Position numbers and translations under genes: made by a program. DNA of 60,000 nt from Chiloscyllium plagiosum (Eukaryota), in assembly GCF_004010195.1 (NCBI RefSeq), contig NC_057751.1, positions 9,747,457 through 9,807,456 of the forward strand. The letters run 5' to 3'. Positions within the stretch are counted from its first letter, which is position 1. The number at the start of each line of letters is the position of its first letter. Below, one piece after another: positions 1-60,000 of this stretch. The notes under the pieces were generated by a model, which was not told the DNA's origin, did no database searches, and saw only the letters and a program-made list of their open reading frames with translations.

Positions 1-73
1 CATGTTGAACATGTCTATTTTCATTGAGTTCTCATATGTGAAATGAAACCTCAATGTTTTGCTTATTCCACAG

Positions 74-156
74 CAGACATGCGCTGTGTGCCTTGAGGAT
101 TTCAAGATTAAAGAGGAGTTGGGAGTGTTACCATGTCAACATGCCTTTCACAGAAA
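74..156 (+). CDS. RNF122: RNF122 penultimate coding exon (RING-H2 domain, first half)
   Basis: cag|CAG...AGA AA|gtgagt. Translates [27 protein letters not shown](K), matching recalled human RNF122 [28 protein letters not shown]. Confidence 0.93.
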
Positions 157-909
157 GTGAGTAACATTTGAGTCAAGCTGTAGTTCTGTTTTTCTCCAGT
201 GAAATGTTGTTGTGAGCTCTGAGCAGCAAACAGGCCATCACGACAGCACAGAGATGGAAACCAGACAGAACAGCAATGTATTACAGGCAAGAAAGAGCAA
301 TGATATGTTGCAGCTCATAAGAAGTTAGTCTGATTTCAAATCTGATTAATGCAGTAAATTTGAGTCAATTGCTGATGTTTATGCTGATGACTGAATGACT
401 GCTGACACCAATGCACTGTTTCCACTGCTTCCCCCCTCTCCAGTGTTGGACTGCTTGGACCCAGTGTTTCATTCCGTACATTGTCATAATGTTTTTGTTG
501 ACTTTCTTTGTTCAGTTCCACACTTAGTAACAGTGTTTTATTCAATGCAACACTGTATTATCTGCAGACAATGTTGTATTTTGTACAGTGTTCCTTCTGC
601 ATGCCCAGTGACTATGCTGCAAAAATAGTTAATTGACTGTGAAATGCATTGAGAGGTCCAGAAGACATGATCTAAACAAAAGCCTTTTTTGAACGCAGTA
701 TTTTGCCTGGCCTAACAGTGAACTACTGAAGTCCAGTGCTTCACACTGTACAGTTGTTTGACCGTGTACAATATTGTGTCAAATACAGTACAGCACTGTT
801 TCTCTGCAATGTTTCACTAGGAGCAATGGGAGACTGCTTGTACACAATATATTCCTCTGTAACATGTGTCACTTACATATTTGGTTTCTGCTTCTTTCCT
901 GTCCTCTAG

Positions 910-1024
910 ATGCTTGGTGAAATGGCTGGAAATTCGCTGTGTCTGTCCAATGTGTAACAAACCTATTGCTGGAGCACCTGAGCAACAGCAAGCAATTGGC
1001 ACACTCCTGGATGAACTTGTTTGA
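910..1024 (+). CDS. RNF122: RNF122 last coding exon
   Basis: ctctag|A then CLVKWLEIRCVCPMCNKPIAGAPEQQQAIGTLLDELV*. Phase fits the previous exon. The C-terminus LLDELV is RNF122-like. Confidence 0.93.
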
Positions 1025-2441
1025 TGCATTTTAAACTTCATACTGACAGCAGAATCTCGGAATAGCCAAGAATCAAGAGTTTTCTGGATTTTTTTTTTAA
1101 ATTGTGATTGACTGCTGATGAAGCCAGTGAGAGTGTGAGAGGTTCTGAGCTGAAGAGTGCCACAGCAATGATGTGGCTGGAGTAAACATTGGCATTGTGT
1201 ATGATTGGGAAACCTGTCTTCTGAAAGCCCCTTCAACACATCTGCTGAGGAACAGAGCAACTTCCAGACTTGCCGCTCAGGTCTGAGTTCCTTCATACTC
1301 AACAGCATTGTGCTTGGTTGATCAGGGCATTGCTGAGCCATACAAACCAGATGGTTCCCCCCTCCCGTTCATGATCTGTGGTAACCTGGCAGATCTCATC
1401 TGGTCCAAAATCTCGGGCTGCTGAAATTGGGCACTGCCACCCAATGAGAGAGGGCTCACACTTTTTGATGGGTATTCTATCATCCCCAAAGATATTGGTG
1501 AAAGTGTGGACAGGCAGATCTGTCATGCCCTCCAGAGCTAGAAATTGTGCCAAGTCTGATTTTCGTTCCAAGTGGAGAACTGGCCCTCTGCATGTGTCAT
1601 AAGTTACCATGCAACAGCCATGTGAAATTGAACCTCATTGTGAATTGGGTTTTCAGAGGAAATGGGAAACATTTGCTTAGAGGCCCAAGTGCTGAACTGT
1701 TCTCAAACCAGCCAAAATCAATATAGATAGACTTGCACTGGGGCGCACTGTACTTCTAAAACCCTGCTACATGGATGCTCATTCATCCACCCTTCTGCAT
1801 ACAGATTGGAAATTCACCTGAAATATACCCATTCACATGGAGTCAAACTCTGTGGATCCAGCGAATCTGTGTTTCTCTGACGATAATTATCCAGGAATAC
1901 TGTCACAGCATTACAGGTTCCCATATCTGTGAGCTCTGATGGGCCAGAGGAAAATTTTTGTTACCCATTCACTCAATTTAATCATGTGTGTTGAGCTGTT
2001 GTCAAAAGTCATGCAATATTGCAGAACTACATGGAGCCTGATGATTCAGAAATAAGCCATCACCAGCTCACCCTTTGAACTAAAGACGTATCTCCCTTCT
2101 CTAAACTTTTTCCAATAAACTGACCATCAAGCAACAAGGGACATTGAGTTAAAGGTCTCAGTCCAAGACTGTTTCAGGGAATGGAGCTGTTATACTGGTG
2201 TGTCTGGAAGTGCTACTCTGGGCTCAGGATGGGAACATGCTGTTAGAATAGAACTGACAGAGAGTTTCACTTTGCAGTTCACTGCAACATGGGACTCTGT
2301 GAGGGTTCTCTGATTATCGTGCTAAATATTGCACGTTTTTGTTATTTACTGGGCACGACTGTTTTTGTACAGATTTTAACTAAGTGCTTTGAATCCATTC
2401 CTTCCTTTAAGAAGGATTTTCTTTTATTGTAAAATACTTTT

Positions 2442-2447
2442 AATAAA
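2442..2447 (+). terminator. Probable RNF122 polyadenylation signal
   Basis: AATAAA with a U-rich upstream region and a GU/U-rich element (gagtgttttttt) about 25 nt downstream. An alternative AATAAA lies at 2114. Confidence 0.55.
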
Positions 2448-5400
2448 AATATGCCTTCACCGAATCATGCTTGAGTGTTTTTTTGGACGAACTGTACAGT
2501 GTTACAGAAGGAAGACGGACAGACAAAGCAAATCAGCTTCAGTATTACTGTATGAGCAACTCACTCAAAATAAAATCTTTGAAGACCCTCAAAATTGACC
2601 CCAATGGTTCCTTACCAAACTTTTTGAATCCCAGACTCTGCAAATAATCAATTCTCAACATTGTTTTTTGCTGAAACAAAAGACTTCGCAATTTATTAAC
2701 AATCCAATAACTTTAACAGCAAAATTAAACAACAAAGTAATATAACTGATGTGTGTTCAAACCCAATAACCTTTGTTTTCAGCCCCATTCACATAAAAGA
2801 CTGACGGACAAACAAATACCATTTAGGAATAAATAGAACAAACTTACTTAAGCAGTTTTCACAACATGTTGTTCCACAGGCATATGAGATTGCTTCCTGG
2901 TTCATTTTCTCTAAATGTCAATCAGGGCTCCCTTTCAGTTCACTCAGAATAAGTCAATGATACATATAACTTTGTTTCTATTCTCTAAACTTCCAGGGAC
3001 TGATAATGGGCAGTGAGGCAGGGAGCTTCATGCTGTAGCACCAATAGCCAAAATCTTTTTCACAGAAAGAGTTCAAACTCTAGCCTCTCCCTGTTGGACT
3101 CCCTGCAAGGTCCCAGTTACTGTTCAGGTTGGAGCAAATAGCATCCCAGACTGGGTGGCAACAATTTCCAGGTACTGACCTCATCAAGGGCCAAACATCT
3201 GCTATTTGGTTAAAAATTCTGCTCTCCCCTTGTATCCAAGACTCTCTCATCAAGATCTAACCTGCAATTAACTTTCAGGCTTCGCCTCACAAACGACAGC
3301 TTGTTCTGTTCTTTTATTTTTCATACAAGCTGCTGCCCACAGTCCAAGTTCACAGATCCAAATGAAAATCAATAATGAAATATTGGCAAGGTTATTGGAG
3401 ATCAAATAAACAGTAAGAAACTGAAGGATGTGAGGGCCAGAGCTCCTATTGCATGGCCTCACACATCAACGTGTGGTTATGTGGATGAAATACCATATGG
3501 TATCGGTGCCACTGTGTCCTAACAAGAAGCTAATATCAGCAGACAATGATGAGTTCTGTCAGGGTGACAGATGGTGTACAACAAAGAAACACATTGTTCA
3601 CTGTCTGGTTGTTATTGTCTCATTTGTGATGTAAAGTCAAATGTTTATTTACACATCCAATTGCAAGTATTATTCCTGAAAGTCATTGTTGGTGGAATGG
3701 GTGACTGCACGAGCTTTGTAGTATCCCACTTATCCTGTAGGGACCAAATTCTGTTCTCACGTGTTGAGATTGCTTCTTCGTGGACCTTTCTCCTTTTACT
3801 TCTGTCCGGGAAACAGGTGAAAATTAGCTGGAAAATAAGGATTGGGTTTGACCAAGTTTTGTTTCTTCCACTTCCCTTGATTGACAGTTTTTGGTGGGAT
3901 GTGCCACACTGCTTTCTTTTCTGTTAATTATGTCTTGAGCCCATTTGTCATAACACCATGTTGCAATATCACCACACGAGGGCGCCCTCTGCCTCAGTGA
4001 GTGATTCAGATTGCTTTTCCAACATCCAGTTCAGGAGGTAAAGCATTCTCTCCCAGTGAAATCAAAGATCATTAACCTTAAAACAGACTCCATTCCCATA
4101 TTCATTGCACTCCCTTGCTGCGATCTCAAGATGAAAATCACCATTCAGAACTTGTATGTCCTATATGATCTTGAACTGAGCTATTGTCTGGTACAAGGGT
4201 GCCAACAACCACAAGAACTTGATCTGTCTTTTCAGCTTTAATCCATCGTCCATGAAATCGAATTCTTAACTGATATTATCTGTAAATCTGGCTATTCCAA
4301 ACAAGGCAACAGGAGAAATACAACTCAATTGAAGTTCCATGAACCTGTTTTAAATGTGGAACATTTCATTCCACAGTTTCCTTGGTTAAATCAATATTCT
4401 TTTCCTATTTTAGTCCACAATCCAAAAATAAAAGTGATTCACAGAATTTTGAGGCATGTGGCTTGACACTACGAAAGGTTCAATTCACAATGTTCATTAA
4501 ATGTTAAACGATGAATGAATGATTTTATTGTCATGTGTATTTTACAGTGCACAATGCAGTAAAAGACAGTGAGAAGTTACCATTGTCACCGTGATCTGGT
4601 GCCATTTTGGACAGTTGAAGGATTTTTTTAAAAAGATATAGCTTGAAGAGAGTCCATAACTATTCTCCCGCTTTGCCACTTCCATTTGGATACAATCAAT
4701 GTCCATGTCCCATTCCTCAGGCACTGTCTTATACCACTGGGTCTACCTTGCCACTGTTGCTTCTTCCAATGTAACAGGTGATGCTGGGTCCTGTGCTTGA
4801 TACCCTGCCAGTTGCCTTCTTGACATTACTGCCAGAGCTCTCTTTCTGCCCTCACCAGCCACCATATCGCTGTCTGCCAGAGTTCCACTCCAGGCTCACC
4901 AGCCGCCACACTCCAGATTCTAACAAAGCTACCTTCCTACCACGTTCCACATCAATGCTGCCATAACCAAGCTCTTCCACAGTAGGTAAGGAGATGCAAA
5001 ATCTAAAACAAAAATAAACAAGAAAACAAAAGAAAAAGCGGACAAAGTGGATTTGCCTTGGGGTCAGGAGTCTGGACGCTGCCTGCCCTGCCACTGCCAT
5101 CTTATGGACCATATCAGCATACAGGCTGAGGAATTTTGCACAGTTTCCATACCCTTGGTATACTCTGACTGAAATGCCATTGTGACATTTTCCCTGTTAG
5201 GCGTCTCAAGGCAGCTGCCCCAACCTTCAGTGTGCCTTTGCCACTTCCTCTGGGTGCTCACAAGTCCAAGTCAGCAGCATTTAAAATCGTTGACAGATTT
5301 TTGCACAGGAAGACCAACAGGTTTCAGGCAGATGAACAAGGAGGCATCAGATGCAATCCCAATTCTGCTACCTGGGCTCTGGAATTCCCTCTCTAAACTT

Positions 5401-5644
5401 CTCTACATCATTCTCCTTTGTCATTGAAGGTGCTCCTTAAAACCTCAGGTTTTAACTTAGCCGTCTATCCAAATATTACCATACACAACTCAATAACAAC
5501 TTTTTATCAAATGCATTTCCTGAAAGACGGGACATTGTTAATAACCTGGGCTCTGCTGCAGCTTTTTCAGTGCAGTGAGCACTTCCGCACAGGCGCAATA
5601 CGTCAGATGACGATCACGCTGTGCGTCATGACTTAGGTTCGTAT

Positions 5645-5810
5645 ATTTACATACATACAGCGCTGGTTTTCGGACATAAACCTGTCAATGACAACACACC
5701 TCAATTAAATATTAAACAATCCACACAGTTAGCTTTCATTAGTGGTCATACTTCCCCTGAACTACCACAGGATGGTCGGCTGCGGTTTGGTTCACCCTGA
5801 CCTAACACGG
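5645..5810 (+). promoter_or_regulatory. snRNA-type Pol II promoter of U13 (PSE plus octamer-like DSE)
   Basis: TCACCCTGACCTAACACG at 5792-5809 (-62 to -45 from the U13 start) fits the vertebrate PSE consensus. ATTTACAT at 5645-5652 (about -205) is a one-mismatch octamer. No TATA at -30. Locally CpG-rich. Confidence 0.75.
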
Positions 5811-5853
5811 GTTTGTTCAGCGCCAGAGTCCTGACGGTGAACCAGGACGGACG

Positions 5854-5955
5854 ATCCTTTCTTTTCAAATGAAAATGATGATTGGGTTTGTCACGCTTTA
5901 ATTGTGTGAGATGTGTCTCCTTTTTGTTACGTGCCGACACATTACCCATCTGATT
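5854..5955 (+). ncRNA. SNORD13: U13 / SNORD13 box C/D snoRNA (guide for ac4C in 18S rRNA helix 45)
   Basis: Starts ATCCTT, box C ATGATGA 5875-5881 followed by TTGGG, TTGTGTGAGATGTG, 18S antisense TTGTTACG 5924-5931, CACATTACCC and box D CTGA 5950-5953. Colinear with recalled human U13, which is also linked to TTI2/RNF122. Confidence 0.93.
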
Positions 5956-6279
5956 TTTTTTGTTGCGGAAGGATTTTGTTTCTTGTTAATATTATCTTAA
6001 GTAATTTAGTTTCGCGTTCGTAAAGCCTCTCAATTGTTACTGGTTATAACTGTCATTGTTTTAGTTTTGTCCAATGTTTTTGGTTTTGTTCATGAGGCAA
6101 CCAACTTTTACCCAATATCTTTATCTCCTGTTTAAGTTTTTTACCATCTTTTAAATCTACATTATGTACATATGTAGTTGTTTAAGCAGTTTGGTTCTGT
6201 TCATTCCTTGCACATTTAGAACGACCAAACATTGGGGTCTGACTTTATAGTTGGACCAAACCCAAAGTCATTTCTTTAT

Positions 6280-6406
6280 CAGAGCTGAAAATGTGTTGCT
6301 GGAAAAACACAGCAGGTCAGGCAGCATCCGCGCAGCAGGAGAATCGACGTTTCGGGCATGAGCCCTTCTTCAGGAATCAATCGACGTTTCGGCCATGAGC
6401 CCTTCT
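6280..6406 (-). mobile_element. Short Penelope terminal-repeat insertion with two tandem hammerhead-like cores
   Basis: Flanked by TCATTTCTTTAT at 6268-6279 and 6407-6418. Minus strand has CTGAAGA-AGGGCTCATGCCC-GAAACGTC (6346-6373) and a second, truncated core (6383-6410). Confidence 0.75.
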
Positions 6407-6489
6407 TCATTTCTTTATTAGGCAAGGTACTATTTACATATATTTGAAGCACCGGGGAGAGTCTGATAATTGAATAGGCTCCCATTGTA

Positions 6490-7105
6490 GAGCCATAGAG
6501 ATGTACAGAAAGGAAACAGACCCTTCGGTCCAGCTCGTCCATGCTGACAGAAATCCTCACCTAATCTCATTTGCCAACACTTGCCCCAAATCCCTCTCAA
6601 CCCTTCTTATTCATATACTCATCCAGATGCCTTTTAAATATTGTAATTGTACCAGCCTCCACCACTTCCTCTGGCAGCTCATTCCATGCATGGAAGACTT
6701 ACTATTTAGGTCCCTTTTAAGTCTTTTCACCTTAAACCTATGCCCTCTAATTCTGGACTCCCCTACCCTGCAGAAAAGACCTTGGTTGTTTGCCCTATTC
6801 ATGCCCCTCATGACTTTATAAAGTTTTAAGGTCACCTCTCAGCCTCCGACATTCCAGGGAAAATAACCCCAACCTATTTTGCCTCTCCCTATAGCATAAA
6901 CACTTCAACCCTGGCAACATCATTGGAACTCTTTTCTAAACCCTTCCAAATTTCGTAGCGTCCTTCCTAAAACAGGGAAACAAAAATTGAATGCAGCATT
7001 CCAAATCTGGTCTAACATATATCCTGTACAGCTGCAACATGACCTTCCCAGTCCTATACTCAATGCATTAACCAATAAAGGCAAGTGGACCAAATGCCTT
7101 CTTCT
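6490..7105 (-). mobile_element. CR1-type LINE 3' fragment
   Basis: Minus ORF ESRIRGHRFKV...WWRLVQLQ and the typical CR1 3' tail gtacatctctatg. Similar copies occur elsewhere in the window. Confidence 0.8.
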
Positions 7106-7984
7106 CTCTCCTATTGTGGGAGAAAAACACCAGTCTCAGAGTCAGAATCGGGATTCAATGACAAAGAAACTGGAGCTCCGGGGAGAGAGAGATGTCCGGC
7201 AGGACGGCTATCAATTGCAAGCCTTCTCTCCCCCTTGGAGCACATGTCACAATATTTTATACATCTCATGGGATAATGGTCCAGATATGGACTCTTTGTT
7301 TGTGCAACATAGTTTGTTTACAGAAAACATTACAGAATCATTGTCACTTTCAGAGGAAATTTACAGAGTCATTGTCAGTTTCAGCAGGTACGCATCATTG
7401 CTGCAGTAACTGGTCGTGATCGTTCTTCCTGAGACGGAAGATCGTTTCTCATTACTCCAGATCTAAGGTCTTGTACACAAGCAGTCTCAGGTAGTTAACC
7501 TTTCTATTGAAGGTGGTGGCTGGACTTCGGCGGGCAGTAGATATTACTGATGTGTATTCTCTCCTCCACCTGCTTTAAACTTATCTATGTTCTGTGTCTA
7601 TTGTGCTGGTATCCTGTTGGCCTCAGGCAGTACCAGTGTATACTTCGCTGTACTTTTCCATGTAATGGCTCAGTGGCCATCTTGTCTGCTAAGTGACCAA
7701 CTTATGGCTCAGCGGTCATCTTGTGTCTGTGTGCCCCGTGTTAGCATGCCCTGTCAACTCCTACTTCACTATCTACTTGTGACTCCACTTTCAAAAAACT
7801 GTGCATCTGCACACTTTTTTCACGTCTACTTCCCTTGTCTCATTTTCTCTTATGACAAAAAAGGGACATGTCAACACAGCGACAAAATTGACTGAGCAAC
7901 TGAGTAGAGTGGTGAATGGTTATTTGGACAGGAGGAAGATTCTTTTGTGAGGTTCTTTAGCACTTGGATCCATACTGTTCTTGA

Positions 7985-8287
7985 TTAGATTACCTACAGT
8001 GTGGAAACAGGCCATTTGGCCCAACAAGTCCACACCGACCCTCCAAAGAGCAACCCACCCAGACCCATTCCCCAACATTTACCCCTGACTAATGCACTTA
8101 AAACTACGGGCAATTTAGCATCGCCAATTCACCTAACCTGCACATCTTTGGACTGTGGGAGGAAACCTACGCAGACACAGAGAGAATGTGCAAACTTCAC
8201 ACAGATCGTCGCCTGAGGCTGGAATTGAACCTGGGACCCTGGTGCTGTGAGGCAACAGTGCTAACCACTGAGCCACCGTGCTGCCCC
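7985..8287 (-). mobile_element. HE1-type tRNA-derived SINE
   Basis: Reverse complement begins GGGCAGCACGGTGGCTCAGTGGTTAGCACTG, has B box GGTTCAATTCC and a CR1-like tail. Copies at 9580 and 55545. Confidence 0.85.
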
Positions 8288-9579
8288 TTGACATCTATAT
8301 TTCTAGACTGAGACATTGACACACATTACATGAAATTTGTGGATTAAACTAAACTTGGAAAATACTGCAAACAGCAAGGTGTTTAACTCCAATCGACATA
8401 CAGTTGTCCAATTGATTGAAAGAATGGGCAGACAAAAGGCAGATGAAATGTAATGGAGAGATGTGTGAAGTGATTTAATTTGCTGGAAGGAGAGACAACA
8501 CAAAATAAAGGGGACATTCTAAATATTCACAAATCAGAGATGCTGGCAGGGTCAGATAAGACAACAATTTCAAATGTCTGCAGGCTGTGGGGCCTTTATA
8601 ACGGGAGCACAGAAAACAAAAAGAAGGAAGATGTGACAAATCTGCATAAAACACTGGTTCAGCCTCAACTGAAATGTGGTATTCAGTTCTTGTCACCAGA
8701 TTGAACCATGTTTGTATTTTTGCAGCATGGATAAAGACCATTCAGCTAATCTCTTGCTGTGTGAAGGGGGCCCATGCAGTAAGTGGGCTCCGCTGACGCC
8801 TCAGCTCAACATATGGATATATGACCGGTATACGTACAGACCTGTATGTTCAAATGATAAATTCTGATCTCTGTATGCAAAGAAATGGAATGTTTATGTA
8901 TGTATGGCATGGCCAATTGTACAGCTCATCAAAATATTTTATGAGTAAAGTATATTTTTGAAATAAAAATAAAATTGCTGTGTGAAGGAGCTATTCACCT
9001 CTGCCAGACCCCAGTGACTTGCTGGAGTCCTGCACATTCTTCCTTTTCATTCCTTCTGGAATGCTTCATTTGAATCTCAGGCAACGCATTTCAAATCCAA
9101 ACCACTTACTGAGTAAAACTAAAAAGATTCTTCTATCATGAGTTGATTCTTTTGGCACAAAGGTAGAAATGACTGGAGAAACTCAACAGGTCTGATAGCA
9201 CCTGTGGAGAATAGCAGAGTGAATGTTTTGGGTCCAGAACAATTCAGAACAAGGGTCTGTTTCCTTGCTGTACATCTCTATGACATTACAATGGGAGCCT
9301 ATTCAATTATCAGACTCTCCCTGGTGCTTCAAATATATGTAAATAGTACCTTGCCTAATTAAGAAATGACTTTGGGTTTGTTCCCACTATAAAGTCAGAC
9401 CCCAATGTTTGTTTGTTCTAAATGTGCAAGGAATGAACAGAACCAAACTGCTTTAACAGGAAGTGTTTGGAGGGATATGGGACAAATGCTGGCAAATGGG
9501 ACTCGATTAATTTAGGATATCTGGTCAGAATGGATGAGTTGGAATTACAGGACTGTTTCTGTGTCGTACATCTCCATGT

Positions 9580-10262
9580 ACAGCACAGTGGCTCAGTGGT
9601 AAGCACTGCTGCGTCACAGTGCTAGGGATCCGGGTTTGATTCCAACCTTGGGCGACTATCTGTGTGAATAATTGCACATTCTCCTCGTCTCTGTGTGTGT
9701 TTCCTCTGGGTGCCCCCGTTTCTCCCCACAGTTGAAAGATGTGCAGCTTGGTTGGATTGGACATGCTAAATTGCCCATAGTGTTCAGGGATGTGTAGGTT
9801 ACGTGTATTTGGGTGCTGAGGATTTTCGATAGAAATGTGGAGGTCTAGGAAGTGGAGGGAGGAGTCTGAGACGGTCCAGGTAAATTTGAGGTTGGGGTGG
9901 AAGGGTTGGGGTGGAAGGTGTTAGTAAAGTGGATGAACTGTTCAACCTCCTCGTGGAAGCACGAGGTAGAGCCAATACAATCATCGATGTAGCGGAGGAA
10001 AAGGTGGGGGATGGTGCCCGTGTAGCTGCGGAAGATGGACTGTTCCACATATCCGACGAAGAGGCAGGCATAGCTGGGGCCCATGCGGATGCCCTCCTTT
10101 GGTTTGGAGGAAGTGGGAGGATTGGAAGGAGAAGTTGTTAAGAGTGAGGTCAGGGGTAAATATAGCGTAGAGAAATGCATCCAGATGGGTTACTGTTCAG
10201 GGGGTCGGTGTGGCTTTGTTGGGCTGAAGGGCCTGTTTCCACACTGTAGGGATTCTATTCTA
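9580..10262 (+). mobile_element. HE1-type SINE interrupted by a Penelope fragment
   Basis: cagcacagtggctcagtggtaagcactgctg...gggcctgtttccacactgtag, split at about 9815-10143. Confidence 0.8.
9815..10143 (-). mobile_element. Penelope-like element reverse transcriptase fragment
   Basis: Minus ORF GIRMGPSYACLFVGYVE...FLRYIDDCIG contains RT motifs B and C (YIDD) of PLE type. Confidence 0.8.
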
Positions 10263-10639
10263 TGACTAAGCGGCCTGCTGCTGTTATCTTTTCCACAAAA
10301 TGTGTTTCATTCAGACAATTTGGAAACAAAAACGTGCAAACATTCCAATTTGAACATTACAGCTTTGGCAAAGAAGTCCAAACTACCATTGCAATTACCT
10401 CCATCTTTAGAAAATACATTCCACCTCACGTATGCATTTCAAACGATAAATCACCAAAAGTGCACCCAGACAAAGTTCTCTACACAGTGCAAAGAATTTC
10501 CCTTTGTGGTGCCTCACTCCCTCGCCCATCTTTTTTTGCTGAACACCATCCAGTATTTGTTTGGCACAGTGTGAGGGAGATTCCAGTTCCCAGCCCTTTG
10601 GGTCCTCCCCAACAGCTGGAGGATGTCTTCTCTGCCACC

Positions 10640-11050
10640 GCCACGCTGTCCGGCTGAAGTATCACTTTCCCAAGGGGTTGCGCCGCAGCCCGGCTTGCGA
10701 TGAACGTGCGCCACCCGGTGGCCGCCAGGCCTCAACTGCAGCCGGCGGTGATGTGTGATGTGGGGTGACAGCGGCCCCCGAGCGGTCGGAGTGAGGACTG
10801 CAGGTCTTCCTCCCATCAATCTCCGCGCGGGGGGGGGCGGGGACGTCCAGGTCTCGCGAGAAGTTGCTGGCGGCCGGTTGCCATGAGGGGCAAGATGGCG
10901 GCGGCTGGTGTGTGAGGCGGCGTGTGGCTCGGCAAGGCCCCAGGGCTCTCCTCGCTCAGGACGGAGCCATGCAGCACGACGATGTGAGTTTTGGGTGGGT
11001 GGGGTCGGGTTGTCGTGTTGACCTTGTTCAACACGGACATGCAGTCGGTC
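10640..11050 (+). promoter_or_regulatory. MAK16 CpG-island promoter
   Basis: CpG-dense region with a GC box at about 10833-10842, palindrome TCTCGCGAGA at 10852-10861 (BANP-type motif) and YY1 motif CAAGATGGCGGC at 10891-10902, just upstream of ATG 10969. Confidence 0.85.
10969..10983 (+). CDS. MAK16: MAK16 exon 1 (MQHDD)
   Basis: gccATG CAG CAC GAC GAT|gtgagt. Human starts MQSDD. Confidence 0.9.
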
Positions 11051-11277
11051 CCAGTCCCACGTGGGGGTGGTTAGGGTTAGGGTTCATGCCCCAGGCTCCT
11101 GCTGATAAAAGATGCACTTCCTCAGAGGGCCACCGGACCCCACACCTTCACTCTGATTGCTCTCCGCAGGTGCTGCCAGAGCTTTCCCAGCAGGGTCTGT
11201 CCCTTTTCTCTCGGTCAAAAGCTTTCCCCGTCCCGCCTCCATCAGGACCCTTAGCAAGAATGCCCACGTTCACTCCT

Positions 11278-11535
11278 GATTTGGACGTGCCGGTGTTGGA
11301 CTGGAGTGTACAAAGTTAAAAATCACACAACACCAGGTTATAGACCAACAGGTTTAATTAGAAGCACACTAGCTTTCAGAGCGTCGCTCCTTCGTCAGGT
11401 GATAGTGGAGGGCTCAATCCTAAAACACAGAATTTATGGCAAAAATTTACAGTGTGATGTAACTGAAATTATACACTGAAAAATTGATTAAGCCTTTCAT
11501 CTGTTAGAATACCATGATAGTTTCACTTCTTTCAC
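11278..11535 (-). mobile_element. Penelope-like terminal repeat (second family) with intact minimal hammerhead motif
   Basis: Minus strand CAC-CTGACGA-A-GGAGC GAC GCTCT-GAAAG-CTA-GTG (core 11370-11398). Related copy at about 35940-36108. Confidence 0.7.
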
Positions 11536-11539
11536 TCCA

Positions 11540-12740
11540 TCAGACTTGGAATGTGGGCAGAGAGGGTGCCTGTGAAAGGGTGTTTTTCTGACTAGGGGAG
11601 GTCTGTGAGCAGTGGTGTTCCCTCAGGGTCAGTGCAGGGAACACGGTTGTTTGTAGAAATGATTTGGATGAAAACGTCAGTGGACTGAGCAGTAAGTTTG
11701 TAGGCAACATGAGAATCGGTGGACTGGTGGATTCCAGCAGGATATAGTTCACCTGGAAAGTTGGGCAAAGAAGTGGCGGTAATTAATCCAGACAAGTGTG
11801 CAGACGATGCATTTTGGAGGTCAAATGAAAGAGTGTACTGTGCAGAGGAACCTCGATTATCCGAACAAGATGGGCGAGCGCTTTTGATGGGCTATTCGGT
11901 TAATTGATTTCCTCTGGAGCTCGGGGTTTTCTATGAGGTCTGCTCCCCGTTTGGGAGACTAAACAGTAGCGCACCATGCTCGAGCCCCACCCCTGTCTGC
12001 TCCCCAACCCCATCCCCATCTGGCCCCTAGCCCCAACCTCATTTACTCCCGCCCCTGCCTGCCCCAACCCTGTCCACTCCTGCCCGCACCTAACCCCATC
12101 CAACACCGCCCCCCGATTTCCGGCTAAGCCGCGCCCCCCTCCCCTGGCACCTGAACTGCACACCAGTAGTAAGATTGCTGCTGCCTTTGTGGGGTAAGTC
12201 TCCAAATAGCGCATGCAAGCACACACAGCTTTTTACTGCAACTTTTTGCCCTGTACAGGACAATGTTGGAGAGATTGCCTGGGGATGAGGGGTTTAGGGA
12301 TCATGCCTATGTAGAACTCCAGGAAAAGTGTTGGGGGAGAGAGAGAGAGGCTGAGGAGCAACCTCAGAAGTATCTAAAATTATGAGGTGTGTGCATTGGG
12401 TGGATGGTTGGAGTCTCTTCCCCATGATGGAAATGTAAAATACAAGGGGGCATAGATTTAAGGTGACAAGGGAAAGTTTCAAAGAGGGAGGAGATGTACA
12501 AAGCAAGTTTATTTACCCCAATAGTGGTTGGTGCTTAGAATGTGCTGCCAGGGGAGGTGGCTAGAAGTAGATGACAATAGCAAAGCTTGAGGCATGTCGA
12601 CAGACAGGTGAACAGGCAGGGAACAGAGGAGACTGACCATGTGCAAGCTGTTGGAAAAAGTTGAGAATAGCATCATGGTCGATAAAGACATTTTCAGCTA
12701 AAGAGCCTGTTCCTGTGCTGTACTGTACTCTGTAATGGTG
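11540..12740 (+). mobile_element. Degenerate CR1 LINE fragment interrupted by another element
   Basis: Remnants of SGVPQGSV, LDENV and FNPDKC motifs and a CR1 3' tail at about 12700-12735. Confidence 0.65.
11843..12290 (+). mobile_element. Possible truncated Tigger/pogo-like non-autonomous DNA transposon
   Basis: Begins CAGAGGAACCTCGATTATCCGAA, resembling a Tigger-type TIR, and interrupts the CR1. No matching right TIR seen. Confidence 0.4.
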
Positions 12741-13189
12741 ACGGTGTCCATTGTGACACAAACTAATCTGGTTCACAAATGTTCTCGAGGGAAAGAAATC
12801 TGCTTTTTTTTTTGCCAGTTTGGCCTACATAAGCCTCCTGATCCACAACAATGTGGTTGACTTTTAGCTGCCCCTGAAATGTTGACTTTTAGCAAGCCCC
12901 TCAGTTCAAGGCCAATTTGCAAATCTTTAGTGTAAAACAGTGTGAATGTCTTTGACTTTGGCTCATTGTGATTTTGTGACTTGAGTGCCTCCCTGAGCAT
13001 ATGCTCCTTGAATAAAGTAGGCAGTTCCAATCATCACCTCACTGGAATGATGTGATCACCTTGGAGGAGTTCAAGGGGAGCCATACAAGGTGGTGGTCTG
13101 AACTTTAGTTTTGGTGGAAAAATGAGGTTCTTTGTGCTTGTTTTCTGTGGAACAGATGGAGGCTTTTAGGTGATTTCATTCAGGCTCTG

Positions 13190-13408
13190 AAATCACGCAG
13201 AGGGTGGTACGTGTATGGAATGAGCTGCCAGAGGAAGTGGTGAAGGCTGGGACAATTGCAACATTTAAGAGGCATTTGGATGGGTACATGAATAGGAAGG
13301 GTTTGTAGGGATATGGGCCTGGGGCTGGCAGGTGGGACGAGATTGGGTTGGAATATCTGGTCGGCATGGACGAAGGGTCTTTTCCGTGCTGTACATCTCT
13401 ATGACTTT
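13190..13408 (+). mobile_element. CR1 3' end
   Basis: tggaatgagctgccagaggaagtggtg...gtacatctctatgact, the same family as 6490-7105. Confidence 0.8.
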
Positions 13409-13736
13409 ATGTCGTGCACCAGGAGAATATGTTGGAGAAGTTAAGTGTATATTACATCAGCTGGGTGATGTAAGGAAACTTGGAAAACTCCCTGCAGCCC
13501 TGTCCGGAAATGGCACAGTTGTTCTGCAATTTGTTTGCAGCAACATTATATGTTAATTCAAACAAAAATGGTTTCACAATGGCTAGAATTATCTTATCCA
13601 CCAATTATTTCATGTTCCCAGGGATGTTCTTCATAATCTTGACACTTTCTGCTGAATTTAGTTACTTTTCTCTGAAAGTTAGATTTGCTCATTAGAAAAC
13701 AGCAAGATTAAAATTTAACATGTTTCTCTTTTCTAG

Positions 13737-13786
13737 GTGCTTTGGGATCTTATCGGAAACAAACAGTTTTGTTCCTTCAAAGTGAA
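13737..13786 (+). CDS. MAK16: MAK16 exon 2
   Basis: ttctag|VLWDLIGNKQFCSFKV AA|gtgagt. Confidence 0.95.
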
Positions 13787-14177
13787 GTGAGTAAAGATTC
13801 CCAGAAAAATAAATCTGAAATGCGTCTTCTTCTGGAAAGTTATTTGAATTGTCTGCGACTGGCTGGGATTTGGCCTCTTTGAATGTTGAGCTGGCTTCAT
13901 TTCTTCATTTCCTCATTTCCTTCTGTCAGACTCAAGCTAAGTGTTTTGTATTTCATGAACAGGGAGAAGCAGCTGTCCCTTCTGAATATGCACCTTTGTG
14001 CTCAGGAATGCCCTGAATCCTCTCACCACCCCTCCTCCGTGTATGGGAGGATCTGGAAGCTAATGGACCTCTTTCGTATTGGTGCCTTGTCAGTAAAACA
14101 AAGCAAACTCAGTTGGATCGAAGACACTTGTAGCCATTTAGCCCGTTGCACCCAGGATGGCTTTTTGAAGGAGCAGG

Positions 14178-14915
14178 GCGAAAGTGAGGGCTGCAGCTGC
14201 TGGAGATCAGAGTCTAGATTAGAGTGGTGCTGGAACATGTACAGCAGGTCAGGCAGCATCTGAGGAGCAGGAAAATCGACGTTTCCGTCAAAAGCCCTTC
14301 ATCAGGAATGAGGCAGGGAGCCTCCAGTGTGGAGAAATAAACGGGAGGGGGCTGGGGCTGGGGAGAAAGTAGCCAAGATTACAACAGGTAGATGGAGGTG
14401 GGGATGAAGGTGATATGGTGGAGCGGATAGGTGGAAAGGAAGACTGGCAGGTAGGACTGGTCATGAGCATGGTTCTGAGCTGGCAGGTCGGAACTGGGGT
14501 AAGGTATGGGGAGGGGGAATGAGGAAACTGGTGAAGTCCACATTGATGCCCTGGGGTTGAAGTGCTCCAAGGCAGAAGATGAGGCGTTCTTCCAGGTGTC
14601 GGGTGGTGAGGTAGAGGTGGCCCAGGACCTGCATATCCATGGCAGAGTGGGAGGGGAGGTTGAAATGTTTGGTCACAGTGGTGGGCTAATTGGTCCGGGT
14701 GTCCCGGAGATGTTTCCTAAATCTCCCTGCGAGAAGGCATCCAGTCTCCCCAATGTAGCATCGGAAGCAACGGATGCAATAAATGATATTGGTGGATGTA
14801 CAGGTAAAACTTTGGATGTGGAAGACTCCTTTGGGGCCTTGGATGTAGGTGAGGGAGGAGGTGTGGGTGCAGGTTTTACAATTCCTGCAGCGGGAGGGGA
14901 GGGTGGGTTGTTGCA
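14178..14915 (-). mobile_element. Penelope-like element 3' part (GIY-YIG endonuclease plus terminal repeat)
   Basis: Minus ORF FTCTSTNIIYCIRC..CYIGETGCLLAGRFRKH (GIY-YIG), followed by a terminal repeat with a degenerate hammerhead core at about 14278-14305. Confidence 0.8.
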
Positions 14916-15269
14916 CTTGGGCCGTGTTGACAACTTCATTCTGTCTGCAGATCCATGTTTATCATTCTCAACGACTTCTCTGGTCCATTTTAAAATTGTT
15001 CACCAAAGGAGATTCTTCCAGCTTGTAGTCATAACAGCGTTTTATGAAGAGTCATTTAGAATTGAAACGTTAGCTTTCTTTCTCTCCATGGATGCTGCCT
15101 GACCAGCTGTGATTACCAGCATTTTTTGTTTTCAATCCTAACAATGTTTGAAGCTTTTTCCTTATCTTTTCTCTCCCCCCCCCCCCCCCCCCCAATCCTT
15201 TGCCAAGTATTTTATGTTTGTGGCTGCTGCCCATTGAATAATTTTAAACAAGGTTACAGCCTCTATCTC

Positions 15270-16185
15270 TGAGAAAATGAAGACTGCAGATAAGAGTCAA
15301 AAAAAGTGATGCTGGAAAAGCACATCCGAGGAGCAGGACAATCAACATATCGAGCATAAGCTCTTCATCAGGAATGGGGAGGGGGGTGTGGTGGCTGGGG
15401 CTGAGGGGGTAGGGAGCTCGGAATGTGAAAGGTAGATGAAGGTGGGGATGATGGTGATAGGTCAGAGAGGAGGGTGGGCCAGATAGGTGGGAAGAAAGAT
15501 GGACAGGTAGAACGGTTCAAGAGGGCAGTGCCAAGTTGGAGGGTTGGATTAGGGATAAGGTGGGGAGGGGAGGAAACTGGTGAAATCGATCCCATGTGGT
15601 TGGAGGGTCCCAAGGCAGAAGATGAAGTGTTATTCCTCCAGTCGTCAGGAGGTTAGAGTTTGGCAGTGGAGCAGGTAACCCAAAATTCACAACCTGACTG
15701 ACCCGGTCGACCCATCGTCTCCGCCTGCTCCTACCCCACCAAACTTATCTCCGCATACCTTGACAGCATCATGTCCCCCTTGGTCGAGGCTCTTCCCATG
15801 TACATGCAGGACGCCACCACGCTTTCCGTCTTCTCCATAACTTTCAGTTATCCGGCCCCAACACTTCATCTTCACCATGGACATCCAGTCCCTGTACACA
15901 TCCGTCCACTATGACGAAGGCCTTCAAGCCATCCGTTTCTTCCCCTCCCACCGACCCAACCAGTACCCATCCACTGACACACTCATTCGATGGGCTGAAC
16001 TGGTCCTCATCGTCAACAATTTCTCTTTCAAATCCTTCTACTTCCTCAGACCCACCCGTCTCCCATCATCTCTCAGCTCCACTCCCCCACACACCTGATG
16101 AAGAACTTATATTGGAAATGTCGACTCTGCTGCTCCTCACATGCTGCCTGACCCTCTGTGCTTTTCCAGCACCTCACTTTTGACT
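15270..16185. mobile_element. Rearranged Penelope-like insertion (inverted termini around an RT fragment)
   Basis: Terminal repeat in opposite orientations at both ends. Plus-strand FTMDIQSLYT...ELVLIVNNFSF is PLE RT motif A. Confidence 0.75.
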
Positions 16186-17129
16186 ACTGCCTCAATCTAC
16201 TCTGTCATTATCCAGTAGCTTCCCTTCCAGGGAACAATCATAATTTTTCATTCAGTCTTCCAAAATAAAGTTCTTGCAACATGGTAGCAACAGCTAAATC
16301 CCCCCACCCCCCATGTGCTGCCGTGCCCAGATAGACATCGAAATAACAGATTGATATTTATTCGTGACAAAATTTGAAGTGCAAAACGTAGCAAATGCTT
16401 TCCAAACATTGGAAAATGTATTTTCCAAAAAATTAGCATGAACTTAGATTGAGAGAAGTGTGGAGCAGAAGAGGTTAATTCTTAGGTGTCTTTCGAGAGT
16501 GTGGCTGAAGATGTTGCAGACCTAAAGGATTTCTGTTCTGGTTTCTCAAAGACACATGGTGTTTGGAAACCTCTGGCCTTTAATTTAAATTGTGGTTGGG
16601 CTTCTTTAGTGAGGAACAAAGAGCATGTAAGAAGTCTCCCTTTCATCTGCTGAAGGTGACTTTTAAACAGGGTATTTTTCTTTTGCTGGAACACGATCTC
16701 TTGCCTTGCGGTTGTCGTTTTTTCGTTTTGATCAACTGACTTGTGGTATTCAAACCAAAATGTTGTTTATCAAGTGTAAATTGTAAACTGTCTTCCATCA
16801 TGAACTGTCTCCTTACCATGTTAAATGGTGTCAGCTTTCCATTGTCCCCATCTCAGTGCTCTGGCCTCAAACAGCATAAGATGCAACCTCTCCTTCCAGT
16901 CAGTCTGAGATAACAACCTACACGTACAAGCCTGTTCGATTCCTTGCTTCATCTTGCTGCAGATTCCTGTGTTTTCCAGAATGAGACCTTCTGGAAAATA
17001 TTAGGCTGAGGCTTCCCATCCAATACCCGTCACCAGTTTATACTGTAATGTGTTTGATGTTTGACAGCTTCTTTGAGAACAAATGCTTCATAACTCTTTT
17101 CATGTTGATCCTCTTTCAATCCCCTGCAG

Positions 17130-17239
17130 AACGAAAACGCAGAACTTCTGTCGCAATGAGTACAATATCACAGGCCTGTGTAATCGGTCGTCCTGTCCTT
17201 TGGCCAACAGTCAGTATGCAACCATCAAAGAGGAGAGAG
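17130..17239 (+). CDS. MAK16: MAK16 exon 3
   Basis: ctgcag|[38 protein letters not shown]|gtaagc. Confidence 0.96.
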
Positions 17240-17309
17240 GTAAGCAGCCTGACCTGTGATTCATATCATCTTTCTACTGTTGTGTCAAACTTTAACCCGT
17301 ATTAACATA

Positions 17310-18030
17310 TAAACTAGGAGCAGGAACCCATTGAGCCTGCTGTTCTGTTCAGTATGATCATAGTTTATCATCTGTTCAGTGTGTTCCTTCCATGTTCTCC
17401 CCATTATAACACCTTGAACTCGTTAAGTCTCCAGAAACCTTTTTATTTATTTTTTTAAAGATGTTCACTGATTCTCCACTGCCTTCTTTGGTCGAGAACT
17501 CGACATGTTCACCATCCTCTTAATGAAGAAATTTCGCCAAGTCTCAGTCCTCAGTGGTCTACCTAGTGTCCAGATGCTGTGAGCCACTGTTCTTGAACCC
17601 CCCCTCCCACTGACAAGAGGGATGTCATCCCTGTATCCAGGCTATCTAGGCCTATCAAAATTCAGTGAGAATCCCTCCTATTTTTCTGAAGCCTATAATC
17701 TTCTTGTCCCAGGATTCAATGGAGTGAACCTTTCCTGCACTGCCTCTCTGGCAAGTAACTCCTTCCTTCGGTGAGGAGACCAAAAACACATACTAATCCA
17801 AGTCTGGTATCACCAAAGCCCTGTTGGTCCAGGAAGACAACCTAGCTCCTTTACTCCAAGTATCTTGCAGTCAAGACCAACATACTATTTCCCTTCCTAA
17901 ATGCTTACCTTATTGCTCAGTTTCAATGACTGGTATCCAAAGACATCTAGATACCTTGTGTGCCAACATTTCCCATGCTGTCACAATTTACATAATCATT
18001 CTTTTGATCATACTGAAGTGAATAATTTCA
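17310..18030 (-). mobile_element. Old CR1 3' fragment
   Basis: Degenerate similarity to other CR1 3' ends in the window (e.g. 51810-52700). Confidence 0.55.
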
Positions 18031-19012
18031 TACCTCAGCAATAACCCCAGCTGATGTTACTGGATAAGTCTGAAATCTGGCTTGACCGCTGATTTCTTTT
18101 TAAATTTTATCAGTTTGTATTTCGCTGAACAAAAGCATGCAGTGCTACATATTTGGTTTTAACAATAAAGCCGGAAGTTTATTACACAGAAGAGAAGGTG
18201 AAATAGAATAAACCAAGCTATTTATAAACAATACAACACAAAATATTTCAAGATGCAGTAAAAATATGATCCCACCTATCTATCCCATGTTGCTGCATGA
18301 CAGTACTCAAATACGCGACAGCATTCCCATCTCTGTCTTTTGGATTGACTTGACTGTTTTTTCCAGATAACCCCTTCAGAACTCAAGGCAAACGCTACCT
18401 GTGTAGAATTTTCAAACCAAGATTCTTAGACTGAGGTGACCTGTTTCCTAACTTGGCTGAACTGACCCCTTTCTCCTGAAGAAGCTGTTTCATCCATCTA
18501 ATTTCTGTCAGGACCTGTGCTTTTCGTTCCAGTTCACCCTTTCAAACTGAGTTTTTGGCCAACGGGAAAAAAAATCCTGATCCTTCTGAACTGAAAGCAA
18601 GCTCAAGCTCATCAGAGTTTACTCTGTCTGCTCATAAAACTCTCCCAACATAAAGAAATTGTCATTATCACCCCACAGACACGCTCTCACTCCCTGGTTT
18701 GAAAAAAAAAGTATGGTTCCGGAAATGCTGACAAGTTAGTCATTATATGCGCAGACCAAAACCCACATGCCATGTTATTAAAATCCAAATTAGAAATATT
18801 TCTAATCAAATTAGACTTATCCATGTATCACTCCTCAATTTGTCTGAATTGCACTGAAATGTCTTTGAAACATCCTCCTCATCACTCATAATCAGTGTTC
18901 CCACTAAATTTCTTCTGCAAGGACCTGGAACACGACAAGTTGTGTTATGACTTCTGGTGTTCGATGCTGTAAATGGCATGGCATACGGACCGAAACCCAC
19001 ATGCTGTTGGGG

Positions 19013-19355
19013 CAGGTGTCGAATGGTATTATTACCAGGTTATTAATCTAGAAACTCATCTGAAATTCTAGGGACCTGAGTTCAAATCCTGCCATGGCAG
19101 ATGTTGAAATTGGAATTTAATAAAGAGTTTGGAATTGAGGGTCTAATGAATATAAAACCATTGTCAATTATCAGAAAAACCCATCTGATTCTCTATTGTC
19201 CTTCACGGAAAGCAATCTGTCAACCTTACCTCACCTGGCCGACAGATCTACAGCCATGTGGTTGACTTTTAACTGCCCTGTAGGCAATTTGAGATGGGCA
19301 ACAAATGTTGGGCAAGCCAGAGACACCCACATTCCATGAGTGATTTGTCAAAAAA
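19013..19355 (+). mobile_element. tRNA-derived SINE (second family)
   Basis: B-box-like gagttcaaatcc, body aaaacccatctg...gttgacttttaactgccc and an A-rich tail. Partial copies at about 12760-12920 and 53620-53850. Confidence 0.7.
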
Positions 19356-19619
19356 AAAGAAAATATTTTGTTCATAATGTTTGTGAAACATTGCAGAAAG
19401 TGAAAAAAAAGTTCAAATTTCTTCAGATAGCTAACAGTCTGAAGTTCCTTAGTACTACTGCAATGCTCTTGATATTTCCAGCATTTATAAGGTGTGAAAC
19501 TGTTTCAGCTGACTTTTGGAGTATTTTGTATGCCTGTTTTTGTTGGAATGCATGCAGGGTATATATCTCCTCCCTCGCAGGTTTTCCATAAGATAAACTT
19601 GATATGTTGTATCCTGCAG

Positions 19620-19684
19620 GTCAGTGTTTCCTGTACATGAAGACAATAGAACGAGCTGCTTTTCCATTTCGATTATGGGAGCGG
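19620..19684 (+). CDS. MAK16: MAK16 exon 4
   Basis: ctgcag|[23 protein letters not shown]|gtaagc. Confidence 0.96.
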
Positions 19685-19799
19685 GTAAGCACAGTCTGTC
19701 TGAGCTGGGGAAGTTACCTTTGGTGTGATCATCTTGTTCGCAGTGAGAATGAAATGTTGTATGCTCACAACATAATGAGAAGAGAACACAACAGAAGAG

Positions 19800-21382
19800 G
19801 TGCTAAATGAATATTTTTCGTCCGTATTTACACAGGAAAAAGACAATTTTGTCAAGGAGAATATTGAGATACAGGCTATTAGACTAGACGGAATTGAGGT
19901 TCATAAGGAGGAGGTGTTAGCAATTCTGGAAAGTGTGAAAATAGATAAGCCCCCTGGGCCAGATGGGATTGATCCTGGGATTCTCTGGGAAGCTAGGGAG
20001 GAGATTGTAGAACCTTTGGCTTTGATCTTTATGTTGTCATTATCTACAGGAACAGTGCCAGAAGACTGCAGGATAGCAACCCTGGTAATTATAGACCAGT
20101 GAGCCTTACTCCAGTTGTGGGTAAAGTGTTGGAAAGGATTACAAGAGAGAGGATTTATAATCATCCAGAAGGGAATAATTTGATTAGGGATAGTTAACAC
20201 GGTTTTGTGAAGGATAGCTCGTGCCTCTCAAACCTTAATGAGTTCTTTGAGAAGGTGACCAAATAGGTGGTTGATGGTAAAGTGGTTGATGTGTTGGATA
20301 TGGATTTCAGTGAGGCGTTTGATAATGTTCCTCATGGTAGGCTATTGCACAAAATGCGGAGGAATGGGATTGAGGGTGATTTAATGGTTTGGATCAGAAA
20401 TTGGTTAGCTGAAAGAAGGCAAAGATTGTGGTGTTCTGCAAGGATCTGTTTTGGGTCCACTGCTGTTTGTCATTTTGAAAACAACCTGGATGAGGGTGTA
20501 AAAGGATGGGTTCGTAAATTGCAGCTGGCAGTCAGGTTGGTGGAATTGTGGACAGTGCCAAAGGAGGTTGCAGATTACAGAAGGGATATAGATAAGCTGC
20601 AGAACTGGGCTGAGAGGTGGCAAATGGAGTTTAATGCAGAAAAGTGTGAGGTGATTCACTTTGGAAGGAACAACGACAATACAGAGTACTGGGCTAATGT
20701 TAAGATTCTTGGTAGTGTGGATGAGCAGAGAACTCTTGGTGTCCACGTGCTTAGATCCCTGAAAGTTACTACCCAGATTGATAGGGTTCTTAAGAAGGCA
20801 TACGGTGTTAGCCTTTGTTGGTAAAGGGATTGAGTTTTGGAGCCATGAGGTCATGCCGCAGCTGTACAAAACTCTAGTGCAGCCGCACTTGGTGTATTGT
20901 TTACTCTTCTGGTCACCGCATACTAGGAAGGATGTGGAAGCTTTGGAAAGAGTGCAGAGGAGATTTACCAGGATGTTGGAATGGAGGGAAGGTCTTATGA
21001 GGCAAAGTTGAGGGACTTGAGGCTGTTTTCGATAGAGAGAAGAAGGTTGAGAGGTGATTTAATAGATGACCAGAGGATTAGATAGGGTGGACAGTGAGAG
21101 CCTCTTTCCTCGGATGGTGATGGCGAGCATGAGGGGACGCAGCTTTAAATTGGAGGGTGATAGAGGACAGATGTCAGAGATAGGTTCTTTCCTCAGAGTA
21201 ATAGTGGTGTGGAACACCCTGTCTGCAACAGTAGTAGACTGACCAACTTTAAGGGCATTTAAATAGCCATTGAATAGACATATGGATGATAATGGAATAG
21301 TGTAGGTTAGATGGGCTTCAGATTGGTTTCACACGTCGAGGGTCGAAGGGCCTGTACTGCGCTGTAATGTGATATGTTCTGA
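19800..21382 (+). mobile_element. CR1 LINE, 5'-truncated, degenerate ORF2 RT
   Basis: [60 protein letters not shown] with frameshifts and stops. Confidence 0.92.
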
Positions 21383-21698
21383 CCTATCAGGATATCTGTC
21401 AGAGAAATAGATCTTGGTGAAATATTTTCCTTGCTTAGTGTAACTGATCCTGTGACATTTAGTCACTTGGCTCACTGACATAACTGCACTAAGGGGATAC
21501 TGAACACCGTGAATCCTCTTTTACAAGAGTAAGAATAAAAATAAGTCCATGCACTTGAGGTGCGAAATAAACAAAACACGTGATGAGCAAGGAATAAGGT
21601 GCATGTGATATACATTGAGAACATCTTGGATGGATGAGGTGTATGCATGGGATATAGGAATAAAATAAGGGAACAGCTCATCAGTTAAATGAGGAATG

Positions 21699-22958
21699 TG
21701 CTATGGACGAGGCCAGGCAACCCAGACCATAACTTTACAATTTGTTTGTCAGTGTACAGTGAAAATTAACTGGAGTAAGTTAGCTAAGTTGACTACTCGG
21801 TTTTAAAACAGACACATTTATTCACAAAATTACACAATGAAACACAAATAACAGAATAAAGAACCCCTACAGAGCTCAGTCTATCCAAACTAGACTTAAT
21901 TATGCTGTTCCGAATATACACAACAGTCCCAATAAGCAAACCCCTTTAAAGAACAGTTTAAAAAAAAAGGAACAGATGCTTACATGTTGAAGTTAGAAGG
22001 CCAGAGAGAGAGAGAGAGTTTCCACACAGCTCACTGTTGAACTCCTGACTGGTTCTGGACTGAACTACTCAGCTGGAGAGCTGACCACTCCCCTCTCATT
22101 TTACAGGTAACTTCTAAAACATGACAATTTTGGCTTGAAGTCTCATCTGTTTACATAGCAACAAAAAGACTTCTTAATACCTTTTAATCTCTGTATCAAG
22201 CCAGTCTAATCAGAACCGGAAGTGTTTTATTACCCCTCTGAAAAAAACCAAGGACGCAGTATCTGTGGGAAAAGATTTGCTAACCCACGTTAGGCCCACA
22301 AAAGCCAAATTGGCCCAACTGTACCAGAACACCCAGAATTCCCAAGCAACTCACAAGCCGAATCAGACTCCCCGCAGACAAGGGAATATACTTTAAGCTC
22401 CCATGGACAATGATAGATCACCACAGATATCTCGAAGCCCCAAGGGCAGTTTCACAACCCAGCAATAGCAAAACCACACAAAGAGCAGGACACACACAGA
22501 AGCACCAGCATGGACATGCTCCAGACACAGGACAATGGAAGCACCTCACCACTTCAGAAGAGACCTACCTGTGAAGAGGAATGGACAGTTGGTACTGTCA
22601 GGATGTTGCATTGTGTGAAGGAACAGGGGATTCATCTGATATTTGTTTACCAATTAGCAACCTTGTAACTAAATTACTCCATTTCCAGATTCATTGTAGT
22701 TTCCCATTTCTTAATCAGTGTCATTGTGCAGCCTTACTCTAAAACTGGTCTCATCCTCAGCTCTGGGAAGAGAAATCTGATCTACCTGTCAGTCCTGTGT
22801 TAGCTGGTTTGTTTTCTCTCCCAGCGATATTGCTTGCAGTAAACTGTCAATTCACTTTGAGCTGTGTTTTGTGATCTCTAACGTATTGGGCACATTCCTC
22901 CGACAGTATCCTTGAGAAAAGGAACAGCTTTTGGAAAAAAGGGACCAGCTTTGTGATA
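21699..22958 (-). mobile_element. Solo LTR (Gypsy-like) with nested second LTR
   Basis: TG...TA (decayed CA) flanked by AATG direct repeats. Start resembles the 24627/45891 LTR family. Confidence 0.7.
22264..22905 (+). mobile_element. Nested solo LTR of a different family
   Basis: TGTGGG...CCGACA flanked by a 5-bp GTATC duplication (22259-22263, 22906-22910). AGTAAA poly(A)-like signal near the 3' end. Confidence 0.7.
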
Positions 22959-23161
22959 AATGTCATGCACAGTGTGTAAGCAATAGGTTTATGAGGGATA
23001 ATATTTCTGAACCTTGATGGATTCATGAGTTACTGTGGGTGCAGTTAGGACTAAACATTATACATCGTATAAGTTAAACCCTCAGATGATCACTGCATTT
23101 TGGAAGCTGTTCTGCCATTATCCACTTGTGCCTCGTGCAGTGTTTCATGTTTTGCTGATAG

Positions 23162-23419
<258 letters not shown>

Positions 23420-23445
23420 TAAGTTTGTTCTGGAATGTGGTATGA

Positions 23446-23525
23446 GCTTTGGTCTTGGTTTGTTTGGAGTTACAAACAAGCTGTTGCTTTGGTCTTGGTT
23501 TGTTTGGAGTTACAAACAAGCTGTT
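23446..23525 (+). repeat. Perfect 40-bp tandem duplication
   Basis: gctttggtcttggtttgtttggagttacaaacaagctgtt x2. Confidence 0.9.
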
Positions 23526-23997
23526 GGTTGGGATTTGGGCTATTACTGCCAGTGAGATGGAGCTTGAGGAAGACAGTCATCCAAGGTGCAAGGGTCATCT
23601 TTGTAAGTGCTGATCAGAGAGGGGCACATAATTGTGGAGGTGAAAAAGATATACTGACGTTGGGTCCATTTGTCTCTCAGCCAACTATGGTTACCTGGTT
23701 AATTTGAATATTTCCTGGCTCTTAAGGGTCTGAAAAACATTACTCAGGCAAGGAATGTAATAACATTTCAATTCTGGTGTAACATTGGCAAGCTCCCTCC
23801 AAGGTAGTTGATGGCTTTGAGCGAGGTAGCATTACCAACTGGACCATGCAAAAGGATCATCACTTTCTGACTCTCGACTTAGTGTGACAAAACCAACTTG
23901 TGTTAAAGCAGAGACACAGCCTGCTGCTGATTTCTCACTCACTGACTTCGACTTGTGTAATTTTAACCCTGTTCCTTTCACTTGTGTTTCTCTTTAG

Positions 23998-24052
23998 GAG
24001 GAAGCTGGTACCTTTAAACAAGAAGGTTGAACGGAGAGAGAAACGGAGAGAG
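23998..24052 (+). CDS. MAK16: MAK16 exon 6
   Basis: ctttag|G RKLVPLNKKVERREKRRE|gtaaga. Confidence 0.96.
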
Positions 24053-24626
24053 GTAAGAGTATTCCTGCACCCTACGTGTGGTGTTTGCGATGGACCTGGG
24101 TCTGTGACTTGGATTGTTGCTGAGTGAAATCTTATTGCTTGGTGGGGATTTGTTTGAGACTGTCAAGGTATCCCTGACTCTTCTCAATGTGTGTTCACCT
24201 GTTGACCTGATCCAGTCGCTGGGAACCATCACTGTCATGTGATTTCTGTCAGACTTCATCCAATGCAGCTGGACAATCCTAGAGCACTGGAGCAACTTCT
24301 TTAATTCATCCTGTCAGCCTTGCCTTTTCCAAGAACATAAACCTTTTTAATTCCCTGTAGCTCTCCAATTTTTTTCACTTCAAGCACTGATCCAGTTCCC
24401 CTTTGAACGTCACTATCAAGTCTGTTTTTGTTCTAAATTGTGGGAGCCTGCTCTGTGAAAGAAACTCTCCTTTTTTCCTGTCATCATGAACCAGTGCACT
24501 CTGGCTCACAACCTTCCTGACACTGGCTATGCCACTGTTAAAACACAGCATAATTTTAAACACTTGAATTGTAATAAATCACACTGGAATCTTCTTTTCT
24601 CTAAGAACAATTCCAGTCTATCCAGA

Positions 24627-25247
24627 TGTAATGGACCAGGCCAGACCCCCTCAAAACATTTCAGGAAAGTGGCTTGGACTCTAACCTTTCTAGTTGTTTT
24701 AAGCAGGTGTAACATGGATATTCCAGGAGGGATGCAGCTGGCCCAAACACCTAATTTTAAACAAAACAGAATTTTTTTGCAAGATTACCGACTGAAACAC
24801 AAACAAAAAGAGAACAGAATAAAGAATAAATTAATCTATCCGAATACCCAACTGACTATCTCAAAATAATGATGCTGTTCCAAATACTTGCAACAAATGC
24901 TCCTTGGCATGAAAGGTAAATTTAAACACAGCCTCTTACAGGAGAGATGTCAGAGTGGGAGGATCAGCATGGACCTGCTTCTTTGGGTTCAGAACCTTCA
25001 CAATTCTGCTTGCTAAAACCAAACCAAACCAGAGTAAAGCTGAGCTGAGAGAACTGGCTGCTCCCCTTTCATTGTACTCGTGCCTTTTTAAAACTTGAAA
25101 GCTTTTTGCTTGAGGCAGTGTATGTTAGCTGAAATCAAACTGGCCCTAAAACCCTTCAAACGGAGACCTCCCGGAATCTCTGATTTTACGACCTCTCTGG
25201 AATGAAAAAGGTCAGCATAACCTTGTTAAAGGAGCAACATCATTACA
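24627..25247 (-). mobile_element. Solo LTR (Gypsy-like)
   Basis: TG...CA with flanks CAGA/CAGG. Homologous to 37882-38493 and 45891-46359. Confidence 0.8.
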
Positions 25248-25401
25248 CAGGTAACTGAAGTCCCCCATCCTTGAAGAAAATCTTGCACTCTGTCTATCCT
25301 TATGTGATCTGAATTGAAGGAGCTGCACTTTTTTAGTTTGTGGTAATTCTTCTGGGGTGAATTTGGCAAGGGCAATTAGGTTCTGTGCTGGAGGAGTATG
25401 A

Positions 25402-25515
<114 letters not shown>

Positions 25516-25604
25516 TGAGCTTCATTAGCAGAGATCTGAACTCACAACAAGTTTTTATGGAACTAACTGAGAGTTGTATCAGAAAATGACAACAATTGAT
25601 GAAC

Positions 25605-25824
25605 TTAAAAATGTGTTGCTGGAAAAGCGCAGCAGGTCAGGTGGCATCAAAGGAACAGGAGAATCGACGTTTCGGGCATAAGCCCTCCTCAAGGAATCCT
25701 GAAGAAGGGCTTATGCCCAAAACATCGATTCTCCTGTTCCTTTGATGCTGCCTGACCTGCTGCGCTTTTCCAGCAACACATTTTTAAGCTCTGATCTCCA
25801 GCATCTGCAGTCCTCACTTTCTCC
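25605..25824. mobile_element. Penelope-derived fold-back insertion
   Basis: Inverted arms of about 85 bp. TSD AACAATTGATGAAC at 25591-25604 and 25825-25838. Confidence 0.85.
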
Positions 25825-26046
25825 AACAATTGATGAACCATTGGAATGATGGTTACATGGTTAATTCCTTGCATGTGTTGAGGAATAGTGTGCTGCAGGG
25901 ATTGGAAATGCTAACTCGACTCATGGGTGGTCTCATAACTGGTTCTGATAAGAAAGCCTGAAGAGTGGGATGAATGTTGCTGCTGTGATTGAGAGTGCAG
26001 CCCTGATGATCTGAGTTTGTAACAGCTTTCTCTTGTGTCCCATCAG

Positions 26047-26148
26047 TATGAAGATATCTACAACTTCCCTATTCATACTTTTGATAAAGCGCTGGAAAAG
26101 CAGGATGAAGAGAGTGAGACCGACTCTTCGGAAGAAGAAGATGATGAA
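26047..26148 (+). CDS. MAK16: MAK16 exon 8
   Basis: catcag|[34 protein letters not shown]|gtaagt. Confidence 0.95.
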
Positions 26149-27384
26149 GTAAGTGGTGGTCGAAGTTGAAAGGAAAACAAAGCTGTCCAACCTTACATTT
26201 GATCTCTTGGATTCTGTTACAGTTTTATTGGGATTACTTTAATACTGGAAACCTAGGTTCCTCAGTTCTGCCTCCTTGAACACAACTGGTTTGGTGCATT
26301 GTTGTCAAACTTATGGGCAAATTGGGAAATCTGTTGTTGATCATTTTTGCTCATCAGAAAATGAAAACTCTGAAATAGGCACCGTCCTAGGCAGTGGTCT
26401 CCGGTGTTCATATCGGCATGATTTGTACTATTTTGCATGTGAGCAGGATGGATGAGGATTTTTGATTTTCATTTGTGGTTTTAGCTCCCGGGTTAGTATT
26501 TATATATTAGACGTGTGGAAAACAAGGGTGAAATTCCAGACTTGGCACCATGGAAACAGCAGCCTTGATTGTCCGGATTAAGAAGCTCGCCTCGTTGTCA
26601 GGTTCACCAGTCTGAGTCAACAACACAAACCTGAAGCATTAATGAACATTTCCAACAGGGAGTATGGTGGCACTATCTGTATTCCATGTCTTAATTCAGA
26701 ATGTACCTGTCTTGGAGTCAGGGTAGATGAATTTCTAAAGGGAATTTGAGAGTCTAGGTCATAGAGAAGGAGTGGTATTTGCAGGGTGAAACTGGCTTGA
26801 GACTGGGGGATGTGGTTGGAAAACAAGACTGTAAGAAAGGCAGGGGAAGATTTGGACTGTTGTGGGTCTAGAGACAGGGAAGGGTCTAGAGGGAGAGTGA
26901 GTGCATTTGGCTGTAGAGTGACCTTATGTCTCTTGAAAGAGAAAGAGAAAGGGAAAGGTTGTGGGTCAGAAGAGAGGGTGCGAAGGAGACTTTGGGCAGC
27001 GATGGTTTGGGTGTCTTTCATATTGAAAATATTGACCGCATTTTCTCTGCTGAAGTCAGAGCTGCAGTTAGATGGATTGACTTTGATATAACTCTGAGCA
27101 AAATTTGGGGAAAGATTGAGTTTCATACTTAATGACACTCTTGAGTCACTGATTACGTGAATTGCATTCACCTCAATTGTTCCCAAGCCATTTCCACAAA
27201 AATCCATGTTTGTAGCTGAAACCATGTTACTGTTGCTTGCACCACAATGGGCCAATGATTTTACTTCTCCAGTGCCATATACTGTCCAGAAATTTGAGAT
27301 TGGACAGGTAGGTGACATGTTGGAGTTACTGTCAGTCTCAAAATCAGCAAGCTCCTTGTAACGTGTCTTTCTTTCTCTCAACAG

Positions 27385-27450
27385 GATGTTGGTCAAGTGG
27401 AATATGTGGAGGGTGATGAAATAGACGAGAGTGACCTGAGTGACTTGGAG
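27385..27450 (+). CDS. MAK16: MAK16 exon 9
   Basis: caacag|DVGQVEYVEGDEIDESDLSDLE|gtattt. Human DVGKREFVEDGEVDESDISDFE. Confidence 0.93.
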
Positions 27451-27879
27451 GTATTTGGCTCAGTCGTGCCTGAATTCTTCTCATTTTGGGGGAGGGGCAT
27501 ATGATTGTTGTATTACAAAGGATGGGGTGTCAGTGGTGAGAGTGGAATAGAGCATGCACCCATTTTTAGTTGATTCCTGAGTAATTGAATGAAAAATGCT
27601 GTCTTCTGTTGGAAATTGTCAGCCATCTCAGCTGAGGTACGACATCCCTTTGAACTGTTTAACTGCAGAGAGTTTTAATACAATTGTCTGCATGAGAATT
27701 TGTTCCAGGTACCAATTTAAGGCCAATCTCTGCAGCAAACCCACCCTATTCATGAGTCAGGTCTTTTCTATAATGAAAAATCTCTTCAGAAAGAAACATG
27801 TTCATGATATGTGTAACACACTGCCCTGTCAGTTGTAGATTTTGGGTCTGCCTTGATACTCTATTAACTGTCTGGTTTT

Positions 27880-28320
27880 AATTTTAGGGACAATCTATAG
27901 GATTAAGGAAGTTACGTTAAAATACTTAATTGGGCTCGGTTGGAATATTGCATCCAGTCCTGGGTGCCATACTAATGGATTAATGTGAAGACACTCGAGA
28001 TAGTGCAGAAAAGATTGAGATGAATTGTTTCAGGATGAGGAACTGAGGTAATGTACTAAGATTTATGAAGTTTGGAAAGCAAGAACAAGAACACATAGAT
28101 TAGAAGTAATTGGTGGAAGATGCATTTAAGACGGGAGGAACATCCTCATGACACAGTGAGTGGTTATGATCTGAATGCATTGCCTGAGTATGTAGTGGAT
28201 GCGGGTTCAATTGAGTTATTTAAAAGAGAATTAGATGATTATTTTAAATGTGAAAACATGCAAAGTCATGACTAAGTCCTGGAGAAATGGCATATGGTAA
28301 ATTGCTACTTTACAAAGCCA
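27880..28320 (+). mobile_element. Old CR1 3' fragment
   Basis: Remnant of LEYCIQSWVP...VQKR and the CR1 3' region. Confidence 0.55.
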
Positions 28321-28399
28321 TGACTCACTGGGGTCTTGCAATGCAAGTTAAACCCCATGATTCCTGGAGTTGTCACAGAAGTTGAGGTTTTTAAAAGAA

Positions 28400-29080
28400 A
28401 TATCCAAAATCCCTACAATGTTCAGATCCAGATTGATAAAATACAAGGAACTTGACAAGATATCACTTTATTACAGGTCATTAGATTCCAGCCATAGGTA
28501 ACAATTAAGCTAAATGAAGTGAAGACTACAAATTAAAACTTGCAACACCCTATAAATTCCCCCTTGCAGACATAAACAGAGATAAGAATAAGTACAGGTA
28601 TTGTGGGAAAACGGGAAAAGCAGTTCCATCGCCTTTGTCCACGTGAACTTTTGGGTTGGATCTTGCTGATGAGAACATTTCTCTGAAACCTTTTTCTGGA
28701 TGTTTCTCCTGCTTTGCAAGAGGCACAGTGTGGCTGGTTCACTTGTAAAAGGGTCTCTGACTTAACCAATTCAAAGTCACAGCTTGTATTAACCGCCAGA
28801 GGAAAGATAAGCTTGTTTTCTTGAGGTTTCAAGTGATTTACTGCGGAGAGTTGAAAATTTCTGACTGCTTCAGACCTGCAGGTTTCTCATCTAGTCTGAG
28901 CTTCACTCTGTCCTGTTCACAGCCCAAACTTTTTAACTAACTGATGAGCAGTCATCCAGTTGTTGGCAGACAGGGTATCTTTGTCATTCATAATCAGTCC
29001 CTTGTCCACAAACCTTGGCTCCAATTCACCTGCACATTGCTAGAACCCACAGCTACACAAACAGGGTTCGCAGTAGATAT
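28400..29080. repeat. Interspersed repeat (LTR-like), second copy at about 44130-45150
   Basis: Shared blocks tttattacaggtcattagatt and tgcaagaggcaca...ggttcacttgtaaaagg in both places. Confidence 0.6.
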
Positions 29081-29622
29081 CACATTCTTTGCTTTCAAAA
29101 CATTCAGGCATCCTTGTGAATCCCCAGGTTTTAAAATGGTTCTTTGGCATTTTAGAAAAAACACAGAAAGACATCGTCTTTACCCAACATAGACACACTG
29201 TGATGATTCACCTCCTTCAGTGGTGCTGTAAAAAATTTGCCGTGCTTTGAAATTAATTTGATTAAAGTTTGCCTGCATTCCTGCTTCTGCTCACCATAGG
29301 TGGCATGTTTGTGTGGGCATGGATGAAGTCAGCTGTGATACATTGCTGCTTCAGCAGCCTACTTGCAATTCCTGATTTCAGATGACAAGTCACAGCTAAC
29401 CATGTGGCTGAGGAAACAAACTGTCCTTGGAACTGTCCCACTTGGAGCTTTCCCGATTGAAGGAATGTGTGTGTGACAGAAACAAACAGGAAAATCCAGG
29501 CAGTTTTTGAGCAGCTTGGCCCTTTCTTTGCTTTGTGCAATGGTGGATGTACTATTGTCATGCAATCCGTTGTTGAGAAGCGGCAACTGGCTGACTGGAA
29601 TTGATTTTTGACACATACACAG

Positions 29623-29817
29623 GACAACCTGGAAGGAGAGGAGGAGGAAGAGGAGGAGGAGCAGGAGCAATCCAGTGATGCAGAGGAACTGGAGAAAGAA
29701 CCCTCCACATCCAAAGGCAAAACACCGGTCAAGGGCCCAGCCCATAAGAAGCGACCATATGTGGAAATTGAATATGAACAGGAAACAGAACCAGCAGCCA
29801 AAGTGACGAGCTCGTGA
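29623..29817 (+). CDS. MAK16: MAK16 exon 10 (acidic tail and C-terminus)
   Basis: acacag|DNLEGEEEE...[34 protein letters not shown]. Conserved [12 protein letters not shown]. Total CDS 885 nt = 294 aa. Confidence 0.93.
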
Positions 29818-30051
29818 CCACTTTGTAGTGCTGCTTGTACTGAAGGTGAGGAATTGTGTTAACTCCATTGTAAAGACGTTGTAAAGCAAAGCAGCTTCCT
29901 GGTCTCCACTGTGGACGGGTTTCATTGCTGCTTCCAGTTATCATGGCCTTGATTGCACAAAGCAAGAACTATTCTTCAAGATTCTTTGTGTCAACTGTTC
30001 ATTTATATTTTCTCCATTTGTTTTAATTGTTCTCATTTCTATAAAACTATG

Positions 30052-30057
30052 AATAAA
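30052..30057 (+). terminator. MAK16 polyadenylation signal
   Basis: AATAAA 235 nt after the stop, preceded by a U-rich tract. Confidence 0.65.
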
Positions 30058-30969
30058 AGATGGGACTGATCTTTGTATAGTTCCAAAAAATGTCGTTTGG
30101 ACAATTATCTACTTAGATGCCAGCGGAAATCTGTCCAACCTGAACTGCTTGACAAAAGCTCCTTGAAATTGTGATTCAACTAACTACGTTGTATTTTCAT
30201 CAGATTTCGGTCTCTTGCGTGCAGTTAAAAGGATATGCAAAAGGTTCAGAGAATTCTTGGATTCTTTGAAATCCTTTTGGAGTGGCGTTCTCATTGGATT
30301 GGAGAGTAAATGGTAACACACGTAAACCTGAATCTTCCTGGTCGATGCATTACTATTGGGGGGGTGATTAATTGCACAGGGCAGCATCAGGTTCTGACAT
30401 TTCCTAACTCTCACTGGAAATGGAATTATAATTTTAACAGAGACTAAGGAATTGCCACGCTTGGGAGGTGCCGTGATAAGTTTTGGAAACTTGGCTGTTT
30501 TTCATTGTAGTGACCAAGCTCTCCTAGGTCAGATTAGGTACAGTTAGATTCAGAGTTCAAGGCTTTTTCCTGTGCATTGACATCAAGCACACATGTTGTG
30601 CCTTCTCTGAGCTTACATCAGCTTCAGAGTACGGAAGGGGATTGCCATTGAACACATCACTGTAAGGTTGCAGTTGTTCATTAGTCAGTGTGGAGAGCAA
30701 GGTTGAGACTTCAAGTGACAGGCCACTGGAGTACATTGTTGCCAGCTTTGTGCTGTTCTCTTAAATGGCACGATTCACAATGTGCTGGCATCGAACCAAG
30801 TCTGGCACCAACACATTTGAGCTTGAGCAGTAATGAATAAACATGTTAATGTGGCTGTAGTGACTTGGTAGATTATTCCCCATGCCCGGATCCAGTTTGC
30901 ATTGTTTATCCTGAAAGCTGCATTTGCAATGAGGGTAGACACAAAGACTGGTGATGTTTTCTGCTTTTG

Positions 30970-30975
30970 TTTATT
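30970..30975 (-). terminator. TTI2 polyadenylation signal
   Basis: TTTATT on + (AATAAA on -), about 36 nt after the TTI2 stop. Confidence 0.6.
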
Positions 30976-31011
30976 AAGGTTTTATACATTTACTGTTCTG
31001 GTGGTGACTTA

Positions 31012-31092
31012 TTACACATCTTGCTGCACCCTTTGCAGGCAGTCCAGTACTGTTGCATTCTCACAGCTCTGGCGCACTCCTTCCAGGAGAAC
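31012..31092 (-). CDS. TTI2: TTI2 last coding exon
   Basis: ttttag|VLLEGVRQSCENATVLDCLQRVQQDV*. Confidence 0.88.
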   Translation of the reverse strand, partial: VLLEGVRQSCENATVLDCLQRVQQDV

Positions 31093-31482
31093 CTAAAAGA
31101 GCAAAAACAGATTAAACCACCCCCTGCTGCAGTGAGTGTGTTGGCTGATTTAGGTCAGTGCATTTCCAAAGCAATGTTCCCACAAGTGGTACAATGTTTC
31201 AATATTCAAAATTCTTTGCTAAACAAACCACAATAAATAGTGGACATTCTGTTCAAATAAAATGTGTACATTTTGAATTTCATTGATGGATGAACAGGAG
31301 TTAGTTCAAGTTCAATTTGTCAGTCTGTAGGCCATGTTGGATGAGATAATGGTTAATCTGTGTTTTGGCTTTAACTGAGGGAGCTTCTCTGAAAATGAGC
31401 TTGTTTCTCTTCCCTAACGTTTGCAATTTTCCCCCACGCCTACCCTACCCCCACCACAAGAGATCACCAGAAATTAACTTAC

Positions 31483-31645
31483 TGTTACTTTGCGTTCGCA
31501 GCAGCGATTAAGTAGGATCAGGCAGTGGGTGGCATCTTGTAACAGCTCTTCCTTCACACGTGGTGGTGTTGGACCTTGGTCAGTAGCCATATCATATATG
31601 AATTTCAGTAAAGACTTGAGCAAAACCTCCAGCCTCATGGACATT
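31483..31645 (-). CDS. TTI2: TTI2 coding exon 6
   Basis: aaacag|A MSMRLEVLLKSLLKFIYDMATDQGPTPPRVKEELLQDATHCLILLNRCCERKVT|gtaagt. Confidence 0.92.
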
Positions 31646-31743
31646 CTGTTTCAAAAACAAAAAAAAAGAATGTTTACGGTTGAGGTTTAACTGGCTGAAT
31701 AAGGCATGAAAATCTCAAATGTTCATTTTGGTTTTGCTGGTAC

Positions 31744-31887
31744 CTGGGCCAGGCCTGTTGAATCATACTCTGGAATGCTTGGAGAACACAGAGCCTGGCC
31801 GCTTCTTCTGGTCCATCATACACCTCCAGGTATCCCAGAATCACTCTCTGCAAACGCTTCAAGTGGCGAACGACCATAATGCCCAAC
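31744..31887 (-). CDS. TTI2: TTI2 coding exon 5
   Basis: LGIMVVRHLKRLQRVILGYLEVYDGPEEAARL...AWP, matching human LGILTVRHLKRLERVIIGYLEVYDGPEEEARL. AG/GT boundaries in phase. Confidence 0.95.
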
Positions 31888-32488
31888 CTGGCAACATAGA
31901 CAGAGTGCTGAGTGACCAGTATTCTGGATGTTGGAGGACAAGTGGACGTGAAAGACACAACCTTAACTTCACTGTTCAGAGAGATTGAGGAAGAGAGGTC
32001 AGCATTTTTCGTGTCTGCTGTCCTTGTTTTCCTGCCCTCCTTCAGAATGACTAACTTGTCGGTTCGGCCACAGTTCAGTCAGCATAAGAATGTATAATAA
32101 GTGGTGAAAGATCAGCACAGTCAGCTGTTATTATTCTGTTCCTATTCTGTCCTCATCTAACATGTTGGAACACATTTTTGCAACCAGATTACTTGGTGAT
32201 ACGCAGGAACCCTGTCCAATTTCCACCCACCCTAGCCTTATCTTGAGGACACCCAGAGACTAATTGCAGTGAGCTATTCACCTGACCTTGAACAATCAAA
32301 TGGTCGGCCCCTGGCTCTCTCTGATTCCATTTCATGACTGGGCTGTGCTCAGAACCACTGAGGAATAGAGAGAGACTGTGTGAGACACATGGGGAATGTG
32401 GCAGGAATGTACTGCTTCCCTCAACGGGCACCACACGAACCAGCATGATCGAACAGTGATCTTGTCAATAAAATACAGCAGTTCTCAC

Positions 32489-32670
32489 CTCTCCGTGAAA
32501 ATGGGCAGATGTTGGGCATACACTCGACGTAGAGGGATCTTGTCTTCAACCTCCATGTGGGTAAGAATGAGGCAGAACACTTTGTCATAGCGATTGGCTC
32601 TCTGCTGCCCACGAATGACATGTGATTTCTCAAGAAGTGGAAGGAGGTCAAGTAAGCAGGACAGCACATT
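32489..32670 (-). CDS. TTI2: TTI2 coding exon 4
   Basis: tttcag|NVLSCLLDLLPLLEK...LILTHMEVEDKIPLRRVYAQHLPIFTE AG|gtgaga. Confidence 0.93.
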
Positions 32671-33301
32671 CTGAAACAGACAAGGAACCAGTTATGGGTC
32701 AGTCACACTGCCATTTGTCGTGCAGGTCCAAAATTGTACAGATGTCTAAAACCAAAACTAAGAACTTTTTGGCAGATCAGGCAGCATCCACAAAGACCTA
32801 AGGCATAACTCAGACTGATGACCTTCAGTCAGAACTGGTCCCATGTGTGATACTGGAATTATGTCCACTGGAATTATGTCTACTGAAATAGAAAAGTAAA
32901 CACTGCCACTCAGATTAAAGTACAGTTTAGAAGTTAATTGCTGAAGCAGGCCTTGAACTGACAGGTGAAGAGATGACCAGTCGTGGCTTGGTAATTCCAG
33001 TCAAAGGTGAAGGAAGCAATGTCAGCCTTCCCAAACTCATGGTCTAATGGAAATTGGATTAAGTGTGTACCAAGAACAGAACCATTAATATGGAGTGATA
33101 AAACATTTCAGTCTTTCCACAATCTGTGTGGTCACATACAGTTCATTAGCTGCACAACTAATCTATCACTCTTCCGTTTCTGTTCTGTACAAATAAACAG
33201 ACACTTGATAAGATTTGAAGGCTGGGTGCCTGTAACTACTGGCCCAGGGATTAAGGTGGCATGTTCAGATAAATGGAGATAAGGTGAGGATACACACTTA
33301 C

Positions 33302-33394
33302 CTGGATGAGCGAAGCCTCAGGAGTATACAAGTGATTGTAGAGAGCGTGGTATACCACCTGCGCTCGGTTATACTGCAGGAGCTCTGCAGCAGG
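33302..33394 (-). CDS. TTI2: TTI2 coding exon 3
   Basis: tttcag|PAAELLQYNRAQVVYHALYNHLYTPEASLIQ|gtaagt. Confidence 0.95.
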
Positions 33395-34154
33395 CTGAAA
33401 CGCAAAGCAGAAAGCTGTCAACACAGGGATACTTGCAATCTCTTCCTGTCCACGAGACCAACAGAACAGTCAGGGTTCAGGAACAGGAGGATGACTGAGT
33501 CAAAAAAAGTACTTGTTACGAACACCAACCGCCCCATGACTGTCCTCCACACCTTCACTCTCCCACAGGAAAGACAATGGTCTCCTGAGCTCACTGTTAG
33601 AATCCATTGGAACAATTCCCTGTCCCAAACCCTAACATGACATGTGCACACAACGCACTACTGTTGTAATAGGTTGTTTGTGCTGCACTGCAGGAGTGGA
33701 AAGAACATCCCTTCAGTTGAGAAAGGAAAGAACTAATGTATACAGCATCTTAAACATATGAAGGTGTTTTACATTCACTTAATTATTTCTGATGTGTTGT
33801 TGCTGTTCTGCAGTGAATGCAACAGATTATTTTCACACAGCAAGCTCCCATAAATACTAAACTCGACAAACGATAGCTGGGATATAGGACAATTCCTATT
33901 CTTTGTCCTGTACCTTTAAATCTTCCACCTCCATGGAAAGCTTTGGAATGGGCAAACATGAAACTGTGTTTAACATCTGATCTTATAGTCAGCAGCTCCG
34001 ACAGTGTGGGGCTCTCGGTCCTGCGCTAAGTCAGCCTTGTTTTGCATTTGGTCAGAAACACCTCCAGCAGAATTTCTTCTCTGCAATTTGTCATGCACAG
34101 GCCTCCACTAGATCCATCCCACTCCACACTCCCCAATCTCCAGCCTCCACGTAC

Positions 34155-34341
34155 CACATTGTCAATGATGTGCTGGAGGCACCTCACGCCCAGTATCTTA
34201 TTTTCTGTCCTGTAGTCATCAGAGAAGAGGAGGGATGGGGGCAGCACTACATCCAGGTGCTCAGCCAGCCATGGCCTCCTCACCTTCTGCAGGAGCCACC
34301 GAAATACATGTTTTGTGGCTGGATTTGACTTCCAGGTGTTT
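34155..34341 (-). CDS. TTI2: TTI2 coding exon 2
   Basis: ctacag|A NTWKSNPATKHVF...PPSLLFSDDYRTENKILGVRCLQHIIDNV|gtacgt. Confidence 0.95.
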
Positions 34342-34714
34342 CTGTAGAAATGTACACACAAATCAGTTAGTGGTATTCTGTTCAAAATTGGGAGCAAAAA
34401 AAAATTACAAGTTGTGTAGTGACTCGTCACATCCAGTTTTGAGAAAGCATGCTTACTGGAGGATAGGGACACAGACTGCATTTTTTCTTCCTGGAGCAGG
34501 AGATGGATGCTCAGTAAGTTCCAGCTGGAGCACCAGCACAGATACTCAACAAAGCTCAGCACAATCACACAGTGTAGAAGTCACCTGCAGTGGGATGAAT
34601 TGCCCATTCATTGACCTTTCCCCACCCCTCTGACAAACAAAGTGAATTACATGGTCCATCAAAGAGTAGAGACCATCTGGCGAAACAGGCAGCAGTGCCA
34701 ACAAACAGACTCAC

Positions 34715-35400
34715 TTGTTCATATGTGGTTTCATCAGGTGCAGCACAGCTCCCAGAGCTCCCCTGCCTTCCTCCTCTGCACCACACAGGAGTTCTATGAC
34801 AGTCTTGCACCCCACAGCGTGCACTGCAGCTGCCAACAGCTCGTCTGCAGCCAGCCGAGATGCTGCATTGGTCCACGGCTTCTCTTCGCAGTGTGTAGCA
34901 CAAAAAATAACCAGATGTGGCAAAATGGCTCTCAGAACAGAGTCTGGCAAAACTGTTGTGACGTGAGGCGTCATTTGCTCTGGCCTTGCCTGCAGTTTCC
35001 AGAGGAGAGCTTTCAAGGTTTGGGCCACGTTGCAGGCTCTCTCAGGTGTCAGGTTATATGCATCGTCAGGTAATTCGCCACTATCGGTCTCACATCTGGG
35101 CAATCCTGAGTACTCTATCAGGGCAGCTGTGAAATTGACATAGATTTGAACAATGTCTGACATGTCATTCTGGAAGCAGTCAAGAAGCCAGGCAGGGTCA
35201 GCCTGTAGAAACAATTCTCTTGCATCATCCAAAACTGATCCTTTGTGTCTTATCAGTTTCTCATTTGACAAGTCCCCTAAAATTTTCCTGAGAACATGCT
35301 CGACTGCTGGGACTTGTATTCTTTGATGAGAATCCTCTTCCACAGTCCTGCTTTTGCCTGCGAGGCGCAATTTCTGAATAATTTCTGAAGGATCTTCCAT
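34715..35400 (-). CDS. TTI2: TTI2 first coding exon
   Basis: accATG EDPSEIIQKL...HLMKPHMN AA|gtgagt, with acceptor ttcccag at 35450. Total CDS 1536 nt = 511 aa. Confidence 0.88.
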
Positions 35401-35937
35401 GGTACTTTTTTCTTTGGCTTGGTCCACTATCAGAAATTCATACTTTAATCTGGGAAAAAGAAGGCATTCTTTTTGACCAAAGGCAACATTAGTCATCCAA
35501 GAGCACATGTACCAGGCAAGAAATACCCAAGCAAACTGAGCTGCTAAACATTTCTGTTTGCAGATTATTACTCATTATCAATGACTGAGCGGGTTCTCAA
35601 TCTGCTTTGAGAATCTTCAAACAGAAACCACCTGATTTATTTTGCTATTGATTTTGCATAATTTTTAAAATTCGTTCACAAGCTAGCTCAGCCAGCACTT
35701 ATTGCCCAACCTCAATTACCAGAAGGCGGTTAAAAGTCAACCACACTGGAGCCATACCAGGTAATGATGCATGACAGTGACAGCAACCTAGATTTGTAAC
35801 TGAAACCCTCATGTAATAAAGTATGAGTGAGATGTTTTAAAATTTGAAGAACACGCTTATCAGAGTGCAGTAATCTGCGTATCTGATCCGATTCCTTTGC
35901 ATGACCATGTTCTGCGAAGGGATACCAAGAACATTAC

Positions 35938-36108
35938 ATTAACAATCACACAGCACCAGGTTATAGACCAACAGGTTTATTTGAAAGTACAAGCTTTCAG
36001 AGTGCTGCTCCCTCTTCAGGAGCTACCAGATAAACCTGTTGGGACGATAACCTGGCATTGTGTGACTTTTAACTTTGTCCATCCAGTCCAACACTGGCAC
36101 CTCCACAT
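35938..36108. mobile_element. Penelope-derived fold-back insertion (second family)
   Basis: Inverted arms caccaggttat..caacaggtttat / ataaacctgttg..ataacctgg. Flanks CAAGAACATTAC / CAAGATCATTAC. Confidence 0.65.
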
Positions 36109-36689
36109 CAAGATCATTACGCATGAGACCATCACAGTTCACCAATCCAATGGCCTGTCCTGGGGGTGCATCCCAAATTCAGTGATTTCCCAGAAGTTGC
36201 TTTTTTTTTACACAACCCCCGACTGATCCACCACCCTCCTCGAATAACAGGATCACCGCGGGAAGTTTTACTTCCCAGCCACCCCTCAGCTCACGTTCCA
36301 ATAAACACCTCTAGTTCGCCCACACAGTGGGCCGAAAACTAATTTTATTTGGGGTGGGAAGGGAACGAAGATGGAGAGTTGCTTGTGTGGGAAATGATCC
36401 ACTCAGGCAAAAATAAATGAAATGCAGGGAACGGAGTGGGGCAGCAGCCTCAGCCAGCAATCCGTGAGGAGGGGAAGGCTCTCTGTCTCTGTGGGATCAG
36501 TGCAGGGCTGTTGTACATTGGAGCAGTTTGGATGGTCCCGGTCCCAGCCCCAGCCCCAGCATTGTGGGGTGGGGGGGGGGGGGGGTGGTTGACGGTTAAA
36601 TCACATTCTCTACAATCAAATCCCTTTTCCTGTTGTCCATCTTCAACGAGGGTTGGAGAAAGCTCTGGTTTTTTTTTCACCAGCTCCTC

Positions 36690-37130
36690 CTGGTCGGGCC
36701 AAAGGGCAGAGAGTCTGGATCAAAGGGAAGGAGCCAAGGCCCAGACACACAGACAGAGAGTGAAGGCCCTGGGGCCCAGCTCCCGAAGGCCGCCCCCCTC
36801 CTCCTCCTCCTCCTCGCTACTGGCGCTGACCTTCCTGTCGGCCCAGCCCGTTTCCGGTCAGAAACTCCCCGCCTCCCTCCATCCAAAAGGGGAGTTTCTT
36901 GCCGTGTGCAACCGACGGAGAGGGAAAAAAAACATCACCCACCGCTCTTTCCACACGGACTGGATAGGCCGCGGACCGCGTCACAGCACTGGTCGTCACC
37001 GACTCTCCCACCCCCCTGGGAAACGCGAGCACCGCACTTTAGTTCCGCCTCCACTCCCAGCCCCAGCTCAGTGGACCCAGCCCTCCTTTAAAACCCAAAC
37101 ACAAACCGGGCCTTGCGACCCCACCTGCGA
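36690..37130 (-). promoter_or_regulatory. TTI2 CpG-island promoter and probable non-coding exon 1
   Basis: GC/CpG-rich island 1.3 kb upstream of the first coding exon acceptor, with an ETS-like CCGGAA and GC boxes on the minus strand. Exact exon limits not determinable. Confidence 0.65.
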
Positions 37131-37881
37131 AAGGCAACAAAAGGAATGGGTTAGAATTACAAAGGAAACTTACAAGTTTAAATTGATATGTTCTTTGTCA
37201 GGGAAGGGCTTTGGGGCAAAGCTGCATCCTCACTCCTGAAGATGCCCACTGCTGGCAGGTGGCAAAGCAAGTTGACAAACTGGTGCATTTGTAACCGTGT
37301 AAGAGAAACCAGCAGTCCAGTGCAATGACTACTTCCACAGCCTGCAGTCTGGGACTGACCTCTTCTGATTGCTCAGAGTCAAAATAATTTGAGTTGAACT
37401 CTTTCTCCCCAATGCACACACACACACACACTTGTGGTCAGTCAAAATTCTACATAAAATGAATTATAATATGATTTGTATTGTTTCAATAGTGGAATAA
37501 TAATTGCAGAAAAATTCAGGAAGAGGATCTCAAATGCAGGAGAGAAGCTAAGGCTGGAATGAGGAAGGCCAAGTGGAAGCATAAGGAAAGGATGGCAGAC
37601 TGTGCGAAACCAAACGGTGAAATATTCTTCAAATTTAGTAAAAGATTTGTGAAGGATGGAGTAATGTCAGAAGGAACAAGCAGGGTAACCTGTTCAATGA
37701 AACAAAGAGTACAGCATAGGTAACTAAATTAATTTATTTTATTCTGTCTTTAATAAATTAGAAAGTGGTGACAATGGCCCAGCTGAAAAAGTGGGTGTTG
37801 AGCAACAGAGTGATAGACAAAGAAGAGATACTAAAAAGATGAACAACACTCCAGGTAGCAAAGTTGCCAGGTCCTGATGGG

Positions 37882-38493
37882 TGTGACAAAACTGCTCCTT
37901 AACAAGGTTATGCTGTCCTTGGCTTTTTATTCACGGCAGTCGTAAAGGACACAGACTCCAAAAAGTCTGGGGTTGGAGGGTTTGAGGGCCAATTTGATAA
38001 AAGCTAACGGATACAGCCTCAGGAAGAAGGCTTTCAAGTTTTCATTGTGCAATGAAAGGGAATAGGTCAGTTCTCCCAGCTCAGCTTTTCTCTGGTTTGG
38101 TTTTCAGCAGTAATATGAAAAAGCGGCCAGATCCAAAGAAGCAGGTCCAGGCTGGTACGCTCTCTTTCTGTTTGATTTTACCTTGTGTTTGATTTTACCT
38201 TTTGTGCCAAGGGGTGTTCATGGGGATTGTTTCAAGTATTTGGAACAGCATCATTAAGTTGGGATGATCTGTTGGTTTTTTGGATAGGTTGTTATTCGGT
38301 ATTCTGTTTTCTATTTGCTTGTGTTCCATTCAATAATCTTGTAAATAACTTCTGTTTTGTTTACAACTAAGTGGTTTGACTAGCTGATTTTTTCCTGGAA
38401 TATCCACTTTACTCCTCCTTAAACAACTAGCAAAGTTATGGTCTGGGCTACTTTCTTGAAATGTTTTGAGGGGGTCTGGCCTGGTCCATTAGA
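37882..38493 (+). mobile_element. Solo LTR (Gypsy-like)
   Basis: Perfect TGGG 4-bp TSD inside the CR1 PGPDG codons. Reverse-complement homolog of 24627-25247. Confidence 0.85.
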
Positions 38494-38776
38494 TGGGATG
38501 TATCTGAGATTGCTGAACAAAAACTGTTAACAGAAATTTTCCAACCTTCTCTGAACACAGAAAAAGTTCCGGGGGAGTGGACGATTGTAATTGTGACACT
38601 ATTGGTTGAGAAAAGTGCAATGGATAACCTAAGAAACTGCACATCTGTCAACTTGGAAACTGCAGATCTGTCAACTTGACTTTAATCGTAATAAAATTGA
38701 TGGAGGCCATAATGCAGGATAAGATGAATACACACTGAGAGAAAAATAACATCATACCAGGCAATCAACTTGGTTT

Positions 38777-38941
38777 CTGGATTAGTGGTGCTGGAAGAGC
38801 ACAGCAGTTGATGATGAAGGGCTTTTGCCCGAAACGTCGATATCGCTGCTCCTTGGATGCTGCCTGAACTGATGTGCTCTTCCAGCACCACTAATCCAGA
38901 ATCTGGTTTCCAGCATCTGCAGTCATTGTTTTTACCTACCT
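38777..38941. mobile_element. Penelope-derived fold-back insertion
   Basis: TSD AATCAACTTGGTTT at 38763-38776 and 38942-38955, with a short inverted arm. Confidence 0.82.
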
Positions 38942-40479
38942 AATCAACTTGGTTTGTCAATGGCAAGTCATGTCTGACAAATTGAATTGAATTCTTTGAC
39001 AGGGTGACACAAGCACTGGCTGAGGATGCTGGTGTCAATGTTGCACATTTCAACTTTCAGAAAGCATTTGATGCTGTGCTCCATGGCAGGTTGGTTCGCA
39101 AATTTGGGATTGATGGGTCCTTGGCAGCATGGACTAGAAGTTGGCTAAATGCTAGGTATAGATGGGTATTTCTCAGACTGGTGTTCCCCAGGGGCCCTTG
39201 GTTTTTCTGATTTATATAAACAATTGGGATTTGGATGTTGAGGGCAAGATGTCTAAACTTGCAGATGATATAAGCGAGGGAGAACAATGGATTGTGAGGA
39301 TGATGCTGAGTGATTTCAGAGGGACATTGACAAGTTGGCCAAATAGGCAGAACACCTGACAGATTCATTTTTAAGACAGAGAAATAAGCGGTAGTGCATT
39401 TTGGCAGAAACATGGAGACAAAGTACAGATTCAATGGTACAAAATGGTATAAGGAGAGTACAGAGCAGAGGAACGTCAAGGTTCAAGTGCATAATTCTCT
39501 GAAGGTGGCTAGGCAAGTTAAAGCAGTTGTTAAGAAGGCTGAGAAGACCCTGAGGTTGAAACATAGAGGCACAGAGAAAAAAGCAAGGAAGAGTATAAAA
39601 GCAATGAGATAATGCTGCACCTTCATAAGTCATTGGTCAAACCACATTAGGAGTTTTATGTTAAGTTCTTGGCTAATTATTTAGGGAAGGACATTAAAAC
39701 TTTGAAGAGAGTACAAAGGAAATTTACTGGAATTATACCAGGAACGTAGGATTTCAGATACAAGGGAAGATTAGAGAAATTGGGCTTCTTCTCTTTGGAG
39801 CAGGGAAGATTAAGAGGTGACTTTATTGAGGTGTTCAAAATTATGAACATTTTTGAAAGGGTAAGGAAGGATATTCTGTTTCACTGTGTCAAAAAGTAAG
39901 AGTCATAATTTCAAGATTGTCAGCAAGAAAGCTATGACCCAAATGAGAAGGTACTTCTTTACTCACAGAGTTGTTAGGGTTTGGAATGTGCAGCCTGGCA
40001 GAACGATGGAGGTGATTTCCACAGAAGCTATTAAAAGAGAGCTGGATATACATTTAAAACTGTCAAATTAGAGGATTACAGAGAGAAGTCTGGAGAATCT
40101 GACTAGCTAATACAGGCATGATGCTTTGAATGGACATCTCCTGTCATGTAAAACTCTATATCCTCTTGCCCCTCCATTGATGATGAAAGGCTTAAATGTC
40201 GCAGTGTTGTCAAACTGTGAATGAGATAGTGCACCAATTTCTAATAATTGCAGTGATTTAAAAAATTGATTCAAGGAGTTTACAGGCTGTTGTGTCCCAC
40301 GGCAAACCCAATCTCTGATGCTGTTTTGCCATTGAGGACAGTGCAAGATTGTGATGTTTTTGCAGACAAGTCAAATTCCCAACATGATCTTGTTTGTTCC
40401 CAGATGAAAACAAACATAGACAAATGGCCACAGGAGGGCGCAGAATGCTGCAGTACAGAGGGATCTGTTTATCTCTGAA

Positions 40480-41450
40480 TCTGAATAATAGAAAGTTAAC
40501 ATCAACACACTGTCCAGCAAGTAATTAGACAAGCAAATAGATTGTTGGCCTTTATTGTTATGGAATCAAATCTAAAAGTAGTAAGTTTTGCAACTCCTAC
40601 AGGGCTTTGGTGACTACATACATGGAGTACTGTGTAGTTTTCATTTCCTTACTCAACACCGAAAAGCGATGTTAATCACTTGACTCTGACGCAGTCAAGG
40701 GTAGGTTGGGCTTGAATTTTGGTTATCTGCTTCAGAGATGGGTACTCTACCACTGCACCACAAAAACACCCTTAAGTGGAGCTTGACTTGCTTTGCAAGA
40801 ATTTCAGAGGCTGATTCCTGGGATGGAAGGATTATCTTATGTGGAACCGTCAAACAGGTTGAAAATGTGTTGCTGGAAAAGCGCAGCAGGTCAGGCAGCA
40901 TCCAAGGAACAGGAGAATCGACGTTTCGGGCATAAGCCCTTCTTCCTGAAGAAGGGCTTATGCCCGAAACGTCGATTCTCCTGTTCCTTGGATGCTGCCT
41001 GACCTGCTGCACTTTTCCAGCAACACATTTTCAGCTCTGATCTCCAGCATCTGCAGTCCTCACTTTCTCCTGTCAAACAGGTTGTCTGGTACTCATTGAC
41101 ATTGTGAAAAATAAGAGGTGATCTTGTTGAAACAGAAAAATTTTGGGAATGAGTAGATGTTGCGAGGATATTTCCTCTTGTGGCAGAATCACAAACGAGC
41201 AGACAGAATTTAAAATAAAGGGTCCAAAAGGTGAAGTAAAGTGAATTTTACTCTCCTAGCTGTTGTTAATCATTGGAATTCTCTTTTACAGAGAGCAGTG
41301 AAGGCTGGACCATTGGAAATATTCAAGACTGTAGGTGGGGGGGAGGGAATTGGAGTTGACAGCACAATCAGCAAAACCATCAGTTTATTGAATGGTGAAA
41401 CAGGCTTGAGGGACCAAATGCCTACTCCTGCTCCTATTTCTCATGTTCTT
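40480..41450 (+). mobile_element. Old CR1 3' fragment
   Basis: RLIPGMEGLSY and VVNHWNSL remnants, interrupted at about 40690-40790 and 40862-41070. Confidence 0.6.
40862..41070. mobile_element. Penelope-derived fold-back insertion with intact hammerhead core
   Basis: Near-perfect inverted arms of about 85 bp. TSD GTCAAACAGGTTG at 40849-40861 and 41072-41084. Core CTGAAGA-A-GGGC TTAT GCCC-GAAACGTC at 40946-40973. Confidence 0.88.
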
Positions 41451-41489
41451 CTGCAACATAGAAAGGAAGACACAAGTCAGGAGTGTGAT

Positions 41490-41970
41490 GCAATGTTCAC
41501 CATTTTCCTGTTGCAGTGCAGCTCCAACAACACTCAAGAAGCTTGACACCATCCAGGATAAAACAGTCCATTTTATTGGCATTGTATTCACAAGCATCCA
41601 CTCCCTCCACCACTGACGTTCAGTAACAGCAGTGTGTACTATCTACAAGATGCATTGTAAAAATTCATCAAAGCTTGTTAAAACAGCACCTTCCAAACCC
41701 ATAACCACTTCCATCTAGAAGGACAAAGGCAGCAGATACATTACCCCCTGCAAGTTCACCTCCAAGCCACCCTCCGTCCTGATTTGAAAATATACTGCCA
41801 TTCCTTCACTGTCGCTGGGTCAAAATCCTGGAATTCCCTCCCTAAGGGACTTGTGGGTCTACTGATAGCACGTGGACTACAGTGATTCCTGAAGGCAGCT
41901 CACCACCACCTTCTCAAGAGCAACAGGCAATAAATGCTGGCCAGCAAGCAACTCCACATCCCTGAATTAA
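41490..41970 (+). mobile_element. LINE 3' fragment sharing its tail with the second SINE family
   Basis: Ends caataaatgctggcc...cacatccc like the SINE at 19013-19355. Confidence 0.6.
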
Positions 41971-42699
41971 GAGAATGTGTATAACCTCAGGGATCTTGCA
42001 AAATCTTTGCACCTTGTTAAGACTGAGGGGCAATTATTGAAATATACAAGATTCTTCAAGAGCATCAAATAATTCCACAGAGGCTGATGTCCCAAGGTCT
42101 AGTCATCCCTTATTTACATAAGGAGCGTCCTTGACACTGATCCAGGTCCTGCAGAGCCAGCTCTCAGACCAAGGAGAACCCTTGACACTACTATTTCTGT
42201 CTGTCAGCCAGGGTTCCCTGATTAGACCAGGTTAACAGCTCCAATCAGGGATCTCAGATTCCATGAGATCCATCTGGCTGACCTTGTCACAATCACTGTA
42301 CACAGTGTTGATGTGGAGAGGTTGTTTCCCCTTGGGGAACTGTCTAGGACCACAGTTTACGATCTCAGTGGAAGGGATGACCCACTTAAAGCAGAGATGT
42401 GGAGGAATATCTTCTTTCAGAGGGCAGTGAATCTTGAATTCTTTACCACAGAGAGCTGTAAAGGCAGGATCATCAATTATATTCAAGGCTGAGACAGACA
42501 GATTTTTAATCAGCCCGTGAATTGGGGTATTAGGGAGAAGGCAGGAACATGGCGTTGACAATTTTCAGATTAGATCATTGAATGGAGGGGCTGATCTAAG
42601 AAGGACTGTCTGTTTCTGATCCTCTGTCTTATGGCCTGTGATTCAATTCTGATGTTGGCAATTGTTTAGGGAACAGTATTCTCACTTTTCAGCTTCTAC

Positions 42700-43060
42700 G
42701 TTTAAGGCCCACTCCAGACTCTTGAATACAAAATCTAGCTTGACACTTCATTGTAATACTGAGGGAATCCTTTGAACGAGATGTGAAACCTCGGCCTCTC
42801 AGGTTCCACAGTACCCTTTGAAAATGAGCAGGAGCATTTTCTCATCTGTCCTGTTTATCCTTGAACTAAGGTCACTAAATAAATCGATTATACAGTTATT
42901 ACCCCATTTCTATTAGTGAGACCTGGCTGTGTGCAAACTGGATGCTGTATTTTTCCCCAGTATTACAACAGCAACCACACTACAAAAATGCTTAGCAGTA
43001 AAACACTTATTCTGTATTGAGGCCATGAAAGACACTGTAAATGTGCATGTTCTTGTTGTA
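42700..43060 (+). mobile_element. Deu-domain SINE (SacSINE1/AmnSINE-like), degenerate
   Basis: gcttgacacttc..tactgagggaa..gagatgtgaaacc..gagcagga..attacaacag. Related pieces at about 560-690, 33720-34010, 51180-51480 and 53450-53970. Confidence 0.55.
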
Positions 43061-45890
43061 CTGCCTGCAAATGAAACTGCTGAAATCTCTTGCCGTCAAC
43101 TTGTCAATCTGTCAGGAAGTCTATAATTATCACAGCCCAGCTGATGAAATACTTGGAAATGTAATAAGCAGGGATTATTCACCAAGCTCACTCAGACAGC
43201 ACTCAACACGTTGTAACCAGGGACAGAAAAGTGCTCCTTCTCAAACAAATCCTGAAACATGGCCTCTATCAAATTATTCTGACGGAGGCAGATTTTAAAG
43301 CCCGTAAGAGAAAAGGTCAGTCCCGTAATTGATTAATCAAACAAAGTGGATTTGATTTGTTCACTCAGTATGATATTTGCTCACCTGCAAACCTGGCAGC
43401 TGACTGTTCATTCAATGAAAGATAAAGGGTTTCATATTTCCTCTTATTTATGGGAAGTGTGCGTCAGTAAACTGTAATCAGTAAACTCCAGTCCCTCAGC
43501 TTGGGGATACCAGCTCTGACAGGAATTGATAAAAAAAAAGACTGTCTTATTCATCGTGCAATACAAAATACTCAGCATCTAAGCACCATTAACTCTCTGC
43601 AAATATGAAATATGCAGTCTTCTGAGGCAGGTTTCATTTTGGCATCTGCCTGGTTCAGTTTGACCATCAGTTGGGATCATAACTATGCCATCCATCTCAA
43701 TCTTATCCTGTCAGTTAATCTATGACCCTTTGGGTTATCGGATTCCAGTTGATTCCCTGAGTATCTGAACTTCTTAATTTGTGACATATGAATTTGTAAC
43801 ATTTGAAGCTCCTCATGAACCTCTGATCACAGGAAATAGAAGCTGGGTATGTCACTGACCTACCCTGCTGTGCCATTCAGTAAGATCACGCCTGATCTGA
43901 TTTGGCTTCAACTCCATTTTCCTTGTGAGCCCCCTCCATAATCCTTGACTTCCATTCAGATCAAGAATGTGTATGCAGAATGTATATACTCAGCTTCCAC
44001 TGTTCTCTTTGGAAGAGATTGCCAAAGGCTCACAACTCTTTTGGAGAAGAAATTCCAACTCATCCCGATCTTAAGTCAGGGACCCCATATTTTTAAACTG
44101 CCTGCTCACATCACAACTCACTGTAATAGTGTGCTTCAAATTAAGCCTAATGATTCCTGGAATCATTGCAAAGTTCAAGCTTTTTTAAAAATCCACAAGC
44201 AACTTGATTATCAGATTGATAGAACACACAGTCCTGACTTCCATAACAAGAAATCACTGTTTATTACAGGTCATTAGATTCTTGCCCACAAGTAAACAAT
44301 TATAAACCATTGACATACAATACAACAAATTAAATCCCTGAAGTCCATTATAAACACACCAGATAGACAGATGTAAACAGGGGAAAAAAAACACGTGTGG
44401 GCGCAAGGAAAACTGGGAAAATAATTCCATAGTAATAGAGTCAAGAAAACAGATCCTTGCCGACTTGTCCATGCCGACCAGATAGCCTCACCTAATCTTG
44501 TCCCACTTGCCAACACCCAGCCCATATCCCTCCAAACCCATCCTATTCATATCCCCATCCACGTGCCTGATAACTATTGAATTGTACCAGCCTCCACCAC
44601 TTCCTCTGGCAGCTCATTTCATACACTCTCTGTGCACCACTCTCTGCATGCAAAGGTTGTCCCTTTTAAATCTTTCTCCTCTCAACTTAAACCTATGCCC
44701 TCTAGTTTTGGACTCCTCTATCCTGAGGAAACTACCTTGACTATTCAAATCTTAATTCATAAGATCTGTTGGGTTGGACCTTGTTGATGAGAAGGTTTCT
44801 CCTTGACCTTTCTTTTCCTGAATACTTCCACTGGCTTGCAAGAGGCACAATGTGACTGGTTCACTTGTAAAAGGTCACGGATTTATCCAATTCAAAGCCA
44901 CAGCTTGCATTAATTGCTGAGAGAAGAAGCAGGTTTGCTTCAGGTTTCAAGTGGTCAACTGAAGAGAACTGAGAGAGAGTTTTTTGGCTGCTGCAGTTCT
45001 GCTGGTTTTCTTATGGTCTGAAAAAAAAACACTTTGTGTCTTGTTTACTGCCCATATTGTTCAGCTGACTGCCAACCAATTGCAAGATGCTTAGAGGCAG
45101 AGGACCTTTGATAACTGGTCCCAAGTCCACAAATCAATCATCCTTCACCCCAGGACCGAGCCTAATAAACCTTGTCAGAACTGTTTGCAATGCACGTATG
45201 TCTCTCCTGAAGTAATGTGAATGAAGCAGTACACAGTGTACTCAGTACAGTTTCACCAATGTCCAGCACGGGTTGTAGCAGCTTTCGTGTTGCATCTCCC
45301 TTGTGATTAAAAACAATGCTCCATTTGTATTCCTAATTCTGCTTTCCCATTCTCCCTGCAAAAGTGCACAAAATCAAAATTTCCACATTTTCTCCATCTG
45401 CCAATTTTTTGTCCACTCTACTTACTCATGACCCTTTGTAGTTTTGCTTGTCCTCCTCACAAGCTTTCCTATCTTTCTTTCTGTCATGACAAAATTATTC
45501 ATCCAAGTCATTGCAAGTAGTTGAAACCACAGGACTGATTTCTGCATGTACTCCATTGGTCACATGCAAACATATTCATCTATGGCCTGCAGCATTATTC
45601 CAGTGAAGCCCAACACTAGTTGGAGGAACAGCACCTCAATTTCTGTTGCAATATCTTTATGACCTTTGTGCCTCAACATTAAGCCGAGGTCCCTCATTCA
45701 TTTTGCCATTCTGATAAATCGATTCTGCACCTTCTCCCAGGTCTGGGCACCCTTCTTAAAGTGCACTGCCCAGATTTGGACATATTGGATGGAATCTTCT
45801 AGTGATGAGGTTGGAGGCAGGAAGAGCACTAAATTACGCAGGGTTTGGCATAGCTCAACCCCACCAACCTTTTGTCAAGTCAGAATATGG

Positions 45891-46359
45891 TGTTATGGAC
45901 CAGGCCAGACCCCCTTAAAACATTTCAAGAAAGTAGCTCAGACCCTAACTTTGCTGGTTGTTTTAAGCAGATGTAGACTTGATATTCCAGGAGGGATGCA
46001 GCCGGCCCAACCACTTAGTTTTAAACAAACCGGGAATTTATTTGCAAGATTACCGAATGAAACACAAACAAAAGAGAACAGAATGCAGAATAACTTAACC
46101 GATCTGAAAACCCAACCAACTCTATCCCAACTTGATGATGCTGTTTCAAATTCCTGCATAAACACCCCTTGGCAAAAAAGGTTCTAACAGGAGAGATGTC
46201 AGAAAGAGGGAAGATCAGTATGGACCTGCTTCTTTGGATCCAGCAGCTTCACAACTCTGCTTGCTCCAAACCAGACATCTCGGCAACTTTGCCTCGTACA
46301 ACACTTTTGAAAAAAAACGAAGGACAACACAATCTTGTTCATGGAGCAGCCTCGTCACA
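45891..46359 (-). mobile_element. Solo LTR (Gypsy-like), internally deleted
   Basis: TG...CA with a perfect ATGG 4-bp TSD. Homologous to 24627-25247. Confidence 0.85.
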
Positions 46360-46518
46360 ATGGTGACTTTACCTTGTTAACTCAAAGTAGTCTATTTATT
46401 GGAACATCAGAAAAGGAGTTGGCCAGTCAGTCAGTCAAACTTGCCCGCCTATTCAATATTGTTATTGTTTAGCAAACACTTCAATACTTTTTATTCATCC
46501 CATCCTCATAACCCTGTA

Positions 46519-46715
46519 GGAGAAAGTGAGGACTGCAGATGCTGAAATCAGAGTCGAGAGTGTGGTGCTGGAAAAGCACAGCAGGTCAGGCAGCATCTGA
46601 GGAGCAGGAGAATCAACATTTCAGTCCTGATGAAGGGCTTATGCCCGAAACGTCAGTTCTCCTGCTCCTCGGATGCTGCCTGACCTGCTGTGCTTTTCCA
46701 GCACCACACTCTTGG
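46519..46715. mobile_element. Penelope-derived fold-back insertion with intact hammerhead core
   Basis: TSD CTCATAACCCTGTA at 46505-46518 and 46716-46729. Core CTGATGA-A-GGGC TTAT GCCC-GAAACGTC at 46627-46654. Confidence 0.88.
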
Positions 46716-47751
46716 CTCATAACCCTGTATGCCACTTTGTGTCATGGTCTTATGGTCTAATCAGGAATCATTTGATGTCTACTTAAAAAGTGCTCAAAGG
46801 TTGAGCTCCTGTTGCCATCTTGGGTAAAGAATTTCAGCCTGACCACACTCTGAGTAAAATTATTTCTCCTCATCTTGGAATTAAGACCTTATTTTGACAT
46901 GCTCTCATTCTAGACTTCAATTCTCCTGCGAGACAAATCAGAGGGAAATGAGATTGCACAGACACGGTGCCCTGGGGTCTGTTCTTTCTGCAGCTCCAAA
47001 GACATTTGTTCACCCCTGCAATTTGAAGCAGCTATTTGTGACTGAATGAAACAGTATAAAACATGTCAGCAACGCCATGCAGTGAATGCGCCGACAAGCT
47101 GTTCGTGAAAGGAAGTGGAGTCGAATTTTAATCAAATGTTGTCTTTGTGAGCCGGTCCTTTGTTTGACATCATTAATTCCAGCGATTTTAATCTGGCTTG
47201 TTCTTAATTGTTTGGCCATGGGAAGGGGAACAGGTGCAGAATATGCCCTTATCATTGGTTACCTTTGTGGAAATTCTAATATTTATTGCACTGGGCTCTG
47301 TTCCGCTTCTTTGCAAACAACATCACATTGTGTCTCCTGCAGCCACATTGATCTCACAATTGAACTGACCTCAGCTCAGCCTCAGCGCTTCACACAAATG
47401 GCAACTCATGGATGTACTTGGCATCTTCTGGTCAGCACTTACTCCCGTGTCTCTCCTGCTGAGTATTTTTAATCCCATGCCAGGGGAACCGCTGTGCACT
47501 GTCACACACGAAGTCATTGCACACAGACTTGGCAAGCTCAATTCCTGACAGCAAAAGCAATAGAATGGTGTAAACTCTGGATGAGTAACATGGGAACAAA
47601 GATCTTGGGCGCAGTAAGAAGCCATTTGGCACTTCTTCCTGGCTCCAGCATTCAATCAGATTATGGCCGATTCGGTTGTGGTATCAAATCAACTTTATGA
47701 TTCCTTTGTGTATCAAAAATGTATTTAGTTCTGCTTTTAATCAGCCAATCC

Positions 47752-47928
47752 TGCTACACACCTACATTCAAGTGCTGCTGTAAGATACATCTATGTGAGA
47801 ATACTCCTGTACTGTTACACCTACACTCATGTAATGGTACACCTACGTTCAAGGACTGCTGTACTGTACACCCACATTCAAACACATTATACTGGTACAC
47901 CTTTGTTCAAGAGCTGGTGTACTGGGTG
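47752..47928 (+). repeat. Degenerate minisatellite (unit of about 28 bp)
   Basis: Recurring tacacctac(a/g)ttcaag..ctgctgtactg units. Confidence 0.6.
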
Positions 47929-49444
47929 TGGTGTAAAATTATGTCCCAATACATGTGTGAATCATTATGCAACGAATTTTTTAAAACACTGGGACACCTG
48001 ATCTTGAAACCAATGAGCTTATTTCATGGTTGAAAAGATAACGGAACTTTTCATGGAACAGAAAAATATATAAAATCTTAAAATTCAAGTACAGAAGAGT
48101 CAGCACAGTTTTCATTTGTTTGATTGACCATTGACCAAGGGCATTGGAGATGACATCACAGTTAATGTGACAAAATGGATAGAAAGTTGACTACAATACA
48201 AACTGTCAAAGGTTAAGGGGAGTGACTCAGCCAATCAAAAGACAGGAAATGGTCTTCCACAGTGTTCGGTCTGCAATCAAGGAAAATTTTCAAAAAAGAA
48301 GCTATCAAGAGACGAAATGAATGGACATGTACTTGGCAAATCAATTTTACTGCACGTAAGTTTGGGATGTTGCAGTTTGGTCGTGAGAATAAGGAGAAGC
48401 CACAAATCGTTTGTATTGTAAAGGTCCAAATGATCGATGGTACAAATAAAGAAATCACTGCAAGTAGCAACACGGTTTACATACAACCACTGAGTCATAG
48501 TTGAATTGAAAGGCAGTCCAGAAGTGATGGTAAACTTATATCAAACTTTGGTTGAACCACACTGTGGAACCATGCACTTATTTCTGGTCCAAGCCAATAC
48601 GAAGGATGGAGATGCAGTGCAGAAAGTGCCAAGGAAAGATCCACAATGATGATTCCAGAATTTTGAGAATATCACAAATGGCTGAACAGATTAGAAAAGA
48701 GAAGGGTGAAGATGACTGGATCAAAATCTTTCAGATTCTGAAAGGGTTTGTAAGAGTAGAAGTAAATTTAAGAAATTGTTTTCACTGTTATATCGCCACA
48801 ATTGGCTCTGCTTGGATCTGTTTTGGAATAACATGCTGCCCCCGATCCTCAAAATAGTTACCTGTTGGGCTGACTCCAATGGAGTGCTGAAGGAACAACA
48901 ACCACAATAAGTTTTCATCAGAAGTAGCACATGTTTGAGTAACAAGAAGCATTTATTACAAAGTAACTTAAGATAGCAGGTTACATGAAGTTTTGACTGG
49001 TTAACAATCTGACACTGAAGGGAGATTTGATTATCTTCTAAGAGATACCAAACTTGGCGAAGTTACATAGTTGTTAACAGCAGAGGTCAGACAAACAGGG
49101 GTAGACAACACACTGACAACTAGAATTTACCAGCTCCTCCCATAGACAGAAATGGTCACTTTTGTCCTAGTGAACAGAGCTCTGTGAAGGTGCCAGAGTT
49201 AACCCTTTAAGGATAATTGCCTCAAACAACATCCAAACATAGGGCCATGAATAGAAAATAGCCACTAATAAAACCATTCAAGAATTCTGGAGAAGGTACA
49301 ATTCCCGAAGAGTGGTTCAAGTGTAGAACATTCTCCCATTTGGAGTAATTGAAGCAAATTGACCAATTGCATCTTTGGGAAAACAGCATAACTGCTTTCA
49401 GAAGAAAGAATAGAAAGAAATGTTGAAAGGTTTAGATCATGTTA

Positions 49445-50596
49445 GCAAGTTTTGAGAAGATTTGTTGCTCAAGTTGAGGTTCTGGATGTAGGTATGCTCA
49501 CTGACTTGGAAGGTTTATTTTCAGATGGTTCAGAGGTAACATCATTAGTAAGCCTCCAATGAAGCACTGGTGGCATGGCCCACTTTCTGTTTATGTGTTT
49601 AGGTTTCCTTGGTTTGGTTACAGCAGTTCCTGTGGTGATGTCATTTCCTGTTCTTTTTCTCAGGGGTGGTAGATGGGCTCCAAATCAATGTGTTTGTTGA
49701 TAGAGTTCCAGTTGAAATACCATGCTTCTAGGAATTCTCTTGTGTGTCTCTGTTTGGCTTGTCCTAGGATGAATGTGTTGTCCCAATCAAAGTGGTGTCC
49801 TTCCTCATCTGTATATAAGCATATGAGTGAGAATGGGTCATGTCTTTTTGTGGCTTGTTGATGTTCATGTATCCTGGTGGCTAGCTTCCTACCTGTTTGT
49901 CTAATCTAGTGTTTGTTACAGTCCTTGCAAGGTATTTTGTAAATGACATTAGTTTTGCTCATTGTCTGCATAGGTCTTTCAAGTTCATTAGCTGCTGTTT
50001 GAGTGCATTGGTGGGTTTGTGGGCTACCATGGTGCCAAGAGGTCTGAATAGACTGGCAGTCATTTCTGAGATGTCTTTGATGTCGGGGAGAGTAACTGGG
50101 GTTTATGGACATGTTTTGTCTGCTTGTTGAGGTTTGTTGCTGAGAAATAGGCGGACTGTATTCATTAGGGACCTGTTCTTTTTGAATACACTGAATGGGT
50201 GATTTTCCTCTGCTCTGCATAAGTGAACACAGTCCGCCGATTTCTCAGCAACAAGCCCCAACAAGCAGACAAAACATGTCCAGAAACCCGAACCACTTTG
50301 ACTGGGACAACACATTCATCCTAAGACAAGCTAAACAGAGACATGCACAAGATTCCAACCGGAACTCTATCAACAAACACATTGACTTGGATCCTATTTG
50401 CCACCCCTTGAGAAAAAGAACCGGAAATGACATCACCACAGGAAATGACATCAGCAACCCAAGGAATCCTAAACACATAAATAGAAAGTGGGTCATGCCA
50501 CGTGCTTCATCCAGAAACTAACAGATAATGTTACCTAGTATGGTGATGAAACGTCTGAAAACTAACCTTCCAGCTCAGCGAACAAACCTCGATCCA
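49445..50596. mobile_element. Large Penelope fold-back insertion (third family, GIY-YIG fragment)
   Basis: Minus ORF ...SKTNVIYKIPCKDCNKH. 49470-49800 is inverted at 50290-50596. Degenerate hammerhead-like end ..gttacc tagtat ggtgat gaaacgtc at about 50522-50555. Confidence 0.8.
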
Positions 50597-50882
50597 TTTC
50601 AATCAAGTGGTGTGGGAGGAGGCTTGGTGGAGCATTACTGCTGACTTGTTGGAAGAATTTGTTTCAGTGTAGAATCAACAGAGTTCCTACAATCTAATGT
50701 ATTCTGCCTTTTTCAGTACAATGGTTCCTTGATGGTATCTTTATTGCCATGTTGTGTAATGCAGCTTGGCTGATTTGAGATTCTGGCAAATAGAATGAAG
50801 GTATGCTTTTGTTTAAATGGATTTCAATGAACACAGGAGTTATGGGCCTTTGACCATCTATATACTAGCCTTTATTCTGAAT

Positions 50883-50996
50883 TTATTCCTTATTCCCTGC
50901 TTCCTCATCTCTACCCTCTATTGCAGTGAATTCCAGGCTGTCCCGCTCAGCGGTGTAATGATGAGTATTCACAGCATTGTCCTGAGACAAAATTGC
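50883..50996 (-). CDS. SLC18A1: SLC18A1/VMAT1 last exon
   Basis: caacag|AILSQDNAVNTHHYTAERDSLEFTAIEGRDEEAGNKE*. AILSQD matches the VMAT1 tail (VMAT2 has AILMDH). Minus-strand AATAAA at 50882, 50871 and 50740. Confidence 0.9.
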   Translation of the reverse strand, partial: AILSQDNAVNTHHYTAERDSLEFTAIEGRDEEAGNKE

Positions 50997-51809
50997 CTGT
51001 TGATAAAAGCAAAATAGTTAGTGTTGGACATCCAATAAAAATTTACCCTGTTTTACCCGTCCAAAATAAACTCATGTTTCCATGAAAAAAGAGGATTGAA
51101 TAATTATCTACAGATGTTCATATATCAATATCGCAGTCTTCTTCCAGGAATGCATCCAGTGCATTCACGCTGCTCAAAAGGAGAGAACTCACATTCATCT
51201 CGTGTCCTTCATGACCTCAGAACTTTTTCAAACCCCTCACAACCAATGAGGCACTTTTGAAGTGGAGTCATTGTTCCAGGATTGGCAACATGACCATTTG
51301 CTCAAGGCAAGGTCTTATAAACAGCAATGTGACAGTGACCTAGTGGTCTGCAATTTGGATTGAGGGATAAGCATTTTGCAAGGATACTGTAGGTAACTCC
51401 CCTGCTCACCTTTGAATACTACCAGGAGATATTTTCTGTTTATCTGTAGGAGAAACAGCCTTCATCTCACAGGTCATCCGAAAAAACCCAAAAGAATCTA
51501 AACCATTGGAGGATGGGACGAATTGAAGATCATCTGATCCTCAGCCAACAATATTATTCATTTATCAGAGATGTGTTGTGAATTTTGGTTTGTTTGAAAC
51601 TTCTTTCCAATGGTGTGACCATACACTGAGGCCTAAACATTAATGGACTGTGGAATGATCTGATCATCCCAAGAAAACAGGAATACATTAACCAGAAAAT
51701 CACCCCACTGGGTTTTAAGCCAGACCAGCATAGAGATAAGTCAGCCTTCTCTTCTTGGAAAAATATCCCTCGATATGCCTGGAATGAAAACCATTCAGTG
51801 GTTTCCATA

Positions 51810-53160
51810 AGACCATAAGATATGGGAGTGGAACTTGGCCTTTTAGCATACTGAGTCTGCTCTTACCTTTGATCATGGCTGATATGTTTCTCAACACCAT
51901 TCTCCTGCCTCCTCCCCATAACCATTCATCCCCTTACTTACCAAGAACCTATTGATCTCTGTCTTAAATACAGTCAATGACTTGACCTCTGCAGACTTTG
52001 CAGCAATGAGTTTCACAAATTGACCACCCTCTGACTGATTAAATTTGTCTTCATCCCAGTTCAAAAGGGTCATCCCTTCACTTTGAGGCTATGCACTTGG
52101 GTCCTAGTCTCTCCTGCTATTGGATCTTCTCCACATCCACCCTCTCCAGACCTCTCAGTATCCTGTAAATTTCAATCCGATCCGCACCCCCCCCCCCCCC
52201 CCCCCCCGACCCCCTTATCCTGCTAAACTCAAGCCAGACCCAGAGTTCTCAACTACCCCTCATATGACAAGCCCTTTATCCCGCGTATCATTCTTGTAAG
52301 TCCCCTGTGGACGCCATCCGACACCAATCCATCCTTCCTTTGTTATGGGGCTGAACATTGCTCACAATATTCCAAATATGGTCTGACCAGAGCCTTGTAC
52401 AGCCTCTGCAGTACATTTCTGCTCTGTGTTCTTGCTCTCTCAAACTTAATGCTGACATTGCATTTGCCTTTTGAACTGCCAACTGAACCTGCAAGTTTAG
52501 CTCAAGAGAATCCTGAACTAGGACTCCCAAGTCCCCTTGTACTTCAGATTTTCTAAGTCTTTCCCTGTTTAGAAAATGATTCATACCTCCATTCTTCCTA
52601 TCAAAGTGCATAATCTTACACTTCCCTCCATTGTATTCCATCTGCCACTTCTTTGCCCACTCTCCAAGCCTTTTCAAGTCCCTCTGCAGCCTCAACACAA
52701 CCTGCCCCTCCACCTATCTTTGCATCATCTGCAAATTTAGCAATAGTGCCCTCAGCTCCATCATCCAAATCATTAATGTAGAATGTGATTGGTTGTGGTC
52801 ACAACACAGACACCCGTGGAACTCCACTAGTCACTGGTTGCCATCCTGAAAAAGACCCTATTTCTACACTATGTCTTCTGCCAGTCAGCCAATCCTCTAT
52901 CCATGCCAGTAGCTTGCCCCGAACACCATCGGCTCTGATCTTACTTAGCAGCCTCTTGTGCTGTACCTTGTCGAAGGCCAAATAGATCATATTTACTGGC
53001 TCTCCTTCGTCAAACTTGACAGTTACTTCCTCAATAACAGATTTGTCTGACATGACCTCCTCTTGACGAAGCCATGCCTGACTCAACCCTATTTGACCAC
53101 GCACTTCCAAGTACTTTGCAATCTCATCTTTCTTCACAGAGTATAAAATCTTACCACAGG
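51810..53160 (-). mobile_element. CR1 LINE fragment in the last SLC18A1 intron
   Basis: AFDKVQHKRLL, WIEDWLTGR, SGWQPVTSGVP, WAKKWQMEYN. Confidence 0.9.
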
Positions 53161-54163
53161 TCAGGCTAACCTGCCAGTGAATTGAGAGCAGAATTCTGAT
53201 TGGTTTTGAAGCTCACTTCTGCTTTGCTCATCATTCATTCATTCATTTGCTCTTCCCTAACTTCCCCATTCATTCGCCTCTATCCTAACAATCTTGTTTG
53301 CTCCCACTCACCTATTGGTTGCTGTCAAACTCATTCACTTCATTGACTGTTACTCTTTCCTCTATTGCCCTCACCAGCCTTGGGTGATGGTTTAAGCATC
53401 ACCCAAGGAGGGAGAGGGAGAGGGGGTCATTTCAAGGCTGACCTGTCCCCTTTTGTCTGAGGCGTTAAACCAAGGCTCTGCCTACCTTCTCTGGTGAATG
53501 TGAAGGATCCCACCAAACTATTTCTAAGAACAACAGTAGAGTTATCCCCACTTATTGCACAGTTAACACCATAGAAATGGGTTATCTGGCCATGATGACA
53601 CAGCTGTTTTTGGGAGTTGATCTGGAATTAAGAGTCCAATAGCCATGAAATTATTGTCAATTGTCAGAAAAACCCATCTGGTTCACTGATGTCCTTTGGT
53701 GAAGGAAACTGCCATCTTTACCCAGTATGGCCCACATGGGACTCCAGACCCACAGCAATGTGATTGACTCACAACAGCCTTTTGGACAATTAGAGATGGG
53801 AAATAAATGTTGGCTCAGGTAGCAACACCCACGTCCCCTGAACTAATTAAAAGCTTCCTGTGTACAAATTATCTGCATAGTGTCCTACACGACAACAATG
53901 ACTGCAATTCAAACGTGGTTCATTATCTGTGATGAAGTGGTGATAAAAGTTGCTATAAAAACACAACTTGTTTTTCCAAAAAGCACTCATCCCTTTCCAT
54001 TTTTCCTTCCTTCCTATTTATTTCTTTTCCTCCATTCCTTCCTGCATTCTTTTCAGTCCTTCCTGTGCATCCTTCCTCGTCTCCATCCTTCCCTTCTTCT
54101 GATCCTTCCATTCTCCCCACACCTTCTGGAAGGAAATTGTTTTTATAATATGATGACTCTTAC

Positions 54164-54297
54164 CACTTTCTCTTCTTTGCTCGGGGGATTTCTTAGGAAG
54201 ACACAAAGTGGAGCATAGCATATGTTAATAACTCCGATGATGACCATGAGCCAATGGAATCCAATTGCTTTGACAATAGCTCCTCCCATTGAGGGGC
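54164..54297 (-). CDS. SLC18A1: SLC18A1/VMAT1 exon (TM12)
   Basis: acccag|[46 protein letters not shown]|gtaaga. Human VMAT1 [31 protein letters not shown]. Confidence 0.94.
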
Positions 54298-55378
54298 CTG
54301 GGTGGTAAGCACAACATTTCATTTTTTATGTGAGACAAGCATGTTATACTTGAGATTTCTTTTGAACAGATTCTAAGTCCACACCTTAGTTGAGAACTTA
54401 GTTTCAGTCATCAGACTCCACAAAACTCATACTCACTGATTATTAGCTCCCATATTTATACAAACAATTCTCACCCAATTAATCCTAAACTCAATAGCAT
54501 CCATTACCCATTCCCTTAAACTATTATGTCCCACGCACCCCTTTAGACTGTATTAGATGACAACAATGCACACAGTTTTCATACTTAATTACCTGTCTGC
54601 GAGGGACAGGAGCGGTTCGATTTTGTTTGAGAAAAATGAAACAAAACTGTGCAGGTTATTGACGTATTTGGATCTGCAGAAAACCTTATGACAATAGCTC
54701 ACAGGGAAAATCATGAGTTAAATTAAAATTTATTCAGGATAGACTGTGGCATTGTGGAAGAAATTGATGACAAAACAGAAAACTAAGAATGAGTGAGAGG
54801 TGTGGTGTCAACCTTGAGTTGCAGGGAGGCACTGAGTGGGGTATCAATGGAGTTGACACTTTGACCATGGTGTTTTGACATGACTAATGAATATGAAAAT
54901 TAATTGAAAACTCTACAGTGATGCAGGTAAGTGGTCCCTTCAACCTCTTGCAGTGTTGGCAGGCAAACACTGAATAAGGAAAACATGGGTCTTTTAGCAT
55001 CCAAGAAAGCAGCAACAAGGTCACGTGTTGTGCCCTTGTTGGTTCTTTCTTCGACAACACTTGAAAAGCAAAGGACAGACAGAGGAGTCTCAGATACCAA
55101 TGGAATAGTCATTCAGCAAGAGGCCGTGCCCTCGTGAAAAAAAACAAGAAACTTAGAATTGGAGGAAATGTTGGAACATCATCATTGGATAAAATTGAGA
55201 AGCTGCAGAAGTGAAGGTTGATACACTGTGAGGAACTGTGTAAATTTGCAGTAGTTCAGACCGCTGGAGTGGGAAAGCAAACAGCCCACCTCAGCTTTAT
55301 CACTGGACGCTTTCAGAGAGCTTGAGAGACTTACATTTAAGCAAACATGCATCAAAGAAGACAATCATTTTGACTTAC

Positions 55379-55498
55379 CGATTGCAAATCCTACACAAAG
55401 CGCCACATCAGCGATGGCAAATATACTGCCGTACACAGATACATGACGAATGTCCACCAGGTAACCCATAATGGGAGTCATGGAGGAATCGGTCATTC
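55379..55498 (-). CDS. SLC18A1: SLC18A1/VMAT1 exon (TM10-TM11)
   Basis: gaccag|[42 protein letters not shown]|gtaagt. SLC18 signature LVDxRHxSVYGS. Confidence 0.95.
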
Positions 55499-55544
55499 CT
55501 GGTCATATCAAAAGACACACTCAGAATTCAGGCTGCAACGTTCG

Positions 55545-55808
55545 ATTAGATTCCCTACAGTGCGGAAACAAGTCCACACCGACCCTCCGAAGAATCACCC
55601 ACCCAAACCCATTTCCCTCTGACTAATGCACCTAACACTATGGACAATTTAGCATGGCCAATTCACCTGAACTGCACGTCTTTGGACTGTGGGAGGAAAC
55701 CGGAGGAAACCCATGCAACACAGGGAGAATGTACAAACTCCAAACAGGCAGTCACCCAAGGCTGGAATCGAACCTGGGACCTTGGTGCTGTGAGGCAGCA
55801 GTGCCACC
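55545..55808 (-). mobile_element. HE1-type SINE
   Basis: Homologous to 7985-8287. Confidence 0.82.
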
Positions 55809-57739
55809 CATAAACATGCACAATAATAATTTCTAAATCCAGGATCTGACTGAAGCTGTATCGTATCAAGTATATGTGGGGTTTGGGAGTGTGTCTCCCA
55901 AACCTTCCACTGAACAGCTTTGGGTAACCTCCACTTGCGATCTAGGGAGTCAGTCTTTTCTTTAGGTCTCCCTTAGTGGAAGGATTTCAGCACAGTTCTG
56001 TGCAATTCCGATCTCCATTTCAGCTTAACTTGTGAAACTAAAGGGACCAAGGTTCATCTTGAATCAATTTAGTGAGGACCTGACATTAAAATAGAAGGCT
56101 GTTAAACTTTTGGACTTCGGGAATATTATAATTCCTGAAATAAATTTCTCCCTTCCTGTTTGGCAAGGTGGTCTCCAGCTGAAAGTGGAACAGGCAATTT
56201 CATCACTGGAGTTTCCTGGAAGGATCATTTTAAAGCCTGACCAATTTTGGATTGCACATTCACTTGCACTGTGTCAGCAAGCTCGGTGCCATCATTGGCA
56301 ACCAATTCAATTCCCACCCTCAGACTTGGAGACTAACACTGTTCCTGGTATATGCACTCATGACTTCTCCAAATGTGAGATTCCAACTCAAGTTGAAGCT
56401 TCCTCAGAACTCAGAAAACTTCCTCAGTGATCGAAGTGAAAAATATTCTTGGACTCTTACTTTGGCTGCAATTCCATTGTTGTGGGCAGCTCTAGTTGCT
56501 CCTCAGTAAAGCCAAAACACTCCCAGGAACACCACAGTAACTGCTATTTGTATGAAAGTAACCTTGAGGGGCATTTCAATATCTGTGTGCCTGTTCTGAT
56601 TCACATTGCATTCCATTTCCCTTCAGCCCTGTGCTCATTGAGCTGCTTTGACTCCCTGTCAGGACACATCTTGAATTTCAAAATGTTCACTGTTTTGAAA
56701 CTGGTCCCAAGGCTTTACCCCTCCGTAACTCTATGAAACATTTCATCTCCACAACCCTCTGAGCTATCTACATTCTTCTAACTCTGACCTCTTGTGAACC
56801 TTAATTGCTTAACATATCATATTTACAGCACTTTTTTTTCAGATTTCTAACATCTTCAAGATTTGCTTTCAGTTTAGTTGCCTCATCATTGGTGGTTGCA
56901 CCTTCAGTGTCTCTGTGATAGTCTGAAATTCCCTTCCTACACATCTTGTCCTCATTTTTCTATCTTTAAGACACTCTTGCCAAAACCTACCTCTTGTATC
57001 AAGCATTTGGTCTTCATGCCTCATTATGTGGCTCAGTCCCATCTTGTGTTTTATAATTCCCCTCTGTCATGCATTTGAATTTTTTTATCACATTGTTAAA
57101 CTGGTGTCCACTTACATTGGAGAAGGGGTTTCAGAACAAGAGGAGTGCACTGTCATACGGTGCACAATATTACATTGTTCCAATGTCGTTTTGAGGCCAT
57201 ACGATCAGGCTTTTTAAAACTTCCTTCACAGAATGTGGGTATCACTGACTGATCCAGCATTTATTGCCCATCCCTAGTTGCCCTTGAGCTGCTGTAAATC
57301 AAACCATTGGAGTTGCTGGAAGGGACGTTTGTGAACATGAAGGTGACGGTAAATTTTTGACTTCGAGCCAGTCGAAATCAAAAAGAAATTATCCTTAAAA
57401 ATGATTTTTTACTATATGATATACACAGGATATCAAGATTAATATCCATCCTAAAATTGCTTCCCTTGAGCCTCTTCTCACCTTTCCTCATCGAACACGA
57501 TGAGATTAGATAGTATTCTGTTCTCTTCTCTCGTGCTTATGGTGAATAACCTCCCTGAACTACATCTCAGCCCCTCCCTGTGAGAGCAAGTTCCACATTC
57601 TCACCACTGCTGCTGAAGAAGTTCCTTCAGAGTTTCTGATTTGCATTCTTTCCATGACACTTATCTTTATGGCCTCTGCTGCTCTTCTCAACAAGTCTGA
57701 ACCGTACTTAATTTTAAATGAATGATTCGATTATCAGAA

Positions 57740-59200
57740 TATAGGAACATCAGAATTATCAGCCCTTCAAGCCCGCTCTGCAATTCAGCATGATCATGCT
57801 AATCTTATCCCGGTCTTAACTTTCTGTCTGCTCCCCATAACCCTTTATCCCGCTCCTTATCAGAAACGTATCTATTTCTTGATTGAATTTGTTGATTGAT
57901 TCTGCCTCCAATGGACTCTGTGGCAGTGAGTTCCACAGCCCGTTGAGAGAAGTAGTTTCTCCTCATCTCTATATCTGTGCCCTCTTGTTTAACACTGTCC
58001 ATAAGGGAGAACATCTGTTCAACACCCACCTTATCAATCATATTTAGCATTTCATATATTTCAATCGAGTACAAGCCCAAGCTATTCAAACACTCCTCAC
58101 ACAACAGCCCTTTCATCCCTGGAACCAAACTTGTGAACCTCCTCTGAACTGCCTGCAGTCCCACCACATTCTTCCTCCAGTAAGAAGAGCAGAACTGGAC
58201 ACAATATTCCAGATGTGATCTCACTGACGCCTTACATAATTGTCACAACACTTCTTTACTTTTATCATTCAGTCCTTTTACAATAAATACCGGGATTCAA
58301 TTTGCCTTGCTTATTGTATGCTACACCTGCAAACCCACTTCCTGCAATTCATACAGAATCAGTCTTTTATGTAACACTTTGTCAAATACCCTCTGGAAGT
58401 CTAGATATACACCAATCACTGAATCCCCTTTATCAATCTTGCTGGTTACATCCTCAAAGAACTTATGCAAATTTGTCAAACACAATTTGCCTTTCATGAA
58501 ACTGTGCTGACATTGGTGAATTGAGCTTTGTTTTCCAAGTGTTCAGTTATCTCCTCCTTTATGATTGACTCCAACAACTTCCCCACTGTCAAGGTCAAAC
58601 CAACTGGTCTATAGTTTCCCAATTTTTTTGCCTGTCTCCTTTTTTGAATAAGGATGTCTAATTAGCCTGTTTCCAATCCACTGGTACCTTTCCAGAATCC
58701 AGGAATTTTGGAAAATCATAACTAATGCATCCACTATCTCTGCTATCATCTCCTTTAATATGCCAGGGTACAGGCCAGTTTACTTAATACCTTCTCCCTA
58801 GTTATAGTAATTTCACCAAGTTCCTCTGTAGTAACTGCAGCTTTTGGGAAGAAATTGTTATTTTCCAACTCTGAAAACCGAGACAAAATATTGGCTTAGT
58901 GCCTGTGCCATTTCTGAGTTACCCATTCTGACTTCCCCACTTTTATCCTCTAAAGAGCCAACATTTACTTTTACTATTCTCTCCCTTTTTACACACTTAT
59001 AAAAGCTTTCATATCAGTGCATATGTTTCTTCTAGTTTCATTCTGTCATCCATCTTAGCCCTTTTGGTTTTGTTTTAAGCAACCCTTTGCTGATATTTAA
59101 AGTTCTCCCAATCCTCCAGAGTGCTTCTAACTTTTGCAGTATGATGTATTTTCTACCTATACATTTTCCTTCACTTCCTTGTTAAGCCATGGATACTTTT
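57740..59200 (-). mobile_element. Degenerate CR1 LINE
   Basis: HLEYCVQFCS...LQAVQRRFTSLVPGM, YFSQRAV and upstream RT remnants. Confidence 0.8.
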
Positions 59201-59374
59201 TCACCTTTTATCTTTCAGCCTCCCTTTACTTGGCACTTTTAAGATTTAAAATGTGAGAGACATGATTTTTGTGAAGACCTAACTAGGTATCTGCAAGGAA
59301 GGTGATAGATATTGAAGGATAACTGGCAAGTCTGTTTCTGACTTGAGATGTATTCACAGTGGTCTGCTACTAAC

Positions 59375-59438
59375 CCAGTGAAAAACCTACTCCACATCCG
59401 GGAACAATGAGCAGAAAAATGTTGGTTGCCAGAGGAAC
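59375..59438 (-). CDS. SLC18A1: SLC18A1/VMAT1 exon (TM9-10 linker, TM10 start)
   Basis: ccttag|VPLATNIFLLIVPGCGVGFSL G|gttagt. Human VMAT1 [22 protein letters not shown]. Confidence 0.88.
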
Positions 59439-59550
59439 CTAAGGCATAAATGAAACAAGGTTAGGGACAAGAAAATTGCACACTCAACTGAAATAAAAAT
59501 GGTACAATGTATCAAGTGAAATAAACTGAAAATCAAACCAAACTTCTTAC

Positions 59551-59602
59551 AGAGATTATACTTATCCCCAAAAGTACCATTCCAACCAGGGCACACAGCC
59601 AC
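59551..59602 (-). CDS. SLC18A1: SLC18A1/VMAT1 exon (TM9); gene continues beyond the window
   Basis: ttgcag|G WLCALVGMVLLGISIIS|gtaaga. Human VMAT1 RWLCSLIGMLVVGTSLLC. Confidence 0.88.
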
Positions 59603-59654
59603 CTGCAAATACACAGAGAGAAAGCATTTTTAAAAAGGTACACACAGATGCAAA

Positions 59655-59795
59655 TTATAGTCAATAGACAATAGGTGCAGGAGTAGGCCATTCAGCCCTT
59701 CGAGCCTGCACCGCCATTCAATATGATCATGGCTGATCATTCCTAATCAGTATCCTCTTCCTGCCTTATCTCCATAACCCTTGATTCCACTATTC
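59655..59795 (-). mobile_element. Young CR1 3' tail
   Basis: caataggtgcaggagtaggccattcagcccttcgagcctgc...ccataacccttgattcc. Confidence 0.7.
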
Positions 59796-60000
59796 CAAAT
59801 TGTTGTGGGAGCGTATTCCTATCACTGAAGCCTTGTTGTTCCATATTTCTTTGAAGTAACAGTGTGATTGTTTTCACTTGAATAAGGCCCTGAAATGAAG
59901 TTTGTACCTTCGCCTTTTCAATCATTGCAGCTGCACTGAATTGAAATAATTGTGGAATTGTGCTTGAAGGATCATATTTATCTGTTGCCTTTATCTCTGC

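What the first reader, a model, noticed from the sequence alone, without database searches (positions are those of the whole stretch)
6268..46729. Family of ~130-220 bp Penelope-derived insertions, mostly fold-back, with 12-14 bp TSDs and junctions at a hammerhead core
Seen: six short insertions at 6280-6406, 25605-25824, 35938-36108, 38777-38941, 40862-41070 and 46519-46715, each with a 12-14 bp target duplication. Five are inverted-repeat hairpins; the 6.3 kb one has tandem cores. Three have the same fixed end (CTGCAGTCCTCACTTTCTCC) abutting the TSD. In the fold-backs the arm-to-arm junction falls within about 10 nt of the CTGANGA of a hammerhead core. Established: PLE termini can be inverted and carry hammerheads. 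Inference: a stereotyped non-autonomous unit, or a twin-priming/template-switch product whose breakpoint is set by the ribozyme fold. Such a unit would seed long dsRNA hairpins across the genome.
Basis: partly seen in the sequence, partly recalled or inferred. Interest (0 to 1): 0.72.

Follow-up and report, generated by a model that had tools for sequence, protein, structure and literature searches.

The report
Fold-back stubs of Penelope-like retroelements
These short hairpin-shaped insertions are real, but they are cut-down end pieces of Penelope-like jumping genes in the already described "inverted copy plus tail" layout; the one detail worth testing is that copying usually stops at the front edge of the element's small ribozyme, not at its cut site.

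Summary
The six insertions and their 12-14 bp TSDs are real. A paralogous empty site in the window carries the 6.3-kb TSD only once. They are not one unit: they come from at least four subfamilies of Penelope-like elements (PLE, Neptune-type), and all five fold-back junctions differ. The layout (5'-truncated repeat, head-to-head inverted copy, 35-42 nt tail on one arm, TSD) is the published PLE insertion structure. Two longer fold-backs in the window join hundreds of bases upstream of the hammerhead. The clustering is real but one-sided. The longer arm stops at -6 to +1 of CUGANGA in 6 of 6; the shorter arm stops anywhere from -2 to +58; none starts at the cleavage site (+27/28). Contigs from three DNA runs show a genome-wide pile of ends at -4/-5 followed by unrelated sequence. 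Best reading: both target nicks prime cDNA at the two known start sites, and one cDNA runs off an RNA 5' end (or stalls) at helix I. I did not find the -4 boundary in print. This scan has already reported the same thing many times on other DNA of this genome.

The parts
6268..6279 (.). Left TSD (12 bp) of the 6.3-kb insert; right copy at 6407-6418
   Evidence: the paralogous empty site at about 9296-9437 holds it once
6280..6378 (-). Subfamily A single arm, tail-less; begins at -5/-4 of the hammerhead core (C3 at 6373)
6379..6406 (-). Second, tandem 28-nt core fragment (about +4 to +31), a probable template jump
25605..25698 (-). Subfamily A inverted arm without tail, reaching -4/-5; overlaps the other arm by TC (25697-25698)
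25697..25824 (+). Subfamily A sense arm from -2, with a 37-nt tail (25788-25824); TSD at 25591-25604 and 25825-25838
35938..36020 (-). Family D inverted arm (the longer arm), reaching -1 to -6 of its core (C3 at 36019); TSD at 35926-35937 and 36109-36120
36021..36108 (+). Family D sense arm (the shorter arm; starts at about +25 to +37) with a 36-nt tail
38777..38809 (-). Subfamily C short inverted arm (33 nt, reaching about +56-58); TSD at 38763-38776 and 38942-38955
38812..38941 (+). Subfamily C sense arm from +1 of the core, with a 42-nt tail
40862..40945 (-). Subfamily A inverted arm reaching +2; shares TTC (40943-40945) with the sense arm
40943..41071 (+). Subfamily A sense arm from -3 (C3 at 40946), with a 39-40 nt tail; TSD at 40849-40861 and 41072-41084
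46519..46624 (-). Subfamily B tail-bearing arm (the shorter arm; reaches only +18 to +20); tail 35-38 nt; TSD at 46505-46518 and 46716-46729
46623..46715 (+). Subfamily B tail-less arm (the longer arm), starting at -2 to -4 (C3 at 46627)
14177..14958 (-). Longer Neptune-type copy: CX2CXXC linker, GIY-YIG endonuclease, 3' UTR, hammerhead (C3 at 14305) and tail. It is the reference for the natural upstream sequence.
   Evidence: reads laid on 14144-14863
15269..16184 (.). Old long fold-back of subfamily B: tail arm 15269 to about 15680 (endonuclease C-terminus), inverted arm from about 15685 to 16184 (RT fragment, internal deletion, hammerhead); decayed 14-bp TSD with 2 mismatches; junction about 300 nt upstream of the core
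   Evidence: (score 8; random pairs reached at most 6)
11279..11530 (-). Family D copy with tail; probably continues about 130 nt upstream of its core (not verified)
49445..50596 (.). Long head-to-head fold-back of a different PLE (endonuclease C-terminus on both arms, apparent extra tail on the left arm only); no convincing TSD

Best explanation
These are dead-on-arrival, 5'-short insertions made by the RT-endonuclease of several Neptune-type PLE subfamilies. (1) The enzyme cuts both target strands 12-14 nt apart, which gives the TSD. (2) Each 3'-OH primes a cDNA, one at the end of the tail and one 35-42 nt further in. These are the two start sites shown in vitro for the anole PLE. (3) The two cDNAs grow toward the RNA's 5' end and are joined head to head, with 0-3 nt of microhomology. 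(4) At least one cDNA often ends at -4/-5, the 5' edge of hammerhead helix I, most likely because the template RNA begins there (a transcript start inside the terminal repeat); an RT stall at the folded ribozyme is the alternative. The other cDNA stops at a variable point. Shown here: TSDs, geometry, tail asymmetry, the boundary, and that it is not the cleavage site. Taken from the literature: two-strand cutting and extension, and the two start sites. Inferred: double priming in these events and the cause of the -4 boundary.
For: Both outer junctions read as cDNA extended from a TSD 3' end. All 5 short fold-backs and 15269-16184 carry a tail on exactly one arm (35-42 nt in the short ones). PMC11167929 reports cleavage and extension of both strands and two RT starts that bracket the tail. 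In 46519, 35938 and 15269-16184 the tail arm is the shorter one, so the other arm cannot be a snap-back copy of it. The longer arm ends at -6 to +1 in 6 of 9 events whose 5' end I could place; 3 further degraded copies could not be placed. Taking 6 of 10 in a post hoc 10-nt window, the binomial chance is 4e-4 even if ends could fall only within 130 nt. In one search, loose ends pile at 14309 (-4; 494, 497 and 456 contigs in three DNA runs) and at 14310 (434 and 443 in two runs), comparable to the tail end at 14180 (621, 628, 427). Agreement at 14309 is 0.30, against 0.298 for random window 30-mers; the consensus is AT-rich and the median length 222-255, as expected for unrelated flanks. Four of the 7 opposite-strand joints shown have one side at 14307-14310. 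Position -4 is the A of a YYANWYY initiator-like motif in two subfamilies (motif recalled).
Against: Only one window was available; no genome is held. Related subfamilies also diverge upstream of -4, so part of the pile and much of the 14-fold fall in RNA depth may be divergence rather than truncation. In the RNA run the loose consensus at 14309 looks like another subfamily's 3' UTR (agreement 0.43), and the 14310 consensus is G-rich. The RNA run listed no place where many molecules begin (table 6; a poly(A) single-cell library, poorly suited to this). The initiator-like motif occurs at 20 of 730 positions of that strand, so it is weak. The first loose letter after -4 is mostly A, so there is no general sign of a copied cap G. 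In vitro the anole PLE showed no strand preference for either start site, which does not by itself predict exactly one tail per event. 40862 and 38777 fit snap-back equally well. One search showed only 15 of 160 joint rows and 24 of 2253 loose-end rows.
Confidence: 0.72

Rival explanations
1. Same double priming, but the boundary comes from RT stalling or disengaging at the folded hammerhead (helix I, or the dimer) on a longer RNA.
For: -4 is exactly the 5' end of helix I, AUUC pairing with GAUU. The boundary recurs in family D, which has a different sequence. Longer copies show that RT can pass the site.
Against: RT has already displaced the 3' strand of helix I and unwound helix II before it reaches -4, so a stall would be expected at the 3' side of the fold, near +30 (inference). 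The monomer helix I has 3 pairs plus a U-U mismatch, and the predicted monomer fold of the core is weak (-8.2 kcal/mol).
Confidence: 0.12
2. Snap-back (self-priming): one cDNA, or an antisense template as proposed for rotifer PLEs, folds back at a natural micro-palindrome (TTCC-TGAA, GGAA-TTCC) next to the core and copies itself.
For: The centres of 40862 (CTTCTTC-AG-GAAGAAG) and 25605 are near-perfect palindromes. PMC3846280 proposes self-priming from palindromes at inverted junctions.
Against: In 46519, 35938 and 15269-16184 the tail-less arm holds sequence that is absent from the tail arm, while the tail arm holds the tail that is absent from the other, so neither arm can template the other. 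The loops would be only 1-2 nt. Single-arm copies end at the same place (6280; loose ends).
Confidence: 0.08
3. A stereotyped non-autonomous (MITE- or SINE-like) hairpin element amplified from a palindromic master copy.
For: Similar sizes and a fixed 3' end. Some joints recur in 5-9 contigs per run.
Against: 5 of 5 junctions differ, even between 25605 and 40862, which are 92% identical. At least 4 subfamilies are involved. The recurring joints include 14235, next to the reference copy's private mismatches at 14236-14240, so they may be clipping artefacts. A hairpin RNA would be a poor template. Long fold-backs have the same layout.
Confidence: 0.05
4. Hammerhead self-cleavage creates the template's 5' end and so sets the junction.
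For: A conserved minimal hammerhead with a palindromic ACGU or AGCU helix III is present.
Against: Cleavage would be after +27/28, but the clustered arms retain the whole core back to -4. No arm of subfamilies A-C starts at +28; only the tail arm of 35938 starts near it, ambiguously. HHR mutants did not change insertion in vitro, and no RNA ends were found at the cut site (PMC11167929).
Confidence: 0.03

Closest known systems
Insertion units of endonuclease-positive Penelope-like elements: pLTR + adjacent inverted 5'-truncated copy + 30-40 bp tail + TSD (Arkhipova et al. 2013, PMC3846280; Craig et al. 2021, PMC8557442; Schostak et al. 2008, PMC2377424)
   Same: Head-to-head inverted copy, tail on one end only, TSD, palindrome or short overlap at the inverted junction, partial tandems (6280).
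   Different: Here most units consist of the terminal 90-135 nt only, TSDs are 12-14 bp against 8-10 bp in the rotifer examples, and the 5' ends pile at one position.
Poseidon_Ac (PAc) in vitro TPRT (Frangieh et al. 2024, PMC11167929)
   Same: Two RT start sites that bracket the tail; both target strands cut and extended; HHR cleavage not needed.
   Different: PAc is of the Penelope/Poseidon clade and its ORF starts in stem II. No ORF start is conserved here (frames differ among subfamilies, read). The text I read does not deal with inverted junctions or a 5' boundary.
Minimal hammerheads (min-HHR) of metazoan PLEs (Cervera and de la Pena 2014, PMC4209133)
   Same: CUGANGA, an unpaired base plus helix II, GAAA with a palindromic helix III, and a short helix I. 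Solo motifs from truncated PLEs and pairs 100-700 bp apart on opposite strands were reported there.
   Different: That paper does not map insertion boundaries relative to the motif in the parts I read. Activity was not tested here.
L1 twin priming / 5' inversion
   Same: Both target nicks prime, giving an inverted 5' segment, a TSD and microhomology at the junction.
   Different: In L1 the two segments come from different parts of the RNA. Here both arms copy the same 90-100 nt.
Animal non-LTR retrozymes (bioRxiv 10.64898/2026.07.22.740005)
   Same: Non-coding, hammerhead-bearing sequences related to PLE pLTRs.
   Different: Retrozymes are tandem head-to-tail arrays. These are dispersed, mostly head-to-head, and TSD-bounded.

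Membership tests
EN+ Penelope-like element | GIY-YIG endonuclease with two cysteines between GIY and YIG, C-terminal to the RT, in the parent element | tested here: met
   14692-14958(-) reads NIIYCIRCFRC-YIGETG directly upstream of the same end. It is 75% identical to P0001, which has RT followed by GIY-YIG (Pfam scores weak, below cut-off). An RT piece in the 15.8-kb arm is 77% identical to P0001.
EN+ Penelope-like element | Inverted 5'-truncated copy and a 30-40 bp tail at one end | tested here: met
   5 of 5 short fold-backs, tails 35-42 nt
EN+ Penelope-like element | TSD created by the insertion | tested here: met
   6 of 6 above the 600-pair null; the paralogous empty site has one copy for 6280. 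Orthologous sites were not available.
EN+ Penelope-like element | Minimal hammerhead motif in the terminal repeat | tested here: met
   The motif scan finds cores with 0-1 mismatches in all six inserts; helices. Rfam has no match. Cleavage was not tested.
Neptune clade | CX2-5CXXC zinc-finger-like linker upstream of GIY-YIG (PMC8557442) | tested here: met
   CRNCKTC in the 14.7-kb copy and CHRRNCKTC in P0001. This applies to the copy related to subfamilies A-C. It was not shown for family D, and the motif is shared with Nematis.
Neptune clade | Placement in an RT phylogeny | not tested
   Only fragments are present and no reference set was at hand
Non-autonomous MITE/SINE-like family from one master | Identical internal junction and both termini shared across loci | tested here: not met
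   5 of 5 junctions differ; at least 4 subfamilies; joints diverse
Non-LTR retrozyme | Tandem head-to-tail monomers delimited by HHR cleavage sites | tested here: not met
   Only one 28-nt tandem piece (6379-6406); boundaries are not at the cleavage site
Non-LTR retrozyme | Circular RNA and self-cleavage | not testable with these tools
   No suitable RNA data

The most novel reading that the evidence does not exclude
Neptune-type PLEs make an RNA that begins exactly at helix I of the hammerhead. One (dimeric) RNP primes both target ends on that single RNA, at the tail end and about 37 nt further in. The first cDNA runs off the 5' end and the second stalls while displacing it. This would explain in one rule why each fold-back has exactly one tail, why one arm always ends at -4 and why the other varies. 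It would make the roughly 135-nt terminal repeat a self-contained, SINE-like template inside autonomous PLEs.
Probability: 0.3. Interest if true: 0.6.

Novelty: new member of a known kind. Interest (0 to 1): 0.3.

Why it matters
The structure itself is described, and this scan has recorded it many times in this genome, so it is not a new element class. It matters modestly because how PLEs build their tandem and inverted ends is still stated as unresolved (PMC8557442, PMC11167929). A genome with very many short copies gives a large sample of junctions. Tail-on-one-arm asymmetry, the cases with a shorter tail arm, and the -4 boundary are simple countable features that separate double priming from self-priming, and a transcript start from a ribozyme stall. 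An in vitro system exists to test them. Intronic hairpins of 30-90 bp could be ADAR or Dicer substrates, but nothing here shows that.

Tried and rejected
No whole genome is held, so no genome-wide table could be made. Rfam finds no hammerhead family at the gathering threshold or by E-value; the hairpins give only sub-threshold miRNA matches. Pattern scans: 0 hits in viral contigs, and 17 metagenome plus 9 prokaryote hits that match only the 20-24-mer and are chance. The look-up of earlier findings by sequence found nothing. No RNA holder was listed as on record. A-to-I editing: A>G plus T>C made up 110 of 420 places in the RNA run against 75 of 339, 72 of 321 and 78 of 354 in the DNA runs, p about 0.2-0.26; inconclusive. 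Cofolding two cores did not give the hammerhead dimer; minimum-energy folding is not a fair test of it. An ORF starting inside the repeat (MLPDLL...) was considered and dropped because the frame is not kept among subfamilies (read). No convincing TSD was found for 14177, 11274 or the 49.4-50.6 kb structure. Depths summed over contigs were not used as copy numbers. Literature: searches listed no paper whose title or abstract start points to a 5' boundary at helix I or to shark PLE fold-backs. The library lacks most subscription papers (Arkhipova 2006; Evgen'ev and Arkhipova 2005), Repbase and Dfam. Figure S2 of PMC11167929 (genomic coverage plot) could bear on this but could not be seen; its text supplements had no hits.
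Full report
Observation. All six inserts are present at the stated coordinates. Their target duplications are 12-14 bp. Scored as length minus three times mismatches they reach 9-15, while 0 of 600 random site pairs from the window scored above 6. The flank of the 6280 insert has an inverted paralogue at about 9296-9437, 93-95% identical. It lacks the insert and holds the 12-mer once, so this TSD was made by the insertion. Five inserts are inverted repeats, with arm identities of 81/88, 83/84, 61/66 and 32/33 for four of them. Each of the six holds a minimal hammerhead core with 0-1 mismatches; Rfam does not detect it.

Not one family. The alignment, BLAST and profile searches split the six into subfamily A (6280, 25605, 40862), B (46519, with the older 15271 and 16094 arms), C (38777) and family D (35938, with 11279). 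D does not align with the others. A related copy at 14177-14958 continues upstream of the hammerhead into a 3' UTR and a GIY-YIG endonuclease with a CX2CXXC linker. It is 75% identical to a database protein that has RT followed by GIY-YIG and is named from a bamboo shark by its source. The linker marks the Neptune and Nematis clades (PMC8557442, passages). The host is a vertebrate locus: a TTI2 exon lies at 34711-35571 and U13 snoRNA at 5854-5955. 'Shark' is inferred from that protein hit only.

Anatomy, counted from C3 of CUGANGA. In 25605 the inverted arm reaches -4/-5 and the tail arm -2, with a TC overlap. In 40862 the tail arm reaches -3 and the inverted arm +2, with a TTC overlap. In 46519 the tail-less arm reaches -2 to -4 and the tail arm only +18 to +20. 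In 38777 the tail arm reaches +1 and the inverted arm +56-58. In 35938 the inverted arm reaches -1 to -6 and the tail arm starts at about +25 to +37; the natural upstream sequence of this family is not certain. In 6280 a tail-less arm starts at -5/-4 and is preceded by a 28-nt tandem piece. So only the longer arm clusters. Every short fold-back has a 35-42 nt extension on one arm only. Two long structures have the same layout with junctions hundreds of bases upstream: 15269-16184 (decayed 14-bp TSD, score 8) and about 49445-50596 (no convincing TSD). Of nine events whose 5' end I could place, six stop at -6 to +1 and three run on (14177, 15269/16184, probably 11279). Three degraded copies (15046-15134, 32756-32827, 9173-9232) could not be placed. 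For 6 of 10 in a post hoc 10-nt window, the binomial chance is 4e-4 even if ends could fall only within 130 nt.

Beyond the window. No genome is held, so I laid three DNA contig sets and one RNA read set (4 of the 24 runs listed) on 14144-14863 at 80% likeness. They gave 51,368, 64,888 and 54,888 contigs and 2,898 reads, so the family is very abundant, although these are not copy numbers. Among the six loose-end rows shown per run (24 of 2253 rows in all), two kinds of place have heterogeneous continuations. One is the tail end at 14180 (621, 628 and 427 contigs). The other is 14309, which is -4 (494, 497, 456), together with 14310, which is -5 (434 and 443 in two runs). Agreement at 14309 is 0.30, equal to the 0.298 baseline for random window sequence, the consensus is AT-rich and the median length 222-255 nt. 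That is what unrelated flanks look like, and it implies many single-arm or short-second-arm copies with the same 5' boundary. Of the 15 joint rows shown (145 more were not), 7 change strand. Four of these have one side at 14307-14310, one joins 14312 to 14588, and two have a side at 14285 or 14297. Each occurs in at most 9 contigs per run. RNA depth falls 14-fold across 14311/14312. There are caveats. Related subfamilies also diverge upstream of -4: the 14310 consensus is G-rich, and in the RNA run the 14309 consensus resembles another 3' UTR (agreement 0.43). Contig counts favour junctions with unique flanks. Apparent recurrent joints lie beside the reference copy's private mismatches.

Mechanism. 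Read on each strand, both arms are cDNA extended from the 3' end of a TSD copy, one from the tail end and one 35-42 nt further in. Frangieh et al. 2024 (PMC11167929; abstract and parts 1-2 of 4 read; text supplements searched without hits) show that a PLE protein cuts and extends both target strands and starts RT at two sites that bracket the tail, and that hammerhead cleavage is not needed. Double priming with head-to-head joining therefore accounts for the geometry. Snap-back, or self-priming on an antisense template as proposed in PMC3846280 (passages and Discussion read), fits the palindromic centres of 40862 and 25605. It cannot make 46519, 35938 or 15269-16184, where each arm holds sequence that the other lacks. 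The clustered boundary is not the cleavage site, which lies after +27. It is the 5' end of helix I (AUUC with GAUU) and also the A of a YYANWYY initiator-like motif in two subfamilies. That motif is recalled, and it occurs at 20 of 730 positions on that strand, so it is weak evidence. I favour run-off at an RNA 5' end over a stall, because RT has already opened the fold from its 3' side when it reaches -4; this is inference. The RNA run listed no pile of molecule starts, but it is a poly(A) single-cell library. The dsRNA consequence is untested: hairpins fold in silico (-63 to -168 kcal/mol), but the excess of A>G plus T>C places in RNA (26% against 22%) is not significant.

Comparison with what is known. 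The inverted 5'-truncated copy, the 30-40 bp tail at one end, partial tandems and TSDs are described for PLEs in PMC8557442 (passages), PMC3846280, PMC2377424 (passages) and PMC8969392 (passages and supplement passages). Solo minimal hammerheads, and pairs 100-700 bp apart on opposite strands, are in PMC4209133 (parts 1-2 of 4). Retrozymes derived from pLTRs are tandem arrays (bioRxiv 10.64898/2026.07.22.740005, passages) and do not match. In these texts and in the listings of eight searches I did not find a 5' boundary at helix I; subscription papers, Repbase and Dfam were out of reach. Earlier notes of this scan report the same elements, the same boundary and a similar reading on other pieces of this genome. 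They are not independent support, and I saw them after reaching my reading.

Verdict. It is a new member of a known kind, with one testable detail: the one-sided boundary at -4 combined with one tail per fold-back. Interest 0.3.

Noticed in passing
window 14180 loose ends; 25810-25824, 41056-41071: Contigs continue the tail end as TCCTAG on the element's sense strand, so the tail reads CTCAC-TTTCTCCT-AG, like a branch point, pyrimidine tract and 3' splice site. PLEs carry 5' introns, so the outer RT start may sit at an intron acceptor.
   Followed up: no
window 6179-6525 vs 9251-9458: A local inverted duplication of about 210 bp (93-95% identical) about 3 kb apart; one copy later received the 6280 insert. 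Both copies lie next to other repeat fragments.
   Followed up: partly
window 15269-16184: Old long fold-back whose tail-less arm joins an RT fragment directly to the 3' UTR, a large internal deletion or template jump.
   Followed up: partly
window 49445-50596: Long head-to-head fold-back of a different PLE type (endonuclease C-terminus on both arms; decayed hammerhead near 50525-50556); the region 50099-50289 forms a 66-bp inverted repeat at its centre.
   Followed up: partly
window 15046-15134, 32756-32827, 9173-9232: Three degraded short pieces of further hammerhead-bearing PLE end families; 15046-15134 may have a decayed 13-bp TSD, which would place its start at the core as well.
   Followed up: no
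window 5854-5955 (+): U13 snoRNA (Rfam RF01210, 65 bits).
   Followed up: no
window 34711-35571 (-); 29605-29817 (+); 817-1634 (-): A TTI2 coding exon (PDB match, E 3.5e-8). An acidic reading frame that resembles the MAK16 C-terminus and a possible FUT10 exon are labels recalled from vertebrate gene order and were not tested. The 35938 hairpin lies about 370 nt 5' of the TTI2 frame.
   Followed up: partly
window 9845-10189 (-); 20267-20824 (+); 52799-53212 (-): A Neptune-like RT fragment (YIDD) with no terminal repeat found beside it, and two LINE RT fragments (Pfam RVT_1, E 7e-10 and 0.09).
   Followed up: no
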